Part shown: piece by piece, positions 1 through 64,000 of the stretch
How the letters are laid out: each line of letters opens with the position of its first letter
How positions within the stretch are numbered: position 1 is the first letter of the stretch
NCBI GenBank assembly: GCA_965178125.1
Contig: OZ237761.1
Coordinates: 186,001-250,000, forward strand
Direction of reading: 5' to 3'
Source: Bilabrum cf. latius
Lineage: Eukaryota
Length of the DNA: 64,000 nucleotides
Position numbers and translations under genes: made by a program
Notes under the pieces: model-generated
Told to the model about the DNA's origin: nothing
The model's database searches: none
The model's input: the letters and a program-made list of their open reading frames with translations, nothing else

Positions 1-510
1 GATTCGGCAGCTGCCAGAAAAGGTGGGGGGAGTTCCGCCGCTCCAGTCACCGCGAGCAGCAAAAACAGCAGCAAAAACAGCAGCAGAAACAGCAGCAGAA
101 ACAGTACCACACAGGATGGGCCGTCAACGATGTCAGCCCCAGGCACCGCAGCACTGCCCCCAGGCTCTGGCAGTAGCCAAATCGCCCTGTCAGGACCCAG
201 CGGCGCTGCAGCAGGCTCTCTAGCTGGTTCCAGGAATTCGGCCCATGTCGGGGCGGGCGGCAGTAAAGAGGAAGGCCGCAAGGTGAAACGAGCGCGAGTG
301 GACGGAACTGCCGCTGCCGGGGCAAGTGCTCGAGGCAGTGGGCGAGCAGCCCTGGTGTCTGGTGGCAGATCATCCGGATTCGGAGGAAGCAAGCCGGAAG
401 CTGGGCTAATTGAAGTTTAGTCCACAAAGGCGACACATGGGGCGAGCAGCAAAGTTGGTGCATCTGGAGGCATCGAAGTGGAGGAGGACTCGAGTGATGA
501 CGGCGATTGA
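1..510 (+). CDS. 3' part of a low-complexity host protein (partial)
   Basis: Frame +1 is open from the window start to TGA 508-510 if TAG 418-420 is read through; Ser/Gly/Ala-rich with an acidic end. Confidence 0.45.
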
Positions 511-750
511 TCGCGTGAAAATGTACCGGATCTAGATGCTCCTGACACGATTCGGTTTCACACACAACAATCATCTGTTCGCACGTGATCTGATCCAAAT
601 CCACAGAGGAGCACGCCCCCAGCTCCCTGGGCTATTTCCCCGCGCAAACTCCAGCGATCATCCTCGTATGCCTTCCAACCAACTCGGACGACCGCTATAC
701 GTCTACATGTACCCTTGCTTGACCGACAGGCGCAGGAGTAGACAGTAGCG

Positions 751-3672
751 TCAAGCCGTCTCGGCGATTCCCTCGGCGATGCGACCAACCTGCTCCTCGA
801 GCTCAACGGCTAGTCCACGGATGACCTTCCCGAGCACTTGCTCCGCCATCCCGCAGACTGCTCGCACGTGCTCGCTTCGGCCGCTCCCAGCGGTTGCGAC
901 CGGATGCGGAGCACCTGCCCCATCCTGCGACGCGGGGGGAGCGCCCGACGCCTCGTCCACCATCCGGAGGTGCCTGGCGAACCTTGCCGAACGTTCACCG
1001 ATCGACCGGATCTCATCGGGCCGCAGTGCCGGGAAGGAAGGGGGCGGCACGCCGTCGGCGATGTCCCGTCGAACTAGCCGTTGAGCCGAGGCAGAGGCCC
1101 GAGCCACGGCCTCCTCCACAGCCGCTGCCTGACGCTCCCTGGCGCGCGGGTCTGCCATCGAGCCCAGGCGGGTTTTGCCACCTTCTGTCCCAGCTGCTGC
1201 AGGGTCCACCGGATCGGGCCGCGCACCACTTGCGTGTCCAGAGCCTGCCAAGGCGACCGCTCCATTCTTGTTACGGTTTGGACCAACTCGGAGTCGCCCT
1301 GCGGCTCGCCTGGCGTCCTGCTCCGCCAGCCGCTGCGCTGCCTCCTCAGCGACCCTCCGGGCCTCTTGTTCCCTGGCACCCAGCTGCACCGCGGTTGCAA
1401 CCGCGGCCTCGTCGGTCCTCTCCGCCCTGTCCACGGCCTGCCGGGCCAGGGGCAGCACCTGTGAGACCCGGAGAGGGCTGGCGTGCTACACACTCGTCAC
1501 ACGATCTTCACTCGTCACATCGTGCATGGAATCGACGAATGGGTGCCGTGTGGCGGCAAAGGGGGATTCGGGTGAGCAGACCTCAGTCTGGCTTGAGCGG
1601 CCATCGACTGAGGCACCGTCACCATTGCGCGATCCAGCTCCCCCCACCCGAACCGCAGTGGGCTGCAGCCTGCTGGAAGCAGCCGTAGTGGCATGATGCG
1701 TGGCGTGCATCGCCAGCCACGCGGGCAGCTTTTGCTCTCCTTCCCGTCCGCTGTTCCCTGGGTGCGCGCTCTCGTTCTTGTTCCCTGGCATCCTAGCACC
1801 GCCCATGGTACTACCCACCCCACCCCCGGGGGCCCCCATGGTCCCCGTGGCCCTCGCCAATTGTTCCTCCAGCCGCCTCCTTCTTGCTCCGTGAGGATCG
1901 CCGCCCACGATCTCCAGAGGGGCCGGTTGCAACTGCCTGGCACCGGGCCCAAACAGGAACTCGGCTGTGCGGACAACATCCGGTCGTTGCGATGGCTGGA
2001 AGCCGCGGGTATTTCCTTGCCCATCACCGCCAGTACCAGCACCAGCACCAGCACCAGCACCAGCACCAGCACCAGCACCAGCACCAGCACCAGCACCAGC
2101 ACCAGGGCCAGGGCCAGGGCCAGGGCCAGGGCCAGAGGGAACAGACGGGGGCTGGGCGGCAGGTGCGTGCCCCGGCAGAGTGGGGGGCTCCGTCCAAGAG
2201 AACACCAACGGACCGCGCGGCGCCACAGCATGCGGAACCTCGGTTGCGCGAGGAGGGATGTTTTGTTGTCCTCTTTCACTTCCTCTGCCACGCCCCTGTG
2301 GTGCCCAGGGCTAGCCCATTCTTGCTGACGACTGTCTCCTGCTTTGGGATGCTCTCCTTGATCCGCTTTTACCGCCTCCCTAACGACGACTTTGGCCACC
2401 CTGCACGACACCAGTTGAGTTCAAGGCGTGTCTCGGCGCCTGTGCTACGCTGCCGGGTGCCGCAATATAATCGCGAAGCGGACCGGAATCAAGCTAGACC
2501 ACATGCTATCGGCCTTCGCCCAACGTCGTTACACCTGACGGTATTCGGCTTGGGAACAAGCCTGCTCGCTCACTCAGGCTGCCTGGGTACAGCGGCTTCC
2601 GTCTGGCACCACCGTGCAGTGCACCGTGCCCCCTCCGCCTCGGGGGAACGAAGCCCGGCCCGGGGTCCTGCCCCGCAAGGAACTTTCTCAGCTGTTCCCT
2701 GCGGCGTTTCTTCGCGAATGCTCGCCGACGCTTCTGGTCCAGGGCCTGGGCACGAAGCCGTGCGCGGCGCCGCTACGGCGATTCCTGCGGAGCCTCAGAG
2801 CCGGGCTCCGAGCCGTAATCGAATGTGTAGTCCTCGCGCCCGCTGTCGAAAGCGCCCGAATCGTCCGCGCGTGGGTCCGAGCCCCGGTGGCCGGCCGTCA
2901 AGTCTGGCCTGCGACCATTTTCTTCCCTCCCTTCGGCGCCTTCGGCGCGCGCGCGTGGACCAGGGGGCGTGGGTGGATCCACCTCGGTCACCGCGCGGCG
3001 ATGCGGCCCGTTGTTCCCTGGTGGGTTCCTACCTGCTGTGGCAGCGTGGGAAAGCCTCGAGCGCGCGACTCTGGTCCGGCTGCGACCAGCCTGAGCACGT
3101 GCATGTGGATGTGGATGTGGATGTGCGTGGGCGTGCCTTGGTGGCCTGTCACTGGCGACGCGACGACGCGCGAGCAGCTTCTCTTTCCGCCTTTCGCGCC
3201 TTGCCTCCATTGCGAGTTCGTCGAAAGTGACCCCGACAGGCGCTGCTTCGCTGTTCCATTCACGTTCCGGCCTGCTGGCAGACCGGCTGCGTCTGTCGCT
3301 GCTAGTTGACCGTCCCTTGCGCGCGCTGAATCCATGATGTGTGGGCCTTTTTGAGACCGCTCTAGGTAGCTTCTTACTAGGTCTGCCGCGCGGTTGCATG
3401 ATTTGCCGGGGATTGTGCCTCGCAAGCCCCTCGATATCTTCCAGGTCGGCGTCGTCGAAATGAGCTGGGCCGGTTGATTGTCTACGGCTCTGGCCGTATC
3501 GCCCCGCAGCATGAAATGACACATCATGCTCTAATCCATCACTGGCGGGCGGGTCATGCCTGGTAGATTCGTGGCGCCGTTCTGGGGCGACAACCTGAAT
3601 TCCGTTGGAAGGCCAAGCGGTGTCGCGAGACTCAGGCTCGTGTCTGGACCACTGCAAGTCTAGAGATTCCAT
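751..3672 (-). CDS. Hypothetical low-complexity/coiled-coil host protein, ~970 aa with TAG read-through
   Basis: Track ORFs 2773..3672, 1486..2226 and 751..1458 share one frame, with only TAG (no TAA/TGA) between them; ends at TGA. Confidence 0.65.
2030..2135. repeat. Hexamer microsatellite (CCAGCA)n then (CCAGGG)n, encoding a (PG)n(AG)n tract
   Basis: Directly visible tandem hexamers. Confidence 0.95.
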
Positions 3673-4377
3673 GCTTCAATTCATGGCATCGCAAAACACT
3701 TAATTCGAAGCCGGTATTTAGATCAGAAGTTGCCACAGGTTAAACAGTTGCCGTACGTTCAAAACTTGCAATTAATACATTTTTAGTTGCGTATCATCAT
3801 ATTGCGTGCCTGGACCTACCGAAATATCAGGATCAGCGCGAAACTTGGTAATCTTACCTCATGTCGCAGCGACAAGAAGTTCACCCGTTGGTGCTACGCG
3901 TTATGCGCTTGGGTGCTCCCCAGCTGGCCGATCCAGTCCGATCTTTTGCAGGTGGTTCGCTAGCGCCCGCCGGATCAACAGGCCTTGGATCGCTCGTACT
4001 TCCACAAGGATTTGGCAGTCTCGCACGAGGAGAAAAATTCTCCGCTTGTATTGTTGCAATCAACGGAAGCGGTTAGGTTGTACCAGATGTCACGATGTCT
4101 TGTGAACTAGTCCAAGGCGAGGACGCGAGGCAGGTATTGCTTCCAATACAGCAGGGTGATGCAAGGGACGACAAGCACGCGGCTGATACAAGCGTCACTA
4201 CGACTCCGAATGACCTCAAGCCCGGGGGTATGGTACGGTAGGTCATCGAGGCAAGGGTGCAGCGTGGAGGCCCACACAGGTGAGTTTTACCCTCCGCTCC
4301 GCTGGCAAGTCTAGAGGACCTCTGGAATACCAGCTCAGGGTCGCCCACCCTAGTATGCGTAAAGGATATAACATTGT

Positions 4378-5913
4378 ATGGCATTTCAGCTTCCAATTTC
4401 TGCTACATTCCGCAGTCTACGTGTGAGGGCTCTCTACGGCAAGCCGGGGGCAGCAGCGGCAGCATCAGGATCCCCCGAAACAGCAAGCGCGCCCGCCACC
4501 GGCCAGCGGGAGTACAGCAAGGTCTACAAGTTCAAGGTGGAGGATCCCCTGACTGTGCGCAGAGGAGGGGTGCCATCGGCCGCGCTGGGCTCCCTGGAGA
4601 TCACGCCTGGGAGCATGCGGGCTAAGGGGCCCGTCGCCGTGGCGGTGACGCACGACTCGGAGTCGAAATTCGATGGAATGGACCCATTCGAGTCCGGCAT
4701 GCGGGTGCGGGCTGGGGAGGCGCTGCGCATCGCAGCGGAACCTGCGCAGGTGGCCAGAGGCCTCGCGCTCCGTAGCTTGCTGGACGGAACCGGCGCCGCG
4801 CACTTAGGCCAGGGGCTCGGTGCTCCGACAGCAAACTCAAGTACCGGAGTAAACTCCACGTCAGGATCGGATCAACCGGCCGGGTCGCCACCCAGCCACG
4901 GAGTCACTGTGCGCTGGGCGGCCGCAGGTGGCCGCGAGGGGGTGTTTGGCCTCGACCTGGCACCGGGTGACAGGGCCAGGGCACTGGAGGGCGCGGCGCC
5001 GCGCAAAATGGTACCGCAAGCGAAGTCGAGTCTCTTAGGTATGGGTGTGACGAGCGTGCTCGCTGCCACGGACCGGGCCTGGGTGGAGCGCGTTGAGGGC
5101 AGCAGCTTCGCCGCCGGCGAGCCGTCCGCCAAGGTGGTGGTGCATGCCATCGTGGGTCTGGCGGTGCAGTGCAGCACCTCGGCAGAGAAGGAGCAGGGGG
5201 AGGGGGAGGGGGTCACGGGGGTGGTGCCAAAAGGGCACGCAGGGGGTATTGACGGCAATGTACCGCCTGGTGGTACTGCTGCCAGTGCTGCTGCGAGCGT
5301 CGAGGGTGAAGGACAGCGAGGCCCTTCAAGCGGAGCGGGCGAAAGCAGAGAACAAGAGAGCAATGGCACCGCCTCAGGGTCGATCGTTCGATCCTTGGAC
5401 ACACCCGCTTCGTTGCACGACGTTGCCCGCGCGGTGTGCACCACCCTGTTTGCGGAACTCGCGGCGCCGCGCACAGACGCACCGCCGCCCGCGGCAGCAG
5501 CCAGGTTCTCGCAGCCTGTGCGGGCCGATAGCTCGTACGGATGCGGGCCCCCTCCGCTGGCTGCGGCCGGTATTGTTCCCTGCGGTGCGTCACGGTCGCA
5601 CATCGGGGGCAGGTTCGGGATTGCGCGCGCCCCGGCATCAGCAGCAGCTGCTGGGTCAGCCGCTGCAGCCACTGGCACGGTGTTGGAGCGGGCTAAAGGC
5701 GTAGAGGTGCTGGAGGGGTGCGACCTGGTGGCGGCTGGGAGCCGTGGGTTCCTGCTGCGGTGTTCGTTGCGGTGGGAGGCGCAGGCGATCCGTCCAGGCC
5801 GCCTGGAGTTGCCTCGCGTCGCGCTGCATTGCGGCCTCGGGGCTCTCAGGGCAGGACAGGCGCCCGTCGTGCTGGCTCCGCCGGGTGGCGACCCCTGCTT
5901 CGTCATCGAGTGA
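4378..5913 (+). CDS. Hypothetical host protein (511 aa)
   Basis: Long ATG-to-TGA ORF flanked by AT-richer intergenic DNA; no family recognised. Confidence 0.6.
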   Translation: MAFQLPISATFRSLRVRALYGKPGAAAAASGSPETASAPATGQREYSKVYKFKVEDPLTVRRGGVPSAALGSLEITPGSMRAKGPVAVAVTHDSESKFDGMDPFESGMRVRAGEALRIAAEPAQVARGLALRSLLDGTGAAHLGQGLGAPTANSSTGVNSTSGSDQPAGSPPSHGVTVRWAAAGGREGVFGLDLAPGDRARALEGAAPRKMVPQAKSSLLGMGVTSVLAATDRAWVERVEGSSFAAGEPSAKVVVHAIVGLAVQCSTSAEKEQGEGEGVTGVVPKGHAGGIDGNVPPGGTAASAAASVEGEGQRGPSSGAGESREQESNGTASGSIVRSLDTPASLHDVARAVCTTLFAELAAPRTDAPPPAAAARFSQPVRADSSYGCGPPPLAAAGIVPCGASRSHIGGRFGIARAPASAAAAGSAAAATGTVLERAKGVEVLEGCDLVAAGSRGFLLRCSLRWEAQAIRPGRLELPRVALHCGLGALRAGQAPVVLAPPGGDPCFVIE

Positions 5914-6146
5914 CTTGCCAATGGATCTACTTGTAAGTTACGCAACGCATAAGGTTATAAAAAGGATGCAGCAGTCATGGGGAAATACGAAAATGAGAAG
6001 AAATCCACTTTCACACATTTCAACAACACTAGATCTATTCATACGCAGTAGTTAGCCCCTGTGCATCCCCCCCGCAGCCACGTGGCCCTTGGCAGTCTTC
6101 GAATCAGCTCAGCCCAACAACACTACGACATGTGTGATGCAGCCTT

Positions 6147-9100
6147 TCACACTCTGCCTGGAGATGCAGCGGCCATGCGCCCATTCTGACTCGCCCAGGG
6201 TGTCGCCTTATATCCACGATCACCCAGACCAACGCCGCTGCCCCCGACGGGCCCTTCCGCTGCGCCTGGCGCCGCACCGCCGCTGCCCCACTCTTCGACT
6301 TCGTCCTCGTCATCCTCGTCATCCGCACTCATCACATCCAGCAGGCACACCAGCTGGTCTACGGCCGCGGGCCCGTCCGGACCTGCGATCGCAGCGGCAG
6401 CCGCAGCCTCTCCCACGCCCCCCGCAGCCTCCGTACCGAGGAGCGAGCCCGCCACGGCCCTCACGATCTCCAGCACAGGCGCGCTGCCCAGCTGCTGACG
6501 GAGGTGCTGCCCCGCGGCCCGCAGCGGTTCGTTGTTCCCCGCGAGGGCCATCCGACGGGCGGCTGCCAGGCGGCTGAGCACGGCCCGCTGGTGAGAAGGC
6601 AGGGACCTGAGGCACAGCCGAAGGAGGTGACGAGTGGCGCGCTGCAAGGGAACGCTGGCCCAGCCCGCGCTCGTCACACCGGTACCGCCGCTCGTCACGT
6701 CACGCAGGACATCCACCGCCATCTGCAGCGCCGCCACGGCCTCTTGTTCCCTGCCCTGACCCATGCGATCGCACACCGCAGCCACCTGCTGCAGCGACGC
6801 CAGCCGCGCCGGGTGCCCCTCGGGCAGAGAGGCGAAGAGGATCGCCCTGCACTTGCGGGCAGCCACCAGCGCTCCCTCGAGCTTGCCCTGCTCAGCCATT
6901 GCATCTGCGAGGAGGAAGCAGGCTCGCGCGATGCCGTCCCGGACGCCCGCTGTGGCGCCCAGCGCACTGGAAATGCTGACGCCATGGGCGGCGGAACCGG
7001 CCGCTCCAAGCACGGACGCAGCCTCCGCACCCGTGCGGCGGATGACCGCAGCACCGAAGGCATCGCTGTCACCGCCCGTCTCATCCTCTCCCCCGCTCGA
7101 AATCGCAGCACCGCGCCGATCACTGCTCCCAGGATACGCGACGTACGAGTCGTCCGACTCCATCAGCACCAGAGCCCTCTCGAGGTGGGGCAGCGCCTCC
7201 TGTGGGCGGCCCGCCCTCCGCAGTACCCTGCCCAGCCGCAGCACCAGAGCCGCCACCGCGCGGTGCCTGCCCCCCAGCACTCCCTGGGCCCCTTGCACCG
7301 CCTGCTCGAGCACCTCGGCGGCGTCACCCGGGCGGCCAGCTGCATCCAGGGCCTCGGCGAATGCCGCCCCCAGGTGGGTCAGCAGCGGATGTTCCCTGCC
7401 GAGGTGGTGGGCCGCGGCCTGCAAGGCAGCAGCCTGGATTCCCTTCGCCTCCTTGGCTCGCTCCTCACCCCCCCGTAGTGCGGTGGCCTGGGCCAGGGAA
7501 CACAGCAGGCGGCCAGCCAAAGAGTGCCCCCGGGGCGCGTGCTCCAGCCCCGCCCTCGCCGCTTGCTGCGCCTCGCTGGCCAGGCCCGCGGCGCAGAGCG
7601 CGTGCGACAGGCCCAGGCTCGCGCGGGCCTCCTCCAGCCCAGAGCCGAGCGCATCTGCCGCGTCGGGGGCGGCGGCTCGCGCCGCCTGGGCGATCGCCAG
7701 TCGCAGCTGGAAGGCAGCCACGGCCTCCATCGCGGCAGAGGCGGCGACCCGGTGCCGGCTGGGGGATCCACCAGTGGATTGGATCCCGCCGCCAGCAGCA
7801 GCAGCTGCTGCGCCGCCCGCGCGGAGGAGAAGCTCCTCGCCCGAGTGAGCGAGGAAATCCCGCTCCGAGTCGTCCGATCTGCGTCTGGCCACGGCGGCCT
7901 GCACCGCAATGCCCTGCACGTCTTCCACCGCGAGCGGGTCGGGGAGCCCAAAGTCCACGCCGGCCGTGAGGTGCGTGCTCGTGGCATCGTGCGTGCCCCG
8001 CGCGCCCGCGCCCGCAGCGACTCGCCTCTCTACGCGCACGCCGGTGTGGTGCTGCAGCGCGAACAAAAGCGCCGGTTTGGCCACCGTGCAGCCCCTGGCC
8101 GCGCGTGCGCCGCCCTACGATGACGTCATCGAGCCGAGCCCCCGCGGCGACGCCCCCCCGTCCGCCCTTAGCCTGTATGCGAACTTGGCGTACACGCTGG
8201 GCACCACGACCTCCCTCCAGAACAGCGCAGAGTCCTCGCTGCTGCCCAGGCACAGGTTGAAGAAATCCACGGCCACCGCCCTGCACCTGGCGGCGAGTGC
8301 CTCGGCGTGCGCGTGCTGCGCCCCAGCGATCGAGGCCTCTCGGGAGCCCTTGCCAGGCAGCCTGCCGCTGGACGCGCGGCGCCGTCCCTCGTCCGCCACG
8401 CACTGCCTGAGGTTCCGCAGCAGCACGTGCTTGCAGGCCCGCGCGACCATCTCGACCTCGCAGGCCTCCCTGGCGTGCAGCGCATCGCACGAAGACGCCA
8501 GCCGGCCCAGGTACCTTGCGTTGACACCGGCCCCGTGCATGGCCACGGTGAAGCCGTGGCTGTCCCCGGGCAGCACTGCAAGGGAGTCTAGCTGCCTGGC
8601 GAAGGAGGGGATGGCCTTGCCGAGCAGCGCCTCGGTGGCCTTGCCTGCTTCAGTGTCCATGGCGGGGGCGTCGGGCACCTGACCCATCCTGACGTCATCC
8701 TCGTCATCCTCGCCCGGGTTACCGTCCTCCTCCTCGTTGCCCACGTCGACCGCGTCGCTCTCCTCTTGTTCCCTGCGCCTGTCCGCCTCCTCGTGGGCCT
8801 CGTGGTGTGCCCTGAACGCGTCCGAGGAGACCCTGAAGGGAAGCTTGCGGACCAGCTCGGGCCTGAGGCACTGCGCGTCGATCTCGTCCGTGCCCGGGGC
8901 AGGCATGTCCGCGGGCATGAGCCTCGCGAGGTTCTGCACGTAGAAGCGCCGGTCGTAGCCCTGGTGACCCACGGTCACCGCCGACAGCGGGACGGATATG
9001 ACACGAGGCTCGAGGGTGGAGGGGTCCTCGTGCTGGCGACCCGCCGCGCGGGCGGCTGCGTAGCACACCGTCTCCATCTGGTGCGGGGCCAGATTCAGCC

Positions 9101-12100
9101 GCCTGCCCATCTGGCGCAGCATGCGATGCAGGAGCGGAGAGCGGTCCAGAAAGGGAGCGTCACCTGATTCCTTGCCGTAGACGAGTGTCTCCGCCGACTC
9201 GAGAGGGGGCACGGCAAACGCGTAGATCCTGTATCCGAGAGAATCCACCACGCACGAAAGGGGGGTGCTCACCGGCGGCAGCCTCCTTCTCTCCTGCCCC
9301 GGCAGCGGGGCTCCCTTGGATCGCACCCACTCGCGGTGCAGCTGCACGGCGGCCTCGTGCACCAGCCGCTGGCCCCTGAGCTCGTGCCCAGTGACCTTGC
9401 GCTGCACAGCCGCAGCAGACGTGGCCGTCCCCAGCCGCGCGGATGCGGCCAGGTCGGCGGACGATGCGCCGCCACTCCCAGTGTTGGCTGCGGCGTTCGT
9501 GCCTTTGCTCAGCTGGAACAGGATGCCGTCATGGAAGTACGTGAGGCTGCCTCCCTCTTCGTCTTCGTCCTCATCATCTTCAGCACGTGTCTCGCCGTTG
9601 TGCTCCTGGTGCTCGATCGCGCGGATGCTCTGCACGTGCGCAGGAAGGCCTATCTCAGAGACGATGCGGGCCGCAGCCGACGTCACCGCGCCGACGAATC
9701 GCGCGTGGAAGGCGGCGAGACCCACGGCCTTCTCCGCCGCCTGGGTGAACGTCCACTCCTTGAGCTCGAGGAGCTGCTGCCACCGCTCGTTCCATTGCTC
9801 CGGGGGAACCTCCTGCCCCGCCACGGCCTGCACGGTGGCGCCCAGGTCCATCGAGTCCACGGTGCCGGACTCGTCGTGGAGGCCGGCGGACCCGGAGTGC
9901 ACTGCCGCCGACTCGTCGTACTTGGAGTCGCCACCGTGCACTGCACCCGCGGGGCTGCCGCCCCCCAGGCTCCCGGACTGACCGACGCCAGCAGCAGCCG
10001 CTGCTGCTGCTGCATCCCATGCGGCTCTCTGGTCCGCGGGCGACATGCCGAACAGAGCCGCTTCGCTGGTTGTGGCCTCGGACTCGAAGTGGTGGTGGAG
10101 GCCCAGCCCAGAGCTGCCAGTGCCCGAGCGGCCGGCGCTGCCGCCGAGCAGGTGCCTGGGCGAAACGGCTCCCCTGCTACCTCCGCGTACCCCAGGCGCG
10201 AACAGCCGATCCACGTTAGACTGCGCGGCGCCGTTAGCGGAACCGATGGCGTCCACGGGCGGCAGCGGAACCTTCGCCGCGCTCAGCACGGCATCCCCCG
10301 GCACGCCCCCGCCGGGCCCTCCGCCGTACCCGCTCCTTGTTCCCTGGCCGTTGATGGAGGCCATGGCTGCGTGAAGCGCCTGCACGCTGGCCAGGGACGC
10401 CAGCTGCACGTCCACGCCGCCCGACCCCTTCGCCTCCAGCTCCCCCCGTCCTCCAGCCGACGCGGGAGACCGTTGCTGCTGTTCCCTGACGCGAGCACCG
10501 GGGAAGGGGGACAGCGGGGCTTCCTTCTTCGGACCCGTGGAGCCATCTGCCGCTCCTCCCCCTTTGGGGCGGGATACCAGAGCGGCTGCGGCGCCCGACC
10601 CGCCCAGCGAGCGACCGCCCTTGCCGGCAGCCCCACCGGCAGAGGTGGGTGCCGTGGCAGACAGGAAAGGCGATGAAGGGTATTCCGACTCCGAGTTGCT
10701 GCCCCCCTGCTGCGTCGGGGTGCCTCCACCGCTACCACCCACCGTGCCGTACTTGGCCAGCCAGGAAGGCACCTTGCTCTTCGCCTTATGCTGTTCTTGC
10801 TGTTGTTCCCCCCCAGCGCCATTGCCACCGTTCGGCCTGGTCATGGACTTGAGCTTGTCCGGGGACGGAGCCGACTTGCTCAGGTGCGACGACGATTGCG
10901 CGGCGCCGCTTGGTTCCGCAGGGACGCCCTGCAGCACCCGCGCGCTCTCCTCGAGCCGCCTGTGGCCCCTGGCAAGAGCCGCCTCCAGCTCCGCAAGTTC
11001 CGCAGACATGCCTGCGGCGCCGCCTGCACTCGTCACGCCGTCCACGAAGTCGGACTCGTCGAGCCGCACCGGCCTGCCCTCTGCGTCCACGACCGTGCGC
11101 GCCACCGTGTTGCGGTCGTCCTCGTCCTCGTCGTCTCCGTCGCCAGCCAGCCCACCGCCGGAGGCGCCGCCGACGGAACCGAGGCGGCCCGCTGCGCGGC
11201 GCCTCCGGAGCGCTTCCTGCTGGTCGGTTCGACGAACGTTCTCGGCGCGGCGGCGGAGCTCCTGCTCGAAGTGCTGCTGGATCCTCTCCGTGTACACGTT
11301 CCAGAATGCCAGGAACTCGGGCCGCGTGAGCACGCCCTGCCCCGTGGGGTCTGCCTGCCGCAGCACAGAGGCCCTGGGCCCCGCCTCGGGATGCCTCTCA
11401 AGGGGGCACCGCAGCCGGCCCAGCAGGCCGGGCAGCCTGCTCACAACGAGGTACCCGCCGTCCTGGCTCGTGTACGCGTCAAACTCGCGGAGCATGTCGA
11501 TCTGGGCGGGGAAGGAGGGCGCCCGCAGCGGGGGCTGCTGACCGGGGCTCAGGGCCCCAGCACTCGTCACACCAACGACGCCACCGCTGCCGTTGGTGCC
11601 CGGAGTCTGCCTCCCGCGCGAGGCAACGCTCGCGGTCGCGGTCGCATCCGCAGGCACGCCCCCGCTGCCCCCTAGCCTCACAGAGGCCGTGGCTGACCTC
11701 GCGCCCGCCAGCGCCCTCTCCGCCCTCTCCAGCGCATCCGATGCCCCCGCATGCGCTGCCTCCACCGCGGGGTCTGCCCTGCCGGACACGACCGACCGGG
11801 GACCCCCGGGGGTGCTGCTGCGGGAGGCGCCGCGCGATTGCGGAACCGGTTTGTCGTCCGCCTCGAGGTTGGCCGGCAGCGGCTTGTCCTGGTGCGCGTG
11901 CGCGGCGCCGCCGCTAGCGGAACCTCCGACGGAGTGCCTGGAAGCCGACGCGGGCTGCTGCGGGGGCTGCGCAGGCTGGGGCTGTGGAGCCCCGGCGAGG
12001 CCGTCGCTGCCATCATCGGCAGCAGGGGGGGCGGGGGCGGGGGCGGGGGCCGAGCCAGACACGGAACCCGCGCGGCTGCCCCCGATCTAGGGAACGTTCG

Positions 12101-14446
12101 CGCTGGGTTCGGCGGCCCGCTGCCCCGCCGAGTGGATGGGCGAGGCCTCCGGGGAAATCTCCCTGCCCTTGCCCCTCTTGGGGGTGCCTGGCATGCCCAT
12201 CCCTTGTTCCCTGGCCGCCGCCTCCTCCCTTGCACCGGGTCTGACCCTTCTGTTGTCATCGGTGAGGTACAGCCGCTTCTCGAACTCTTCCTGTGGAACA
12301 GAAGGGCCGAGCTTGCTGAGCCGCTCGAGCAGCTCGTTGGCTTTGGCCGACTACTCCGTGGACCTGGATACCGCGTCGGCTGTGCTCGTCTCGATCTGTT
12401 TCTTGAGCTTCTGCATCTCTTCCGCGGAGCGGGGATGCGCCCTGGCAGCGACGCCCGCGGACCGGGCCTCAAGCCCTGGCTGGTACCGCACCACCGCGGG
12501 CTGCCTTGCATCGAACTTGACGCCCCTGCCGCCGCTGCTGTGGGACACGGGGACGCCCGCCACGGAGGACCCCGCCACCGAGTGCCCATCACCGCCTTCG
12601 TTGTTCCCTGACCCGGAGCCCCTCGAGGCCACCGAGTGCCGCGCCCTCTCCCCCTCTGACACGATGGCGGCCTCCTCCTCCCTGCTCTCCCGACTCCCGG
12701 GTCCCTCGTAAAGGCCCGAGTGCCCTGAGACGTAGCCGTGGGGGTAAGACCGCCCCGGGGACTCCTTGGTCAGCTGCGCGTTCTGTGCCCTGAGCAGGAC
12801 CTGCGCCTCCCTGAGCTTGGGCCTGCCCTTCTCCCCGCTCATCCCGGTGAGGTCACGGTACTTGGGGCCGACGTTCTCCACGCCGCGGGGGGACTGGGGG
12901 TTGTGCTGCTTGGACCCAGCGCCGGACCTGTCGGGCTGAGTCCCGCCCGAGTGGCTCTTGGGGGGCAGCGACACGCCGTTGCCGCCATTCGAGTCGTCGG
13001 AGATGCCGCTGGTCTGCAGGCGGGGCAGCGGGTGCTGCTGCCGCGGGGGCAGCATCCTGGACTTGGATCCCGAAGCGGAGCTGTTGGCAGACTCGTTTCC
13101 CGACTCCTCACCGGAGGCCCCCCGCGCCGGTGGCTCGTGCACGGCGGGCGCGTTGCCCGGCCCGTCTCCCCTCTTACCCGGGATCTGCTCGGTGCGGCCG
13201 GGGACAGCGCCCTTGCCGTAGGTGGATCTATCCGTCGAGTTGTGGGCCCGGGCGCCGCCGTTGCTGGGTGGGGGCGGTGAGGGTCCCGTGGTGGGGGGGG
13301 GAGGGGATGCCCCTGACTCCCCGCTGACCCCGGGGGGTGGCGGGGGCGACATCCCACCCGGGGGGATCGAATCGTTGCGGGCGAGCGGTGCCTGTCCCTG
13401 CCCCTGCCCCTGCCCCAGATCACCAGGTGGGGGGGTGAGGCTGTCGGGCAGAATCGAGGCGTCCGAGGGCTGCTTGTTCAGGGGCTTGTTGATCTGCTCG
13501 TCCTGACGGTGGTCCGTCTGCCCCTACTGCTGCTGCTGGGCAGATGATTGAGGCGGGGGGGGCGGCTCGACCTGCTCGTTGGACGTGTCAGCGGCCGCTG
13601 CCGCCGCCGCCGGTGGTGGTGGTGGTGGTGGTGTGCCCTCTTGCTGTTCCCTGCTCGGCGCGCGGGGCCTTTGCGGGGGAGGCGGCGGGCCGCCCGCACC
13701 TGACTGCGCGGCGCCTGCAGCCGGTTCCGCAGCGGTGGAAGAAGGGGGCGGGGGCGGCTCGACCGAGGTAAGAGCATCGTTCGACTCGAACGCGTGGACG
13801 GATGGCTCCGAGGACTCCCCTGGGGCGCTGAGGTCCTCCAGCTCTGAGCTTTCCGCAGGCGGGGGCACGGTGCCGGGCATCCGGCCGGCGACCCTCTCCG
13901 CCGCCGCGACGCCCTGCGGAACCACTTCCTCGCCGGTCGCTCTCGAGAAGAACCTTCCCTGCGCGTCCAGGTCAAGGTCCTGCAGTGCCGCTGCATTGGA
14001 GCGGGTCACCTGGGTCTGCGAACAATGGTTTCGGGTGTGTGGGAAGAGGAGTGATGAGTGCAATGATTGGGTGAAGTAGTAGTTGGTATCGATCGATGGA
14101 GGCAGCGGGGCATGCCGGGAGTCGTAACGAGAGGGAGCGGACCTTCTGCGATTCGGCTAGCCTTGTCTGCTTGGGTTCAGCCCGCTAAAGACTCTACGTT
14201 GAATATCTTTCTCACTCTGACCATCCGCAGCCACTCGTCGCGCGTGTCCCTGTCATCGAATGCGAGCACGGCCGAATCCCCAGGCCTCTCCGGCTGCATC
14301 ACCTTGAAGCCGTCGTGGCCCGCAGGCGGTCGAGCATCGCCAGCCTCAAGGGGCAGCACTCGGGCTCCTTCGTACAGCAATACCCTTCGTTTGGGCACTG
14401 TGCCTGGTTTCGGACTGCTTATTTCCGAGAACAAATCCAGGTTCAT
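6147..14446 (-). CDS. Very large Clu-domain/TPR protein with EF-hand-like motif and probable N-terminal PH-like exon; 5' end uncertain
   Basis: ORFs 13524..14063, 12351..13352, 8115..12062 and 6147..8084 are one frame joined by TAG only (13524, 12351, 12087, 8115). Clu-like motifs CVVDSLGYRI, GHQGYDRRFYVQNLARLMP and MHGAGVNARYLG; TPR-like helices at the C-terminus; DPTGQGVLTRPEF; upstream exon ends RDEWLRMVR followed by a GT donor. Confidence 0.75.
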
Positions 14447-15250
14447 GGTGCCAAGAGCAACCCATCTTTTTTGCCAGGCGCCACTGCTAGAAAGCTGCGC
14501 AACAGATAGGTGGATCTAGCAGTTAGATGTACAAAATAAATGAATACAGACTTGATTGACAGCACAACTGCATAAGCGTTTAGCACCAGTGGGTTGCGTA
14601 GGGCAGCGCGATTTGGCGCCAGCCAGGTACTCACCTTCAGTACGAGGCCTTGTAGCACAATATCGGCCGGATTGTATCCTGCATAAAAGAAAATAGAATG
14701 ATATTCGCATAAAATAGGCTCGAAGAGCGCATCATGCCGCTGTAATTAACCTTTGGCTGCATGTTGCACTCGGAGTTGCACTGCATGCAGCCCAGGCTGC
14801 CTTCCCTTACCGGCGCGATTCATGCTGCCTTGTGACTAGCAATGTGAAATACGCTATGGGCACCTGCAAGTCTTGCTACCAGGCGTATCGCGAAAGGGTG
14901 CTCGGACCGAGTCAACACCTTTCGCTCAACGGAACCACGCCACAGTGAATGCGCGGCGTGATCGGAGCGGCCCTTGTCGGGGGGAAGCGCTTCGGGCACA
15001 GAGCCAGCCACAACATACTGGATGTAAGTTTCCTCGAAAAAATAACACGTAAATGTTTTATAGTTTAATAATGAAGCAAACCCGGGGACTAAGGCAATCA
15101 ACGCCGTCCATCTCCAGCCCGCCCTCAAGCTTGCCCAGCCTCAGCCGCTTGGCCAGCTCCATGGGCCTGCCTTCACTCACCGCCAAAAACCCCATCCCTG
15201 CGTCTCTCTTGGCCCCAATGGTTCATCTCCACCAGCATATTTGCATGGTC

Positions 15251-15336
15251 CGGTGCATGAGGTGCATTATGAAGCTTGCCATGGCAGCCTCTCGGTGCAT
15301 GAGGTGCATCATGAAGCTTGCCATGGCAGCCTCTCG
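15251..15336. repeat. 42-bp tandem duplication (2 copies)
   Basis: CGGTGCATGAGGTGCAT(T/C)ATGAAGCTTGCCATGGCAGCCTCT starts at 15251 and 15293. Confidence 0.9.
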
Positions 15337-15442
15337 CCGAGCTTAGTCTAGTGGATCCGATCCGATCGCGGGCTTCACCTTCGCAGGGCGGCACGACATC
15401 TCTCCACCTTGCCGCACAAACACCTTGCCGCACAAAAGAGGG

Positions 15443-18400
15443 TCATGTTTCCTATCCACCTTGACGCTCAACATCCTGTCTTTCCTCTGCCTCCTCCTCC
15501 TCCTCCTGCTCCTGCTCCTCTTGCTCCTCTTCTTCCGCAGCCGTGGTAGCACCCACCTCCAGGCCTATCCTGCTCATGCTGCGCCCACCCGCCGCACCGC
15601 CACCGCCCGTCAGCAGCGGTGTGATCACCCGATTATCGATCGCGGTGAATGCCCTCTGCAGCTGGGTGAGGGAGGGGACAGCGCCGACCCCCTGCCTCCC
15701 GAATATGCCGGACAGATCCCTGCCCAGGTCACCCTCGTCCAAACCACCCTCCTCCAAATCACCCTCCTCCAAATCACCCTCCTCCACGCCAGCACCATGA
15801 GCCAACCCGCTGCCATCAGCCCCACTCAGCGGCGGTTCCGGCCCGGTGGTGGGCGTCCGCATGGCAGACCCCGTGCTGCTGCCAGGGGGGCCGCGACCAC
15901 TGCCGTTCGAGGCAGACGTGCCTGCCACTGCTGTGCCGGTACTGCCGCCAGCACCACCATGCGATGCACCCCTAGCCAGCGCGGCTACTCGTCGCACACC
16001 AGTGGCGCCCACAACGCCGTCCGCGATGGCGGCCTGGACCAGGGAGCCGTCGCTTGCGGGCAGCCCAGCCGCCACCCGCCTCTACACCAGCAGCTCCACT
16101 GCCTATCGCGCCTCCTTTTGTGTTCCCTGGCCCCTTAGTGCCCGAGCCACTGTCCCCTCGGCTTCGGCTACCGCCTCCAGCCGGGCATCTGCTCTAGCTA
16201 CTCTTGTCCTGCGCCGCTCCTCTGCAGCTGCGAGCGCTTCACCGACCGTGAAGGATCCGCGGCCCACTGGCTTCGATCGCGGGGCACGGCGAGCTGAAGG
16301 ACCGTGACCCGTGCCATCGAGGTCGTCCCGTGGCTGTGCCCTGGCCCTGGTGCTGGCGCTGCTCGGTGTAGAGTGCCCGTTCTCATGCGCCGCTGCTTTG
16401 CTCCGCTGTGCCCTGGTCGCGCTCCTGCCTCCACGTCGGGAGCCCCCGCTGCTTCGCCCGACCTGCAGCACAGCCGAGGCCGAGTCACCGCCGTGCAATG
16501 CAGCTTCCTCGCCCGAGCCCTCCTCCAGCGGATCCACATCAGCGTCCCGTCGGGTGCCACCGTCCAGCGCGATACCGGGTGCATGCCTCCCTACGTTGAT
16601 GCTCATGTGGCTCATCCCAGGACCAGAGGGCGTGCTGGGCGCGGCACCGCCAGTCCGCACCACGCGCCGTTTGCCGCTTCCTGACGCGGTGGAGCCGATG
16701 GTTCCCTCGGCTCCCGTGTCGTCGTACCCATCCGACTCCGGATCCATGCCCGTGCTCGCACCGAATTCCAATTCCGAGTCCGTGGGCGGGATGCCGCCGC
16801 ACCTCCGCTCGCGTCGATCGGCCAGCCCACCAGCAGCGTCCACCACGCCCGCTCCATGAGGCAGGACGGCCTGCATAGCAGGAAAAGCCGCGCCCCCGTC
16901 TGGCCTCGTACCTCCTCGTTGGCTCCCACCGCTTTGTAACCTCTGGTACACGGGCCCCCGCCTCCCCCTTCCATTCCCATTCCCGGCCCCTTCGACAGTC
17001 GCCCACCGCAACACCGCCAGCACGGCCGACATTCCCACCCGCTAAGCGGACGACACGCATCCCCACGCCCCCGCGCACGCCCTGCAGCAAAGCTAACCAC
17101 ACGCTGAAGACCGCACGCCGCCAGCTAATCCACCGGTGGATCCACCCTATCCCTCCGTGCGTGCCCTGCTCCAACGGAGGCCAGACACCGCACCGGCATC
17201 CGCGTCGCTCTGCGCCCCGTCTCTGAGCACCTCCTCGGGGGGCTTGCTCCCAACTGCATGCACAGCGGCCTAGCCGCCCGCACCAGCACCGTTGCCCGCC
17301 AATCCAAAGTGCCTCAGGAGCGGGCTGATGGTGCTACCGATGGAAAGCATGGAGATCACCACCACGCTCAGTGTCACGCTCTCTAGCACAGCACCCACTT
17401 TGCGACTAGGAAGCGACTTGCGCGCTTCAGATGACAGGGCGAACGCCACGCCTCCTCGCAGCCCCGAGAACCAGAGAACGAAAGGCACGGGCGGGTCGAT
17501 CTGCTGCCTGCGGCTGCGGGCTCGATTAGCGAGCGGAGTGCAGGCGTACACGTTTGCAGCGCGACCCGCCAGACACGCCAGCACCGCCACTAGCACGCTG
17601 CCCCACTCGCCTAATTTGTTGAGCGCAGACGCTCGAGAGAACAAAGAGGGGGCGGCGACCCCGATGTAGACGAACACGAGGCTCTCGCACACTTCGGCAA
17701 GAAGGCAGAACAGCTGCAAAGAGAAACGTCTCGACTGCTTGCTGACGTTGTGCTGCGTGTAGTGAGCCATAGTCATGCCAGTGAACAGAATGGCAACGAC
17801 ACCGCTGAGCTGCAACCCTTCCGCCAGCATGTACGACACGAATGGCACGAGCACCAGCACCGCACGCTCCAGCGACGCCTCCGATCCCCTCATGGGAACG
17901 TGCTTGAACAGCAGCGCCGCGCACACACCCACACCCACACCGATCACCACGCTGCCCAAGAACGTAACGAGGAAAAACAGAGCACCCACGCCGACCGCTC
18001 GCCAGGTTACGTCCACGCCGGGGGAGGAGAACTGGAGCAGCGTGTGGTACAGCACGATGGCCACCGCGTCATTCAGCACGGACTCTCCAAAGACGAGCGA
18101 GTACAGCGTCTTGTCGGCGCCAAGAGCGTTGAAAGTCGCCAGCACAGCCACCGGGTCCGTGGCGCTGATGATGGCACCGAAGAGGGAGGCGTCCAGCAGC
18201 TGAGTCTCTTCGTAGAACAGGCCGAATCTGGCGGAGAGATACACGATCGCGGCCACGGACACGGTAGATAGGGCGGTTCCCAGGAATGCATACAGCCCAA
18301 TCGCCGTAAAATTCGCGAAAAAGGACCGCACATCCATGCTGAAGCCGCTCTCGTATATGATGGGAGGCAGCAGCAGCAGGAAGAAAGTCTCGGAGAAGCT

Positions 18401-19264
18401 GGTGTTCAGCTCCACCACGATCCTCGACAGGCTCCTGCTGCTGTCCAACAGCACGGCCAGCGACAGCAACAGCCCGATCGCGAAAAACACCATGCTCTCG
18501 GGCATCCACTCAATCCCGTTTTGCTTCAGCGCGTGCACCATGAGGAAGCCCACCGCCAGGATGGCCAAGCATATGAACACACCCATGAAGATCAGTGCCT
18601 GGTGACCCGCCGCCTCTTCGGGGTCCACCTGGGGCACATGCGGGTGCTCCTTCCCAGATCCCGAGCCGGCCGCAGGGGGGACAGCAGGGGATGGGGCCGC
18701 CGGTGCAGCGCTTGGTGTGGGGTGTGGGGCTGGGCTGGTGGAGGTGGTGCCATTGGGTGAGGCCGTGGCATTCGGTGTTGCTGGCACTAGGCTCGGGCTT
18801 GGAGCAGCGCTGGACGGTTGTGCATCATGCGGGTCTGTCCCACTCTCATCGTCTGATTCCCCAGACCCCGCCCCGCCGTGCGGGTGTGCAGACCCGGAAA
18901 CGCTTGCCGTGGGCGCCGTTGCATTCGATTGGACCGGTGCCCACGATGGGAGCGGAGTTATCGTATCGTTCATCGCCTTCACGCTTGGCGATGCATACAC
19001 CGTCGGTACGGATGTGTTCGCCGCCGTTGATGGCACCATCGCAGTCGATGGGGCAGCACTAACAGATGCGTTGGCAGCCAAGCTCGGGGAGGGCTCCAGT
19101 GGAATCTCCGGCACGGTGTCGTCGTCGACTCCAAATCCAAACAGATCATTATCAGCATGATCATCTTCACGACCGCGCTGCTGCCGTTGGCTGCCAAAAC
19201 TTCTGTCACCGAAGGCAGCAGGAGCAAACACGAAACAGATCAGCAGTACCGCGTACGAGCCCAT
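15443..19264 (-). CDS. Na+/H+ exchanger (CPA1/NHE-NHX family) with long low-complexity C-terminal tail
   Basis: Motifs FFLLLLPPIIYESG, ISATDPVAVL, LVFGESVLNDAVAIVLY and WFSGLRGGVAFAL; frame continues through TAGs at 17270, 17093, 17042, 16103 and 15452 to TGA 15443. Confidence 0.9.
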
Positions 19265-19475
19265 ACTGGTTGTTGTTAACGCGGCATCTTAGCTTCAGTG
19301 CGGTATGTGCGCGATATGGACTTTAAAAGTTCACAAAAGATTCTCCATACAGGAGATAGGGACACCAAACTGCAAGTTTTTGTCAATATCACGACAGTTC
19401 CGAGAGCGGTCAAATTTGCATCGCACTGGGGTGCACTGCGAAACTTGCTGCAAAGCCAATCATAGGCATTGTACC

Positions 19476-20693
19476 ATGCAAGACGACGCCGAGAAGGCGC
19501 AAGAACGGGCGAAAGCTCTGGAGTAGCGTAAGAAAGCCGAAGAAGACGCAAGAAAGCGTCGAGCCAAGGCGAAGGCCTTCCTTGCGAACAAAGGCCTCGA
19601 CGCAACGACGGGGAAGGATGCATCCAAGAAGGAAGTTCAACAAGCCATGCGGCTAGCAGATAATACTCTCGAGCAGGTTCATTTGAGGCGGCTGCAACAG
19701 CAGTCTGGAGCAGGCCGTGGAGGTGGCCTGCCACAGGGATGGGCGCGATCCACGGCGCCGTCGGGCGCAACCTATTACTACTAGCAAGGTTCAACTTTAT
19801 CCTCTTGGCTGCATCCAGGTACTTCAATGCCAAACGAGGCTCCGGTTGCTCCTGTAAAAGGCGGCCCGGCGATCCCGATCCCACCACCGGCCGTCCCTCA
19901 GCATGCGTGGCCGAGCGGCGGCCCCCTCCGATGGCAAGCAGCCCTCGACCCGAAATCTGGTGGGCTGATGTTCGTACAAAAAAGCGCGTCCATCGGAGGA
20001 GCTGCACCGCGGCAGATTGGAAAAGCGGTTTGGGGAGGTGCTCCGTCGCACGGGGCGAGCACGCGAGCAGGTGCTCCTGCTGCCGATGCTCGCGGCGGTC
20101 GCAGCGGGCCGGGCTGGCAGGCGCCCGCGGGTGGAGGTGTGACGAGTGCATCTTCAGGTGGTGGTATGGCGTCGGCAGGGAAAGGCCCGGGGTTCCGGTT
20201 TAAGCCTGCCCGCGGAAGGGGTGGCCCGGGGGCTGGGTGGGTAAGGGGACGGGGCGCGTGGGGTGGGCGAGGGCGAGCTGGCGACAGGGGCAGCAGGGGC
20301 AGGGGCCGAGGCCGCGGGCGTGGTGGGGCACCTCTGGGTAGCGGAATCGGCGCCGCGCATTCCCAAGAGCAGAAAGAGAAGGAGGAGGAGATTGACCCGA
20401 TGGACCCCACAGGCACAGGGGGTACGTGGACGGACGGGATGGAGTGGGTGCAGAAGCAGCAGAGGCAGCGGGCCAGGGAACAAGCAGAGAGGGAGGGGGT
20501 GGATGTCCCCAGTGCTGGACCATCTAAACCATCCGGGGCAGGCGCCGCGCCACCCAAGGGTGTGAGCAGCAGCAGCAGCCAAAGCTCGCGATGGGGTAGT
20601 GGCAGTGGCAGTGGCAGTGGCAGTGGCAGTGGCAGTGGCAGTGGCAGTGGCAGTGGCAGTGGCAGCTACCTGGGCATGCCGCCCCCGACATGA
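19476..20693 (+). CDS. WW-domain protein, PQBP1-like; probably contains an intron near 19790-19820
   Basis: LPQGWARSTAPSGATYYY WW motif; IDPMDPTGTGGTWTDG resembles the PQBP1 C-terminal motif; in-frame TAGs near the N-terminus. Confidence 0.55.
20598..20665. repeat. (AGTGGC)n microsatellite encoding (SG)n
   Basis: Directly visible. Confidence 0.95.
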
Positions 20694-20901
20694 TAACGAA
20701 GTAAAGTAAGTTTATAAGTTTACATTTTGGGCGTATTCTATGTTGACTTGATGTGTTGCCCGTTCTTCTGGGCGCACGGATGACGACGGTGCTTCCGGAA
20801 GCAAGCGCTCATCACGCTTCGCTTCGCAGGCTGGGCACCCGCGTGGCGACCCGCCTCAACTTGCAACTCACAATTGAGACCTGCAAAACTAGCTCCTTGC
20901 G

Positions 20902-21977
20902 ATGGCAGCAGCAGCGGAAGATAAGAAGATCATTGCAGTATTCGGTGCGACTGGAGCTCAAGGTGGCAACGTCCTAAAAGGCTTGCAGGCCAGCAAGACG
21001 CCGTGGGCCATTCGCGCGCTCACCCGCAACCCCGATTCTGACAAGTCCAAGCTGCTCAAGGAGCAGGGATGCGAAGTGGTAAAGGTTGAGGCAAGCGACA
21101 AAGATTCCCTTGCGGCTGCCCTGAAGGGAGTGTACGGAGCTTTCGTGGTCACGCAGTTTTGGGAGAAGATGGACGGCAACCTTGAGCTGGAGCAGGGGAA
21201 GAACATCGCGGAGGCTTGCGCTGCCGCAGGTGTCCAGCACGTGGTCTTCTCTAGTCTTGAAGATACTAGAGAAGCGAACGCGGTGAGTATAGAAGCCGCA
21301 CTAGAGCGCTTTCATTCGCAACGCGCCAAGTGCGATGACGTGTCAAAGATCTGCCTGCCTACTTGCCATGCAACTCGATCCCGCAGGCTGGCGAGCTCGC
21401 ATCTGACACGCTTGAGCCATTGCAAGACAAAGATGGCAACAAGTGGATCATCCCCCACTTCGATGCAAAGGGGGCCATTCAGAAGGTCATGAGCGACATG
21501 AAGCTCCCCGCCACCTTCGTGCTGTACTCCATGTATCTGGACAACTTCATGTCGCTCATGAAGGCCCAGAAGTAGGAAGATGGATCTCGTGTGATCGCTG
21601 TTCCAATGAGCGACAAGCCTACGGGCCTGATCAGCGTGGAGGACGCGGGCCCTGCCGTGGCCGCCATCTTCGAGAACCGTGACGAGTACCTGGGCAAGAG
21701 TGTGGGCCTGGCCAACGAGAACGTGGGCATGGACAAGGTCGCGGAGGCCTTCAGCGAGGCCACGGGTGAGAAGTTTGTCTACGCGCCCGTGCCCATGGAA
21801 GCCTTCGCCGCCTTTGGGTTTCCCGGGGCAGAGGAGCTCTCACGGATGTTTGGTGCTCTCTACTGCGCCGATCAGAAGCACTGCGTGAGGGACCCGGAGG
21901 CCACGAGGAAGCTCAACCCGGCTCTGAGGACGATCAAGGAGTGGGCAGCTGCTCACAAAGACGAGCTGCTGGCATGA
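20902..21977 (+). CDS. NmrA/HSCARG-family NAD(P)-binding protein, 2 exons (intron 21283-21386)
   Basis: IAVFGATGAQGG Rossmann motif, HVVFSSL, PHFDAKG; GTGAGT...CAG intron; in-frame TAG 21573-21575 inside the domain; ends at TGA. Confidence 0.9.
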
Positions 21978-22084
21978 GCATGTGTTCGGGCTTGGAAGCG
22001 AGCAAGTGCTCCGTGCTCGTTCTCTATCTGCCATTCGATAGAACTGTTTCTGGATAGATTGCTCATAAATTATATTATTTAGTT

Positions 22085-23899
22085 TCAGGTAGACTGAGTC
22101 GTATCGGCAGCTGCGGCACCACCACCTCTAGCTTCGCCTGCCCCTGCCGACTCGCCACCACGGGAATCTTCTACAAGTTGCAGAACCCCTGGGCCTGCAG
22201 ATCCACTGGCCCCGCCCCTTGCCCTGCCACGACTGGCACTACCACCGGTAGTGACAGGGGGGGCACTGCCGGTGCTCGCCTCAGCTGCACCACGACCATC
22301 CCCTGTAGCTGCCGGTGCACCCGATTCATCTTTCGTCTTTTGCTTCTTCTTTTTGTTCTTGTTCTTCTTCTTTTGTTTTCCCCCGGTGGTGCCAGCAGGC
22401 TCCACCCAGCCGGCGTGCTTCAGCACGAAGCCGACCACGGCGTTGGTGTGAGCGGCCTGCTGCGGCATCGCGTGCCCCTTCGTGTGCTTCATCCACTCGG
22501 AATCATAAAACATGCCGGCGAGCTCCCTGCTGAGCTATTCTGCCACCACAGGATCGCCGTCCCCCGCGATGTGGAGGCTGGGCATTCGGAGATGTGGGCC
22601 AACCGCATCCGGGGCACCTGCCGCGGCCCCTTCTGTCCTGCCAAACACTTCTTCAGTTGTGTCAGAGGTGCCTTTTGCCTCGACCTGGCCTGTGCTAGGG
22701 CCAGAGGCAGCACCCGCTCCGGAGGACGATGCATCGGCCGCTCCAGCGGGCTCGATCTAGGTGGGTGCAAGGGGCGCTGGGTGCAATGGGGGCGCTGTCG
22801 AAGACGACGCAGCCTCCGACGATACATCAATCTATTCTGTATCAGGCGACTGCGCTGCGGATGGGGCAGTCGACGGTGGCCCGGCCGTACTCGCGTCACA
22901 CCTGGCAGGGAAGGCGCAGCAGAGCACCGCGCACTTCGGTCGCAGCGGCCAAACCGGAAGTACGAGGTCGTCGGCGGCCGCGTGTATTCCGAACGTGCCC
23001 GCCGCCATAGCCAGCGCTGTGTCCGAGTCGGTGGCCCCTGGTCCGGTGGCCACGTCACCGGGCACGGCCGAGGCGAGCACGCCGCTGCTGAGCACTTGCT
23101 CAGGGACTGCTGCCGCTGCACCGCTGCTGCCTGCTGAGGCAGCAGCGGCTCCGATACTAGCATGAGTACCGATGCAACCGCTAGGTAGCGTTGGCGGGAC
23201 CTCATCAGCTGCTTCTGCCTCCCTAACGATGTGGTGGGCGAGCACGCCGCCCTGGGAAAACCCAAGAATCGCATCAAACCCGTCGTGGTACTCCCAAAGC
23301 CGGCTCACAACTTCCAGGCTCCGTCGCATGCCGACGTACACGCAACCGCTGGCTTGGGGGTGAAAGGGGTCCCTGCCTTCGGTTGGATCCCTTGGCTGGT
23401 ATCCAAACCAGCCCCGCGGTTCTGCTCGCTCAATCGGCGCGCCTCCCGGGGCACTGTCCTCGTCGAGTTCTAGCACGTGGGGCGCTTGCGCGAATACCGT
23501 GAGAATGCCACCTTTTCTCATTTTTCGACGAAAGGCTGAAACCCTGTCGAACAGTACTCTGGCATTCTGCGTCCAGCCATGGAGTACAAGCACCTTGGCC
23601 CGCACAGGCTGCACTTCGGAAGGATCCACCAACGAGCCGAGAATGGATTCCACTGGCCCTTTGCCTTCGTACTTTGGTGCACGACCAGACGCAAGGCTGT
23701 GTGAGTCACATTGCTTCGCTCCTGAGCCTGCCATTGCCCTCGGTGCTCCGGCGATGGAACGAGCGACAATTCTCTTTACTGCGCTGGAGGCTCTCATCTC
23801 GGACTCTATAGCCTGCGTCGAACCTGTACTAGGTGTTGTGGTATTTGATGGTGCAGATAAATCCATGTTTTGTGCTGTGCGAGTTGATGAGGGTGACAT
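22085..23899 (-). CDS. Serine hydrolase FSH1/OVCA2 family
   Basis: VLVLHGWTQN, GFSQGG nucleophile, PSLHIAGDGDPVV and KGHAMP; Ser is linked to Asp/His only through TAGs at 22832 and 22757. Start codon uncertain. Confidence 0.8.
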
Positions 23900-24555
23900 G
23901 GGTTCGGCACGAACCTGAACCGGCCGGGCAGCGAACTCCGCCAGCCTGAGAGTGCCAGTGGTACCATGCAAAGATGCCAACCATGCTCTACTGACCAATG
24001 CAAACAAGTGCAACAGCCCCGCAAAGCAAGCGCAGACACGCGGCGAGCGCACGAGTGAACAGCAAACAGATAGACCAGCATGCCACCGTGGCACGCGCAA
24101 ACGAGGGCCGTCCGCGTGGCACGACGCACTGCAGTCCAACCAGGTTGCAACCACTCGAATCAAGCCCCATGTCTGCGAAAGCTAGCACCAATTCTTCATT
24201 CGAAAGTGCCGCCGCCGGCGCTCAAACGCGAGCACGACACGCGACCGGAATCTCAACTCGAGAGCAGGATGCCCGTCGCTTATCGCGCACGATAAAACGC
24301 CGCGACGGACTGAACAAGGCGCGGTTCACCACCAACAATCCCAACAGCCGAGATTGCGACATCAATCACCGCTCCTTTAAGGCAGTCTACACCCCCACCG
24401 CGCAGAGCGACTCCATGCACCCGGCTACTCACGACACTCACAGCCTCGGCGCATCCGGCCGCGAGGCCAAGATGCACAAGATCGGAGCAGGGAACAAACG
24501 GGGCATAAAGTCACGACACGATGGGGTAGACGCAAGCGCAGTGCAATGCACCTGC

Positions 24556-26160
24556 TCAGAGCTCCTTGCCGATGGCGCCGGCCACGACGGCCCGCAGCTG
24601 CTCGGGGGTGGCCCGGAGTCCCTTGGCGCGGTGGGGCATCTGCTCCATGGCCTGCTCGATGAGGGCGTCAACGGAACCGGCGGCCTCCACGGCACCGCGC
24701 ACGCTGTCGGCGGCGAGGAGCGCACGGCGGGCGGACTCGGCGGAGCTGTAGCGGTTCAGGCCGGCGCGCAGGACACGGGACCGGGGGCAGCCGGGGAAGG
24801 TGGACACGGCGAAGTCTGCGACCTCGGTGGCGTCGGCGGTGGGGGGGAAGTTGTCGTTGGATCCCTGGTCGTCGTCGCCCTGGCACTGGTTGCTCATGGG
24901 GCACGTGGCGTTGTTGATCACCTTGAACATCGAGGGGTCGATGGCACCGGCCTTGAACTGCGAGGGAACAATCGGAGGAAAGGACAGCACTAGAAGGGTG
25001 CACAAGAGAGGGAGCGGTGGGGCATGGTGCGGATGGATGGCCATGACAGCTTGCATGCTTGACAGCCCAAGTCTTGCTCAACGACATCAACCCCCCTCAC
25101 CTGGTCGTAGCTGGCGTTCTGGTGGATGAGCTGCTCGCTGCCGAAGCCGATCGAGTCGGCCTCAAGCACAGGCCCGGCGTTGGAGCGGCTGTAAGGAGAG
25201 GAGATGTCCGTGTAGAAGTGGGACTCCTGCACGGTCAGGTTGAGGATGGGGATGGCGACGCGCCAGAAGATGTCCTCGACCTGGTGGCCGGCGATGGTGG
25301 TGGCGCCCTCGTCCGTGGCATTCTCGCCGTAGCCCAGGCGGGTGAGGGGAGCGTCCTAGGGGTCGATGGGGCAGTAGGACTGGCACGTGTGCGTGGCATC
25401 CACAGCGTACTCCTTCAGGGTCTTGAAGTCCTGCACGACACCGCTGCGAAGATCGTCGAAACTTTCTGGAAATATTTATATGTATGGGATGGTTTTTGGT
25501 GGCGATGCAGTGAACGTCTAGCGATGCAGCGAGCCTGGCGAGGACACGTCTTGCGAATGCTGCTGATCGGCGCAAATGGCTGATGATTTCCGTGCGAAGA
25601 CTTGCGAAAGCTCACCTGCCATCAGGGTTGGCCAGGAACACAGCCTGCTGCGTGACGGAGAAGTACTGCTTGGCAGCCTCATACACGGTCTGGATCTTGC
25701 ACTGAGGGGCCTTGGCAGAGCAGCACAAGTCTCCGTTCGGGCCGTTGTACCCGCCCTGGTCGATGGCGACTGCAAAGTGAACAAGAAAACGAAGTAAAAC
25801 AAAACAGACGATGGTAGTAGGTTTCCGAAAGAGACCCGCCTGGCATGCCAAGCCAGAACCACAATGGACTCGAGCGAACAACTCGGTGTGCACGGGTAGA
25901 CGGCAGAAATTCGAGCGAATTCAGGAATAGTCAATGTTCAGCTGTCCTCAATCAAAGTAAATTCGCTCATGTGGACTGGATGTACCCCAAAACTAAGGAA
26001 CAAGATGGTGTCTTCAAGCAGAAATCTATGGATCGAACCAGCCGCCAGTGTTCTCACCAGTCTGCACCACCACAGCGCTCCAATCGGGGGCAAACTGGGG
26101 GAGCTGCTGAGAAAATACAGCAGAAGCAAGCGTGGCAACGACAGCGGCGGCAGTCTTCAT
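24556..26160 (-). CDS. Secreted multi-exon protein, possibly ependymin-related
   Basis: Signal peptide MKTAAAVVATLASAVFS, several GT-AG introns, C-terminal FKAGAIDPSMFKV..C pattern; exon boundaries approximate. Confidence 0.5.
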
Positions 26161-26344
26161 AATTTTCTTTACGGGCGCGTAGAATGCTGCCACGCGGTGC
26201 ACGACAAACAATCGAGATATCGTTCGTTACAAAGCATTCGGTTGCGACCGAGCCTTTGTGCGACCATGGCGAGCTCTAGAAACTAGATGCAACCCAAAGC
26301 ACAGGGGGCTTTGCCCCGCAAATACAGTACACAGAAACACGACT

Positions 26345-27507
26345 TCATGACCCAGCGTCTCCAGATGCTGGTCCCGGGCTGTCGGCCTCGCCCTCTGCCT
26401 TGGCCCCCCACCCACTGTGCTCGGATCCGATCCCACCGTGCCTCGCTTCAAACCCCGCCAGGATAGCGTCCACCTCTGCTGCACTTGCCTCCGATAGAGG
26501 AGCCAGCGGCAGGCGGACCCCCTCCCAGGGAACAAGGCCCTTCAGTCGCATGGCTCGCTTCAGGGGCACCGGGCTGCTCTCAATCGCAAGCATGTCCAGG
26601 AGAGGCACCAGCATGCGATGCACCTTGCCCACCCCGGCCAGGTCGTTCCGCTCGCACGCATTCCAGAGAACCTTCACCTCCCTTGGGGCAAGGTTCCCCA
26701 GGACCCCAACGATTCCCCTAGCCCCCATTGCTGCCAGGGGTGCAGACACGGCGTCACCCCCCGAAAGGACGCTGAAGCCCCCAGCAGGAGACGGCGACTC
26801 GGAGTCAGAACAGCCAACGGATGCGAGGATTCGGCCGGCGGCCACAAAATCACCCGAAGCGTGTTTTACGCTCCGAATCCAGGGATGCTCCGCGAGCCTC
26901 GCGACGGTGGCAGGCTCGATCGATACGGCGGTGCGGCCCGGGTTGTTGTAGAGCATCACCGGCAATCCGACCTTTGCGACTTCCATGAAATGGCGATAGA
27001 TGCCTTCCTGGGTTGGTAGGCAGTACGGCGGGCTGGCGACGATGCAGCCGTCGGCGCCGGCTTCCTTGGCGGCTTGGGTGAGCGAGACTGCCTCCGCCGT
27101 TGACTGGCTCGTTGTGCAAGCGATTACTTGGACGCGAGGCTTTCCAGTCTCTGAGGCGACCCTTTCAGCGGCTTTGATTGCTACTCCTACGCATTGTATC
27201 TTCTCTTCCGTCGTGAGGGCCGATACTTCACCCGTGCTGCTGCACTGCGAGAAAATACTAGAGTGGTGGATTGCTCGGCGGGGAGGTATCGCCGCCAGAG
27301 CGAATGGAGAGTGCCAAACGAGCACAATGTACGCACAGTGCAAATATGAATCCCTTCTTTAGCCTGAATTTCGCAAAGCTTAGCGAACGTGTACCAGTCG
27401 ATCGTCAAGCCAGAGTCGTTCCCAAATGGAGTTATCACTGCGGTATACACACCTGCAAAGGATAGCGACTCTAGACGATCAGATGATTTGGCAGATGCTC
27501 CTGCCAT
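26345..27507 (-). CDS. dapA: Dihydrodipicolinate synthase (DapA/N-acetylneuraminate lyase family), intron-containing
   Basis: YTAVITPF, SSTGE, SPPY, YNNPGRT and VKHASGD (Schiff-base Lys) motifs; intron around 27250-27350. Confidence 0.8.
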
Positions 27508-27705
27508 TACTTGCAAGCTAGAGGCAATCGATTCTGCACGGAAATCAAAGTCTCCGGCGCTTAAATCTTCCGGAGCCGCAATGTCTCCAACTGCAACTGC
27601 AGGGCGTCAAATCCTTCATGCTTCATTCCAGGCCCAGCAACGCTGAGGAAAAGCTAGAATACTTGCATAGGCACCATCTCACGCAGTCATGCCACCGCAC
27701 CGCGA

Positions 27706-30132
27706 TCACTTCCACTGCACGCCACCAATCGCGTAGTTCACCCGGTCCTCCGTCACGTTGCGGATCTGCACGCCAACCACGACCGCGCGCTCATTGGGAA
27801 CGAAATCTACCGGTGGAGTAAGCTGGAACACGTACCCGCCACCCAGATTATCGGCGTTGTCGGCAGCATCAGCAATCGCAGCCCCGGTGGTGTTGGGCAC
27901 CCGCACCTGCCCCGCCCGCTGCCCATCGACGTACACGAGAAGATCCACGGGCACGTTGGTGGACATGTTCAGGGAGAAGCTCAGCTTCGGCTGCTGCAAC
28001 AGTGCCGATCCCACAGCTCCACTCGTCACACCTGTGTTGGCCAGCCAGACCACGTCCATGTCTCTCGCGTCAGGCGGCACCCCCTTGGCCGGGCCGGGAC
28101 CCGAGTGCACGCCGAGGCCCCTGAAGCACCGCGCATCCCCGCAGTAGCTGCACGGACCGCTGGCACCGCCCGCAAGTCTCGTGTACATCTCATCAAAGCC
28201 CCAGGTCCCGCTGTCTCCAATGGGCACCCCCGCGGTGACGTCCACGGGTGGATTCTGCGCCCCCTGCTGGACGCCTCGTAAGATAGAGCTGTTGCTCGGG
28301 TCATCGTGCACGGACTGCATGGCAGAGTAGGTGATCGTCACGTTGTAGGGCCCTACGAAGGCTCCGAACCACTCGAGGAAATCCATGCCGCCGGCCTGCA
28401 GGCCGTCCAGGTACTTCTTGTCCAGCACCGTTTGTTCCCTGCTCTCCCTTGCCCACGTCTTGGCATCGATGTTGGACTAAGGGATGCTCCTGTTGGCTCC
28501 AGGCTGCACGATGTTCCCCGCGTAGTCTGGGCCTCCCTCGTACCCCACGAAGCGGAGGCCGTTCCAGCGGGCCAGCGCCGCATAGGTCATGACGGGTGTG
28601 GCCGTCCAGTTGTTCCCCGGACCCGGAATCATGCCGTCTATCACGGTGCTAGATATGTTCAGCACCATGAGCGCGGTCAGGTTGAACCAGTGCGTGGCCT
28701 CGCCCAGCCCAAAGTACGGCGCCCCGGCCAGAGCGTACACGAAATCTCCCGGATTGCCCTTGTTGTGCCGGATCCACTCGAGTGCGTTCTGGGCGGGCCC
28801 GCCCGTGAAATCACCCGTCCCTTGCCCGCCGCCGATCTGGGAGGCGTAGATCCCGCGGAACCTATTGTTGCGTGCGCTTTTGCCGAATACAGATTCGAAC
28901 GTGTCGAGGATGCCAGCGAGCCTCCAGGCCACGCGGCGCCAGGCCCAGTACCCCTGGTTGTTGCACCCGTCAAAGTTCAGGTTGCCTGGGTCCCCCCGCT
29001 CTTTGACGTCCAGGATGGCTTCGTGAAGGTTCCACGTGGCCACCTCAAAGGTCCAGTTCCAGACCTCGTTGGCCCACTCGATGTACACGATTAAATCATC
29101 GTCTAGAGTGTCTTTCAGGAGCTACGCGAGACCAGTCACATAGTTCTCCGTGGCGTTTGGCGGCACGTTGATCCAAATGTCCCTCCTTGCCTCGTTCGCC
29201 AGCTGTATGAGCACCTCCCACGGTGTGGCCCCGTCGCATTTACGCTTGTTAAACTCGGTCCAGCAGGGGACTGCGGGGTTGTTGTTCCAAGTTGGGGCCC
29301 ATGCTGGGGCTCGGGTGCTCCAGTCCGTCTGCCCAGAGTCGACCGCGTCTGTGGCAGTCATGGTCCGGAGCGGGCCGGGCCGCGGAGCGCTGGCACTGCC
29401 ACTGGCAGCTGCTTTGCCATCCAGTAAGCTAGCTTCGGGAGATCCGTCCTCGGTTTGCTTCGGCACAGATCCGCTCATTTGGATCATTTTGAGGTATGCT
29501 GGGTGGAACGTGTCCTTGGGCCCGCATTCCGGCGATCGCAGGCTGACGTTGGTGAATCCAACCGACGGGTTGCTCGGTTCCGAGATGCGAAGGTCGAGCA
29601 TGTCTCCCGGCTTGCCACCCGTGGCGTCCACGATAGCCGTAAACGTATTTGATGCGGTGTCAAACTTCTAATTGATAATTGGGAACATCCAGGATGTGAC
29701 TGTCGCGTTGCCCTTCGCAGACAGTTGGTACTAGAGGCCATCACCGGCCCGATTGAAGGACTGGATCCAGATGCCATAGGAACCAAGAGGCCATCTGGTA
29801 CTAGAACACTTCACACCCCCCTGCCCACACTCCATTGATCCATCGTACGGCGTATGATTGGAACCAAATGGATACTTCGACTGCTTAACAAGATCGCAGA
29901 AAATGCTCTGCGCAGCAAGAGACAAGGAGTTATCAGAGTGAAGAATCGGTCGATGCAAATAAGAAAACCACAAGACTACACTCTCCTCTTCAATCGGCTC
30001 ATGATGCAATAGCACGCAAGCGTCCATGCAACTCACGATGTCCGAATAATATGAAGAGTGACCTACATTTAGGCCAACGCTGTATCCCCAGCCCACTGAT
30101 GCAAGTGCTAGTGCGCAAAGAACATATTTCAT
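27706..30132 (-). CDS. Secreted putative glycoside hydrolase / cellulose-binding-type protein
   Basis: Signal peptide MKYVLCALALAS; WINVP, YIEWANEVWNWTF and YEGGP motifs; four same-frame ORFs joined by TAG (29731, 29668, 29122, 28477); one probable intron near the 5' end. Confidence 0.6.
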
Positions 30133-30246
30133 AGCATGCATACCCGTAGACCGTAAGAATGCCGAACGCAAGTGCAACAGTTTGCTCCGATCGGATCCAA
30201 CGAGCGATCAATCCTATATCCTACACTACCAGCATTTACGTACACA

Positions 30247-33200
30247 ATGAGCGACACACAAATTGAATCGTATGGGCACCCACGTGATGAGGATGATTTG
30301 GAGCTGCGAGAATCGATTTTTGGCCGGGCCGCGAGAGTGTTTCGCAGCTCTGTTCAGTTGGAATCGGTCTCCCAGTTTCAAACAATGAGAATGGTATGGG
30401 AAAGCTGTAAGAGGTAAATTGTAGGAGTCTCGTCTGGCCTCAGGACGGAGTTTTGGGCCTTTTAAACGTGCTTGGCGCTCCCTGGAAGGCACTTACTGAA
30501 TCACGTGGAAGTGTTCGTTTCGCATTCTACAATTGTTCGCATTGTTCGCAGTCCGAGAGGCAGGTCATATCAACATTGCAATGGCGGTCATTGGATCATG
30601 TGAGGAGTATTGTGCACCTGGCTGCTCTCCCGATATCCGCAATCTCAGCGAGCCACTCGTGACCAAGTCCGAGGCAATGGCATACCCGTATCGCAGACTA
30701 TTGCACAAGAAACCCGGAATACACCAAGCAAGACTGGGATTCTGCAGCAAAGCGCTTCCTGGAGGCAGAACATGACGAGGACTCGCTCCTCGAAGAGCAG
30801 GTGCTCGCCATGCGGCGAGCCATGGAGCGGCTCGCCGCGCAACAGGGACTCGCGAAGGGCGTCGCACCGGTCATGCCCCGAGCAGCGCCAGAGGGCGTGC
30901 TGGCAGACCCTGGCAACAAGGATCATGGCGACTCGCAGAGTGACGGTGAGCACTCGTCACACAAAGGGCCGACGCCGGATCCGTGCACGTTCCTCCTAGG
31001 GCTGGGGTACCCCCCGCTGGCAGAAGGCGAGGATGGGGACGGAAAACCGGAAGTAGACGGGCGGGATGCAGGAGCTGCCGACACCGGCAGTAGCAGAGGG
31101 GGCGCCTCTTCTGGCGCGGGAAGCAGCAACAGCAGCAGCAGCAGCAGCAGCAGCATCAGCGGCATTGGTGTCAGCGGCGGAGGCAAACCGGCCGACTCGG
31201 ATAAACAATTCGTCTGGGGCGAGCACATGCTGCAGACCCTGGCACCCGAGCCGGAGCGCCTTAACGACGACATGGCCTATTTTCTGGAGCTGAGGGTGTG
31301 GCTGGCAGCGGCGCGGGCGGTGTACAAGCCCAGTCGGTTTGTTGAGAGGCTCGCGGCCGGTCTGGGCCGGGCTCGGTTCGTGTGCGGGGAGGCGAAGCCA
31401 GCCGCTGAGGCCCTGGGTCTGGCGAGCGCAGGCGTGTAGCATTCGGAGCCAAAAAGCAGCGGAGTCGAGGACAAGGAGGCGGAGGATGAAGATGAAGATA
31501 GAGATGGCCGTGAGGGCGAGGATGGTGGTGGTGGCAGCGCTGGCGCGTGCACTCAGGCGCTGCTGAGCTTCGGGCGATTCAACAAGAAAAAACTAGCCAA
31601 GGAGAAAGAAGAAGAAGCCGAAGGCGAGACGCTGCAGCTATCAGACAAGGTGAGCGAGGTGGGTGCTGATTTCGCAGACGACGCCGACGCCTCATCTGTC
31701 CACGTGGTCATGACCAAGGAACGTTCGGAGACGTTCCTTCCCGCGTTCGTACTCTACATCGACGAGCAGCGGGAGGCCGTTGTTCTCTCGATCAGGGGCA
31801 CTTCGGAGATGCGTGACTGGGTCACCGACGGGGCGGGCAAAGTGGTCCCTTTCCTTGGAGTGGGCCGGGCGCACACTGGCATGGCGATGGCAGCGCGGCT
31901 GCTGCTCGGTCTCACGCCACAGCAGATGCGAGACGCGGAACTCTTCCACTGCGGCGAGAGCGAGTGGGACTCGGAGCGGAAAATTAAGGCCAGGGAGCGG
32001 GAGGAGGGGAGGAGCACAGCCAGGGATGCGCTCAAGCAGGCATCATCAACTACTTCGTCTGCATCTGCGTCTGCTTCTGCTTCCGGTGCATCGGAAGGCG
32101 CAGGAGGAGGAGCAGCAGCGGCAGCAGCGGCAGGGGACGGCGAGTTGTCAGGGAGCAGCGGAGACGACGACGACGACGATACCCCAACCGGCGCTGGTGC
32201 ATCTCCGATCAATCCCGCCGACTCCATCGGTGGATCGGAGGTGGATAAACTGGTGAAGGAGGTCTTCGAGGCGCACAAGACCTCCAGGCGGCAGATGGCT
32301 GGGAGCCACGACGGCAGGCCCGCGCGGAGTCGCTCGGGCGGCCAACTCGCCATGAAATTGGAGCGGATGGAGGAGGAAGCAGTGCACAGACTACGTGCCA
32401 TGGAACAGGAAGCTGCCGTTGCATGGGGCAGCAGAGGGACGAGCAGTGGCAGCGGCAGTGGCAGTGGCAGTGGTAGCAGTGACGGCAGCAGCAAAGGGCC
32501 CAAGAAGGAGGACGAGGACGGTGATGGTGACCCGGAGGGCGGTGATGGTGACCCGGAGGACGGCGATGGTGACCCGGAGGGCCTGCTTGCTGCGGCTTAC
32601 GGCGGGAAGGAAGAGGCCAGAAAGGCCATACGGTTTCTCAGGTAGCACGGGGCCGGCCATCCCAGCGACGGGCACAGGCCGGCAATGGTGCGCTTGATTC
32701 AGAAGTTGCTTGACGACAGGCCGTCCTTCCGCATGATCGTTACGGGTCACTCACTGGGCGCGGGCGTGGCTGGCCTCGTGACTATGCTGCTGGCGCGACA
32801 CCTGCGGTTCAGCCCAGCGGCTTTCGACAGGTGCGGAATCCCCAACGAATGCAAGGGTGGTCAAAGAGGCTCTGTAAGGGGTGACGATGAGCGCGACGCC
32901 GAGGACGGCTCTCGCTCCCGGCAGCAGCAGCAGCAGCGGCGCTTTCCTTTCTAGGCCTTGCCACTCCACTGCTACGGATTCGCCCCCCCCGCCTCTTCCG
33001 ACGAGTCGCTGTGCATGGCCACGCGCGGACTCGTCACATCCATCGTGGCTGGAGACGACATCATCCCCCGTTTCTCTCTGTCGAACGCCCTGCAGGCCTA
33101 CGAGGATTTGCTCGAGGCGCACGGGAAGTGGTGGCCCGAGTTCGACCGGGACGTCTTGTTGGCTGACTGGAGGCGGAGGGCGGGGAACGCCGTGAGGATG

Positions 33201-34664
33201 GCTGGGACGGCAGTGTCACACGCGGTGGCCAAGTCGGCAGCCGCTGGACTCGGAGCCGTAACCGGCATCCTCGGAGCAATCGCTCGGTCTGCTTCACCGG
33301 CCCGCTCGGGGGCTACGGCCACGAGGGTCATGCTGGCGGGCGGCGCCGGTGCCTTGGCCGGCGGTGCTGCGGCTTCGTACATGCTGGATGACGCTGGTGA
33401 TGACGAAGACAGGGGAGGGGTCACTGCTCGGGGCGAGCTGGATGGCGACTCGGAATCAGAAATGCTCCGGGAGCAGATGGGCAGGGCGAGGGAGGCGCTG
33501 CAGAGGGCGGTCGATGGGGGAGAGGGAGAAAGAAGGGGGGGGGGAGACGGTGAAAAGAAGGATAAAGGCAGCGGTGACAGTAAAGAAGACGCTGGTAGTG
33601 AAGGCAACACAGTGACCGATGACGAGACCAAAGCCGCAGCCGATGGTGGTGCATCCGAACAGATGGAGAGGGCCACGGAGGAGAAGCCCTCCAGCTACCT
33701 GCCGGCATTCCTGCGGAACATCGGAGGCGGAGGCGGCGCCGCGCAGCCTCCTCCGGACCCCGCCGCGGTGAGGCGACAGAGGTTGCAGGCAGCCCGCATG
33801 CACAGAACCTCGCCACCAGGTGCAGTGGTGCTGGTCCAGCTGCTGGGCAGGGGGCGCGTGGTCGAGGCCCGCAAGCAGCGCCGCAAGGTCATGCAGGCGA
33901 TCGCAGCAGCAGACGAAGCTGAGGCAGTGAACCCGCCATCCAGCGGGGGTACCGGGGCTGGAGCAGGCAAGGGTGAGGGTGAGGGCGGGGACAAGCCTTC
34001 GGCAGATGCTGAGGCTGAAGCTGAAGCAGAGGCTCTCAAGAAGGAGCAGGAGGAGGTGGAGGCGATCCGGGAGCAGCTGAGGGAGGCCATGGCGAGGAGG
34101 AGGACCCTGTTCTACCGGGAAAACGAAGATGAAGACAAAAAAGAGTCCAACTCGTCTTCTGGAAGCAGCCGGGCTGCCGGAGAGGGCGATGGGGATGGGG
34201 ATGGGGATGGGGAGGTTCCCAGCTCTACCCTTTCCCCGCACGGTGCGCAGCAGTGGGTCGAATCCAGGGCGTGTAGGACGCACCGCTGTTCCCTGGATCG
34301 CATCTTGTTCTCTCCGTTCGCGGTGCGGGACCACCTGTGCGGGACGTACGAGGCCGCGCTGGATGATAGACTGGCGCGGCTGTGCGAGGCCCCTGCCACT
34401 GATGTGGGAGATATCGAGGTGGAAGGAGTGCTTGACGAAGAGGATGAGGAGGAGGAGGAGGGTGGGGGTGGCCTGAGCGCGCTTGGGCTGGCGCAGATGG
34501 GACTGGCGACGGGGGGATCGGCAGGGGCTGCGGAAGCGGCGGGCGTGCAGGCAGCCGGTGGGACGGGGGACAGCGGTGCTGCGGCGGCTGCGGGCGATGG
34601 CGATCAGCAGGATGGTGGCTCTGAGGACAAGAGAGGGGGGATCTTGGGCTTTTTCGGGCTCTGA
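30247..34664 (+). CDS. Class 3 lipase domain protein with long low-complexity insertions; 5' exon structure uncertain
   Basis: VVLSIRGT...DWVTD, AHTGM, VTGHSLGAG, YGFAPP and GDDIIPRFS motifs, collinear only if TAGs at 31437, 32643 and 32952 are sense. Confidence 0.85.
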
Positions 34665-34766
34665 TGGTAGAACGTTCGATTTTCTGGTTTTTGCAGGTTC
34701 GCTGCAGAATGGCTGGCCCTGAGCATTTCTTGCTGTCGTTGTGTAACGCAGCTCATTCGTGCAGTC

Positions 34767-37210
34767 ATGCGTAATTGTATGGCAGTACTTGCAGTAGTTT
34801 TGGCAGCCTCAGCAGCTGGGGCTGCTGGCAGTGGACTGTAGGTCTCGCTGAGCACAGACGGCTTCGTCTCCCTCTCGATGAACGGCGCGTCATGGATCGA
34901 AACGAACACCACAGGCGTGTTTGCCGGGAATTCGATGCAGACTAACAAGAATGGCGGACTTACTCTAATGTCTACCAAGGTCTCGACGGGTTACGACTCG
35001 TTTGGATAGTTCCAGCGGACCGCATTCGCGTGGAAGATCCAGTCGACTGGGGAAATCATGGGCACCGCCGTTCGAGACTACACCGGTAACGGAGTGGAAA
35101 CTGTCATATTTGAGCAAGTAAGAATAGTTATGATTGAGATGCGTCTAAGTAAGGGCTTTCGGCCTTAATCACGCCTTGGGGGTACCACTAGACACTTCCT
35201 TCCTTTGCGTTCATGAGAGCGTCGCAGCATTTCCCGAAAGGAGTATCTAGCATTGGCTCCAATGACCGTGATGCCGTGGGCACTGAGTATCCTGTGTTTG
35301 AAACTCCAGCGGCAGACGACGGGACGGCCCTCGGGTACTTGACCTGGGCCGGCAACATGGCGTGCCCCGGTGCCCAGCGTGAGTGCACGCACTCTGGCGC
35401 CTTCAACGCTTCGACCATCGCGGGGCTTCCGGGGGGCATCAGCGGCGGCGCCCCTCTGGTGCTGTTCGATTCCGCGAGCGAGCAGAACGCCCTGGTGATT
35501 TCCCCAGCGAGCAACTTCATGGCGGCGTCTCACGTGTACAAGAACGGTGCAGTGCAGGCGGGGCTGCTGGGCAGTGTGACGAGTATCCCTGCCGACTACA
35601 CTCTAGAGACGATCGTTCACGCCGGACAGGGCGTCACGCAGACGATGCTGGAGTGGGGCCGCGGTCTGCTGCACCGCTTCGGCAAGGAGCCCATCAGCGT
35701 GCTCTCCGACAGGGACCGCACCATCGACTACCTGAGCTACTACACGGACAACGGAGCCACCTACTACTACTGCACGGAGGACGGCAAGTCCTACTCTGAG
35801 ACCCTGGAGGATGTGGCCGCCCACATGGTCAAAGAGGACATCCCGATCCGATCCATGCAGCTCGACTCGTGGTGGTACTACAAGGGGCCCACCGGTGGAG
35901 TGGCCAACTGGACTCCCCGCCCCGATGTGTTCCCCGATGGACTGCAGGCGGTGCATGAAAAGATCGGGATGCCGTTTGTGGCGCACAACCGGTACTGGGA
36001 CCCTAGCAACGTGTACGCGAAGCAGAACGGCGGGCAATACGACTTTATTGTCGAAAAGTACGCCATCCCAACCGAGGAGCGATTCTGGGTGGATCTGTTC
36101 CGGAACGCGAGCGACTGGGGCATGGCGGTGTACGAGCAAGACTGGCTGCACAACGAGTTCGAGAACATCAACGCCACGCTCACCTCTGCCACTCTGGGCC
36201 GGCAGTGGCTCCTGCAGATGGGCGCCGGAGCCGACGCAGCAGGCATCGAGGGAATCCAGTACTGCATGGCCTACCCCAGGCACGTGATGCAGAGCGTGGA
36301 GATACCGGCGGTGACTCAGATCCGCGCCTCTGACGACTACCAGCCCGACAATGATCAGTGGGCGCTAGGCGTGTCTGCCATTCTGTCGCACTCGCTGGGT
36401 CTCGCGCCGTGGAAGGATGACGCGTACTCGTCCACGGCTAAGCAGCAGTGCCATAAGTACCACAGCGACAACGAGCCGGCTGCTGTGCTAGAGATGATGG
36501 TGTCCACTTTGTCCACTGGCCCCGTGGGCCCATCTGACCTGATCGGCGTGGAGAACCGCACCAACATCATGTCCACTTGCACCGCCGATGGCCGCATCCT
36601 CAAGCCCAGCGAGCCCGCCACTGCCATCGACCTCACCTTCCAGCAGCGCGCGTTCGGTAGCGGCGGTCCCCAGGGCGAGCTGTGGAGCACCTTCTCAGAC
36701 GTGGGTCCCTACCGGTGGCACAGCGTGCTGAGTGCCTCCATCGACGCCCCCTTCACCGTGCAGCCAACCATGCTGAAGGGCTTCAACCAGAGGCACTCGG
36801 GGGGCACAAATGCACCGCCAGCGCCCGCCCAGTACTACGCTTACTTGCATGGCAGCGACTGGTCGGACGTGCGTGTGTTCTCTGAGATCCACCTGCCCGC
36901 CAACGACAAGACCACACCGCAGCTGTGGAACGCCGCCCCCGAGCTGCCATCAGGGCACGCTCTGCTGGGCGAGCCGAGCAAGTTCGTGCCCGTGTCTCCC
37001 AACCGGTTCAGCGCGCTCGAGGCCGGCAGCGACGGGTTTTCGGTGGTGGTGCGCGGCAGGCAGGGGGAGGCCGTGGACGTGGCAGTGTTGGTGCCTGGGT
37101 CTGGAGCTGTGCGCGGGGCGGCGAATGGCGCGTCTGTGCAGGTGGTGCACTGCGTGCTGCCCGACAGCGGGGCAGCGACGCTGCGCGTGCCCCAGATGAA
37201 TTGCGCTTGA
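34767..37210 (+). CDS. Secreted glycoside hydrolase-like TIM-barrel protein (intron about 35118-35228)
   Basis: Signal peptide; exon 1 has two in-frame TAGs; GTAAG...CAG intron; YYTDNGATYYY, QLDSWWY and YEQDW motifs. Confidence 0.7.
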
Positions 37211-37526
37211 TGCGTGATGAGCATGCTTGGAATATGGGTGTTTCTGAAGAAGTCAATGATAACTTGGTGGTTGCAAGTCGCAAGTCAAAAGAATGGTTTA
37301 GTGAATCCAGACTAGATTGAATCAAGTATGGAAATATCCGATATGAAATGTGCGGAAATCGTCGATCAGGTAGGTCGTTCCGATCGATGTTTCTACCATT
37401 CTTTTATTGATCTTCCCTTCTCCGCAAGTTGCGACTTCAAGCTTCCAGTTGCGTACACTTTTGCTATAGCGACGAAAATACGAAAAAGATCGCTTGCGAG
37501 ATCTGCAAACCTCCAATTCACCGCTG

Positions 37527-37981
37527 ATGCAGTCCACCAGTGTATTCGTACTGGTCTCTACAGCATCGTTTCTTGGACTTTGCTTCTTGTGTAGTGTTGA
37601 TGCACTTCGTGAAACGCAGCAACAAAAACTTTCGCAGTCCTAGGGGAGCTAGCCGCAGTGCTTTCGGTCCTCCCGCCACCGAAACTCGTCCTCCGGGTCG
37701 CTATTGCAAGTGTCTATCCCAACACCACCTCACGTTCCAGTTGTTTGGCTAGATGGCGGGTACATTTGGGAATCGGAGGGCCTCCTGCAGTCGTGCAAGC
37801 CCAGCAAGCCTGAGGAGTGTGAGAGGGAGCCGATCGCTGTCGTCAAGATTGGCAAGCGGAACTCCCATATGTTCGTGGTCGACGACGTGCTGATCAAAAA
37901 GATCGAACATGTGGCCACTCTCGTGGACGAATGCGAGCAAGGTGCTGTCTGCATCGGGTTTGTGGGCAACCCTGCCGGTGT
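37527..37981 (+). pseudogene. 5' part of an ORF interrupted by the virophage insertion
   Basis: Frame reads ...GFVGNPAG up to the TSD and rejoins the right flank in frame when the element and one TSD are removed; start codon uncertain. Confidence 0.65.
37977..37981. repeat. Left 5-bp target-site duplication GGTGT
   Basis: Same 5-mer at 61432-61436, immediately outside the TG...CA ends. Confidence 0.95.
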
Positions 37982-38082
37982 TGTTATCCGCCAAAATGTG
38001 GAGTTATGATAACTCTATTTCTACTATATAGTAGAAATAGAGTTTACTTATATAAAAACTACACACATTTTGGCGGATAACA
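37982..38082. repeat. 101-bp terminal imperfect palindrome (hairpin-forming)
   Basis: 19-bp outer arms TGTTATCCGCCAAAATGTG / CACATTTTGGCGGATAACA and a central perfect 34-bp palindrome. Confidence 0.95.
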
Positions 38083-39458
38083 TAAGAGGTCAATATTAAC
38101 CACTTCACAACATCTTAAGCCGTAGTCCTTCATAATGTCCTTCACTTGAACATAATAATTTAATAGCTATTTATTCATATATCTACCTAATTTAATACCT
38201 TCGCGCCGTTAATGTCTATCTGTTAGACCTTTACTTTACTTAATCTGTTGAGTGAATCCCTAGCCTAAGTCTTAGGATATGCCCGCCCGAAATTGCGGAA
38301 ATATATAGTCATTTAAGAATATATGTTCGCAATTCTGGGCGCGTAGGTGTATTGAGTTTTATATTATGATTTGGTTTTAAGTATCAATTGACATTTACCA
38401 CTTTAGAAAATAACTAAATAAATACTTAAAGAGATTGACAGAAGTATTAAAGTCTTTTTAATACTTCCAATGAAAAATTTAAATTAATAAATAAAACTAA
38501 ACTAATATATCAACTTAATTTATCTCTTTTTTTATTACTTGTCAATCTATACTTAAATAATTGAATATTTAAATATAACTAGAAGGAGATATTAATCACT
38601 TTATAAAGTCTTTTATATGTCATCTCTTCAAAACTTCAAATATAAGGGTATCCCCTTAAAAATACATTCTTTTATCTATCGCCCGAAATTGCGGTAATAT
38701 TATAGCTATTCAAGATATATTTCTGCAATTCTGGGCGCGTAGGTGTATTGATTTTTATTTTTCATAATTCTTTAAATATGTTAAAGTCCTTTGTTTGAGT
38801 ATATGATATAAAGGAATACAAAGCGGGATAACTTAAAAATGATAAATGTTTTGACGATGACTTTAAAATGACTCAATGAACTGGTTTATGTCAAGTGTAT
38901 TACTTTGAAATGATTAATCACTAGATTAAATGGAAAATATAGGATAATAAAATATGGTATAGTATAATACTAGCGCCCGAAATTGCGGTAATATATTAGG
39001 ATATTAAGATATATTGTCGCAATTCTGGGCGCGTAGGTGTATTGAGTTTTATATTTTGTTAATTTTGACATAGTTATCTTATAGAGGTGTAATTTTGTAA
39101 TAAAGATATTTCTAGTATGTGCTATATTAAATGTCCAGAAATGACGGCCCGAAATTGCGGTAATATATTAGGATATTAAGATATATTGTCGCAATTCTGG
39201 GCGCTTAGGTGTCTTCAATAATTAATAATCAACTACTTCTTTATTTTGATTAATTTTTTTGACTTACCGTTCATTTTATTGACCACTTAACGGGATATCA
39301 CAAAAAGACTTAACCACTTGACGAGATATTTTAAAATAACTAATAATAAATATGACCGCCCCAAATTGCGGAAATATATAAGTATCAAGAAAATTATGTT
39401 TGCAATTCTGGGCGCTCACCCGTATTCAATTTTACATATTCACTAAGTCATACCACTT
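37982..39458 (+). repeat. Left terminal inverted repeat (~1477 bp)
   Basis: Near-identical reverse complement of 59954-61431, except for the terminal 101 bp, which is in direct orientation. Confidence 0.95.
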
Positions 39459-39485
39459 ATTTTAAGTCATTTTCTAGTTTAAAAA

Positions 39486-39518
39486 ACTTAAAGATTTATC
39501 TAGTATATTACTATAGTA
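39486..39518 (+). promoter_or_regulatory. Putative viral promoter class 1: ACTTAAA about 33-48 nt upstream of ATG
   Basis: Recurs at 39486, 39723 and 39968, and on the minus strand upstream of 59189 and 46797. Confidence 0.55.
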
Positions 39519-39728
39519 ATGCCAGATATTAAAGATGTATTAAAATAGGTTCAAGACATTATGGAAGATTATCAAAGACTCAAGGAATAGGAGACCAAAA
39601 AGAAAGAAGCTATTAAAAAAGCTAAATAGAAATATTACCAAAAGAATCAAGAGAAATGGAAGGGGTACTATTAGAAGAGAAAACAGGTTAAGGATGAACC
39701 AGATACAGAAGGATTAAATAAGACTTAA
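39519..39728 (+). CDS. Small basic viral protein (69 aa, 4 in-frame TAG)
   Basis: MPDIKDVLK*VQDIMEDYQRLKE*ETKKKEAIKKAK*KYYQKNQEKWKGYY*KRK..., ends at TAA. Confidence 0.75.
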
Positions 39729-39760
39729 AAATATATTCTATTATTATAGTATTATTAATA

Positions 39761-39973
39761 ATGGATTTAATAGATACCAAATCAAATAATCAAGTTATCA
39801 ATAAACCAATACATCAATTACAAGACTTACCAATAGAGTTTCAAGAGACTATAAGTTATTTACTAATCGGGAAATCCCCAGCAGAAATTGAAAAATTTAA
39901 AAATACTCTAGTTGTGCGCGAAAATCCATCTCAATCCTTTAAGCCAAAATAGTGCGTCTAGAAAATGACTTAA
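39761..39973 (+). CDS. Small viral hypothetical protein (70 aa)
   Basis: Track ORF extended through two TAGs to TAA 39971-39973. Confidence 0.6.
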
Positions 39974-40003
39974 AAAATTATCTTTAGTATAGTATATACT
40001 AGA

Positions 40004-42802
40004 ATGACGACCGAACACATATCTAACCCTGTTTATTTCTCAATAGCTCACAACTCTAAACAACCACTTATTAAGTCTTGGTAGAATTTGGAATCTACTA
40101 AACTTATCACCAGAAAGTCAAATCTTAATGTTGGATTACTTACTGGAAGACGTGCAGGTTTCTTTGTCCTTGACTTAGATTGTGAAAAAGAGAAAAATAA
40201 AACTGAATTTCAAAATGGTAAGTTTATTGCGGAATATGGTAGTGTTGATAAGTTTATTCAAGAGATGAATACTTACACTGTCAAGTCTCCCAATGGATAT
40301 CATTTGTATTTTAAGTATGAAGAAGAGTTTAGTAAGAGGTCAGTAAATAGAAAAGAACATATAGATGTGATCACAAATGATAGCTTTATCATGTGTCCTC
40401 CTAGCTCTATCAACGGTAAGAAATACGAACTAATACAAAAGACATCCGTGAAAAGAATACCAACTGACGTCAAGATGTTCATACTACAAAATATCTATTC
40501 ACCACAACTTACAGCTGAAGACTACCGTTATATGATTAAACCCGAAGAATACAAACAATACTTATATCAATTAGGTAAAGAGTATTATTCTAATTCATAT
40601 AACTGGCATCTAGTTTGTAGAGCTACAAGTTATATCGCTAAATACTTAAATCCAGTAGATGGTAATAAGGTATATGATATATTTGATGAATGGAGCAAAC
40701 AAGACGTAGAAAGCTATTAGTCGACTAAGAACAAGATAATTTTTACTCGATTATTACAAAATTCCACTTTTCAATGTGTTGAATGGTTCTTTAACTAGTT
40801 AGATAGTGAAAAGAAACGACTTAGCCTATATTATCGATACAAGATATTCAAGAATAAAGTAGTCAAGAAAGTCAATTAGAAGATTGACCGTAGATATTTG
40901 ACTGCTGACGACAAAGGTCGTTATATTAAATTCTTTAAGAAAGGTATCAACTATGCCGTTAAGTCGGGGGCTGGTTCTGGAAAGACAACTGCTGCTAATG
41001 ATTTATTTAATAGAGTAGATGACAGCTTTTTATCAGTTGTTAGTCGTATTTTATTAGGTAAGCAATAGATGCGTAGTCTTCCAAAATCAACTAAATTCTA
41101 TCAAGACCATAAATACAAATAGGGTGATAGTATTGTTATTACTCCTGAAAGTATTGTTAGTCTTAGCAATTATAACTTTAAGGATTATATTGTCTTTTTA
41201 GATGAGTTTAATAGTATCTTAGAACACTGTTTAAGTTCTACGACTTTATATGGTAGGCGACCAATGAGTTTCATTACTCTTATTCGTGCTCTTACCACTT
41301 GTAAGTAGTTCATAGTAGCAGATGCTGACTTATCTCAAGATGCTCTATATTTCTTAGAATTATTAAAATTAGATTATCAATATATTAGGAATGACAGAAA
41401 CAGGTTCAAGGGCACCAAAACTGTATTTGTTAATGACGAACAGACTTTTAGAGATGAGTTAATGAAACACAAGAAATTTATGCTTGCTAGTGATAGTAAG
41501 ACAAAAGCTGATATAATCAATGAGTTAATTAGTCTTAAAATTATAGATAACGAGAAAGATAAGAAATTAAATAAAATCTTAATACTTACAGCAGAAAGCG
41601 AAGACAAAGACTATGATATGGATTTGTTTGATATCATTATCTTCTCACCTAAAGTCATTTACGGGATAGATAGCACTATGACTAGACCAGTCTTTGGTTA
41701 TTTCAAAGGTCATACTATCACACCTCCCCAAATGGTTCAATAGCTTAACAGATGTAGAAACCCATCACATATCACTATATTTTTTGATTACTAGAAAGGA
41801 CGATCTAGCACATATGAAAGTCTTTCACAAGTTAAATCTTTTATGGCTACCTCTTTAAAAGACTACGAAGAATTAGTTAAATTTGTCAGTGATACATATC
41901 CCGACTTCAACGAGGTAGAAGTAGAAGACAAAGTAGAAGAAGAAATGAGCAAAGTTAAAATCATATTCAAGAAACTATATCGTAATTATCTTTACAAGGT
42001 AGATTGTTATAAGACAAACCCTAAATTACATATGATCAAGTAGTTAATTGATACCGGTTATGACGTGTCTTATGATTTATCTGTTAAGATCACCAGATGT
42101 AAGGATAAAGAAATCAAAGATACCATTAAAGAAAAACAACTTGAAAATTTTGATATTAATTGTCTTAATGTCAAGAAGATTAATAAATATTTAGACTTAG
42201 ATGAAGGTGATATTGACAAATACAAAGAGTACTTTATTAATAAAGGTAAGTTATCTAATTTATTTAATTTCAATAAATTCTTTAGACAAGATGATAAGCA
42301 CTTACTTGTGAAAGCAATTAATAAAGGCGAGTTTGATATTATCAATGCTAAGTCTAGTTCTAGAAAATTAGTCTTACTTAATAAGATGATTGATACTTTA
42401 GGTCTTAAAAGAACTAATCTTGATTATAATATCAAAAAGAAAGTATTAGATCAAGACTTAACAGATGAATATAGGACAGTGTATGACTGCCAAAGAAGAA
42501 GTAAAGTTGACTTATCCACTGATAAAGGTCTTTATTACGAAATACTTAAAGTATATAAATCAATGTTTGGGAAAGACATATTTATGACTTGTAAGAAAAA
42601 GAAAATTAACTATGATGTAGAATTTAATTAGGATATTATTGATGAGATGGAATATATCTGGTCTAACAAGAAAAAGACTCGTGAAGTAGATATATTTGTT
42701 GATGATGAAGAGGTTCAATTACCCGATGAAGAGATAGAGGTTGACTTAGACCCCGCTTTATTTGTTGATGAGGATAATGATCCACTAGAACAACAAAATT
42801 AA
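40004..42802 (+). CDS. Bifunctional primase-polymerase (AEP) fused to a UL9/origin-binding-protein-like SF2 helicase, 932 aa
   Basis: KQPLIKSW*, NVGLLTG...FVLDLD and GYHLYF (PrimPol); PriCT-like IFDEWSK; KSGAGSGKTT, FLDEFNS, ADADLS, FSPKVIYGID and VQ*LNRCR helicase motifs; 11 in-frame TAG and no TAA/TGA until 42800. Confidence 0.85.
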
Positions 42803-42864
42803 ATTATGACTTATTAATAAAAAACTTAATAAGACTTAATAATACATACCTTATATAAAATGAC

Positions 42865-43215
42865 TTAGTGGTCTCTTTTTGTCTTTTTAATTTTTTCTTC
42901 TCTCTTCTTCCTTTCACATTCACTTCTTTCAACACGATACATCAGCTCCTAGACGTGTTTCACTTGCTCTTCATATTCTAACTGTTCCAATGTACTTTCG
43001 AGTTTCTTGATAATATTGTCGAATTTAAAACTAAAGACATTCTAACGATAACCATCACCTTTGTCTTTTGGTTTCATCCATACATATTTATCAAAGTGAT
43101 TCTCAATACTTTTACCTATACTACTGACTACATCATCGACACCTACACCTTTAACAAGACATTCATCTATAAAATTTTGAGATAGTTCAATTTTGATATC
43201 TTCTTTATCTGACAT
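42865..43215 (-). CDS. Small viral protein, MSDK family paralog A (116 aa)
   Basis: ATG after the shared promoter block, 2 in-frame TAG, ends at TAA. Confidence 0.7.
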
Positions 43216-43246
43216 TACTATATATATAGTGGATATTTTTTGGCGA
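43216..43246 (-). promoter_or_regulatory. Putative viral promoter class 2: CGCCAAAA..TATC..CTATATATATAG just before ATG
   Basis: Repeated upstream of ATGs at 43215, 44158, 44723 and 58295, and partially at 58615 and 55709. Confidence 0.65.
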
Positions 43247-43384
43247 AAGTAATAAACTAGTCTTAAGATATGACCGCCCGAAATTGCGGTAATATTATAG
43301 CTATTTAAGATATATTTCCGCAATTCTGGGCGCGTAGGTGTATTGAATTTTTAAATTTATTTGAATATAATATTTTTTACCTCT

Positions 43385-43706
43385 TGGTGCGTTGTGGTCT
43401 TGGTCTAGTGATATCGTGATTGTTTCACAAAGTCAAGGTCGTGGGTTCGATTCCCACCACTGACATCGCCGTAAGTCGTTCTGTAAGTCATTTTCATGAC
43501 AAAGCACACGTCTTGCAAGTCTTTGAAGGGAGTTTGGATACTGTAGAAGTAGTCGTAAGTGGTTGTAGCAGACTTAGTCGTAAGACTTAATAGGGATAGC
43601 GGTCCACAGCTGACATTCGCATCTCCGCTACAACAATGACTTACGAATGACTTCGCCAAGTAGTCAAACCATCGGTATAATTACTAGCTCAAAGAAATTT
43701 TTTTTT
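43385..43706 (+). ncRNA. Candidate Pol III-type structured RNA: tRNA-like 5' domain, long hairpin and T9 terminator
   Basis: A-box TGGTCTAGTG 43401-43410; AGGTC variable loop; T-arm GTGGG-TTCGATT-CCCAC 43441-43457; nested helices 43520-43695; T9 at 43698-43706; locally raised GC. Confidence 0.6.
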
Positions 43707-43768
43707 ATTACATAGATATGACTTAATATTAATAACTTTAATATTAAGACTTTATTATTAAGACTTAA

Positions 43769-44158
43769 TTATGACATATGTTTTTTATATTCTTTAACAC
43801 TCCTATCCATAGCATCCAGAATCATTTGTCTGTGATCTTCTTCAGTTAATGGTCTTCTTTTCCTGTTGCTATCACTTAACTTACAATGAACGTATCCCAT
43901 AATCGCGTCTTGTCTTTCATCAGTTAAGTCTTTAAGTAATTCAAAAACTTGATTTGCTTTATAGTCGGTCGTGTATGAGAACTCCATCATTCCATCTTTT
44001 GGAGTCGGTTGACCTATTTGTCTTAACACTATCTCATTTCCTTCTATCTTACTTGTGATTTTTCCACATAACATCTTACCTATTCCATCCCAATCAAGGT
44101 TTACACTTGATACAAGACTTTGAGAAAACGATATTTTTAAATCTACTTTATCTGACAT
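43769..44158 (-). CDS. Small viral protein, MSDK family paralog B (129 aa)
   Basis: True ATG follows the duplicated promoter block; ends at TAA. Confidence 0.75.
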   Translation of the reverse strand: MSDKVDLKISFSQSLVSSVNLDWDGIGKMLCGKITSKIEGNEIVLRQIGQPTPKDGMMEFSYTTDYKANQVFELLKDLTDERQDAIMGYVHCKLSDSNRKRRPLTEEDHRQMILDAMDRSVKEYKKHMS

Positions 44159-44300
44159 TACTATATATATAGTGGATATTTTTTGGCGAAAGTAATAAAC
44201 TAGTCTTAAGATATGACCGCCCGAAATTGCGGTAATATTATAGCTATTTAAGATATATTTCCGCAATTCTGGGCGCGTACCCGTATTGAGTTTTTAATAA

Positions 44301-44723
44301 TTAATCCATATTAGGGGGTTTCTTATACAAGATAGCAGGGTCGCATCCATTTGTTGGAAAGTCTGCTGGATACCACCCCCATACTACTTTATAAATATCT
44401 GTGCTCGTGTCGTGTTCAACTTTATGATAAAAAATACAATCATAATGAATACCATTCTAATTACGCACCTCTTGCTCCATCTCTTCAATTATCTATCCTA
44501 CCTTTAACTTTGTAAAGCCTCCTTCACTTACATATGTCTTTATATGACCTCTATTATTTACTTGTATCTAATCTTTATCTATTACAATGTCTTCAGGATC
44601 TCCTTCAAGTTCATCATCTAAGTAAACCTTTTGAGATTTAAGTGTTGGGTCTTCTCTATGTGGTAAGAATAAGAATGAATACTCCATATAAAGTAAGTCT
44701 TCACACGGTGATACTGCTGCCAT
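44301..44723 (-). CDS. Viral hypothetical protein (140 aa, 3 in-frame TAG)
   Basis: MAAVSPCEDLLYMEY...KKPPNMD-TAA; same promoter block; absent from the ORF track. Confidence 0.7.
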
Positions 44724-44910
44724 AACTATATATATAGTGGATATTTTTTGGCGTAATATTTAAACTAGTCTTAAGGTATGACCGCCCCAAATTGCGGTAA
44801 TATTATAGCTATTCAAGATATATTTTCGCAATTCTGGGCGCGTACCCGTATTGAGTTTTTAAATTTAGTCAATATTTATAACTTTTAAATATTAATTAAT
44901 AATTTACGAC

Positions 44911-46797
44911 TCACATATTGAGCTACTTTCTAAGTTTCATAAGTTGAGCCTTAGTTAATTTCTTACCTCCACTGGTCAAAAGACTTCCACCACTAGTTAA
45001 AAGACCTGCTCCAACACGTTCAGCTAGGTCATTCACTTCATCGGGTAAGTATTCACTTACTGCTTGTCTTGCTTTACGAAGAGCTGGTTTCACTTTATCA
45101 AATTTAGCTTTAGCTTTCTTTCCAAAGTCTACCACTTTACGTCCTAAGTCTTTAGCTTTGTTAAAGGCTCTCTTAAAGAATTGCATCACTTTACGACGTC
45201 TTCCACCTAATACGTTCTTAGAGTAGTTCATATTAGAAAATGTATAATTAGAAGGTTTAGCCACTTTCTCAGGGTCAACAGAAGCACTATCTTCACGCCA
45301 TTCAATAGCGGCACCTCTAGTATTCACGATAATCTTGTCATAGGCACAGAATAATTGAGCTTTATATCCTTGAGACATAGCAGCGGTTGGGGGTTCGTCA
45401 TAGGCTACTTGAACACGAATACTAATAGGGTCAGCACTGTTGCTTTGAATAGTTTCAGGAGTATTTAAATCACTAAGTCTAAATAAGAGCCAGCCATTAG
45501 ATCCGTATACTTTAGAAGCACCTCCTACAGTTACATCTAAGTTAGTAAAAGAAGCATACTCACTATTTGATCCATTTCTTTCACTAAGTCTAAAGATATC
45601 GTCTTGTGTAAGTTCTCCTAAAATAGAACCCTAAGACCTAAGTTGTACTTTAATATTGTTAATGGCAAGTGTTCTATGAGGTGTACCACTAGCTTCTCCA
45701 TATTGAGAATCAACTAAGCACACAGCAAACCAAGAAGGGCAAGTCTAAAGTTGATAATTATTAAAAGTATGGACACCTTTAGTAGTGATAGGATTATCAA
45801 GTTTAGGCTCTTCATGTAGTTCAAAGTCAACAGAGTTGTAGAATATTTGTTTAGGTACTTTCTTCAAGAAGTTAAGATGAGTATTATAAGTAAAGACATC
45901 AAAATGGATCTAGCAATCGGATAAAGCAAAAGCATAGTCTCCATTCCAATCACTTGAAGTATTAAACATCTTATCAATTAAGTTATTTCTCATTTGTAAA
46001 TTAACATTTAATTGTGGATGATCAACAAAAGGTCTAGCATTACCACCCATCATATATTGGAAAGGACGTGCAAGAAGTGCTTCAGAGATTTCAATATGTA
46101 ATTTGACATAGTCTTGAGTTGGTGTTACATTATTATTAGGTATTGGAGTATTAGCATCCACTTTTTCAAGTGTTGCGCGGTAATTCTTACCAGGACCGCG
46201 AGCTTCCATAATACTATCATCATTTACACCCCATTGAAGGACAGACTTAGCAAGACCATTTGCGGCAGTATTAAATTCCCAAGTGTTATCAGCCTAAAAG
46301 ACAGGACTTATTTGTGCTAGAGTGGCACGGTCAAGACTTCTAGCTATTAAATTGACTAATTGATAAGGTGATGAACTACGAGATAAGTCTCCCATTTTAA
46401 CTGTGGAACTTGTGATCATTGAATTTACCATAAATGTAGAAGGGGCTACCTTATTGACGATATCAGTTTGAGCTACTGCTCCATTGTTCTAACTATCATA
46501 GATGTATACGTCAAATGAAACTCTTAGACGGGGATTACTGTCAGTCATTCCTTGATTTGATGGCACTACGAAAGTATAATTACTTCTAAATGCATTAGTT
46601 GCGCTAGAGTTACCACCATCTGGTTCGTAGTGATTTTGAAACTTGGAAGAGTATCCAAGGGTAGTTCCTAGAGTAATAGCTTGACTATCACCCACAAAGT
46701 TGAGTTTTTCGTCAGCTATTTGAGTTACTGGTAGTTCTGAGACGTCATCTACGACTTTGCTTTGTGCTGCTACAGGTACATTATCCATATCAGACAT
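44911..46797 (-). CDS. Virophage major capsid protein (double jelly-roll), 628 aa
   Basis: Three same-frame track ORFs joined by TAG; size, position after the penton, beta-rich sequence, and a basic C-terminal tail after VLGG with LLTSGG repeats. Confidence 0.85.
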
Positions 46798-46839
46798 TAT
46801 AAATATATTAAGACTAAAGATATTTATTTATTTTTTACT

Positions 46840-47766
46840 TTAAGTTATTAACTTTTTACTTTTAAATAGAGCTTTTATATTAAGTCCTTGTCCAAAAGTA
46901 AAGGGTATTTCGTATAAGTTTCCAAAAGTATCTCTAAAATACGGTACTATACTATAACTATTAAATGCTGATCTATAGAACTATTGCCATCTATGATTTC
47001 CTCCACTACTAAAGTTTATTTTAATAAAACTCGTTCCTGTTGTATTGTCTATCTTGAAATCACTTAAGATATTTTCACTTTGTATCTCTGTACTAGATGT
47101 ACTTTTATATGATGGCGTAAATTCTGGAAGTATTGGAAGTGATGGACTAATAATTTGAATATACTCCATAGTAGGAAACTAATCTAAGGTAGAAGCACTC
47201 TATTCATTATATCCATCTAATAGATTTATATAAGTATCACTCTTGATGTCTTTACCTTCATCGTCATATTCAAATGTCTCAAAGATAGAGAATAAAGGAA
47301 AGTTAAAACTTAAAGTCCACGCACTTGTAAAAGCGGCTAAACGGGTGAAACTAAATGTTTTAGTCTTACCGTGATATTCAAATACTATACTATCAGTTGG
47401 AATACTAGCATCTCCACATAAATCACTAAGAGTATTATTAAATTCATTAGATAGGGTCTTAAGACTATAATATAACGGCTTAGTTAAGACAATATTACGA
47501 GTGTAAGTAGTTCCATCACTCTTCTTCACAAACGACATCTTATAAATTGACTAATTATCGCTATTCTTTACTTCTTTACTTGCTACAAATAAAGGAATAC
47601 GACATTTAAGAGTCCATCGGTCAAGTGATAATAAGTAGTTTTGTGAATTTGTCAAGATATTACCTTGACGCTGTTCATGTATTGATACTGGTCTATTAGT
47701 ATTAATAGATGTTATAGTATCCTATGAGTTAATATAAAAGATATCTGGTTCTTGAATCTCTACCAT
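46840..47766 (-). CDS. Minor capsid (penton) protein, 308 aa
   Basis: Lies between protease and MCP; IISPSLPI..E and ILSDF motifs; single frame with TAG read-through. Confidence 0.8.
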
Positions 47767-48126
47767 TCTATAACATTTATCAAGAAAATAAGTCTTGTCT
47801 AATGCCCCAAATTGCGGTAATATTATAGCTATTTAAGATATATTTCCGCAATTCTGGGCGCGTACCCGTATTGACTTTTTAAAAAAGTTTTTATTAATTA
47901 TTTGACTCATTGAAAAAATCCAATATTCCGAAATTTTAAAAATTTAGTATCTTAAGATATAGTATAATACCAGCGCCCCAAATTGCGATAATATATTAGG
48001 ATATTAAGATATATTTCCGCAATTCTGGGCGCGTACCCGTATTCATTTTTATATTTTAGTCTTTTTAATATGGCCACCTTATAGATATCAATTTTCAATA
48101 TCTAAAAATTTATGGTATATGTCATA

Positions 48127-48675
48127 TTAACTAATTATCAAAGTAATAAGTTCATCATTATCTAGTCCTCCTCCATACTTTTTAAAAGCCTTCTTTAATT
48201 GACTATTAAACTAATCATTCGTCAAGTGATGGAATAATATCCTGAGCACACACCACCTCCCGCATGTGGCAGAGTTATTTGATATTAATTGATTCTTTTG
48301 ATTTGAATAGTCAACATTAATACCAGCATCTAATACGTGATCTATTAGAAGACTACTTCTATCATATAGCTTCTATGGGTCTATGACTCCACCTACAACT
48401 GGAATATGAGTATCAGGTAATTGACCATAACTATCCCAAAAATAAAGAGTATTCTTTGATTTGTTAAATATGACCGCAGTATAATGACCGCTCATTGTTG
48501 CTCCTTCTACTAAGTTAGGATAATAAAGGACAAATAAAGGATTTTCATCTAGAAATTGTCTGATGTTATTAGTATCACTTATTTCTTCATACATTATAAC
48601 TGGTATATGCTACTTTGTAAATGTAAAGTATAGTCTTTGTACCTCTTCAGGACTTAATGCAGTGGTTATATCCAT
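48127..48675 (-). CDS. Virion maturation cysteine protease (adenain/Ulp1-like), 182 aa
   Basis: SGHY, FWDSYG and Q...ATCGRWC catalytic motifs; the catalytic Cys lies beyond an in-frame TAG at 48373. Confidence 0.9.
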
Positions 48676-48694
48676 ATACTTAATACTAAGAAAA

Positions 48695-49762
48695 TTAATA
48701 TACGAACATCTATTTAGGACAAGTGATAAAATTATAAGTCTTATTAATACATAGCCATCTATTACCTTCTCCAAACAATTTATAAACACGATTTATAAGA
48801 CTTGCATCAAATCCTAAATATGCTTTCATTAAATATTTGCTAAATTTCCATAGATTTCTCTTAAATAAAATAATATTATGACTTTCCATGACTATTGACC
48901 TAGTATTCGCATAATCATTCGTTAAATGACTTATAACTATCATATTTGTTGAGCTATGTCTTCCAACTTCACCTATACGCTTAATTAAGAATAACGCTCT
49001 CTACTTTTTATCACCGTTTAAGGCTTCATAATCATCAAATACCACCACAGAAGGACCCTATTTTGCCCATTCTTCATACAATGGAGTAGTGGTAAATGAT
49101 GCCTTTGTCTTGTCTTTACTTGTTGGTTTCATTCTTTCTATCTCTATCTCTCTTTTAATTAATTCATGAGGTTCTAATGACTTCTTTTCCTACCTAAAGA
49201 ATATCTTTTCTTCTTTGTATTTCCTCATTAAGTCATCATAACTATCGTTTCTATCTACTGCTACTAATTTATCAATATCAATAAAATTACCATATTTTAA
49301 ATAAGTTGGATTTGTTTCCTGTACTGGTGTAATGACTAAAACCCTCTTCTTTGGAATGAACATATGATAATACTTGAGTAAAGACTTAGCAATATAAGAC
49401 TTACCAGCACCAGCCTAACCACTTAAATAGTGTATTTGTCTTTTGGTCTCATCATCAAAGAATGGGACTATTTCAAACTAACTCTTATCATCTATTCTTA
49501 ACTCGTTAGTCTTTCTAACTAGTTTTTTATTTCCATTCACTAGCTTACACATCTCTTCACGTAATGCTTTTTTATTCTTCTCATATTTAATTGCTCTCTT
49601 TCCATAATACTCTTCAAGTAAATCATCACTTATATCTTCTGGAGTTATGACTTTTTCCCCTACATCTTCACTAAAAAAGACGCTTTTGTTCCTCTTCTTG
49701 TGCTTGTATTCTCTTAAAGCAACTAAATGACTATTTGGTATTTCATCGTATGATAATGACAT
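48695..49762 (-). CDS. FtsK/HerA (A32-like) DNA packaging ATPase, 355 aa
   Basis: Walker A SG*AGAGKS with TAG inside the motif, Walker B VVVFDDYE, and GRH...IVISH. Confidence 0.9.
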
Positions 49763-49907
49763 TATATACTATATGTTAATATTTATTATTTTTCTAATAA
49801 TTAGTGGGTTCAAAAGGTATATTGTGAGAAGTAGCCATTTCAAATATTCATTTTAGAGTGCACAGTCTTAAGAATATGATTAAAATATCATATAAATATA
49901 TAGAATT

Positions 49908-50429
49908 ATGGATCACAAACTTCTAATTTCAAAAAGATATATTAAATCATTTTATAAGTACTCATGTAAAGTTAATTAGTACTATAAGAAAGCAGAAGAG
50001 TAGCGTAATATGATGACAACTGATAGAGTAGATTGCTATACTAATTATATAACTTGTCTTCTAATTGCTCGTAAGTATAGAGAATGTATTATCAATTGCA
50101 GTAAAAAGTACTATTATGATATGGATTTTACGTTAAATGATAACGGATATGTATCGTCTTCTTTTGATCACTTAAAAACATTCAACTTTGACTATGCTAA
50201 TTCAATGAAAATAAATGAATGTATAGAACAATTTAAACAATCCGTTGAGTGGGAAAGGTTATTTAAAAAAGACTTTTTTCAAATGTAGTTAATTTATGAA
50301 TATCTAAAATTTTTCAGACTTAAGTGCTATTTACATGACATACGACCAGATAATCCCCTCCATCCGACAGAAAAAGTTAATAAACTTAACGAAGAAGACA
50401 TTGACGAGCTATTTTATAGTGACTGGTGA
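49908..50429 (+). CDS. Viral hypothetical protein (173 aa)
   Basis: ATG 49908 to TGA 50427-50429 through 3 TAGs. Confidence 0.65.
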
Positions 50430-50623
50430 GACGACCGCCCCAAATTGCGGTAATATTATAGCTATTTAAGATATATTTGTGCAATTCTGGGCGCGTAGGC
50501 TGTTAGAGGTTTTACATTTTCGGGTCAATCTAATGAAAATCTCACAATATAGGGCGCCCCAAATTGCGGAAATATATAAGTATCAAGAAAATTATGTCTG
50601 CAATTCTGGGCGTTTAGGTGTAT

Positions 50624-51442
50624 TCAATTATGTGAAACTAATTTAACGACCCTTTTATTGAGCTAGTCTTCTAAATATTTAATTATAATACTTACATCTT
50701 TACTATTGAACGTATTAAAGTATTGATATACTGGTTTAATAAGTCCTAATTTACGTACATCATTCTTAAGTCTATCAATAACTCTATTTTTTAATTTAAA
50801 TGGAACTGTTGGAAGTAATAAACTTTTTAATCTTGTAATAGTCAAGTAAAGAAAGCCTACATCGGGATTCTTTATAAGTTGTTCAATCTCTTCCTGTTTC
50901 TTCTTTTGCCCTAATTCGTCATATATAACATCTAGTCTTTTTAATATCTTGAAATATTTTCGTTCTTTTTGTAAGTCTTTTATGTCATCTATCATCCTAT
51001 CTGCTACTTGTTTAGGCTTCATTTTCAATATCTTACCTCCAATATCATATAATATACTAACCTCTTCAATATATCCAGTATAGACCCAACTTTCAACGAA
51101 TATCATAGGATTATTCTACTATTTTAAAGATTTTAATATTTTAGGTCTATTAGTATCAAGAAATGTATCTAAAGAGACGCCATTATCATCATATTCAACG
51201 TTATAAATATGTATTAATCTACTACCTCTTAAGGTCTTTAATTCATTTATAACACTATTGACATCAGACAATTTAACGGGAGAGTATAGGTCTATGTCTC
51301 CAGCCCAAAGTGAAAGCATATTATGAGTAAATGAATATGAACCATTTAAATAAATATCACTTCTATTTATTTTAAAAGACTTGAATATCTTATTATCAAA
51401 TCGTGAATAATACTTTAGCTACTACTTTGTTAATTTAACCAT
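50624..51442 (-). CDS. Putative Pol-beta-superfamily nucleotidyltransferase, 272 aa
   Basis: YLNGS-x13-DIDLY signature; single frame with TAG read-through, including tandem TAG TAG pairs. Confidence 0.55.
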
Positions 51443-51476
51443 ATATTAATAAGAAATATTATAGTTCTTTATTATA

Positions 51477-51920
51477 ATGGACGATTTCATAAGACAAAGA
51501 CTATAGCAACTAGGTAAATCACCCTCTAATGCCAAAGTCAACAATTTAAAAGACGAATTTAAGCAAAAACTACTTGAATTATTTGAAGACTATCAAATGA
51601 ATGGTGTTCAAGGTGGTTCAAAAGTTGGACGCTTTTTTAAAAAAGTAGGTCGTAAATTCAAGAAAGTAGGGCGAACAATTAAAAAAGGTATTAAAAGTAA
51701 TGTAGGAAAGGCAATACGAACAGGTCTTAAGTTTGTAGCCCCTGAAGTTGGTGTCCCTCTTGATGCTGCACTTAAGACTGTAGGACTTGGAAAGGCTAAG
51801 CGTAAGAGGAAACCTAATCCAAAAGCTAAAGCAAGAGGTAAATTAGTGAGTGCGGTAATGAAGAAGTATGGCGTAAGTCTAGGAGAAGCAAGTAAAATAT
51901 TAAAAGAAAATGGTATGTAA
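51477..51920 (+). CDS. Basic core/DNA-condensing protein candidate with GG cleavage site, 147 aa
   Basis: VQGG followed by SKVGRFFKKVGRKFKKVG amphipathic basic helix; very K/R-rich. Confidence 0.65.
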
Positions 51921-51959
51921 ATTTAATAATATTATCTATTATCATAATATAATTATACG

Positions 51960-53402
51960 ATGTCTAAAAAAAGAACAGCAGTATTGGAAGACTTACTCGA
52001 TGGACTTGTGGAAAGTAGAGCCCCTACAAGTCAAGCAAGACGAAAGGTAAGAAACGAAGAGAGAGCCATAAGAGCAGCTATAGGAGAAGCTAAACGAAAA
52101 CAAAAGATTCAATTAGAAGAGGACTTTATGCCATTAGAAGAAAAGAGAAAATTAAAAAGAATAGCAAATCTTATGAAAAGGACTTTAAAAAGAGTTAAAG
52201 ATAACAGTAAGAAAGGTAAAAAGTATAAAGTAGCAGATATAGATCAAGTTGTAAGACTAGCTAAAGATAATGAACTACTTGATGAAGATGCTGAAGCTAT
52301 TGCTAAGATGATATAGAATATTCCATATATGAACTCATCTAATACTCTATTTCAAAAAGGTAAAGCTGAGTCAAAACTTAACGACGCATTAAATAACTTA
52401 TTTATTGAAGCAGAAGAGATAGACAATTTACCTAAAGATGTCAAAGACTTAGAGAATGACTTAACAGTAGACTAGTTGAAGAAGTTTCTTAAAGAGAGAG
52501 GTGTAAGTGATTCAACTTTAAATGGTCTCTCTAAGGCTCAACTTAATTCAATGGCATCAAGACTTGTAAAAGTTAGACAAAGAGCAAAAGGAACACAAAT
52601 AGTACCTCTATTAGAAAGATTAGGAGATAAAAAGTCAAAAGGCTATGCTTTGGAACGATTACGAAGCCAAACTGATCGAGTTAAACTAAAAAGAGATGTA
52701 CTTAATAAAAGAATGGAAGCAATAAATGATATTTATAAAACAAAAGCCACATCTAAAGCACCAGTACTAAAAGATAGACTTAAAGCACTATTAGGTGATG
52801 AATATGATGGTGTGCCAATAGATGATATGTAGTATTATGATTTATAGAGCTTATTTCAAGATATTAAGACTGGAAGACAATCGGGACTTGACAGTAAAAC
52901 TAGATTTGTAAATTTAAATAGAATCAAGTTTGATGACGCAAAGAAAGATATTGAAAGACAATTATCACTAAGAAAAAGACAACCAAACCCATTTAGTCGT
53001 GCAGAACCGTCAGGAACTCCACTTAAAGAAAGACTTAGACGAGCTAAGGAAAAAGATCCAGACTTACGAAGAGAAGCCGCATTAAGTGATGTAATGAATG
53101 AAGCTGCTGAATAGATAGCAAGAGGTAATGAACCTTTAGATGATGAGACAGAAGGGACACTATTAGAAAGACAACCAGATGGAGAATTTGTAGCAAGCGA
53201 TGCAGGCGAAGATCTTGGTAAAGGTCAAGAAGCAAGAACAAGAGCAGCACGAGCAGCACAAGAACGGGAAGAACAAGAACAAGAAGCACAAGGTCAATCA
53301 TCTAGTGGAGCAAGTGAAAGTAAGACTGGTGAAGGTTCAGGTCTTAATAAGAGACTTGATACTCTAATATCTTGGTTAGATTCAAGATTAAGAAGTCTTT
53401 AA
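51960..53402 (+). CDS. Charged coiled-coil protein with SAP/HeH-like motif, 480 aa (probable virion core protein)
   Basis: One frame with TAG read-through to TAA 53400-53402; LTVD*LKKFLKERGV...LSKAQL. Confidence 0.65.
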
Positions 53403-53645
53403 ATGGTATATACTATAATATTTTAATTTAAAAATATTACATTGTAAGAGGTGGCTATATTAAAAATGACTAAATTATAAAAATCAATACGCCTACGCGC
53501 CCAGAATTGCGGAAATATATCTTAATATCCTAATATATTATCGCAATTTGGGGCGCTAGTATTATACTATATCTTATACTACTAACTTTTTAAAATCTCG
53601 TAATTTAAAAAAAAAATATCTAGTCTAGCTAATATAATATAAGTA

Positions 53646-54368
53646 ATGGCAGGAATATACAATCTCTTAAACAAAAATGAATATGAATTAAAGAGTAAGT
53701 CTATTGAAGTAGAATCAATTAAAGCAGAAGGCTTTGATGGAGCCGCTAACTTTGGACTTAACTTCAATGGTCAATCACTACCCTATATTATGAGTGGTAC
53801 TAATGAAGATGCTAAGTCTTTCACATGGAGAATAGGTAAAAACTCAGCATCAGCAGGTGCATCTATCTCAATTAATGTCGCAGGTGATGGAACTCAAACC
53901 AGTACTATGACAGCAACCAACTTCTTATCATTTACCGGTACACATGTTGCATCTTGTAGTGATGTTGCTTCTAGTTTACCAGCTGGTATTGGGTCAGTGG
54001 TTACTCTTGATAGTGTAGTTAATAAAGGACCCACAACTAATGAATATGTCGTAAGTCAAGCATCTCAACATTCACCACCTTTTGGAGTATATGTAGGAGA
54101 ACACCATGATGATGGTAAAGTACTTGTAGCATCTTTAGGTGATGGAGCTGTGAAAGTAAATAAAAATGGAGGAGATGTAAGTGCGGGTGATTACTTAATT
54201 AATAGTTCTGATAGTGGATATGTCTACGCGCCTAATCCTCAACCAGTCTCTGTTGATTAGACTATTGTAGCAAAAGCTCTAGTAGATGAAGACTTTTCAA
54301 GTGGTACTTCTACTGATGCTAATGGAGTAGAGTATAAAGTCGTACCTTGTATTTTCTTAACAGGATAA
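53646..54368 (+). CDS. Fibre/spike-like protein with intramolecular-chaperone (peptidase G2-like) C-terminal domain, 240 aa
   Basis: SFTGTH, SLGDGAVKV, GDYL..SS..GY and TIVAKAL pattern. Confidence 0.55.
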
Positions 54369-54411
54369 TTGAGTTTAATTATAGAAATATCTTTTTTATT
54401 AATATAATAAA

Positions 54412-55050
54412 ATGGATGGAATCAGTTCAAGCAGTGTCGTTGTAGGAGGTTTAAGTGTCTTACTACCTCTAGCATACTCTGGTGGTATGTCTTGTTGGTA
54501 GTGGTTATGGGATAAACCTTTACATAAACGTAAAAAAATATGTATCTGTGTGCCTGAAGGTAGTGGTAAGTCTACCGCTTGTCAAATATTACGGTCTAGT
54601 TCTAAAGACTGTTTACTTGTTGATTTAGATAGTACTCTAGGAGTATATGTCTAGGAGCCCGAATTACTTATGAAACTAGACGAATGTAAGTTAAAAAGTG
54701 ATTGGGGTAATTATAATATACTTAATAGAAAAGCCAGTAAAGAAGCCCTTCAATGGGTAAAAGATAACTGGTTGAATGAAGGTAGCGAGAAGAGAGTAAT
54801 ATTCTTTACTAAAGAGTTAAGTCTAGCTAATGAGTTATTTAAAAAAGAAAGTATAGTTGTATGTCTTCCATCTAATTCACTATTCTAGAAGACATTAAAG
54901 GATAAGAAAGTAGATAAATAGAAGTCTATGTTAGAAGACCGTAACTCATATATCAAAGAATTGAACCCTTCTAGCTATTACATTTATAATACTTACGAAT
55001 AGCTTCACGATAAATTGAGGAATTGCCTCTAGTTAGGGTACCAAATATAA
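54412..55050 (+). CDS. P-loop kinase-like protein with N-terminal hydrophobic anchor, 212 aa
   Basis: VVVGGLSVLLPLAY segment, ICVPEGSGKST P-loop and LLVDLD; 6 in-frame TAG. Confidence 0.6.
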
Positions 55051-55202
55051 TACAAATAAATACAAAATAATACAAAAGTCAATACGCCTACGCGCCCAGA
55101 ATTGCACAAATATATCTTGAATAGCTATAATATTTCCGCAATTTGGGGCGGTCGTATCTAACCTGTCAATTTGTATTTTTATAATTAAAATACATACTGA
55201 TA

Positions 55203-55709
55203 TTACAATTTATAATCTAGACAAATATTGTCTGGTTGTTTAGAAGTATTACATAATAGACTTAACTTTTGATCTATTTCTTTTTCTACTCCTGTTTTAG
55301 TCTTTTCGTCTTCTTGTTCCATCTCTTGGACAGTCTCGTTGATTTTATCCATATCACCGTAAGTCTTTATAAATACTTGTTTTTTCTCGGACATCTTGAT
55401 TTTGCTATCCTCCACATATTGCTCTCCTTCAATATTACATAATATATTATTAAGATGGAGATAACTTTCTGCTTTGTCATCGTGATCTGTGCTTAATACT
55501 TCAACATACTTTGTTTTAAATCTAAGTTCCAAGTTATGACGTATTTCACTCATATGTTTATGGATCTCTTTTGGGTCTTCTATTTCGCTCTCTTCATACA
55601 TTGCTATTATAGTACTTATGACATCACTAGGGTTTTCGTCTCGTATTTTAAGTATTAAACTAAAGACATCAAAGTATTCATTTAAAAACTTCCAAATTGT
55701 GTTTTTCAT
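55203..55709 (-). CDS. Viral hypothetical protein (168 aa)
   Basis: Intact ATG-TAA ORF with CTATATATATAG upstream. Confidence 0.7.
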   Translation of the reverse strand: MKNTIWKFLNEYFDVFSLILKIRDENPSDVISTIIAMYEESEIEDPKEIHKHMSEIRHNLELRFKTKYVEVLSTDHDDKAESYLHLNNILCNIEGEQYVEDSKIKMSEKKQVFIKTYGDMDKINETVQEMEQEDEKTKTGVEKEIDQKLSLLCNTSKQPDNICLDYKL

Positions 55710-55728
55710 TTACCTATATATATAGTGG

Positions 55729-56409
55729 TCATTTTAATAAGATATTTTTAAACTTTGTAAAGTTATCATGAATTTTATCACTATCACCCCAGCACACTTT
55801 AGCATACCATAAGTTGCTGTCATACATATCGGTCTCATCAAAATGAATATGTCCTAATACTCGCTTTCTCATTTTATCAGCGTGTGATTTACCTCTTCTT
55901 AAAGCATCAGGATAAGTCTATGTATTCTTTTTGTTAAAATATACCTTTGTATCATTAATCTCTACACAATAAACATATTCAGGTTTATCACTCACTGTAA
56001 GATCACTAATATTGATTTTTGGTTTTGGTTTCTCTTTAATTGGTTTCTCTTCAATGACTTCACTCACTACTTCACTACTTGTATCACTATATGTATCATT
56101 CAAATAGTCTTCCTCTTTATTATCCTCTATGTCTTCGCTATCTAATTCAACATCTTCCAATATAGCCTATTGTCGTTCTAATTGTGGAGGTTTTAACTAG
56201 ATAGGTTCTATTTTAGACGGTTGTCTCACTAAATTTATAGTTGCTATCTCGTCCCCTTCATCATCTATTTCACCCTATAAACTTGAATAATGCTTGTTAA
56301 TCCATAACATTTTTAAGTCATCACGAGACCACTTGTACTTTTCACTTAACTTGACTACTCTTTTTAGAAGGTCTTTATTTTTGTATCTTGTTATATTTAA
56401 CAATTCCAT
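55729..56409 (-). CDS. Viral hypothetical protein (226 aa), acidic centre
   Basis: Frame open through 4 TAGs to TGA 55729. Confidence 0.6.
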
Positions 56410-56639
56410 ATACTTATTATAAATAATTTCTTTGACTTTGTTTTATATTAATATGGTAAATACTAGAAAAAATTATTATTTTAAAAGTCGTATCTAAACA
56501 CTGGCTAACATAAAATGACATAATTATAAAAATCAATACACCTACGCGCCCAGAATTGCGGAAATATATCTTAATATCCTAATATATTATCGCAATTTGG
56601 GGCGCTGGTATTATGCCATAAAGTATATTACTAGATTAA

Positions 56640-58295
56640 TTATCTCTATCTATCAGAATAGTCTTTCGCAAGTGGTCGTATTTGGTCTTTCCCATAATCC
56701 TATTCTAATTTCTTACGGGTAATCCATTCATTAAACTTATTAGAATATCCCTTATATTTGACTAAGTATTCAATAAGTCTATCTTTATTTTGTCTTTTAT
56801 CTAAAAACTTCTCTATTGTGTCTGGTTCTACTTCTAAACCTTCAACATTATCAATTTCAGGCTCTTCACTTTCCTTGTCTATGTCATCATTTACCTTATC
56901 TTCGTGTTCTACATTGTCTATTTTCTATAACTGTGAAGCATTAAAGAATCCAGTAAGAGGTTCTCCCTCTTTGTCCATTACTTTATATTTAATCCTCTAC
57001 TTAGGATTTCTTGGTTTGGTCTTCTATCTAACAGTGAAGACTTCTCTAGACCAATTAAATAAATTTCCTTTAAACTTGTTCTTCTCAAGTAATACTCTAA
57101 CTCTATCCCCTACATTAAGATCTTTATCATTCCCGTCAAAATTATTTGATAATTTCTTATTTTCAATTCTAGATCTAACTACTTCTAAATTTTCGGGTTT
57201 CATTGCTTCTAGTGGAGACATTCCTATAGTGTTGTGTTTTCTCTTATTATATGCTCTTACTAGTCTCTATAATGACGTATGCCAAACACCATCACTGTCA
57301 TTCTTAATAGCAAAGTCTTTTCTAATCTATTCTTTTATAGTCCTATTAAGTCTTTCAACTGCACCATTAGACTATGGATTTCCTGCGATGGTGAATAGTG
57401 GTTTTATGTCATTGTCATTCATAAATTTAATATATGCCTCTTTATTAAACTCATTATCACTTAACATAACAGTCGGTTTTCTCCAATTAGGTTTCTTAAA
57501 TAGTTTCTTCATCTCACGAATTATATTAACTAATGTCTTATCTTTTAATGAAATACTCCATAGGTATTTTGTGAATATATCCATTATATTTAATATCCAA
57601 TTATAGCCGTCATTAGTGTCTGAATACTTTTGCATGTCTATTAAGTCCAAGGCGTAAATTGAGAAAGGCTTAGTAGGTACAAAAGAACTTACTGCTGACT
57701 GTTTAGGTCGTTTTTTGGTCAATTGGTGGAGCATCTAGTTATTTAACCACTTTTCTACTTGTCGTCTTTTAATACGTTTATCTTTTTGTCTAGCTAGGTC
57801 ATATAACGCATCACGACTAACTACATTACCTTCTTCATAATATAGTTTCTTTAATATTGGTTTATAATTAAATTTGTCTTTGTCGTCCTCATCTTCTACT
57901 TCAATTAACTTACCGGTTGGTTTATTAAGTTTTTTCGTCTAAGCTTTAGTCATCTTATAAAAAAGGCGAACAAGGTTAGACTATTGAACGCTAAAATGAA
58001 CACGACTCACTAAGTTATATAAAGTGAAATAGTCTCCATCCTTCTATATTGAGTTAATTACCCCACCTCTTCTAAATAGTGGCTTTCCCTTGATATTACT
58101 TACATAAGATACATAAGAATATAAAGGTATTTTTTTAATACTTGCTTTGGTAGTTGGTACCTCTTCAAATCCTTTATCAAGTAGTCCCTTAATAGTGGCT
58201 TCTAAATTATCACTATCTTTTTGATTTTTTGTCGGTTCATCACCATACGTGTAAGATATTTTACCTCTAGTGTATGTCTTGCCTTTATTAGTCAT
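56640..58295 (-). CDS. Retroviral-type (rve, DDE) integrase with C-terminal chromodomain, 551 aa
   Basis: ALDLIDM, LSDNEF, GNP*SNGAVERLNRTIK, NWSREVF and IEKFLDKR...EYLVKYKGYSNKFNEW. Confidence 0.95.
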
Positions 58296-58381
58296 ATTTA
58301 CTATATATATAGTAGATATAAATTTTGGCGTTAATTAAACGATTTTATAACATATTGTCTTCTGTTATTTCTTCTAGTTGT

Positions 58382-58615
58382 TTATGCTGTAATTGTTCCA
58401 TTTTTCTTTAATATTTCTTCTCGTTCTTCTTTACTTTGAAGATTATAAAAAAGAGTCTATGATCCATTTGACATATCCCACTCATTGCCATCAAAACATA
58501 ATTTAATTTCATCTTTTAAATTGTCCTCTATAGCTTTTATAGCCTTTTCAATAACTTTATTATTTTTACAAGCTTTTAAAAACTTGGGAGACATTATAAT
58601 TTTCAAGTCGTACAT
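58382..58615 (-). CDS. Small viral protein, distant MSDK-family paralog C (77 aa)
   Basis: MYDLKIIMSPKFLKAC N-terminus; CGCCAA promoter variant upstream. Confidence 0.5.
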
Positions 58616-58655
58616 ATATATAAAGACGATATAATATGTTGGCGTAAATTAAACA

Positions 58656-59189
58656 TTATTTCTTATATTTCTTTCTCTTCTAGTTACAGTCATAACAAAA
58701 CCAGAAAGTGGCTCCTGGTTTAATAAGATACTTTTCACATTTCTTACATTGTGAGTATTTCCTCTTTTTATTATAACAACTAAGACAAGTCTTTTTATAT
58801 TTATGTTTTTCAATGAACTCATCGCAATCAGTGCATCTACTCTTATCTTTTAATATGTCTTTATTTAATTCGTGTTTAATGGATTTAATATGACTTTTCC
58901 AGCTACTACGTTTAACAACACAAGAGCATACATCACAAGTCTTATACATACAAGCCTTATACACATCATGATCCTTTTCGAATGTGTTATTAATACATTC
59001 AGAACCTAATTTAAATATATCACCAGTTGGGGGATACTCAACGAAATGAACTTCCTTAATTTGGTGATCACAGATACACTTTCCGTCTTCTTCTCTAGTC
59101 TCTCCAGCTGGTATTAATAGAGGGGCTATCTTATTCCAGTCATTAATCTTTAGCTTATTGATTATGAAGTTACGACATTTATAGCACAT
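58656..59189 (-). CDS. Cys-rich multi-zinc-finger viral protein, 177 aa
   Basis: CICDH...GSEC, C2H2-like CDVC...HIKSIKH, and several CxxC pairs. Confidence 0.75.
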
Positions 59190-59346
59190 TATAATATAGT
59201 ATATACTATAATAATATATTATTTTTAAGTCTAATTAAACGAGATGTCTTAAGCTCGATTCAAATTTGGGCGCCCGAAATTGCGGTAATATTATAGCTAT
59301 TCAAGATATATTTCCGCAATTCTGGGCGCGTAGGCGTATTGACTTT

Positions 59347-59754
59347 TTAATTTAATATTTTTAATTGTTTCAGTCTTGCGTCCACTTTAGACCTATAGTC
59401 ATCTAACCATTTTTCCAAAGTATCCCCTTTAACATACCTTTTTACATCTAATACTCCATTGGCTAGTTTTGTTAAGTAGTCCTTAATAGCATTATCACTT
59501 CCCCATAAGATTTTATGACTGTGATATTTTGAGCTATTAGTATCGGTAGTCTTCCCGTGTCTTCGGTAGTATAGGCGTCGTCTTTTAGGGTCAATATGGT
59601 TATTATCTCCATACTTACCAATCAAATCAAAGTATTGAGCATATCGTGCATCACCAAAGCTAGTGATATACTTACCATTTTTGAATACATCATATTTCTT
59701 ATTTCTACGAGTAGAGGGTTTATATTTGAATCCATCAATAATTATCTCATACAT
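59347..59754 (-). CDS. DUF5754-like protein of giant viruses/virophages
   Basis: STRRNKKYDV, FGDARYAQY, RRRLYYRRH and HKILW pattern. Confidence 0.65.
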   Translation of the reverse strand: MYEIIIDGFKYKPSTRRNKKYDVFKNGKYITSFGDARYAQYFDLIGKYGDNNHIDPKRRRLYYRRHGKTTDTNSSKYHSHKILWGSDNAIKDYLTKLANGVLDVKRYVKGDTLEKWLDDYRSKVDARLKQLKILN

Positions 59755-59762
59755 AATATATT

Positions 59763-59972
59763 ATGATACAAGATTTATTAACTTAGTATATTGTCGGTAA
59801 GACTTGTAAATTAGTTATTAAATAGGTGAAGACAACCAAGACATATCATACGACTAAATCATATGTTAAGGACTAGTTAGAAGAAGTACTCAATACATTG
59901 AAACAAGTTAAAGGACATTCTAAATGTGAACACAAGATCAAATGGACCACTTCAAGTGGTATGAGTTAGTGA
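59763..59972 (+). CDS. Possible small viral ORF (69 aa)
   Basis: Open with TAG read-through from ATG to TGA, but only 8 bp from the divergent ATG. Confidence 0.3.
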
Positions 59973-61431
59973 ATATGTAAAATTGAATACGGGTGAGCGC
60001 CCAGAATTGCAAACATAATTTTCTTGATACTTATATATTTCCGCAATTTGGGGCGGTCATATTTATTATTAGTTATTTTAAAATATCTCGTCAAGTGGTT
60101 AAGTCTTTTTGTGATATCCCGTTAAGTGGTCAATAAAATGAACGGTAAGTCAAAAAAATTAATCAAAATAAAGAAGTAGTTGATTATTAATTATTGAAGA
60201 CACCTAAGCGCCCAGAATTGCGACAATATATCTTAATATCCTAATATATTACCGCAATTTCGGGCCGTCATTTCTGGACATTTAATATAGCACATACTAG
60301 AAATATCTTTATTACAAAATTACACCTCTATAAGATAACTATGTCAAAATTAACAAAATATAAAACTCAATACACCTACGCGCCCAGAATTGCGACAATA
60401 TATCTTAATATCCTAATATATTACCGCAATTTCGGGCGCTAGTATTATACTATACCATATTTTATTATCCTATATTTTCCATTTAATCTAGTGATTAATC
60501 ATTTCAAAGTAATACACTTGACATAAACCAGTTCATTGAGTCATTTTAAAGTCATCGTCAAAACATTTATCATTTTTAAGTTATCCCGTTTTGTATTCCT
60601 TTATATCATATACTCAAACAAAGGACTTAAAACATATTTAAAGAATTATGAAAAATAAAAATCAATACACCTACGCGCCCAGAATTGCGAAAATATATCT
60701 TGAATAGCTATAATATTACCGCAATTTCGGGCGATAGATTAAAGGATGTATTTTTAAGGGGATACCCTTACATTTGAAGTTTTGAAGAGATGACATATAA
60801 AAGACTTTATAAAGTGATTAATATCTCCTTCTAGTTATATTTAAATATTCAATTATTTAAGTATAGATTGACAAGTAATAAAAAAAGAGATAAATTAAGT
60901 TGATATATTAGTTTAGTTTTATTTATTAATTTAAATTTTTCATTGGAAGTATTAAAAAGACTTTAATACTTCTGTCAATCTCTTTAAGTATTTATTTAGT
61001 TATTTTCTAAAGTGGTAAATGTCAATTGATACTTAAAACCAAATCATAATATAAAACTCAATACACCTACGCGCCCAGAATTGCGAACATATATTCTTAA
61101 ATGACTATATATTTCCGCAATTTCGGGCGGGCATATCCTAAGACTTAGGCTAGGGATTCACTCAACAGATTAAGTAAAGTAAAGGTCTAACAGATAGACA
61201 TTAACGGCGCGAAGGTATTAAATTAGGTAGATATATGAATAAATAGCTATTAAATTATTATGTTCAAGTGAAGGACATTATGAAGGACTACGGCTTAAGA
61301 TGTTGTGAAGTGGTTAATATTGACCTCTTATGTTATCCGCCAAAATGTGGAGTTATGATAACTCTATTTCTACTATATAGTAGAAATAGAGTTTACTTAT
61401 ATAAAAACTACACACATTTTGGCGGATAACA
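59954..61431 (-). repeat. Right terminal inverted repeat (~1478 bp)
   Basis: Reverse complement of 37982-39458 with few differences. Confidence 0.95.
61331..61431. repeat. 101-bp terminal imperfect palindrome, identical in direct orientation to 37982-38082
   Basis: Base-by-base comparison. Confidence 0.95.
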
Positions 61432-63303
61432 GGTGTGCCACATGATGCGTTCTAGGTTGCCATGAAACGAAGTGGGGCTTTCTCGGGAGCATTAATACGA
61501 ATGTATCTGTCATACTAGGAATCTCTTCACACGCTTGGTAAAGAGGCGAAGCTGGCCAAGGCTGGCCTGCGGGTGATCACTCTATCCAAACCGCCCAGGC
61601 TTGCTCATCTCTTTGGGCATATTTCATCATCCCACAATGTGGAAAACCCTGCACTTGCATCGCTGGGACATCCTGGCTGCAGCTAGCTTGGTCGGAAGAA
61701 GCTAGCCCAGCTGTATTGCCGTGACCCGAGCATGTTTTGGGGTTTATTTCCACCCCAGCCGGAGCCAAAACCAGTTGATGAGGCCGCAGCGGCTGCAAGT
61801 GGCCCGCAAAGAAAGAAGACTCAGCCCCCTGCGATCAAAGGCGGAGGGGCGGGTAAGCCCTCTACTGAAGAAGGCGCCGGTGCCGACGAGATTCGGGACC
61901 TGCGTGAGAAGAGCACTCGTTCTCAGCGCGATGCAGCAGCGAAGGTTCTGGGCGTCGGCGGCGATTCCCCGGAAGCGAAGAGGGTACGGAGTTCCGATGC
62001 CGCAAGCAGCAAAGTAAAGGGCTCGCCACCGCAAGCTGGCATAGAGAGCACCGACTCGGAGTCAGGTTCGGGCAATGACGGTGAGGGGGGAGTAGGCTCA
62101 GGCGAGGCAGTAGGTCCCACCAAAGAACAGGGTGTGGGCATTGCATAGGGTACGGGCAACGCTGGTGGCCAAGGCCAAGACAGCTCGGGCGGTGTACGAG
62201 GCAGGAGACCTGGTGCTGGGGATGGCACCTGTGCCGACGTGGAGTTCGGTGGATCCGATGATGAGGATGAAAAAGCGAACAAACAGGCGTTGGATACGTG
62301 CGTTAGTCTTCTCGAGTTCGAGCAAGGCGACGAGGACCCTGCAGCGAGAAAGTCTGTCGGTGCCAGAGTCCATGCAAGGAGGCAGCAGAGCATAGGCAGT
62401 AGTGAGGCCATGACAGAGGGTGAGAAAGGCGCAGGAGAAGGGGGCAATGCCGCCAGTGTTGAGGCCACGGACGTTTGCCGGGAGATGCTGAAGGCCAAAA
62501 AGGAGCAGGAGCTGTCGGCTCTATCTGCATAGGTAGGTGGGGCATCCAGCGGGGCGGGGGGCGACCGAAGTGGGCCTGCATGCGTAACTCCATCGTCGAT
62601 TGCTTTGGAGCAAGGGGCCCACAAGAGCATGGAAGCATTTGGAGCAATTCGAATGATGAACGAGGCCGGCCTGTCCGAGGTATTCATGCCCAAGGTGGAG
62701 GTAGGCGGCAAGTCCACGCTGAGGCGAGCACACCAGGAAGCACTTACAGGAGTGCGCAATCGGGCCGCTCCTTGGCTAGTGCTGTTGGACGATGGTGTGA
62801 TGCAGACTGTGCTGAGCAATGTGTACAAGTTTAAGCCAGGCGACGAGGGGGAGTACGGAGACGCTTGTGGTGCGACGGAAGCCACGCCACCATTCGAGCG
62901 GGTCCAGCGGGCGTACGTGCAGTTTGTGCTGAGCAAGCTCCAAGATGCTCTGCCAGAGGAATTTGACCTTGGTCGAAGGGCGGCTGTCCTAAAAGAGGTC
63001 CAGATAGCGGAGATAGCCGTCCGTATTTCGATGCTGGGCATCCAGGCTGTTCAATCATTGGAGGACTCCGTTGCGTACTTCTAGTAGGCTGGGCAAGCTA
63101 CTGATGCCAGTGCCGCTGACGCACAGGAACGCAGCCCACCAACAGGATCAAGTGCGGGTGACAGAGCTTCGAAGGTATTGACGCACGCCCAGAAATAGCG
63201 CGGATGGCACTGCTCCAAAACGATAGGATTGGCAGAAGCTAAGGCGTCCTGGTCGTCCGGGCCTCACCACTTCCGCTCGCTTGTGTTCCTAATGCCGATT
63301 TGA
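61432..63303 (+). pseudogene. Right TSD (61432-61436) and 3' part of the interrupted ORF
   Basis: Frame open from the TSD through ORFs 61732.., 62239.. and 62605.., joined only by TAG, to TGA 63301-63303. Confidence 0.7.
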
Positions 63304-64000
63304 AGCTGCGTCTGCGCTTGCCGTCACTGCGTCGTGGTAAATTGGCTTTCTTCTAGATGTTTTAATGGAACGCCAAGAACGCGGCGGGCAGGTTCGGGAC
63401 GTCCGTTTCCAGTTGGGTGCAACCAGAGCCCCATATCCTGATGCAATAAGAACAAGCACTACAGCTCCTCCAGCAGCAGAATCATGCAAGGCAGTTCCAA
63501 TACAAGCTACAGCACAGCAACTTGAATAGCTATGCAATCAGTGACGAACATTCTAGTAGGTGTGAGGCGATGAACACGAATGGGCACAATTGCTTCCTTT
63601 TGGAGGGCCTCGTGTGTTTCGCATTGGACTGAAACGGGCAATTGGCATGCGAGGTTGCCGTGATTTGCTGCTGCAAGACCTGCAATTCAAAAGAGATTGC
63701 AAGCTTGGGCGGCCGATTTGGCATCTGCGCTCGCTTGACCTGAATAGATCCTAGAGGCTGTGCGACGTACGCATCTTTGGTTGAGATAAACTAGTCGAAT
63801 ATCTGAAATGGATTGGAAGCGAACTCTTTTTTAAATCGCATTTGTCACTTCGCCGCAGGATTTGGAGAACCATTGCTACCAGGTTTTTGGAATGCCTGAA
63901 GAAAGGCAGCGACACCGAGGCAATCCAAATGTTCGAGCAACACCCGTACGTTCTAGGCAACGGCAAGTTCAGCGTTGCTGTGAAGCTCACCGGCAAGCAT

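Follow-up and report, generated by a model that had tools for sequence, protein, structure and literature searches.

A GC-rich host and its integrated virophage-like element carry UAG as a sense codon, most probably for glutamine, with UGA as a working stop

UAA and UAG nearly always change meaning jointly. The UAR to Gln code (NCBI table 6) occurs in many ciliates, hexamitid diplomonads, oxymonads, ulvophycean green algae, and the aphelid Amoeboaphelidium, and among viruses the code 15 phages read TAG as Gln, a code unlike that of their bacterial host and often accompanied by a suppressor tRNA. Reassignment of UAG alone to Gln, with UAA kept as a stop, is likewise already known from a few eukaryotes, namely three ciliates (Protocruzia tuzeti, Hartmannula sinica, and Trochilia petrani; PMC11687900) and the fornicate Iotanema spirale (PMC5304391). 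In the available portions of these two papers, only a handful of eukaryotes are named in which UAA and UAG are split, and UAA is the dominant stop of the UAG-only cases (PMC11687900, PMC5304391). In I. spirale, decoding is predicted to depend on a tRNA-Gln(CUA) that is unable to read UAA (PMC5304391). The host described here shares with I. spirale and the UAG-only ciliates the reassignment of UAG alone, Gln as the best-supported residue, and UAA and UGA as terminators, a code equivalent to NCBI table 15. It differs from them in its high GC content (58-72%), in its ordinary nuclear DNA with multiple spliced genes, and in its use of TGA as the stop of 11/11 host genes, as opposed to the UAA described as dominant in those portions. 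It shares with the table 6 codes the change of a stop codon to Gln in a eukaryotic nucleus, but TAA, which is sense there, is never in frame here and is the terminator of 14/18 viral ORFs.

The window, the whole 64,000-nucleotide stretch that was analyzed, contains the host genes and the integrated element listed in Table 1. The original prediction had placed in-frame TAGs in the NmrA (21573), lipase (31437, 32643, 32952), FSH1 (22832, 22757), and Clu (8115, 12087, 12351, 13524) genes, with only TAG, never TAA or TGA, interrupting host frames and with TGA ending them. All of the named TAGs are indeed in frame, including the one at 13524 that was said to continue a CAG run, which directly follows four CAG codons (CAG CAG CAG CAG TAG GGG CAG). 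None of the nine listed host frames contains an internal TAA or TGA and all nine end in TGA, as do two further minus-strand genes rebuilt from RNA joints. Thus, UGA is a working stop of the host genes, seen directly at 11/11 frame ends, and host frames hold a total of ~34 TAGs with no in-frame TAA or TGA. In a conservative set of eight homology- or RNA-supported host segments (6930 codons), we counted 15 TAG, 0 TAA, and 0 TGA, compared to 29, 11, and 83, respectively, expected from off-frame rates in the DNA of the same segments. It should be noted that the host frames were delimited by TAA and TGA, so these two zeros are partly built in. The non-circular tests are the lengthening of ORFs upon freeing each stop, the alignment of homologues across TAGs, and the presence of TAG in spliced RNA contigs. 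Freeing TAG extended the longest host ORF from 1323 to 2701 aa, and the gain was far greater than that from freeing TAA. The UAR to Gln code of table 6 does not fit, as there is no in-frame TAA and freeing TAA brought no comparable ORF gain. No host gene within the window ends in TAA, and its role as a host stop, which had also been proposed, is consistent with the TAA-terminated viral ORFs and with its absence from host frames.

Several host TAGs call for individual comment. The true start of the Clu gene may lie downstream of its TAG at 14157, and that of FSH1 probably lies downstream of a further TAG in its frame (24182). All seven TAGs of the exchanger frame (17270-15452) fall in its unconserved C-terminal part, which is without homology or RNA support here, and some of these may be intronic. 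Another TAG, at 19782, lies within a WW-domain Pfam match scoring below the cut-off, at a position where the domain consensus has Asn rather than Gln.

Table 1. Coordinates of host and viral features within the window.
Feature	Position	Strand	Details
Clu/TPR gene frame	6147..14252	-	2701 codons with TAG read through; ends TGA
Clu/TPR in-frame TAGs	14157, 13524, 12351, 12087, 8115	-	Pfam CLU, eIF3_p135, TPR matches
Na+/H+ exchanger gene frame	15443..19288	-	PF00999, E 5e-58, residues 246-659; ends TGA
NmrA-like gene	20902..21977	+	Exons to 21281 / from 21386; Pfam NmrA on both; ends TGA
NmrA-like GT..AG intron	21282-21385	+	In-frame TAG of gene at 21573
FSH1 serine-hydrolase gene frame	22085..24325	-	PF03959, E 6e-29; TAGs 22832, 22757, 22535; ends TGA
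Unknown-family gene	24556..26160	-	Introns 24958-25100, 25444-25615, 25770-26057; TAG 25356-25358; splice joints in three RNA runs; hydrophobic N-terminus suggests a secreted product; ends TGA
DHDPS/DapA-like gene	26345..27507	-	Intron 27245-27336; nearest atlas clusters carry PF00701; no TAG; ends TGA
Glycoside-hydrolase-like gene, unnamed family	27706..30144	-	In-frame 129-nt intron 29908-30036; TAGs 29731, 29668, 29122, 28477; ends TGA
Class-3 lipase gene frame	30663..34664	+	TAG at 31437, 32643, 32952; ends TGA
Unknown-family gene	35228..37210	+	Preceded by intron 35118-35227; no Pfam match; no TAG; ends TGA
Integrated mavirus-like virophage element	37982..61431		23,450 bp, ~30% GC, 18 ORFs
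Viral primase (Prim-Pol) + P-loop helicase-like protein	40004..42802	+	PF09250, E 3e-13; 932 codons, 11 TAGs
Viral major capsid protein	44911..46797	-	PF22031 at cut-off; PDB match; 6 in-frame TAGs
Viral minor capsid (penton) protein	46840..47766	-	PDB match; 5 in-frame TAGs
Viral P-loop ATPase	48695..49762	-	6 in-frame TAGs; probable packaging enzyme
Viral rve integrase with chromodomain	56640..58295	-	Pfam rve + Chromo; 12 in-frame TAGs

The AT-rich insert is a mavirus-like element written in the same code as its host. It is bounded by inverted terminal repeats of ~1.4 kb, with arms measuring 719 and 678 nt that are 99-100% alike, and is flanked by a 5-bp target duplication, GGTGT (37977-37981 and 61432-61436). 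It resembles mavirus and the endogenous mavirus-like elements (EMALEs) of Cafeteria in its capsid matches, in its chromodomain-bearing rve integrase, in having long inverted repeats at the termini and a short target duplication, and in being low in GC within a GC-rich host, whereas TAG as a sense codon and a Prim-Pol primase gene set it apart, and no family-B polymerase was seen in the element. The capsid proteins matched PDB chains 6g45/6g43 (E 1.5e-15), 6g41 (E 1.9e-12), and 3j26_N (E 4.5e-5), of which 6g45/6g43 and 6g41 are entries that we take to be mavirus capsids, and Pfam MCP_V20_C matched the viral capsid at its cut-off. A GAGSGKT motif suggests the helicase reading of the primase-fused domain, the AAA matches of the ATPase were sub-threshold, and a putative viral protease matched Peptidase_C57 below the cut-off (E 0.0047). 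A search of IMG/VR yielded no close relative of the element. Its 18 ORFs contain 72 in-frame TAGs and no in-frame TAA, and terminate with TAA (14) or TGA (4). The original prediction made no mention of these viral TAGs. The longest ORF of the insert grew from 302 to 942 aa when TAG was freed, compared to 381 aa for TAA and 302 aa for TGA, and the chance of a 932-codon viral frame without TAA is 2e-19. Decay cannot explain this TAG pattern, because CAA is abundant even though in-frame TAA is absent and because the terminal repeats are nearly identical. As in the code 15 phages, a virus genome carries many in-frame TAGs, here most probably read as Gln, but this eukaryotic virophage-like element matches the code of its host and does so without a tRNA gene. 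No tRNA gene was found anywhere within the window, and therefore the virus must depend on decoding supplied from elsewhere. The window likewise contains no eRF1 gene.

Whether host TAGs are spliced out or edited in RNA, which would have undermined the original prediction of a sense codon, was checked in three RNA runs from two or three studies (X5, X6, X7), with DNA run X1 for comparison. The spliced contigs in all three RNA runs lack the GT..AG introns and contain 0 other letters, and the letters of the DNA run are identical. Six TAGs are unchanged in spliced contigs: 21573 in the NmrA-like gene, 29731, 29668, 29122, and 28477 in the glycoside-hydrolase-like gene, and 25356 in the unknown-family gene. 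The NmrA contig was recovered from X5 and X6 and partly from X7 and contains 0 other letters across 21573, while the hydrolase-like contig (X5) covers 27578-29907 plus 165 letters past the joint, also with 0 other letters. TAG is therefore retained in mature mRNA, and it lies within conserved protein regions of host nuclear genes: at each of the four TAGs in the hydrolase-like gene, the alignment to choanoflagellate, bacterial, and L001 homologues is free of gaps, and the alignment of NmrA to PDB NmrA-like chains continues across 21573, where the chain residue is Ala, to within 4 residues of the chain C-terminus. Together, the spliced contigs and gap-free alignments make TAG a sense codon in host nuclear genes, as had been predicted. 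The metagenome relative L001, which is syntenic with the window and 72% identical in the hydrolase-like gene, has six in-frame TAGs of its own, one in that gene and five in a 774-codon lipase frame with 0 TAA and 0 TGA. Two of them coincide with TAG sites of the window, one being lipase 32952. At four window TAG sites where L001 has no TAG, its residues are Glu, Gln, Thr, and Asn, the Asn lying at 32643, across which its lipase ortholog aligns. TAG as sense is thus common to the organism of the window and a related one. A Cafeteria-like identity, which had been suggested for the host, found no support; the only named homologues of one host gene are choanoflagellates, and a weak feature-based lead points to Chlorophyta.

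These results bear upon the possibility that no reassignment occurred and that the TAGs reflect near-cognate read-through, UAG editing, in-frame introns, or decayed pseudogenes. Low-level reading of stops by tRNA-Gln is described for standard-code organisms in the available part of PMC13192750, and one in-frame intron of 129 nt does occur in the hydrolase-like gene. However, the six unedited TAGs match the DNA run, the TAG sites are gap-free in homologues, two are kept in L001, ~34 host and 72 viral TAGs stand against zero in-frame TAA or TGA, and up to 12 TAGs in one essential viral gene are beyond leaky read-through. This explanation is already largely refuted and we regard it as extremely improbable. 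A second concern is that TAG might have a dual meaning, being sense inside genes and a stop near their 3' ends, as in Condylostoma and karyorelict ciliates. Frames delimited by TAA and TGA could not detect TAG terminators, since a gene truly ending at TAG would have appeared extended, and three viral ORFs do carry a TAG 2 to 5 codons from their end, as does the exchanger frame 3 codons ahead of its terminal TGA. Nevertheless, the number of such near-end TAGs is within chance (p 0.12), the alignment of the integrase to P0009 extends into the chromodomain, beyond the TAG at residue 532, and all 29 host and viral frames run to TAA or TGA at plausible protein ends, NmrA being an example. A dual role for TAG seems quite unlikely.

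The identity of the encoded residue was addressed with an alignment of the viral integrase to 149 homologues, in which log-odds were summed over 11 of 12 TAG columns. Three columns are 55-82% Gln, i.e., columns 187 (122/148 homologues), 308 (82/149), and 457 (95/138), while Leu or Met predominates in column 323, and Lys in several of the remaining TAG columns. The integrase sums were +2.5 for Gln, +0.5 for Lys, -11.6 for Ser, and -19.1 for Glu, which by themselves leave Lys only 2 bits behind Gln. The four TAG columns of the host hydrolase-like gene, which constitute the host-only evidence for Gln, gave +4.8 for Gln, +1.25 for Thr, -0.65 for Lys, and -2.6 for Glu. The second places of Lys and Thr are what would favor a different residue, with Lys, Glu, and Thr as the next candidates. 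Reassignment of UAG alone to Leu and to Ser is also reported for other eukaryotes in the available part of PMC11687900. Individual sites point the same way: the residues facing 3/3 TAG sites in P0007, an ATPase relative with 80% identity, are His, Glu, and Asp, the PDB capsid residues, in alignments read by eye, are D, K, N, D and S, Q, F, N, and the NmrA site is Ala in a human NmrA-like protein. The database copies P0006, P0008, and P0158 show Gln at TAG sites; since their genes may have been called with TAG set to Gln, they do not constitute independent evidence. Against a different residue, the two genes combined place Gln ahead of Lys by ~7 bits, with Glu, Ser, Leu, and Thr at least 10 bits behind. 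In bootstrap draws, real Lys columns reached the observed Gln-minus-Lys score in 0/5000 cases, and the observed Gln score was reached at rates of 0.68 by Gln, 0.058 by Glu, 0.047 by Arg, and 0.007 by Lys columns. The integrase is also already Lys-rich (13.6% vs 9.1% in homologues) and Gln-poor, with 1.8% Gln plus 2.2% TAG vs 6.0% Gln in homologues. Finally, viral ORFs contain 135 CAA, 6 CAG, and 72 TAG codons, giving a G-ending share of 0.04 for Gln, compared to 0.37 for Lys (Fisher p 1e-17) and 0.24 for Glu (p 4e-8), and this share becomes 0.37 once TAG is counted as Gln. Only synonymy of TAG with CAG would lead one to expect such a near-absence of CAG. Another residue therefore appears unlikely, and Gln, as originally predicted, is the best-supported residue for TAG, mainly from the viral integrase and one host gene, even though several sites hold other polar residues.

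We consider it very probable that this GC-rich, intron-bearing host has reassigned nuclear UAG to sense, most probably Gln, with UGA as a working stop and UAA terminating. A tRNA-Gln with anticodon CUA, one base from the normal CUG, would read UAG but not UAA, eRF1 would have lost UAG recognition, and AT pressure may have turned CAG into TAG at almost all G-ending Gln codons of the virus. Somewhat more tentatively, at a little less than even chances, this would be an independent, previously unreported origin of UAG-only Gln in a GC-rich non-ciliate lineage of at least two related organisms, and the first virophage-like virus in a variant host code, with CAG swapped for TAG. If true, the code would serve as a marker tying such viruses to their hosts. 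A GC-rich case with TGA-ended genes would provide an additional data point on the uncoupling of UAA and UAG, and annotation under the standard code would truncate 8/11 host frames and 15/18 viral ORFs here. The virophage-like element tracks the host code down to synonymous-codon choice, with CAG nearly gone and TAG making up a third of Gln codons. Such tracking could aid the host assignment of uncultured virophage-like contigs and implies a barrier to host switching.

The window has a GC content of 56-72% towards both ends and of 28-37% in between, and its GC-rich part is eukaryotic nuclear DNA, with GT..AG introns that are removed in RNA-derived contigs. The original prediction was that host genes read TAG as sense while ending in TGA and never containing TAA or TGA. 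Every TAG coordinate in that claim proved to be an in-frame codon of a host frame, all nine listed host frames had 0 internal TAA or TGA codons, and 11 of 11 host genes (the nine listed frames and two genes rebuilt from RNA joints) terminate in TGA. The host frames hold ~34 in-frame TAGs in total; those such as 14157, 24182, and 19290 are probably upstream of the true starts, and within the data examined neither homology nor RNA supports the TAGs in the exchanger tail. We also made a stricter count, over eight segments with support (6930 codons), from which we omitted the 751-3675 frame, the exchanger tail, the WW protein, the FSH1 N-terminus, two minus-strand genes between 24.5 and 27.5 kb, and the Clu/TPR gene upstream of 14156. 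This set contained 15 TAG, 0 TAA, and 0 TGA codons, as compared with 29, 11, and 83 expected from off-frame rates, with the zero counts being partly built in because TAA and TGA delimited the frames. It should be noted that the intron of the hydrolase-like gene, at 129 nt, is divisible by three and lacks in-frame TAA and TGA; therefore, an ORF scan passes through it. A similar caution applies to low-complexity stretches in the remaining long frames, which are predicted from the frame scan. A homologue search with the Clu region yielded 8000 candidates dominated by low-complexity words and no match.

Coordinates of host and viral features, in window positions
Feature	Position	Strand	Remark
GC-rich DNA	1 to ~38,000; 61,400-64,000
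Clu/TPR gene	6147..14252	-
Na+/H+ exchanger	15443..19288	-
NmrA	20902..21977	+
FSH1	22085..24325	-
Secreted-looking gene	24556..26160	-
DapA/DHDPS-like gene	26345..27507	-
Glycoside-hydrolase-like gene	27706..30144	-
Class-3 lipase	30663..34664	+
GT..AG introns	21282-21385; 24958-25100; 25444-25615; 25770-26057; 27245-27336; 35118-35227
Intron of hydrolase-like gene	29908-30036		GT..AG
Left flanking ORF	37527-37981	+
Element	37982-61431		23,450 bp
Outer limits of GGTGT duplication	37977-61436		5 bp, both flanks
Palindromic repeat	38285-61158		13 and 8 copies, by orientation
Primase and helicase-like ORF	40004..42802	+	932 codons
P-loop ATPase	48695..49762	-
rve integrase with chromodomain	56640..58295	-
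Right flanking ORF	61437-63303
ORF opposite the right flanking ORF	61923-63041		372 aa

To examine these TAGs in RNA, we used spliced contigs matching the window from three public runs, two from the same study (X5 and X6) and one from a different study (X7). None of the runs is on record as RNA; we took them as such from their spliced contigs, and our reading was confined to the parts under listed contig cover. The NmrA TAG (21573) was intact in spliced contigs from this set, as was TAG 25356 of the secreted-looking gene, and the hydrolase-like TAGs 29731, 29668, 29122, and 28477 were intact in one spliced contig, all 2495 letters of which are explained by both splice sides. There were 0 other letters at any of these positions, while a public DNA run (X1) has identical letters across the introns. 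Since the spliced contigs carry TAG as the DNA does, these six TAGs are neither edited nor removed by splicing. A spliced X5 contig of 2810 letters (24016-27520, minus strand) includes the DHDPS-like gene together with its secreted-looking downstream neighbor; read-through transcription, overlapping UTRs, or joining during assembly might each explain this.

Homologues were also informative. The hydrolase-like protein aligned with two choanoflagellate proteins (44% BLAST identity), one bacterial protein, and 80 metagenome loci, ungapped at three of its four TAG sites; the fourth is an indel-prone column with a residue present. A syntenic metagenome contig from a related organism (L001, positions 1-4566; 56% GC) retains the divergent lipase/hydrolase-like pair. 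Its hydrolase-like gene (72% identity over 473 codons) has one TAG, at the same site as 28477, and its lipase ortholog, over a frame of 774 codons, contains 5 TAG, 0 TAA, and 0 TGA codons, one of the five TAGs matching the site of 32952. As this contig has in-frame TAGs of its own, the trait is common to a related organism, and a second organism with a TAG-sense code exists in an environmental sample. Overall, we regard a sense meaning of TAG as virtually certain.

The AT-rich stretch consists of a mavirus-like virophage genome that has integrated cleanly; it is bounded by ~1.4-kb terminal inverted repeats, the arms being 99-100% alike, and both of its flanks carry GGTGT. Its major capsid protein matches PDB 6g45/6g43 (E 1.5e-15) and its penton protein 6g41 (E 1.9e-12), which we take to be mavirus entries, and other viral genes encode a Prim-Pol primase, a P-loop ATPase, and an rve integrase with a chromodomain. 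Translated with the standard code, the element has no ORF above 302 aa, whereas reading through TAG gives ORFs of 942, 638, 564, and 484 aa; freeing TAA gives only 381 aa and freeing TGA 302 aa, with TAA twice as frequent in the element DNA. Its 18 viral ORFs (5455 codons) contain 72 in-frame TAGs and end in TAA (14) or TGA (4). The integrated virus is thus written in the TAG-sense code of its host. Mutational C-to-T decay of a dead element was ruled out as the source of the TAGs, since in-frame TAA numbers 0 despite 135 CAA codons; the chance of a 932-codon frame without TAA is 2e-19. A search of IMG/VR found no virus relative carrying the capsid protein, and a pattern from a 4-sequence integrase alignment gave 102 matches there and 0 relatives.

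Several other characteristics of the element were apparent. One 101-nt unit, whose two tips are mutually complementary, is present at each end in direct orientation. A palindromic repeat of ~60-100 nt (GCCCSAAATTGCGG ... CCGCAATTCTGGGCGC) lies between viral ORFs, in 13 copies of one orientation and 8 of the other, and is a candidate promoter or terminator of the virus; in IMG/VR, a 14-base stretch taken from it had single chance matches only, in 120 loci. When the element and one GGTGT copy are removed, the left ORF joins the right one in frame across TAG 61453, and the insertion may have split a host gene, with both flanking ORFs being predicted; another ORF lies on the opposite strand. Full-length versions of the ATPase and integrase (P0006 and P0008) are present in a public protein collection, from a 48.6-kb source contig, and every TAG is rendered as Gln in them; therefore, some pipeline has already called the element under a TAG=Gln table.

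To determine which amino acid TAG encodes, we aligned the integrase, with TAG as X, to 149 of its best 150 HMMER matches, leaving out P0008 as the database's own copy. Three TAG columns were Gln-conserved (122/148, 82/149, and 95/138), the second being, we presume, the Pro-Gln motif directly before the rve catalytic Glu, and the remaining columns were variable, with mainly Lys, Leu/Met, Pro/Asp, or Tyr. Log-odds summed over 11 of the 12 TAG columns (one was dropped by the depth filter) were +2.5 for Q, +0.5 for K, -11.6 for S, -11.9 for R, and -19.1 for E. In a bootstrap of integrase columns with known query residues (5000 draws), real Lys columns reached the observed Q-minus-K score in 0/5000, and the observed Q score was commonly reached by real Gln columns only (0.68 vs 0.058 for E, 0.047 for R, and 0.007 for K). 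The integrase is already Lys-rich relative to its homologues, while its Gln content is 1.8% vs 6.0% in homologues, a deficit roughly restored by its 2.2% TAG. In the host hydrolase-like gene, the four TAG columns across the 80 loci gave +4.8 for Q, +1.25 for T, -0.65 for K, and -2.6 for E, so Gln ranked first in one viral and one host gene. Viral Gln codons were 135 CAA and 6 CAG, a G-ending share of 0.04 vs 0.37 for Lys (p 1e-17) and 0.24 for Glu (p 4e-8), which becomes 0.37 once the 72 TAGs count as Gln. Near-loss of CAG would be the expected outcome of AT pressure if CAG to TAG were synonymous. The host TAG at 13524 does continue a CAG run as claimed, with four CAG codons preceding it.

Other sites did not point to Gln. 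At three TAG sites, the ATPase fragment P0007, which is 80% identical to the viral protein, carries His, Glu, and Asp, and its gene call ends at the position of the last ATPase TAG; the four compared sites that are not TAG in L001 encode Glu, Gln, Thr, and Asn there; the PDB capsid alignments, read by eye, have Gln at 1 of 8 TAG sites; and the NmrA TAG column is variable, with Ala in a human NmrA-like protein in the PDB alignment. The PDB match for FSH1 stops short of the FSH1 TAGs. These non-Gln sites are variable and mostly polar, which would be compatible with the codon arising at tolerant positions and is not positive evidence. P0006, P0008, and a further database protein (P0158) have Gln at every TAG and were excluded as evidence because they were possibly called under a TAG=Gln table. 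The predicted Gln assignment was nevertheless upheld by the log-odds in both genes, the three conserved columns, and the viral CAG scarcity, and we consider it very probable.

TAA is a stop in the viral ORFs and presumably also in the host. In the exchanger frame (15452) and in three viral ORFs (44923, 48710, and 56646), a TAG precedes the final TAA or TGA by 2 to 5 codons, and TAGs near C-termini were not above chance (p 0.12) in frames that, being delimited by TAA/TGA, are blind to TAG terminators. The integrase alignment extends beyond the TAG at residue 532. It has been argued that a CUA anticodon alone reads UAG yet ignores UAA (PMC5304391); because of this, we infer that UAG would be decoded by a tRNA-Gln(CUA), accompanied by an eRF1 that fails to recognize UAG. 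Scanning the 64-kb window for tRNA genes and Rfam families found none, in the element or elsewhere.

Concerning the host lineage, the atlas pointed weakly to Chlorophyta for the exchanger and offered bacterial DHDPS clusters only for the DapA-like gene, and the choanoflagellate matches rest on the single, patchily distributed hydrolase-like gene. For the suggested Cafeteria-like host, the mavirus resemblance of the integrated virus is the only bearing, with nothing else for or against. An aphelid was also considered, Amoeboaphelidium having UAR=Gln (PMC5304391); no evidence favored it, and the TAA-ended viral ORFs misfit a UAR code.

Among known codes, UAG-only Gln is recorded for Iotanema spirale, Protocruzia tuzeti, and two lineages of phyllopharyngean ciliates, UAG=Leu for a rhizarian and some ciliates, and UAG=Ser for Scotinosphaera (PMC11687900). 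The present code belongs to this UAG-only Gln kind and is unlike the commoner UAR=Gln code, whose defining feature is lacking because TAA does not serve as sense here. Among the literature matches listed, with subscription journals and supplements outside coverage, there was no GC-rich non-ciliate UAG-only Gln besides Iotanema and no virophage with a recoded TAG. A 2026 catalogue describes giant-virus genomes whose annotation improves when a single stop codon is reassigned (PMC13524828); therefore, code-matched eukaryotic viruses are not unheard of. The present case adds to an already known kind of code, and the finding would weigh more if the host were an unreported lineage.

Follow-up and report, generated by a model that had tools for sequence, protein, structure and literature searches.

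Within the window, the whole stretch of 64,000 nucleotides that was analysed, we find an integrated element of about 30 % GC (0.28-0.37) between flanks of 0.56-0.72 (Table 1). It starts with TGTTATCC at 37982 and ends with GGATAACA at 61431. The terminal repeats extend over about 1.48 kb and are 99-100 % identical, and the outermost 101 nt of the two ends (37982-38082 and 61331-61431) are 100 % identical in direct orientation. The 19-nt end sequence occurs four times against 0.01 expected, and the computed fold of the left palindrome is a single hairpin (-51.3 kcal/mol, z -13.1). A contig from public run X3 contains the empty site, joining 37981 directly to the letters after 61436 with a single GGTGT; its 30 loose letters correspond to window 61437-61466. 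The original prediction had described an intact endogenous virophage at 37982-61431. The termini and the flanking GGTGT copies make these coordinates exact, host DNA on both flanks together with the empty-site contig establishes that the element is endogenous, and full-length core genes ending in TAA or TGA, near-identical terminal repeats and the target-site duplication agree with its being intact.

We compared the window element with contigs from public runs. Of 138 between-copy differences 40 were listed, 34 of them coding. Among these listed coding differences 20 of 34 are synonymous where 20-23 % would be expected (P < 1e-5), and none creates a TAA or TGA; at codon 165 of o212 the run contigs have TAG and the window AAG. 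Word depth in run X3 is 282-391 for element contigs and 42-48 for the flank, and in run X5 485-533 and 72, respectively. This places element depth at about 7-9 times flank depth in the run contigs, where contig depth is not copy number and free viral DNA would explain the excess just as well. In two run contigs the left end of the element is joined to other GC-rich flanks. Taken together, the empty site, the other flanks, the depth and the mostly synonymous copy differences indicate that the element is recently mobile and under selection.

Table 1. Features of the element and of neighbouring host genes (window positions)
Feature	Position	Strand	In-frame TAG	Stop	Remarks
Integrated element (probable virophage), whole	37982..61431	.			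23,450 bp; TG...CA termini; from GC and repeats
Target-site duplication GGTGT, left copy	37977..37981	.			5 bp
Target-site duplication GGTGT, right copy	61432..61436	.
Left terminal palindrome, imperfect	37982..38082	.			101 nt; bounded by two inverted 19-nt end-sequence copies
Right terminal palindrome, imperfect	61331..61431	.			101 nt; orientation same as left palindrome
Terminal inverted repeat, left arm	38064..39458	.			1,395 nt; 99 % and 100 % complementary to 59954-61349
Terminal inverted repeat, right arm	59954..61349	.			5 hairpin copies inside
Intergenic hairpin repeat, 56 nt	43276..43331	.			one of 11 unique-region copies
Further unique-region hairpins, starts	44219, 44784, 47804, 47975, 50437, 50556, 59272
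Further unique-region hairpins, ends	53554, 55149, 56603
Left-arm hairpin copies (5)	38285, 38681, 38975, 39147, 39358
Right-arm hairpin copies (5), ends	60054, 60265, 60437, 60732, 61128
PrimPol-helicase, 932 aa	40004..42802	+	11		Pfam Prim-Pol
o116, 116 aa	42865..43215	-	2		N-terminus paralogous to o129
o129, 129 aa	43769..44158	-	none
o140, 140 aa	44301..44723	-	3
Major capsid protein (MCP), 628 aa	44911..46797	-	6	TGA	Pfam MCP_V20_C, mavirus 6g45
Penton (minor capsid) protein, 308 aa	46840..47766	-	5		PDB matches
Putative cysteine protease, 182 aa	48127..48675	-	3		between ATPase and penton, mavirus-like
Putative packaging ATPase, 355 aa	48695..49762	-	6		sub-cut-off Pfam and motifs
o173	49908..50429	+	3	TGA
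o272	50624..51442	-	5	TGA
o147, lysine-rich basic protein	51477..51920	+	1
o480, weak SAP-like stretch	51960..53402	+	5		Pfam SAP 17.3 bits, cut-off 23.9
o240	53646..54368	+	1
o212, P-loop protein (PEGSGKST)	54412..55050	+	6		Pfam AAA_18 18.6 bits, cut-off 29.4
o168	55203..55709	-	none
o226	55729..56409	-	4	TGA
rve-type integrase with C-terminal chromodomain, 551 aa	56640..58295	-	12		Pfam, PDB
o177, cysteine-rich	58656..59189	-	1
o135	59347..59754	-	none		Pfam DUF5754 26.7 bits, cut-off 27.4, E 5.9e-6
Host CLU-family gene	6147..14252	-	at residue 2046	TGA
Host gene o833	27706..30207	-	4	TGA	TAGs in ungapped conserved blocks
Host class-3 lipase gene	30663..34664	+		TGA	Lipase_3 match residues 675-715

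Capsid, replication and integration genes

The MCP scores 30.4 bits against Pfam MCP_V20_C (cut-off 27) and matches the mavirus MCP (6g45) over residues 68-533 with E 1.2e-15. MCP_V20_C is also found in 14 of 15 MCP relatives and Sputnik_MCP_1st in 3 of 15, the closest non-self relative being only 32 % identical. The penton protein matches the mavirus minor capsid protein 6g41 (E 7.2e-13) and the Sputnik minor virion protein 3j26_N (E 4.7e-5). These matches, together with the MCP profile check, bear out the identification as a virophage, and mavirus has the same ATPase-protease-penton-MCP gene order.

The ATPase and protease assignments rest on Pfam scores below cut-off: 25.2 bits for AAA_10 (cut-off 27.5) and 25.9 for AAA_22 (cut-off 27) in the putative ATPase, and a weak 16.3 for Peptidase_C57 (cut-off 24.5) in the putative protease. 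Motifs read from the sequence are a Walker A with a TAG (q) inside it (GqAGAGKS) and a Walker B (VVVFDD) in the former, and GHY...Q..CG in the latter, which found no match among PDB sequences.

The PrimPol-helicase matches Pfam Prim-Pol (8.9e-14, 52.7 bits, cut-off 22.8) and has a Walker A (GAGSGKTT) and a DEF box as read from its sequence, with no match among PDB sequences. The integrase is recognised by Pfam rve (32.8 bits, cut-off 32.6) and Chromo (30.3, cut-off 25.1) and by PDB integrases and chromodomains. A Pfam scan of 20 translations, from the 19 main ORFs and a small one, found no protein-primed polymerase, and neither o116 nor o272 matched a Pfam family. An upstream cassette of 187 nt is common to o116, o129 and o140, and contigs from three runs have an in-frame skip of 585 nt (52464 to 53050) in o480.

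TAG as a sense codon in the element and its host

The 19 ORFs of the element contain, in 5,571 codons, 74 in-frame TAG, no TAA and no TGA. They terminate in TAA (15) or TGA (4) and never in TAG, and 16 of the 19 have at least one in-frame TAG. Counting the other two frames across these ORFs gives 634 TAA, 422 TGA and 358 TAG, so that under chance or decay in-frame TAA and TGA would number in the hundreds. Read with table 11, the longest sense-strand pieces reach at most 210 aa, and reading TAG as Q yields ORFs of 932, 628, 551, 480 and 355 aa. The motifs that the original prediction had quoted for a sense TAG are all present with TAG at the residue given: GNPqSNGAVERLNRT, WLNNq and QLqKI in the integrase, KSWq in the PrimPol, VQqLNRCR in the helicase, SGqAGAGKS in the ATPase and TVDqLK in o480. 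The added claim that such a virus is invisible to standard gene calling does not hold, as the protein collection already has full-length TAG=Q translations of the MCP and the integrase.

Six host ORFs in the window read through 24 TAGs and all terminate in TGA. In three of them (CLU, lipase and o833) TAGs fall inside conserved regions or between two such regions. Homologs cover residues 130-700 of o833 at 99-100 %, and 10 of the 21 homologs have Q at its column 180, a TAG; the Lipase_3 match of the lipase is flanked by in-frame TAGs at 661 and 764; and an in-frame TAG of the CLU-family gene falls between an eIF3_p135 domain (1893-1952) and a TPR domain (2299-2361). Because flanking host genes read through TAG in conserved blocks, the recoding belongs to the host: the virophage follows its host's code, and the recoding is no viral device such as phages have. 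TAA as a host stop rests on the 15 TAA terminators of the virophage, the six host genes all using TGA.

Code-15 phages use a code that differs from that of their host, and their suppressor tRNAs are often phage-borne. The element shares with crAss-like phages of code 15 (TAG=Gln), as PMC9523058 describes them, in-frame TAGs throughout and fragmentation by standard gene calling. The existence of such phages could favour a virus-specific recoding in a standard-code host, with suppression supplied by the virophage or its helper, as could the TAG share of presumed Gln codons, about a third in the element (74/218) and about 8 % in the host genes (24/311). We consider this very improbable, since 24 TAGs are read through in host ORFs, three of which are conserved on both sides of a TAG, and the element has no tRNA gene. 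The higher TAG share is explained by the AT-richness of the element. Scanning found no tRNA gene in the window or element and no Rfam family. Of the analogy with code-15 phages that had been drawn before, the TAG recoding stands; the parallel of a virus differing from its host fails, as the host has the same code.

One explanation for the TAGs would be a dead virophage in which CAG decayed to TAG through C-to-T mutation, and CAG is indeed nearly absent (7 versus 137 CAA). Such mutation should likewise have produced TAA from CAA and TGA from CGA, and the absence of both in frame rules this reading out. Its probability is negligible also given that all CNG codons are rare and not CAG alone, that the inverted repeats have stayed near-identical, that copies differ mostly synonymously and that the host too reads TAG.

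The reassignment most often seen in eukaryotes is that of UAG to Gln, and Gln is the likeliest meaning of TAG here. At TAG cells, relatives 76-88 % identical have Q in 26 of 36 and K in 1 of 36, where these Q may be TAG codons that the pipeline of the collection rendered as Q. Among distant homologs of the integrase, residue 187 is Q in 6 of 11 and residue 457 in 7 of 11, and the TAG of GNPqSNG aligns with the Q of PQSQ in 4pa1. Over 18 pooled alignable TAG columns Lys reaches a log-odds of 14.9 and Gln 12.8 (lnL -946.6 and -951.5), and distant alignments cannot separate the two. The predicted TAG=Gln thus stands as to sense, with Gln as the best reading, though Lys and Gln tie over these columns.

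It is conceivable that TAG encodes Lys or another non-Gln residue. K lies slightly above Q in the pooled columns, K or R is the most frequent residue in two MCP columns (168, 389) and two host columns (159, 362), and one between-copy difference is AAG to TAG. We find this improbable: Q is the residue in all three cases where a TAG column has a clear majority (integrase 187 and 457, host o833 180), the TAG of the integrase PQSxG motif aligns with a retroviral integrase Q, and, were TAG Lys, synonymous turnover to AAA and AAG should yield many K in the close relatives, which have a single one.

Proposed life cycle and related systems

The hairpin repeat occurs in 21 copies (11 in the unique region, 5 per arm). 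All 11 unique-region copies lie between ORFs, with intergenic sequence making up only 18 % of that region. The RNA folds range from -19 to -29 kcal/mol, and the stems are invariant across 16 aligned copies. The repeat may act in RNA, as a DNA element or protein-binding site, or be an internal selfish repeat. Of 21 AAATATC in the element, 8 stand 21-36 nt upstream of an ATG, which covers 8 of the 19 ORFs. Mimivirus hairpins are sequence-diverse, whereas the hairpin of the element is one conserved family with invariant stems. The layout resembles that of Mimiviridae and their virophages and transpovirons, where most transcription units have a hairpin palindrome immediately behind their last gene and short AT-rich motifs precede ATGs, according to PMC7031253 and PMC4402537; the former describes late promoters and terminator hairpins like those of the helper virus on either side of mimivirus virophage genes.

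The host is a GC-rich unicellular eukaryote with few introns, and the anatomy of the element shows insertion into its nuclear genome by the rve-type integrase, with the TG...CA ends and the 5-bp duplication as traces. The genes are in the host's variant code, with TAG as sense, most probably Gln, and TAA and TGA as the only stops, and would be translated by host ribosomes with a host tRNA reading UAG. Between infections the virophage would be silent in the chromosome. Infection by a compatible giant virus would start its transcription, with short AT-rich promoters immediately before each ATG, and transcripts would end at the conserved 56-nt hairpin, which nearly all intergenic gaps contain. 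The virophage would then replicate with its PrimPol-helicase, package with its ATPase and mature its capsid with its protease. We infer this lifestyle, including dependence on a giant virus, from homology, the element being known here from DNA.

Alternatively the element may be an autonomous Polinton/Maverick-like or polinton-like virus-transposon that has mavirus-type capsid genes and multiplies without a helper. It has an rve integrase, inverted repeats and a 5-bp duplication, it appears to be multi-copy with several flanks, no helper virus was seen in the data examined, and an MCP so far from its closest relative leaves room for a biology unlike that of mavirus. We regard this as rather unlikely. 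The sole PDB and Pfam matches of the MCP and the penton are virophage proteins, the scanned translations lack a protein-primed polymerase, and the low GC, own promoter-like motifs and terminator-like hairpins suggest a non-host transcription machinery. The element is very probably an intact endogenous mavirus-like virophage written in its host's TAG-sense code, with TAG probably read as Gln.

As PMC8547959 reports for mavirus and EMALEs, this is a low-GC element in a high-GC host with inverted repeats, a short target-site duplication (mostly 3-5 bp in EMALEs of Cafeteria burkhardae, 5-6 bp in mavirus), an rve integrase, PEN immediately before MCP and the order ATPase-PRO-PEN-MCP. The same source gives a primase/helicase in place of pPolB for mid-GC EMALEs, as here, and insertion sites that likewise vary between strains. 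Unlike EMALEs, the element combines low GC with a long PrimPol-helicase and no pPolB; its MCP is only distantly similar to that of mavirus (E 1e-15), and no tyrosine recombinase was found in it. The portions of PMC8547959 drawn on here do not describe a 101-nt palindrome or a 21-fold hairpin for mavirus or EMALEs. A further difference is the TAG-sense code, since Cafeteria nuclear genes are annotated with the standard code and only its mitochondrion is described as non-standard (10.1101/751586).

For Streblomastix strix, PMC10120064 reports endogenous polinton-like viruses written in the TAA/TAG=Gln code of their host, which its authors read as a sign of long virus-host association. There as here, a DNA virus with capsid genes, integrated in a protist genome, follows the reassigned stops of its host. 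The Streblomastix viruses belong to a Metamonada-group polinton-like MCP lineage and have both TAA and TAG reassigned, whereas the mavirus-like virophage has only TAG reassigned, with TAA as main terminator, and is a complete element with ends, duplication, empty site and evidence of selection. We found no case of a virophage using the table of a variant-code host in the literature searched.

In a standard-code cell 16 of the 19 element genes would be truncated, and a giant virus parasitised by this virophage would have to work in a TAG-sense code. A helper giant virus compatible with this code and a code-based barrier to host range, both part of the original prediction, are reasonable inferences.

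In-frame TAG in the element and in host genes

Under table 11 the longest sense-strand ORF of the element reaches at most 210 aa, and surveys using table 1 or 11 would fragment the element into pieces no longer than this. Reading TAG as a residue gives 19 closely spaced ORFs, the shortest of 116 aa and the longest of 932 aa (o116 and similar names denote ORFs by their length in aa). Their 5,571 codons include 74 in-frame TAGs, no TAA and no TGA, compared with 634 TAA, 422 TGA and 358 TAG when these ORFs are read in their other two frames. At least one in-frame TAG is found in 16 of the 19, and the terminators are TAA (15) or TGA (4), never TAG. The original prediction that TAG is a sense codon in this element is thus confirmed far beyond chance, and every motif quoted in its support is present with TAG at the position it gave. 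Mutational decay of CAG to TAG is ruled out as an explanation because the same process would also yield TAA and TGA, of which none are in frame.

In-frame TAG within conserved coding sequence is seen in both the virus and the host. With TAG as sense, long ORFs with Pfam matches appear in the GC-rich flank, namely a 2,701-aa CLU-family protein, a Na+/H+ exchanger, a class-3 lipase and an FSH1 hydrolase (for which no PDB relative was found), together with two more long ORFs of 833 and 685 aa that have no Pfam family. These six host ORFs hold 24 in-frame TAGs and all six terminate in TGA, so that TAA stops occur only among the viral genes and none of the 25 genes (19 viral and 6 host) terminates in TAG. 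The CLU gene, a single frame, carries a TAG at residue 2046 between its eIF3_p135 and TPR domains, and the Lipase_3 match of the lipase (residues 675-715) is flanked by TAGs at residues 661 and 764. Homologs of the 833-aa host protein span 99-100% of residues 130-700. All four of its TAGs lie inside ungapped conserved blocks, which rules out introns at these positions, and at residue 180 the aligned homologs have Q in 10 of 21 cases. The two best homologs are choanoflagellate transcriptome proteins (49-52% identity), which may be a weak pointer to the host lineage. Uninterrupted frames as long as 2,701 aa make the host genes look intron-poor.

No tRNA was found in the element or elsewhere in the window, and no Rfam family within the window. 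Since the host ORFs read through TAG and the element is without a tRNA, the virophage simply uses the code of its own host cell, and recoding is a property of the host-virus system rather than of the virus alone. The original prediction had pointed to table-15 recoding in phages; virus-specific recoding of the code-15 phage type, in which the host keeps the standard code, is rejected here because the host genes also read through TAG. TAG appears to be a sense codon for the host genome as well. Of the codons presumed to be Gln, TAG accounts for 74 of 218 in the element and for 24 of 311 in the host set of six ORFs. The CNG codons of the element are all rare (CTG 3, CGG 2, CCG 9, CAG 7), and its heavier use of TAG fits its AT bias.

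To which amino acid TAG corresponds was addressed with distant and close homologs. Among distant homologs of the integrase, Q is the majority at residues 187 (6/11) and 457 (7/11) and a minority at residues 343 (3/11, with P 5/11) and 308 (2/11). The TAG of the integrase motif GNPqSNG, where q is the TAG-encoded residue, aligns with the Q of PQSQ in retroviral integrase and with R in Ty1 integrase. TAG columns of the major capsid protein (MCP) are variable polar positions, mostly K, R, N and Q. Pooling the 18 TAG columns with enough aligned residues gave log-odds of 14.9 for K and 12.8 for Q, with R next at -2.3, and likelihoods calibrated on the same alignments of -946.6 for K, -951.5 for Q and -975.7 for R. 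Distant alignments would therefore leave TAG as Gln or Lys, the two being inseparable.

Diverged copies had been named in the original prediction as the place to compare TAG with CAA and CAG, and this comparison was carried through at the protein level only. In the four close relatives in the protein collection (76-88% identity), the 36 cells aligned to TAG hold Q in 26, K in 1 and other residues in 9. The Q letter is kept similarly at integrase positions where Gln is encoded by CAA or CAG (15 of 20 cells). If TAG were Lys, many K would be expected through synonymous turnover to the far commoner AAA and AAG, whereas TAG as Gln predicts Q, from TAG or CAA. Q also prevails at the three best-conserved TAG columns, integrase 187 and 457 and residue 180 of the 833-aa host protein. 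On balance TAG very probably encodes Gln, although the pooled distant columns tie it with Lys.

Structure and gene content of the element

The element, which begins with TGTTATCC and finishes with GGATAACA as read directly at its ends, stands out from its flanks by its low GC content. These ends and the flanking GGTGT target-site duplication (TSD) agree with exactly the boundaries originally proposed. Beyond the terminal inverted repeats (TIR), each end of the element finishes in the same 101 nt, in direct orientation. This 101-mer is an imperfect palindrome with the 19-nt end sequence at either border, one copy inverted relative to the other; the window contains four copies of the 19-mer versus 0.01 expected by chance. 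Folding one strand of the 101-mer gives a single long hairpin (-51.3 kcal/mol, z -13.1). In form the palindrome is similar to a foldback or hairpin telomere, or to a mini-element of 101 bp built of two ends.

Features of the element and the flanking DNA (window coordinates)
Feature	Position	Size	Observation
Integrated element	37982-61431	23,450 bp	19 main ORFs
Low-GC region	38001-62000		GC 0.28-0.37; 0.56-0.72 outside
Host flanks	1-37981; 61437-64000		GC 56-72%
TSD	37977-37981; 61432-61436	5 bp	GGTGT, directly before and directly after the element
Terminal 101-mers	37982-38082; 61331-61431	101 nt	Direct orientation
TIR	38064-39458; 59954-61349	1,395 nt	99-100% complementary
MCP	44911-46797	628 aa	Pfam MCP_V20_C (PF22031) 30.4 bits, cut-off 27
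Penton (minor capsid)	Directly upstream of MCP		Mavirus 6g41, E 7.2e-13; Sputnik minor virion protein 3j26_N, E 4.7e-5
Putative cysteine protease (PRO)	Upstream of penton, mavirus-like position	182 aa	His and Gln..Cys motifs; weak Peptidase_C57, 16.3 bits, cut-off 24.5
Putative packaging ATPase	Upstream of penton	355 aa	Walker A and B; AAA_10 25.2 and AAA_22 25.9 bits, just under cut-offs
PrimPol-helicase		932 aa	Prim-Pol 8.9e-14
rve integrase (INT) with chromodomain		551 aa	rve and Chromo both above Pfam cut-offs
o135	59347-59754		DUF5754 26.7 bits, cut-off 27.4, E 5.9e-6
o147	51477-51920		Lysine-rich
MCP C-terminus	44911-45210	100 residues	Lysine-rich
187-nt cassette	43168-43354; 44111-44297; 44676-44862; 59164-59350	187 nt	Before o116, o129, o140 and o177
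Genes followed by the 56-nt hairpin			MCP, PRO, o173, o272, o480, o212, o168, INT, o135, o140, TTG-start ORF (43357-43659)
Segment missing from o480 variant	52464-53050	585 nt	195 codons, in frame
Segment replaced in X1 contig	42833-44206	1,372 nt	o116 to o129
Frame across the empty site	37350-37981; 61437-63303	~833 codons by coordinates	12 TAGs

Among PDB sequences, the only relatives of the MCP are mavirus MCP entries (6g45, E 1.2e-15, residues 68-533, 466 residues), a sequence match to the double jelly-roll capsid protein of virophages. An exhaustive HMMER search found only 60 MCP relatives among 1.84 billion representatives, the best outside its own cluster at 32% identity. A scan of 15 relatives detected MCP_V20_C in 14 and Sputnik_MCP_1st in 3. 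No match was found in IMG/VR with MCP peptides from the window and two distant relatives, in JGI metagenomes with the MCP alignment, or in a phage collection with tblastn. The capsid lineage of the element is distant from everything in the collections searched.

The penton gene lies beside the MCP gene, as in virophages, and ends 43 nt upstream of its start. Neither PRO nor the PrimPol-helicase has a PDB sequence relative, and single-sequence AF2 models of PRO and the ATPase reached pLDDT of only 44 and 38. Passages in Hackl et al. (PMC8547959) give the order ATPase-PRO-PEN-MCP (PEN, penton) for mavirus and for types 4-7 of the endogenous mavirus-like elements (EMALEs), the same order as found here. 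An rve integrase with TIRs and a TSD of 5-6 bp is the combination seen in mavirus-like virophages; here the TSD is the 5-bp GGTGT, with an empty-site contig in agreement. The TG...CA ends and the 5-bp duplication show integration by an rve-type enzyme. Membership of the Polinton/Maverick group was considered and rejected: the replication gene is a PrimPol-helicase, and a Pfam scan of 20 translations, from the 19 main ORFs plus a small one, found no polymerase family, though a very divergent polymerase domain may still lie among them.

With its low GC in a high-GC host, TIRs, short TSD, rve integrase and primase-helicase, the element has what we read from sequence as the anatomy of an endogenous mavirus-like virophage. 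The full-length core genes, the 99-100% identity of the terminal repeats and the TSD support the view that it is intact.

Among the accessory genes, o135 is the only one with a family hint. The product of o147 and the last 100 residues of the MCP have alike K/G/R repeats and GG motifs, and both are possibly processed core or DNA-binding peptides. MCP residues 529-532 read VLGG, aligned with VMGG in mavirus, and two TSGG repeats lie near the C-terminus. Judged against the adenain-type consensus, these look like candidate cleavage sites for capsid maturation.

Hairpins and putative transcription units

A 56-nt hairpin with stems GCCCSAAATTGCG / GCAATTCTGGGC occurs in 21 copies: ten are in the TIRs, five per repeat, and the other eleven in the unique region. 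Intergenic sequence makes up only 18% of the unique region, yet it holds all eleven of these copies, which lie 8-95 nt past the stop of the last gene in each co-oriented group. The hairpin is absent from the gaps penton-MCP, ATPase-PRO, o147-o480, o240-o212 and o226-o168. The copies fold at -19 to -29 kcal/mol; their stems are invariant, so covariation is uninformative and any role as RNA is putative. The arrangement looks like one of terminators or 3'-end signals bounding transcription units. Signals of this kind have been described in mimiviruses and in their virophages (PMC7031253; PMC4402537). Searches of IMG/VR and JGI metagenomes with the hairpin pattern returned no match.

Upstream of genes, AAATATC is found 21-36 nt before 8 of the 19 ATGs, which takes up 8 of the 21 occurrences of the motif, and a ACTATATATATAGT-type palindrome adjoins several ATGs. 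Both are putative promoter-like elements. The genes of the element would then form transcription units with AT-rich promoter-like motifs upstream and hairpins as 3' ends. TCTA, the CroV-type promoter motif, lies upstream of only 4 of the 19 genes and is therefore not proposed. By homology alone, the element would depend on a giant-virus helper.

An intergenic cassette combining the hairpin with promoter-like AAAAAATATCCACTATATATATAGT is repeated before four small genes, and o116 and o129 have the N-terminus MSDK.D.KI..SQ in common. This suggests that small genes were duplicated in tandem along with their control region.

Mobility, selection and the host-virus system

The element is found in six public sequencing runs from two studies, with 92-94% of sampled words present, and contigs of four runs were compared over window 36800-56700. 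One contig of run X3 matches the left flank as far as 37981, and its next 30 letters are those of 61437-61466, so that GGTGT is present once and the site is empty. The locus is thus polymorphic for the insertion. Two contigs in runs X3 and X5 link the left end of the element to different GC-rich sequence. Word depth for element versus flank contigs is 282-391 versus 42-48 in X3 and 485-533 versus 72 in X5. This 7-9-fold excess may reflect several integrated copies or free viral DNA, depth not being copy number. From run X7 came nothing longer than pieces of 37-42 nt, which had 6-8 mismatches. In the empty site, one frame is open across the junction with TAG as sense; it has no Pfam family on either side and may not be a gene.

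The window copy differs from the run contigs at 138 positions, 40 of which are listed. Of those listed, 34 fall in ORFs and 20 of the 34 are synonymous under TAG=Q, while only 20-23% of possible changes are synonymous (P < 1e-5). None creates TAA or TGA, and one changes AAG to TAG, in o212. Given the synonymous excess and the lack of new TAA or TGA, the TAG-sense frames are under purifying selection.

Two structural variants were also observed. Contigs of three runs skip an in-frame segment of o480 at depths of 2, 48.6 and 90.4, compared with ~3, 332-373 and 485-509 for the full form, pointing to a deleted form present as a minority. A single run X1 contig, of depth 3, has the stretch from o116 to o129 replaced by 24 other letters; it is possibly a variant without these two small paralogous ORFs, the low depth leaving this uncertain.

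That a protist DNA virus follows a variant host code is not new in principle, since passages in Bellas et al. (PMC10120064) describe endogenous polinton-like viruses of Streblomastix strix that use the TAA/TAG=Gln table of their host. For giant viruses, passages in a 2026 catalogue (PMC13524828) state that some metagenome-assembled genomes annotate better under alternative codes and that all confirmed isolates come from standard-code hosts. Our literature search, which covered articles outside their supplements, found no recoded virophage, only the Streblomastix case and the metagenomic giant-virus hints, and nothing relevant on a GC-rich or choanoflagellate host with UAG=Gln. A UAG-only Gln code has reportedly been seen in a fornicate by Pánek et al. 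in 2017. What is new here is a complete mavirus-like virophage in a TAG-sense code, the reassignment of TAG alone while TAA remains the chief terminator, and direct evidence of recent mobility. The host code variant, with UAG reassigned and UAA kept as a stop, is likewise one that we did not find described in the same search, supplements aside.

Virophages are translated on host ribosomes, and their transcription and replication take place in the factory of a giant virus. With its 74 TAGs in frame, this intact and recently mobile virophage thus points to a protist with a rare code variant and to a giant virus able to live there. Several handles exist for finding this helper: the host is apparently open to repeated sequencing (six runs, two studies), and the promoter-like motif and the conserved hairpin can serve as search targets. 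The clean pair of empty and filled sites provides a handle for tracking mobility.

We consider it a tentative and not quite even prospect that these sequences come from an undiscovered system of host, giant virus and virophage working wholly in a UAG-sense code, with a GC-rich, intron-poor host and with the TAG-heavy virophage and any helper locked into the host lineage. If so, the roughly fourfold higher TAG use of the virophage relative to its host would tie virophage and helper to that lineage, and the system would amount to a naturally occurring firewall, set by the genetic code, for DNA viruses of eukaryotes.

Follow-up and report, generated by a model that had tools for sequence, protein, structure and literature searches.

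A 23,450-bp endogenous virophage in Bilabrum cf. latius ends on both sides in the same 101-bp imperfect palindrome, and the copy at the right end is flipped relative to the long inverted repeat that it terminates. The palindrome is tentatively interpreted as a hairpin-forming telomere or origin of a linear virophage replicated by a PrimPol-helicase, with the right end representing a fold-back (flop) isomer, a reading that we prefer while rating it as somewhat short of probable.

Termini and insertion site of the element

The element occupies positions 37982 to 61431 of the window (the whole 64,000-nucleotide stretch analyzed, from contig OZ237761.1) and is AT-rich, at ∼30% GC, in surrounding host DNA of ∼55 to 70% GC. 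Its terminal features are as follows.

37977 to 37981, no strand: left target site duplication, GGTGT, present as a single copy in the empty-site contig
37982 to 38082, plus strand: left terminal 101-bp imperfect palindrome, canonical, with bubble d adjoining the inner repeat; its orientation is that of the dominant contig path
38083 to 39458, plus strand: inner left terminal inverted repeat, non-coding, with five copies of a 56-nt hairpin motif
59954 to 61330, minus strand: inner right terminal inverted repeat
61331 to 61431, plus strand: right terminal palindrome, flipped relative to the inverted repeat, with bubble b adjoining the inner repeat; matches the left copy letter for letter as a direct repeat
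61432 to 61436, no strand: right target site duplication, GGTGT, 5 bp, directly outside the right palindrome

The sequence-only reading had placed at each end a 101-bp imperfect palindrome with 19-bp arms, 10- and 19-nt bubbles, and a 34-bp core, and the same architecture was recovered here in the order a-b-core-d-a′ (19-bp arm, 10-nt bubble b, 34-bp perfect core, 19-nt bubble d, and 19-bp arm). Also borne out was its observation that the right palindrome repeats the left one beside inverted sequence. The two copies, at 37982-38082 and 61331-61431, form a direct repeat of 100% identity (repeat family D7), whereas the ∼1.38 kb adjoining them is inverted, with inverted-repeat arms at 38064-38782 and 60631-61349 (99% identity) and at 38781-39458 and 59954-60631 (100% identity). 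Since the two palindrome arms complement each other perfectly, what sets the right copy apart from a true inverted repeat is that its 63-bp interior is exactly inverted. The 560 bp of the repeat next to the palindrome are perfectly inverted, and outside the palindrome the inner repeats differ at ∼9 positions.

As single-stranded DNA, the palindrome folds at −32.8 kcal/mol, and none of 200 shuffled sequences folded as well (z = −13.6). An imperfect terminal palindrome able to form a hairpin, one of the features of hairpin-telomere genomes, is present. The 19-mer arm occurs four times in the window, each time within one of the two palindromes (0.01 occurrences expected), and no exact match to it was identified in viral contigs or metagenome contigs.

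Differences private to the right repeat were located at 60771 and at an extra base near 60630-60632 (60629-60771 compared with 38642-38783), the left repeat carrying the majority form. No contig of the four sequencing runs used here showed these differences, and the right repeat at 60629-60771 may be either a diverged copy or a less accurate stretch of the assembly.

Read evidence was drawn from contigs assembled from four public runs of one sample (X1 to X4), which give neither isomer ratios nor copy number. Contigs from X1 and X2 link the left host flank (37947-37976) straight to 61432 with one GGTGT; thus, an empty allele exists and the boundaries of the element are exact. This empty allele sits at host depth in the public runs, and the insertion is therefore polymorphic or hemizygous. 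A host reading frame spans the empty site, with positions 37527 and 61462 in phase after removal of the 23,455 inserted bases. The pieces flanking the insertion lie at 37527-37981 and 61437-63303, and the interrupted frame is probably a gene. The sequence-only reading had proposed that terminal resolution supplies the 3′ end taken by the integrase, and the element begins with TG and finishes with CA, the termini that an rve integrase would be expected to use. Of the features that together mark integration, the terminal inverted repeats, the short target duplication, and the integrase of the rve type were all identified, as was the empty site.

Gene content and class of the element

Open reading frames (ORFs) were short under the standard genetic code, and reading TAG as sense and TAA as stop produced a tiled gene set. 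Two TAG codons of the replicase lie at columns with Gln in all 16 of the 16 distant homologues; TAG is thus taken to encode Gln in the element. The replicase gene has 11 TAG codons and 1 CAG. In-frame TAG codons are also found in host ORFs, for example 7 in the 613-amino-acid ORF at 61462-63303, and the host apparently reads TAG as Gln likewise, so that virus and host would share a variant code with TAA as a stop. The following genes were annotated.

40004 to 42802, plus strand: PrimPol-helicase replicase, 932 amino acids with TAG as Gln (Pfam Prim-Pol, E = 8.9e−14)
44911 to 46797, minus strand: virophage major capsid protein (Pfam MCP_V20_C above cut-off; PDB 6g45 and 6g43, E ∼1e−15)
46840 to 47766, minus strand: penton (minor capsid) protein (PDB 6g41, E = 7e−13; 3j26_N, E = 5e−5)
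48127 to 48675, minus strand: probable cysteine maturation protease, a weak assignment (Peptidase_C57, E = 0.004, under the curated cut-off)
48695 to 49762, minus strand: probable packaging ATPase, a weak assignment (AAA_10 and AAA_22, E = 1e−5, slightly under the cut-offs)
56640 to 58295, minus strand: rve integrase with a C-terminal chromodomain (Pfam rve and Chromo above cut-offs; PDB integrases and a chromodomain chain)

Homologues of the replicase carry PriCT_2, ResIII, and Herpes_ori_bp domains. A capsid of virophage type was identified by both Pfam and PDB comparisons and a penton by PDB comparison, the pair being one of the features expected of a virophage. A Pfam scan of 22 ORFs gave no PolB family member, including the protein-primed PolB (pPolB) that would mark a Polinton/Maverick, and as the replicase is a PrimPol-helicase, a Polinton identity was rejected. 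The predicted genes place the element among the mavirus-like endogenous virophages, in the kind lacking pPolB, like the mid-GC EMALEs. Mavirus has the same type of capsid and penton but carries a pPolB. The mid-GC EMALEs of Cafeteria burkhardae share with the element a 5′ primase/helicase, an rve integrase near the 3′ end, the lack of pPolB, short target duplications, and a low GC content within a GC-rich host (PMC8547959). The character strings "palindrom" and "hairpin" have no occurrences in that study (Hackl et al. 2021; PMC8547959).

With a PrimPol-helicase as the replicase and no pPolB, the ends could plausibly be maintained through hairpins, and the main objection to hairpin ends, that such genomes are protein primed, is removed. 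Using Pfam (E ≤ 1) and PHROGs, no nickase, resolvase, or HUH protein was recognized in the element. A 226-amino-acid ORF at 55729-56409 (minus strand) has a C-terminal YVY...VYF spacing that recalls GIY-YIG nucleases, with no match in Pfam or PHROGs.

Two families of short motifs accompany the genes. The 56-nt hairpin motif was found at 21 sites from 38285 to 61128, against 0 expected, and every copy lies within the element. It consists of GC-rich 13-nt arms and an AT-rich spacer, is intergenic and oriented with the neighboring gene, and occurs in five copies in each non-coding terminal repeat. The motif looks like a promoter cassette together with the "hairpin rule" that applies to mRNA 3′ ends in giant viruses and virophages. 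Analogous motifs with a different sequence were seen at loci L074, L005, and L006. A search with a 17-nt piece of the intergenic motif returned 84 plus 5 single matches, but the full 56-nt motif was present at 0 of these 89 loci and the matches were set aside as chance. A 44-nt AT-rich motif starting TATATATAGTGG occurs in five copies near gene starts between 43215 and 58341 (family D6) and may be a promoter.

Orientation of the palindrome in sequencing runs and relatives

Repeat depth exceeded flank depth 11- to 20-fold in the four runs (675/51, 821/72, 594/45, and 1734/89), a ratio that is not a copy number. In X1, two contigs carried further GC-rich flanks adjoining the outer edge of the palindrome, which indicates additional insertions. 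Repeat depth, these other host flanks, and the empty site together show that the element is multicopy and recently mobile.

In all four runs, a single high-depth repeat contig proceeds from arm a into bubble d, read as its reverse complement, for 10 nt, which is the canonical arrangement. De Bruijn contigs end where there are two abundant continuations, in this case at the arm; since the high-depth contig runs uninterrupted past arm a, the flipped form is probably a minority. The joint that would mark a flipped end (inner repeat, arm a, and bubble b) was absent among the contig pieces listed for the four runs, although contigs lose minority paths and a lone flipped copy could exist unseen. The isomers observed are therefore one flipped end in the window and the canonical joint alone among the listed pieces of the four runs, from which minority forms can be dropped. 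This distribution suggests that the canonical isomer predominates and that flipping is occasional or asymmetric rather than 50:50. The dominant contig path also suggests that other copies have properly inverted palindromes at both ends. The mix of flip and flop across copies that the sequence-only reading had expected was not encountered among the listed pieces. Its broader proposal of a hairpin-ended genome kept its footing in the hairpin-capable palindromes beside the target duplications, the lack of pPolB, and relatives with palindromic or turn-around ends, while a regular flip/flop mix is weakly supported.

The same contigs bear on a second explanation put forward in that reading, a circle or concatemer junction, in which one palindrome would lie between the repeat arms and cuts on both sides would duplicate it as a 101-bp direct repeat. 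Direct palindromes would then arise at both ends with no inversion step. However, every copy would need direct palindromes, and the joint of inner repeat, a, and b would be expected at about half of the repeat ends, whereas the dominant contig is solely canonical. Integrases of the rve type also use linear CA-3′ ends and generate short duplications (5 bp here), and the contig of the related locus L074 stops precisely where its palindrome has its outer limit. A junction origin is considered very improbable.

An error of assembly or polishing, whereby the right end would in truth be reverse complemented and an incorrect consensus was reached in a multicopy palindromic repeat, would account for the lack, among the listed contigs, of both the flipped joint and the joint of d, a′, and the right flank, which no listed read-derived contig confirms, and for right-repeat differences that none of the contigs share. 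It is nevertheless judged improbable: the right copy is letter-perfect against the left over 101 bp, including the 9-nt length asymmetry, spanning reads would contradict a wrong consensus, and given that contigs lose rare variants, absence is what would be expected of 1 copy among ∼12 to 20 ends.

Relatives of the replicase were not found in a single-protein scan. The replicase has a close match to two relatives, at 87 and 84% identity, and a more distant family at 25 to 33% identity. An alignment-based scan gave 80 IMG/VR loci. A palindrome at the true contig end was identified at 2 of the 80 loci, L074 and L052. L074 starts with a 102-nt palindrome with 31-nt arms and a T-shaped fold (z = −11.5), followed by a hairpin-motif array and then the primase-helicase gene, a layout matching that at the end of the element. 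The contig terminates precisely at the outer edge of the palindrome, which suggests a physical duplex end there; the opposite end of the L074 contig is without a palindrome. The end of L052 (13097-13194) is a 98-bp perfect turn-around palindrome with 49-nt arms, which looks like an assembler's passage through a hairpin end or a head-to-head junction, although it may be an amplification chimera. When folded, four other candidate contig ends proved either to be ordinary or to be intergenic hairpins.

A proposed fold-back model for the ends and its implications

In the preferred reading, a linear, integrase-bearing virophage would be replicated by its PrimPol-helicase without protein priming. After primer-dependent replication the terminal strand would fold back, with a pairing to a′, the core pairing with itself, and b and d forming the bubble. 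Copying of this hairpin, or its nicking and unfolding, would yield a complete duplex end in which the asymmetric interior is inverted, that is, the flop isomer. The integrase would then take the CA-3′ ends, which present the same 19 bp in both isomers, and generate the 5-bp target duplication, and the right end of the provirus would be a flop isomer fixed by integration. What is observed comprises the palindrome and its exact inversion, the limits of the element with their target duplication, the genes carried, and the lack of pPolB in the scanned ORFs; the hairpin intermediate, a nicking enzyme (the integrase or a helper-virus resolvase), and flipping in the virus rather than in the host chromosome are what we infer.

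Fold-back is made plausible by the exact inversion of a 63-bp interior beside a perfectly inverted repeat, by the strong hairpin potential of the palindrome, and by a PrimPol-helicase replicase with no pPolB among the scanned ORFs. It is also favored by the end layout of L074, the turn-around of L052, the terminal palindromes described in the available text of a preprint (10.64898/2026.07.28.741278), and the multicopy, recently mobile state of the element. Against it are the single flipped end in a single copy, the canonical contigs in four runs, palindromic ends at only 2 of the 80 loci, and the lack of a nickase, resolvase, or HUH protein recognized by Pfam or PHROGs. The private differences of the right repeat also count against it, as they imply either time to mutate or a less accurate assembly.

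A rival reading, unrelated to the replication of viral ends, is a one-off event in which host replication or repair inverted the 63-bp interior on the right side, at or after integration. Such an event may have proceeded by template switching across the hairpin or by cruciform processing between the 19-bp arms, and the palindrome may then be merely a binding site for the integrase or an initiator. Mutations in which a small segment is inverted between short inverted arms form a known class, as in the hairpin inversions of plastids. In the contigs of all four runs the canonical orientation is the dominant one, and the private right-repeat changes would mean that time has elapsed since insertion. 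However, the insertion appears young, since it is still polymorphic (the empty site) and interrupts a host reading frame, and terminal palindromes recur in this class of virophage, going by the available preprint text and by L074, which argues for function over accident. A one-off inversion is a real possibility but is regarded as rather unlikely.

Fold-back ends have precedents in other viruses. In parvoviruses, a terminal palindrome of ∼100 nt has its asymmetric interior inverted by hairpin transfer (the flip/flop of the AAV ITR), and the T-shaped fold of L074 resembles the AAV ITR. Parvoviruses have single-stranded DNA genomes and an HUH nickase, whereas the element has a 23-kb double-stranded genome and no HUH protein was found in it using Pfam and PHROGs. 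Poxvirus ends are covalently closed, and their two isomers are equimolar. Poxviruses, like the element, replicate with a primase-helicase and without a terminal protein; unlike poxvirus ends, those of the element are known from chromosomal duplex alone, the canonical isomer is apparently dominant, and an integrase is involved. Vaccinia telomeres are described, in the available part of one account, as mismatched flip-and-flop hairpins, A-T-rich, incompletely paired, and outermost on long inverted repeats, with the mismatches kept, the last four features being shared with the element (PMC8956199). Polinton-like virus (PLV) end modules have been tied to entomopoxvirus terminal sequences, again in the available part of the source (PMC11296320).

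Among the closest counterparts are the endogenous virophages and PLVs of Halocafeteria seosinensis. The available text of the preprint cited above (10.64898/2026.07.28.741278) reports a preference of terminal palindromes that adjoin target duplications for those virophages and PLVs whose replicase is not a pPolB, and puts forward hairpin priming, with accidental annealing as the alternative. The present element has all the features that together define that group: an outermost palindrome in the terminal inverted repeat that abuts the target duplication, a replicase other than pPolB, and an integrase of the rve type. The palindrome figured for H. seosinensis is 52 nt, compared with 101 bp and an asymmetric interior here, and the hosts differ (∼62% GC with TAG as sense here, and 47% GC for H. 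seosinensis). No flipped isomer appears in the available text of the preprint, and among the matches listed for virophages, polintons, and Mavericks, none of the full texts contains a flip/flop term. For virophages of this kind, palindromic termini and priming by hairpins have thus already been reported, the latter as a model, and as far as the available preprint text goes, the flip alone is new.

The flipped end bears on how linear ends are completed in virophages and PLVs without a protein-primed polymerase. Terminal palindromes had come to notice a short time ago, and the hairpin model had been proposed without evidence of a hairpin intermediate. Such an intermediate leaves traces of the sort seen here, namely an asymmetric palindrome that is exactly inverted at one end. 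The ratio of isomers across copies and in virion DNA offers a simple, countable test. More speculatively, and with doubt that it holds for the whole group, PrimPol-helicase virophages may have linear genomes with fold-back telomeres, either rolling-hairpin or poxvirus-like, that imitate how their giant-virus helpers deal with their own ends, and proviruses may keep each end as it was at integration, flip or flop. If the fold-back reading is true, hairpin transfer in the virophage and polinton world would have its first sequence footprint in this provirus.

Follow-up and report, generated by a model that had tools for sequence, protein, structure and literature searches.

Dispersed inverted repeats as probable recognition sites of the primase-helicase of a virophage integrated in Bilabrum cf. 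latius

Main finding

In the genome of Bilabrum cf. latius, an integrated virophage contains 21 repeats of 58 bp, each an inverted pair of boxes separated by an AT-rich spacer that is 30 bp long in every copy. These repeats are probably double-stranded DNA recognition sites of the virophage's own primase-helicase, reiterated along the element as sites of loading and initiation. This reading is favoured by comparative evidence, namely the co-occurrence of such repeats with the helicase among relatives, a box core shared with a second virophage family of the same genome, an apparent swap of the replication gene in one lineage and a fold match to the herpesvirus protein OBP. We infer both binding and initiation from sequence comparison.

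The virophage element and its ends

The window analysed comprises 64,000 nt of the forward strand of contig OZ237761.1 (positions 186,001–250,000; assembly GCA_965178125.1). All coordinates given are those of the window, and features without a sign have no strand. The element (37982–61431; 23.45 kb) is a small DNA virus, a virophage, inserted in a protist chromosome. It has TG...CA ends and a GC content of about 30% compared to 55–74% in the host, and TAG is decoded as Gln in its genes. It is bordered by 5-bp target-site duplications (37977–37981, +; 61432–61436, +), which were present in 10 of 10 element copies having both ends intact. Assignment to the virophages (Maveriviricetes) is based on a virophage-type major capsid protein (MCP; 44911–46797, −; Pfam MCP_V20_C, E 3.2e-7, above the cut-off), a packaging ATPase (48695–49762, −; AAA match) with a cysteine protease (48127–48675, −; a weak Pfam match, with H64, D81 and C138 invariant), and an rve integrase with a chromodomain (56640–58295, −; rve E 8.8e-8) together with terminal inverted repeats (TIRs; 38064–39458, +; 59954–61349, −) and the target duplication. 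The 308-aa gene adjoining that of the MCP (46840–47766, −) has no Pfam family match and is a probable minor capsid protein, given its position and its homologs adjoining the MCP of co-resident virophages. Numerous relatives of the ATPase and protease were found in IMG/VR, while scans of this database with the single MCP and with the exact repeat motif gave no match, and a scan with an SF3 alignment gave no confirmed relatives. No tRNA or Rfam family above gathering score was found within the element (ARAGORN, Rfam). Contigs of four sequencing runs cover positions 37700–57699 and are uninformative on transcript ends or expression.

Both ends of the element form imperfect hairpins of 101 nt (37982–38082 and 61331–61431). 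The left is a flip and the right a flop isomer, so the right hairpin is a direct copy of the left. Flip and flop are independent and occur in every combination among the element copies, which points to hairpin-ended replication intermediates. Such ends would allow self-priming without internal origins, and this weighs against reading the internal repeats as origins.

Structure and orientation of the repeats

The preliminary description of this DNA had listed 21 inverted-box sites, five in each TIR and 11 internal, and all were recovered here with a 30-bp spacer. Those of the left TIR, all on the + strand, lie at 38284–38341, 38680–38737, 38974–39031, 39146–39203 and 39357–39414, and those of the right TIR, all on the − strand, at 59998–60055, 60209–60266, 60381–60438, 60676–60733 and 61072–61129. 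A scan with the core pattern, allowing gaps of 18–32, gave 21 matches against 0.03 expected (100 shuffles), with no match in the host part of the window, and no single boxes were found outside pairs. Over 13 element copies of the one genome, all 272 repeats have a spacer of 30 bp (the scan returned 273 matches, one of them counted twice; an apparent spacer inversion in one element copy was this double count and was rejected).

The 14-bp boxes had been described as conserved, and they are nearly invariant in the 272 copies, with slight variation at positions 1 and 6 of box A and at position 1 of box B (T in 88 of 273 matches). Four spacer families had also been distinguished. Their common length holds; they differ from one another at 7–16 of 30 positions and share eight invariant positions as well as an ATAT/ATAT symmetry, which lengthens the inverted symmetry to ~21 bp per side. 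The spacer centre is variable and unpaired, yet its length is constant at 30 bp. The proposed check for covariation came out negative, as no Watson-Crick compensatory change was found in the stem among 31 distinct repeat units. A REP-like GTAG tail was dropped as a feature; the tail varies.

From the repeat at 50555 to that at 53498 the orientation flips, and the copy at 59271 departs from this order, reproducing the switch reported earlier at 50.6–53.5 kb. A single switch fits 10 of the 11 internal copies when the switch point is left free and 8 of 11 when it is held at the centre. Taken alone this single-switch pattern is weak, the free fit being matched by 5.5% of random strings. Polarity following transcription was considered and rejected (6 versus 2 in the window, P 0.29; random relative to the terminating gene in relatives, 50 of 103 pairs; opposite in the co-resident family).

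The candidate binding protein

The sole recognised replication gene of the element encodes a 932-aa protein combining a Prim-Pol domain and a UL9-like SF2 helicase (40004–42802, +; Pfam PF09250, E 8.9e-14), and this is the candidate binder. The best PDB match of its predicted model is HSV-1 OBP (E 6.6e-14, top in both Foldseek and VIA), with a Z of 19.0 and an rmsd of 3.7 over 383 residues. Model residues 279–713 align onto OBP 30–538, and the alignment stops at OBP residue 538. A profile of 29 C-terminal parts found no PDB match, so that similarity to the UL9 DNA-binding domain was not demonstrated; a single-sequence model of the C-terminal domain gave an unusable fold (pLDDT 38), and the RVKNL motif is absent from the 932-aa sequence.

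Repeats and replication genes among relatives

Co-occurrence of motif and helicase in related elements had been suggested as a check, and it is supported by the comparison of clusters and by a core shared with the co-resident family. With a threshold of at least three sites per cluster, recurrent inverted pairs occurred in 17 of the 43 clusters that have this helicase and in none of the 16 that have other replication genes (Fisher P 0.0026). In this comparison, helicase-bearing loci were taken with the helicase at their centre and control loci with capsid genes there, the replication gene was identified for only part of the control elements, whole-record searches covered all but 34 of 101 records, and five IMG/VR records were compared by their loci alone. 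No recurrent pairs were found in 39 shuffles. The other 26 helicase-bearing clusters fell under the threshold, and one of five helicase-bearing virophages chosen by ATPase or protease reached three sites. Two virophages with recurrent pairs, L175 and L291, gave no helicase-profile match, their records being an estimated 59 and 86% complete, respectively. Distant virophages and PLVs (polinton-like viruses) with this helicase have the same architecture with box sequences of their own, and similar helicases have common boxes (L075 and L140; L079 and L120).

The co-resident virophage has an MCP 22–23% identical and a helicase 32–33% identical to those of the window element. Its sites have the same AAATTGCG core and the same end-facing polarity, with a spacer of 20 bp in 62 and 21 bp in 9 of 71 sites, one helical turn (10 bp) shorter than the 30-bp spacer. 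This type had been considered free of a UL9-like helicase, which was rejected on finding the gene outside the first stretch examined.

L306, a PLV, is the sister of L307 among UL9-type elements in both the ATPase tree (0.999) and the MCP tree (1.0). It encodes an SF3 primase-helicase whose C-terminal part is 56–58% identical to those of the distant L335 and L360, and its four repeats are all of the L335/L360 type. L306 thus appears, from its sequence, to have exchanged replication gene and repeat family together in a natural swap, which is known from this one case; three shorter SF3 relatives have no repeats. A protein of 1070–1085 aa in the PLV clade was first taken for the replication gene and rejected in favour of the SF3 primase-helicase, having no family match and reading as structural. 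Since the same architecture accompanies an SF3 primase-helicase, UL9-like enzymes are not alone in having such repeats. The earlier proposal that the element's own UL9-like helicase is the binder is partly supported, by fold, co-occurrence, shared core and swap, but not as a UL9-specific feature, and similarity to the UL9 DNA-binding domain was not demonstrated.

Proposed mechanism and alternative explanations

Under the binding-site reading, two protomers or dimers would occupy the boxes on the same helix face, the bound helicase would melt the AT centre and the Prim-Pol domain would then prime, with bulk synthesis probably carried out by a borrowed giant-virus or host polymerase. In each TIR, the five sites would bring the enzyme onto the DNA next to the terminal hairpins; internal sites would be additional origins. 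Location just past stop codons would spare promoters; some sites may double as 3'-end hairpins, and optional genes may be exchanged by crossover at the sites.

Initiation and other uses of a bound helicase would be inherited alike, so co-inheritance does not tell them apart. The repeats could be bound without initiating, as polar fork pauses, transcription roadblocks or for autoregulation, with priming from the terminal hairpins only. Co-variation of repeats and replication gene would be equally expected. This reading also agrees with the occurrence of every combination of flip and flop ends, with a polarity that faces the ends in two families, with sites past stop codons and with sites on both sides of the helicase gene (five verified loci, L071, L079, L111, L116 and L120, are cited, since the longest ORF, used for counting, is not always the helicase). 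We nevertheless consider it unlikely, as inverted boxes around an AT centre at fixed spacing have the look of a melting origin in the sections of PMC12543377 drawn on here, the enzyme has a primase domain that would be superfluous at ends capable of hairpin self-priming, and many relatives show several orientation switches.

The location of the repeats raises a further alternative, that they are mainly RNA hairpins by which the transcription machinery of a giant virus would set the 3' ends of transcripts, according to the Mimiviridae hairpin rule, and were homogenised by duplication. Sites favour gene 3' ends, at a median of 19 bp from the stop, with 20 at convergent and 6 at divergent junctions; only this count is used, since the length filter skews the occupancy of junctions of at least 55 bp, where 20 of 28 convergent and 6 of 49 divergent ones hold a site. 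Among relatives, the distance to a 3' end is 30 bp or less in 59 of 97 cases. Of the internal copies, 9 of 11 are no more than 95 nt from a stop. Repeat 7 (44218–44275, +) follows that of a 140-aa gene by 25 nt, repeats 11 (50436–50493, +; box A side leading) and 12 (50555–50612, +) follow stops by 6 and 11 nt, and repeats 13 (53498–53555, −) and 16 (59271–59328, +) lie 95 and 18 nt beyond stops. Repeat 14 (55093–55150, −) occupies a convergent-gene junction, and repeat 15 (56547–56604, −; box A side leading) has the integrase stop at 35 nt. For the seven genes that have a repeat within 42 nt, no further stem comes before it, the predicted folding energy is −14.6 to −26 kcal/mol, and such hairpins are used by Sputnik (PMC6723459, in part). 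As the main function this is nonetheless quite unlikely. Mimiviridae hairpins lack sequence conservation in the portion of PMC4402537 considered, whereas the repeats are conserved, with a fixed loop length and a stem free of compensatory changes. After the MCP, the protease and two further genes, a separate AT hairpin of 14 pairs precedes the repeat, as seen with repeats 8 (44783–44840, +; MCP stop at 70 nt) and 10 (47974–48031, +; protease stop at 95 nt). The TIR clusters, in which 9 of 10 copies have no gene to end, and the six divergent-junction sites terminate nothing, the repeat family tracks the replication gene, and the sites of the co-resident family are ~85–140 nt away from stops, where transcription would enter them by the opposite side. 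Copies clustered directly past stop codons may act as poly(A) hairpins.

That the repeats are promoter-terminator or selfish cassettes shuffling optional genes by recombination, like the PeSLs of T4-type phages, is very unlikely: optional genes of 104, 141 and 150 aa do sit between direct copies, one copy being left after loss (at repeat 14; at repeat 9, 47803–47860, +, which adjoins no gene end; and at repeat 6, 43275–43332, +, 59 nt upstream of a 116-aa gene), and three copies have in common ~60 nt of promoter-like sequence upstream, but only these three gain/loss events have a repeat duplicated at both junctions, the rest being 200–990 nt from any repeat, the apparent spacer inversion was a double count, and fixed spacing, TIR clusters and the link to the replication gene are left unexplained. 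Termination and recombination, both named as alternatives in the preliminary description, survive as secondary roles given the placement 3' of genes and the gene gains and losses bounded by repeats.

Comparison with known systems and significance

The comparisons below draw on excerpts of the cited sources. The repeats resemble HSV oriS in having two inverted boxes and an AT-rich spacer of constrained length (PMC12543377; PDB 9HGI, 9HGJ), and in both cases the element itself encodes an SF2 helicase, with a common fold. They differ in being dispersed at 21 sites where HSV has few origins, in boxes unlike those of Table 1 of PMC12543377 and in lacking a third box (box III), and the virophage helicase differs from UL9 in its fusion to Prim-Pol, its unmatched C-terminal DNA-binding domain and the missing RVKNL. 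Baculovirus hrs are likewise imperfect palindromes, AT-rich and intergenic, dispersed in many copies that have been proposed to act as multiple origins (PMC6669502), whereas in the virophage, with its linear genome of 23 kb, most units stand singly and two clusters lie at the termini, and hrs are tied to the transactivator IE-1 rather than co-varying with a primase-helicase. Like the poly(A) hairpins of Mimiviridae and Sputnik (PMC4402537, PMC6723459), the repeats are hairpin-forming palindromes lying just 3' of genes, here in a virophage, but they are sequence-conserved and of fixed length with predicted loops of 6–18 nt, occur also where no gene ends, and coexist with separate, non-repeated AT hairpins. 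PeSLs are repeated intergenic stem-loops that adjoin a shared upstream motif and flank gene gains and losses (PMC4122927); here, in a eukaryotic virus, most repeats are away from variable loci and are tied to replication gene identity.

Endogenous virophages of Halocafeteria (10.64898/2026.07.28.741278) and the PLV end-module model (PMC11296320) likewise have rve integrase, TIRs, target duplication and terminal palindromes with non-pPolB replication genes, and it was proposed there that the inverted repeats are an origin recognised by the primase-helicase and turning over with it. As excerpted, both texts deal with termini only; internal sites dispersed along the genome are absent from them, as are flip/flop isomers ('flip' has 0 occurrences in the main text of the preprint). 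No prior description of such repeats or ends was found in the openly readable literature, paywalled papers and preprint supplements aside.

It is quite possible, though we hold it tentatively, that virophages and PLVs lacking a protein-primed polymerase (pPolB) follow a general two-part design of flip/flop hairpin ends and many oriS-like sites dispersed along the genome. The resident primase-helicase would dictate the sequence and spacing of these sites, which would be rewritten genome-wide when that gene is replaced. For these viruses a defined 58-bp candidate site and a candidate enzyme for replication start are now available, with natural specificity controls in the co-resident family, whose sites combine this core with a spacer shorter by one turn, and in some 25 other box families. 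At the sequence level, the independent flip and flop ends are evidence in favour of the hairpin-end model, which was a proposal in 10.64898/2026.07.28.741278. If true, the binding-site reading would give the first testable picture of how replication starts in such viruses, and origin recognition in the herpes style would then extend to UL9-like helicases beyond the herpesviruses.

The virophage element and its repeat units

The window was found to consist of GC-rich host DNA with an AT-rich insert, an endogenous virophage (37982–61431) that ends in TG...CA, has ~1.4-kb TIRs and is flanked by a 5-bp target duplication. With TAG read as glutamine, its genes encode a virophage MCP, a protease, an ATPase, an rve integrase and a 932-aa Prim-Pol-helicase, and a further gene probably encodes a minor capsid protein. 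This code, with TAA and TGA as stops, is supported by the occurrence of TAG at two glutamine positions invariant among 13 homologs and by in-frame TAG in 4 of 19 host dynein matches. It apparently extends to the host, which the abundant dyneins point to being a flagellated protist.

The repeats of the preliminary description are real. A fuzzy search located a 58-bp unit 21 times, with box A and box B separated by 30 bp and followed by a one-sided tail, and the same 21 were recovered using the core pattern with gaps of 18–32, where 0.03 would be expected. The placement was also as described, with five units in each TIR and 11 that are internal and intergenic, as was the invariant spacer, which is 30 bp in all 272 units of 13 element copies (two of them partial; one double count removed). 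At least 308 exact matches occur in the genome. Alignment of the copies for covariation, a check suggested previously, gave no Watson-Crick compensatory change in the stem across 31 distinct units, one end variant and the double count excluded, and one stem pair shows an A-T to T-G swap in two units. Eight spacer positions are invariant and lengthen the inverted symmetry to ~21 bp on each side; the middle 16 bp are variable and unpaired. A spacer that is unpaired yet fixed in length would be expected under a spacing constraint on double-stranded DNA. The TIRs (38064–39458 and 59954–61349) differ by a few mismatches and a 1-bp indel, and the distance between TIR repeats varies among element copies.

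Candidate enzyme and its association with the repeats

The units had been proposed as origin-like sites for the element's own UL9-like Prim-Pol-helicase. The best PDB match of a structure model of this protein (13-sequence alignment, mean pLDDT 76.6) was HSV-1 OBP (E 6.6e-14), and the rigid alignment of model residues 279–713 on OBP 30–538 (Z 19.0; next best match 16.3) identifies the helicase part as UL9-like. No match was obtained for the C-terminal part by structure and sequence comparison. The HSV-1 origin is described in PMC12543377 as inverted boxes 1 and 2 flanking an AT spacer whose length influences initiation. By the sequence of their boxes, the window repeats fall outside the herpes origin family.

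In loci elsewhere that have helicases of this family (24–35% identity), inverted pairs built around AT-rich centres recur between genes; they are 34–58 bp long, with a median spacing of 3.5 kb and a box particular to each lineage. In a first detector run (loci ≥9 kb, dereplicated to 109 clusters, 3-site threshold), with virophage loci chosen by protease or ATPase as controls, positives comprised 16/41 clusters with the helicase, 0/17 with other replication genes, 5/51 in which no replication gene was seen and 0/52 shuffles. Following whole-record searches, loci L269 and L172 were reassigned to the helicase group. A rerun with wider gaps upheld the co-occurrence of motif and helicase, with 17/43 helicase clusters reaching the threshold, and most therefore below it, against 0/16 with other replication genes (Fisher P 0.0026), the two locus sets being centred on different genes; positives also included 3/50 clusters with no replication gene seen (one a coding tandem repeat) and 0/39 shuffles. 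Loci L175 and L291 have repeats with no helicase of the UL9-like family detected. Polinton-like elements with A32-type ATPases account for many of the helicase positives; in a tree of 42 of the 43 helicases they are interleaved with virophages, and close helicases have boxes in common. The outer boxes of environmental virophages L084 and L269, whose helicases are distant, contain ATTGCG...CGCAAT and resemble the window's core.

In a polinton-like clade chosen by ATPase, one of two enzymes, UL9-like or SF3 primase-helicase, is encoded in the slot before one conserved gene. Units are short in the UL9 type (with boxes like ACACCATT, TTTGGCA and CCATTCTG), whereas a longer SF3 gene goes with units of GGGTAAAT type, whose boxes are ~52–57 bp apart; three shorter SF3 relatives have no repeats. 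Locus L306 is the sister of UL9-type L307 in ATPase and MCP trees, but its replication gene is of the SF3 kind, with a C-terminal part 56–58% identical to its counterparts in the distant L335 and L360, and its four repeats match theirs in type. In this one case, the repeats thus went with the replication gene. The OBP-like fold, the co-occurrence and this swap all favour the proposed enzyme, but the swap also shows that the design is not UL9-specific. That the units are helicase sites without a role in initiation is unlikely.

Co-resident virophages

A second family in the same genome (L383–L394) has 19 helicase matches, 45–47% identical in the core to the window's, and an MCP only 22–23% identical. 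Its sites retain the window's AAATTGCG core on the left, whereas the inverted box on the right is imperfect. Their spacer is 20 bp in 62/71 matches and 21 bp in 9/71, one helical turn shorter than that of the window, and they occur in both TIRs, upstream of the helicase gene and in two further places. As in the window, the core faces the nearer end with a single orientation switch. Transcripts from upstream reach the core side first, the reverse of most window copies, so site polarity tracks element ends better than transcription. The box pair lies inside a 200-bp repeated block that contains another inverted pair (TTAGAAGG, with a gap of 13 bp), and the element has a 499-aa gene whose motifs read like those of a family B polymerase. 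Clusters of three boxes occur in a third type, whose SF2 primase-helicase is more distant; they lie in both TIRs and in front of the gene for that enzyme. Dispersed inverted pairs were absent from three co-resident types with SF3 or pPolB genes (one copy each).

The genome contains 14 near-identical MCP copies alongside several other virophage types; at least six types are integrated, with differing replication genes. Genes of one type (L052–L054) lack in-frame TAG, as if derived from a standard-code host. In a 684-aa protein of another co-resident virophage (L049:991-3042), a TET/JBP-type oxygenase is fused to an FkbM methyltransferase, making it a candidate DNA base-modification enzyme. Second-family copies are nested inside window-family copies at G000:C2:77000-130000 and G000:C6:698600-749200, copies on contigs C22, C25, C1 and C38 carry other mobile DNA (375-aa and 1919-aa ORFs, and a 420-aa ORF family), and the MCP on C22 and the ATPase on C25 are broken. 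Retained in element copies is a 400-bp non-coding block (window 43350–43750, 37% GC), possibly a small RNA, with tRNA-like motifs resembling A- and B-boxes; ARAGORN and Rfam gave no match and the folding z was -1.5. A motif made up of CGCCAA and then a TATATATA-like run is shared upstream of five genes (43245, 44188, 44753, 58330, 58644 (minus strand)), probably as a promoter class, and both pieces also occur in the terminal hairpin.

Gene ends and optional genes

Most internal copies were said to lie just 3' of a gene, and 9 of the 11 do have a stop codon no more than 95 nt away. In 27 related loci, 92/98 sites are intergenic, at a median of 19 bp from the 3' end, with 20 at convergent vs 6 at divergent junctions (P 0.009). 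In the window, the four genes whose repeat is 52–95 nt away are followed by a 14-pair AT stem of their own before the repeat is reached (P 0.025–0.08), and the seven whose repeat is within 42 nt lack such a stem. Such placement favours the repeats being poly(A) hairpins, which are reported for Sputnik (PMC6723459), but the hairpin signals of giant viruses are described as not conserved in sequence (PMC4402537), and this explanation is distinctly improbable. In relatives, the way a site points is random with respect to the gene that ends beside it (50/103). As the sites adjoin stops and the genes nearest to them lack their own stem, dual use as helicase site and 3'-end hairpin is plausible. Three optional genes lie between direct repeat copies, resembling PeSL elements as these are described in PMC4122927, but other gene changes among element copies are far from repeats, and a role as gene-shuffling cassettes is very doubtful.

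Terminal hairpins and replication

Each element end is a 101-nt imperfect hairpin (37982–38082 and 61331–61431) existing as two isomers with 43 positions different. Ten copies among the window and its family (L011–L047) have both ends intact, each with a 5-bp target duplication; three are flip/flip, three flop/flop and four mixed, the isomer at one end being independent of that at the other. Hairpin isomers that vary independently are the signature of replication via closed hairpin ends, which parvoviruses and poxviruses exemplify. The left hairpin is shortened near its tip in two copies. Terminal palindromes, with hairpin priming proposed, are described for endogenous virophages with non-pPolB genes (10.64898/2026.07.28.741278), and terminal inverted repeats of entomopoxvirus-associated PLVs have been proposed as origins turning over with the primase-helicase (PMC11296320). 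A term search of the main text of the EMALE paper (PMC8547959) did not return palindrome, hairpin or origin of replication, and one of PMC12085832 returned nothing pertinent. In the openly accessible papers and preprint main texts searched, neither dispersed sites nor flip/flop ends were described for such viruses. Baculovirus hrs are presented in PMC6669502 as dispersed imperfect palindromes proposed to be multiple origins. The repeats are probably the cognate sites of the element's primase-helicase, and would act like an oriS present in many copies, as baculovirus hrs are.

Follow-up and report, generated by a model that had tools for sequence, protein, structure and literature searches.

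The endogenous virophage of Bilabrum cf. latius carries, in the spacer between two of its small genes, a unit that begins at 43391 and ends at about 43701 to 43706, and which, with a probability of about 0.5, represents a tRNA-derived, SINE-like module, separable from its surroundings, equipped with a type-2 Pol III promoter and lodged in the virophage spacer as a passenger. This reading is the simplest one because it covers, all at once, a head that is competent as a promoter but does not fold, a body unrelated to tRNA, a T run, ends resembling those of a transcript, occurrence in other contexts, a foreign composition and an enlarged spacer. The unit (43391-43706) is not a working tRNA, since the ARAGORN and Rfam searches were negative and the cloverleaf lies 12 kcal/mol above the best fold. 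All positions refer to the window, that is, the whole 64-kb stretch of DNA that was analysed, and the main features are collected in Table 1.

Table 1. Features of the unit, of the virophage that carries it and of the adjacent host DNA.
Feature	Position	Strand	Basis and remarks
tRNA-derived head	43391-43465	+	Sequence reading; degenerate, without functional cloverleaf
A-box-like element	43401-43411	+	9 of 11 letters agree with the consensus TRGCNNAGTGG
Anticodon-like stem-loop	43417-43435	+	9-nt loop, without CUA; predicted pair probability about 0.007
Variable-loop-like pentamer	43436-43440	+	Typical 5-nt length; direct reading
T arm	43441-43457	+	Perfect 5-bp stem, 7-nt loop; pair probability 0.99
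B box	43444-43454	+	11 of 11 letters agree with the consensus GGTTCGANTCC; sole exact copy in the 64-kb window
Small 5-bp hairpin	43487-43500	+	Carries the internal T4 run 43491-43494; possible weak or early Pol III stop
Imperfect palindrome (rod), 182 nt	43516-43697	+	Fold prediction
T9 run, Pol III terminator-like	43698-43706	+	Direct reading
Hairpin module of about 75 nt, copy next to the unit	43276-43350	-	Outside the unit; faces gene 42865-43215 (-)
Mavirus-like endogenous virophage, intact, 23,450 bp	37982-61431		Inverted ends, Pfam, target duplication
Host ORF with in-frame TAG	6150-14252	-	TAG read as sense
Host ORF with in-frame TAG	15446-19288	-	TAG read as sense
Host ORF with in-frame TAG	30663-34661	+	TAG read as sense

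The carrier virophage and its genetic code

The window consists of GC-rich DNA (58-72% GC) around an island of 30-31% GC, and this island is an intact, recently integrated, mavirus-like virophage. The element is regarded as both intact and young because its inverted ends (about 1.45 kb) are 99-100% alike, its 5-bp target-site duplication (37977-81 and 61432-36) is intact, and its 19 ORFs are open once TAG is read. When TAG is translated as Gln, the Pfam domains above cutoff comprise a Prim-Pol primase-helicase, the virophage major capsid protein domain MCP_V20_C (30.4 bits, where 27 is the cutoff) and an rve integrase that also carries a Chromo domain; matches to an AAA packaging ATPase and a weak match to a C57-like protease fall below cutoff. 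A preliminary description of this DNA had placed the unit in the provirus of a virophage, and the capsid, the integrase, the inverted ends and the 5-bp duplication bear this out.

Under the standard code the longest ORF of the island has 302 aa; with readthrough of TAG the ORFs extend to 942, 638, 564, 484 aa and so forth, and fill the island. Of the 19 virophage ORFs, 15 stop at TAA and four at TGA; together they contain 74 in-frame TAG codons, against 137 CAA and seven CAG. Of six TAG sites in the capsid gene, five correspond to Gln in relative P0002 and three in relative P0003, with R, T, N or E at the others, and the Gln residues of these relatives could partly be TAG codons as read by the gene caller. 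On the side of the host, a 2,701-aa ORF of the CLU family contains five TAG codons and no internal TAA or TGA, and further ORFs that need TAG to be read encode a Na/H exchanger, a class-3 lipase and an FSH1 hydrolase. As judged from these ORFs, TAG is a sense codon in virophage and host, probably for Gln, with TAA and TGA ending the ORFs. Since the host genes need the same reading, the virophage follows the code of its host, and the host should supply the decoder. Reassignment of UAG only is rare in eukaryotic nuclei, and no description of a TAG-recoded virophage was found in the main texts of the open-access literature.

The outermost 101 nt of the virophage at each end (37977-38082 and 61331-61436 when the 5-bp target duplication is included) form a near-perfect hairpin of -51.3 kcal/mol. 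Both ends carry this hairpin in direct orientation, so that there is no inversion of its asymmetric inner part from one end to the other, as in flip/flop termini. A hairpin module of about 75 nt, formed by a GC-rich 14-bp stem and an AT-rich loop, recurs at 21 places between 38285 and 61158, including the copy next to the unit (Table 1), 44219-44293 and 53475-53562. It is present in nearly every spacer, five times in each inverted end and about 60 nt upstream of start codons, and it probably serves as a promoter, as a hairpin signal for 3' ends, or as both. As for the affinities of the element, a search of 5.8 billion protein clusters with the capsid protein (gene 44911-46797, minus strand) gave only two close relatives, with 88% and 86% identity, each from a contig of about 2 kb, and the next-best relative is 32% identical (among 1.84 billion representatives), so the lineage of this virophage is poorly sampled. 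Related virophage loci were not found in IMG/VR with the single capsid protein, an alignment of five sequences gave 90 pattern matches there of which none was confirmed, and a tblastn search of phage records for sister virophages gave no matches.

The spacer and the anatomy of the unit

The spacer holding the unit (43216-43768) measures 553 nt; those after the two neighbouring genes measure 142 and 187 nt, with nothing in them but the repeated hairpin module. The unit is flanked by the stop codon of the minus-strand gene 43769-44158 and by the module preceding gene 42865-43215, and its GC content is 43%, against 31% for the virophage. A second copy was not found in the 64-kb window, including its 40 kb of host DNA. 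The enlarged spacer, the higher GC content and the single copy together make the unit look like an addition to a compact genome. By eye, and in comparison with other spacers, the AT-rich flanks of the virophage copy display no clear target-site duplication or A-rich tail, and the two longest stop-free frames of the unit match no protein among 5.8 billion clusters. The small tandem genes on either side (42865-43215 and 43769-44158, minus strand) have similar N-termini; together with gene 44301-44723, also on the minus strand, they share an upstream repeat of 187 nt whose copies are 77-91% alike, and a fourth copy of which lies at 59164-59350.

The promoter elements of the head were scored against the motifs TRGCNNAGTGG and GGTTCGANTCC, which we take to be the consensus sequences of the A box and the B box. 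The two boxes are 32 nt apart, and their pairing is unlikely to be due to chance, because an A box with at most two mismatches and an exact B box, 25-50 nt apart, occurred together in only 2 of 300 windows simulated with a first-order Markov model. Around these boxes the head is well preserved in its 3' half and eroded in its 5' half. The anticodon-like stem (43417-21/43431-35) has five base pairs, including one G-U, and closes the loop 43422-30; the acceptor-like pairing (43391-97/43458-64) amounts to five of seven pairs, two of them G-U, and the D-like stem (43402-04/43413-15) to 3 bp. An A box, a pentamer, a perfect T arm and a 5-bp stem with a 9-nt loop had all been named in the preliminary description and are all present on direct reading; its non-canonical acceptor and D arms are likewise confirmed by these counts, and its Pol III layout by the tRNA-like spacing of the boxes and the T run downstream. 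The start of the unit, which it had set at 43385, needs to be moved 6 nt further in, the likely 5' boundary being 43391, where a contig of run X8 breaks away from the window.

A check of the head with tRNA detectors, which the same description had proposed, was negative. ARAGORN with default settings found no tRNA in the whole 64-kb window, and Rfam gave no family at the gathering threshold and no tRNA match for the unit even at E<=10. At E<=10 the T arm was the only part of the head to be matched, by an 18-nt piece of the tmRNA model (13.8 bits); Rfam models recognised this arm in local search (E 0.002), and the other sub-threshold matches of the unit belonged to unrelated families. Relaxed ARAGORN settings, which give dozens of calls across the virophage element, produced two mutually inconsistent calls on the head, namely an 86-nt 'His' tRNA and a D-armless mitochondrial type. 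Folded as a cloverleaf, the head reaches -6.7 kcal/mol, against -19.0 kcal/mol for its minimum free energy structure, and in the ensemble the acceptor-like pairing has a probability of 0.0, with the values for the other two arms given in Table 1. The head alone folds no better than shuffled sequences (z -0.70; 48 of 200 as good). What the head retains of a tRNA gene is thus its promoter, with A box, B box and T arm, whereas the shape of a tRNA is lost.

Behind the head, the T runs of at least four letters within the unit are limited to the T4 run in the small hairpin, which the preliminary description had not named, and the terminal T9. The rod reaches -51.9 kcal/mol on the plus strand (z -2.98; 1 of 200 shuffles as good) and -50.2 kcal/mol on the minus strand (z -3.35), with four G-U pairs among 59; for the whole unit the z-score is lower on the minus strand (-3.44) than on the plus strand (-1.76). 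Because both strands of the rod fold equally well and G-U pairs are few, the rod is a palindrome at the level of the DNA, and its structure is no evidence for a particular strand or for an RNA. The preliminary description had proposed a long, possibly switchable hairpin made of the nested helices 43520-26/43689-95, 43553-60/43639-46 and 43562-69/43627-34 and followed by T9. The three helices are perfect and T9 is where it was said to be, and the long hairpin stands as a stable palindrome of 182 nt; what it does not provide is evidence for one strand or for an RNA, the minus strand being equally stable. In the full-length ensemble the two core helices have pair probabilities of 0.6-0.99 and the outermost helix one of about 0.017. 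As to the switch, the alternative helix 43483-92/43635-44 is indeed a perfect 10-bp complement, but it was rejected on thermodynamic grounds, having a probability of 0.006 and costing 3.8 kcal/mol when enforced. This complement arises because the unit contains five occurrences of one short motif; of 12 copies of the six-letter core of that motif in the element, on both strands, the unit holds four.

Copies in other sequencing runs and searches for relatives

Nine sequencing runs were listed as containing the stretch or part of it, six of them with at least half of its words and two with a fraction of 0.42-0.44, and copies were compared in contigs of four runs (X4, X5, X7 and X8). None of the listed runs is recorded as RNA, and whether X7 and X8 are RNA or DNA is a guess of the tool. 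In X8, which bears another organism label, a contig of 226 nt matches 43391-43593 without a difference, and the 23 letters upstream of 43391 (12 of them G or C) are unlike the window. In X7, with yet another organism label, a contig of 280 nt matches 43443-43701 with three differences and continues, after the fourth T of T9, into 21 letters unlike the window, 18 A and three G. Over the remainder of 42000-45000, X7 and X8 gave no coverage, a blank to which no weight is attached. Because these contigs diverge exactly at 43391 and 43701, positions expected for the two ends of a Pol III transcript or of its retro-copy, the unit appears to be a separable module that has other neighbours elsewhere. 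In X4 a single contig of 630 nt, the only one on the unit in that run, spans 43317-43946 without a break and thus includes both ends of the unit, while one of 380 nt in X5 bridges the left end. In both of these runs the unit stands in the same virophage context, and no second abundant context is visible, unlike the piled-up bins of the 21-copy hairpin module. A weak joint in X5 from 43698 to 44291 (depth 4.8, side 25) was discounted as likely repeat noise. Membership in a SINE-like or host family, which the preliminary description had set against its own reading of the unit, is favoured by the different flanks in X7 and X8 and disfavoured by the single context in X4.

The window differs from X4, X5 and X7 by three substitutions only (43607, 43608 and 43610), all of which lie in the unpaired apical loop of the rod, around 43605-43611. 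These three substitutions within four bases (43607-43610) could be a clustered change or a difference in assembly or polishing. The flanking genes are equally invariant, with no differences over 1,233 nt in X4 and X5, and the conservation of the unit is therefore no evidence of selection on its structure.

Wider searches returned no relatives of the unit. A first exact-pattern search of IMG/VR gave no matches, and a second gave a single contig, L001, with a generic T arm only, in which ARAGORN found no tRNA. Positions 7141-7175 of L001 are a lone 3' part of a tRNA (T arm and acceptor side), possibly the remnant of an attachment site. Two patterns of the unit gave no matches in JGI metagenome contigs, nor did blastn with the unit against phage records. 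Virophage tRNA genes and retrotransposon remnants in endogenous virophages are already in print; no description of a tRNA-like Pol III cassette in a virophage was found in the main texts of open-access literature.

Competing explanations and their significance

As a SINE-like module, the unit would be recognised by host TFIIIC, which would bind the B and A boxes, with TFIIIB placed on the AT-rich DNA upstream. Pol III would start near 43391, partly read through the weak T4 run and stop in T9, and the product would be an RNA of about 310 nt with its 3' two-thirds folded into the rod. Its spread could have been by retroposition of a Pol III transcript, or the virophage could have captured it as a cassette; inside the virophage it would most likely be a passenger. 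It resembles tRNA-derived SINEs in its degenerate tRNA head with A and B boxes, its tRNA-unrelated body and its length of about 310 nt, and also in its sharp ends at tRNA position 1 and in the T run, the X7 copy leading into an A-rich stretch. SINEs have been reported in the genome of a baculovirus (PMC8010984), and the unit is like these in lying inside a viral genome. Unlike SINEs, it has no visible high copy number in the two runs that hold the virophage, its virophage copy has no clear target-site duplication or A tail, no partner LINE is known, and its body is a long palindrome. Several findings were counted against the SINE-like reading: the single context in X4 and the lack of a second copy in the window; the lack of a clear target duplication or A tail at the virophage copy; the T4 run, which could end Pol III transcripts before the rod; and the equal stability of the rod on the minus strand, together with the lack of relatives in IMG/VR, JGI, phage records and Rfam.

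Alternatively, the unit might be a Pol III ncRNA gene owned by the virophage and maintained by selection, similar to the TMER genes of MHV68 or to adenovirus VA RNA and transcribed by the host from the latent provirus, in which RNase Z would cut behind the head and the rod would serve as a small-RNA precursor, decoy or sensor. This is unlikely. The promoter and terminator anatomy fits it as well as it fits the SINE-like reading, the provirus that carries the unit is intact and young, so the unit is carried by a functional element, and the rod has at its core 17 bp of almost uninterrupted duplex, for which the pair probabilities are as high as given above. Virophage copies in the runs of two organisms also differ by those three apical-loop changes only, but the flanking genes are just as conserved, and the copies seen have no compensatory changes, being too alike for covariation. 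The head is also an improbable substrate for RNase Z, given its acceptor-like pairing, the longest other match or complementarity of the unit within the window is 13 nt (E 0.25), which is not extended, there is no match to an Rfam family, and the unit is found with unlike flanking sequence as well. A virophage ncRNA was also the reading of the preliminary description; its Pol III anatomy and its intact virophage hold, and the unlike flanks make a SINE-like or host family at least as likely.

The two explanations could in principle be joined. The unit would then be a virophage Pol III gene, read by the host in the silent provirus, with a head and a 180-nt rod, a protist counterpart of the TMERs that moves from virophage to host genomes and back as a retroposed transcript; this is doubtful. 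It is no less doubtful that, as a further part of the same joint reading, its RNA would give rise to small RNAs by processing, or play the part of decoy or sensor, in the contest between host, giant virus and virophage. The TMER genes of murine gammaherpesvirus 68 (MHV68; compare PMC8223928) combine a tRNA-like head with pre-miRNA hairpins and are transcribed by Pol III. The unit is like them in being virus-borne and in having a non-decoding tRNA-like head with internal boxes, a hairpin and a T run. It differs in that there is no similarity in sequence or at Rfam, the rod is a multi-loop structure of 182 nt where TMER genes have a hairpin of about 60 nt or a pair of these, a tRNA fold is not predicted for the head, and the unit also occurs away from the virus. 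The VA RNAs of adenoviruses, with a length of about 160 nt, act on PKR and Dicer in animals. They share with the unit the internal A and B boxes for host Pol III and a highly paired predicted RNA; however, they are not tRNA-derived in this way, and the unit has no Rfam match.

It is distinctly improbable, too, that the head is a decayed virophage tRNA gene which happens to lie beside an unrelated palindrome, that is, a relic with no present transcription or function. Virophage genomes with tRNA genes have been described, 18 of high quality and another 12 (Paez-Espino 2019, PMC6905037), the head is kept and eroded in halves, as noted above, and the T4 run lies 26 nt behind it, where the terminator of a tRNA gene would be expected. 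On the other hand, head and rod are found together in the contigs of X7 and X8, with sharp ends at 43391 and 43701, which is unexpected for unrelated neighbours, and the B box and T arm are perfect, whereas uniform decay would be expected of a neutral relic in an AT-rich genome. The unit shares with those published genes the position of a tRNA-type gene on a virophage with an integrase; unlike them, called as they were with defined anticodons in the account drawn on here (PMC6905037), it fails detection and is fused to a palindrome.

Very unlikely is an element that acts at the level of DNA, either the solo terminal repeat or footprint of a mobile element or a 3'-end hairpin of the minus-strand gene 43769-44158. 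The unit does lie downstream of that gene, and its palindrome folds slightly better on the minus strand, as the z-scores of the whole unit indicate; at other 3' ends in the virophage, though, it is the repeated 75-nt module that is used. Ngaro retrotransposons have left solo AB repeats in endogenous virophages and, scattered, in the genome of their host, with an intergenic bias, and Ngaro insertions in Cafeteria are described as GC-rich (Hackl 2021, PMC8547959). The unit is comparable to these repeats as a short, GC-richer intergenic insertion in a mavirus-like element that is present elsewhere too, with other flanks, but the account of the repeats consulted (PMC8547959) mentions no tRNA-like or Pol III features, and, in contrast to the Ngaro-bearing Cafeteria elements, there is no retrotransposon in this 64-kb window. 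The composition of the unit is also far from the 58-72% GC of host DNA, and nothing in this reading accounts for the tRNA-type boxes, the T arm or T9.

Finally, an unusual suppressor tRNA decoding the in-frame TAG codons of the virophage, for which the 74 such codons and a published virophage suppressor-type tRNA with anticodon TTA (PMC6905037) might speak, is effectively refuted as an amber suppressor with anticodon CUA: no CUA lies in a foldable anticodon loop, the loop 43422-30 being without CTA and the sole CTA (43405-07) having no flanking stem, the 9-nt loop, poor acceptor and missing cloverleaf argue against it, and the host, whose own long ORFs need TAG readthrough, should supply the decoder.

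If the unit is a SINE-like passenger, it would show traffic of retroposons or cassettes between the genome of a protist and an active virophage lineage, and would serve as a marker of that lineage. To our knowledge, activation of virophage genes depends entirely on the transcription machinery of the giant virus itself. If true, a Pol III unit with an internal promoter would be the first case of a virophage sequence open to expression from the latent provirus by the host nucleus alone, and it would give a molecular handle on latency, sensing or the cross-talk between host and virophage.
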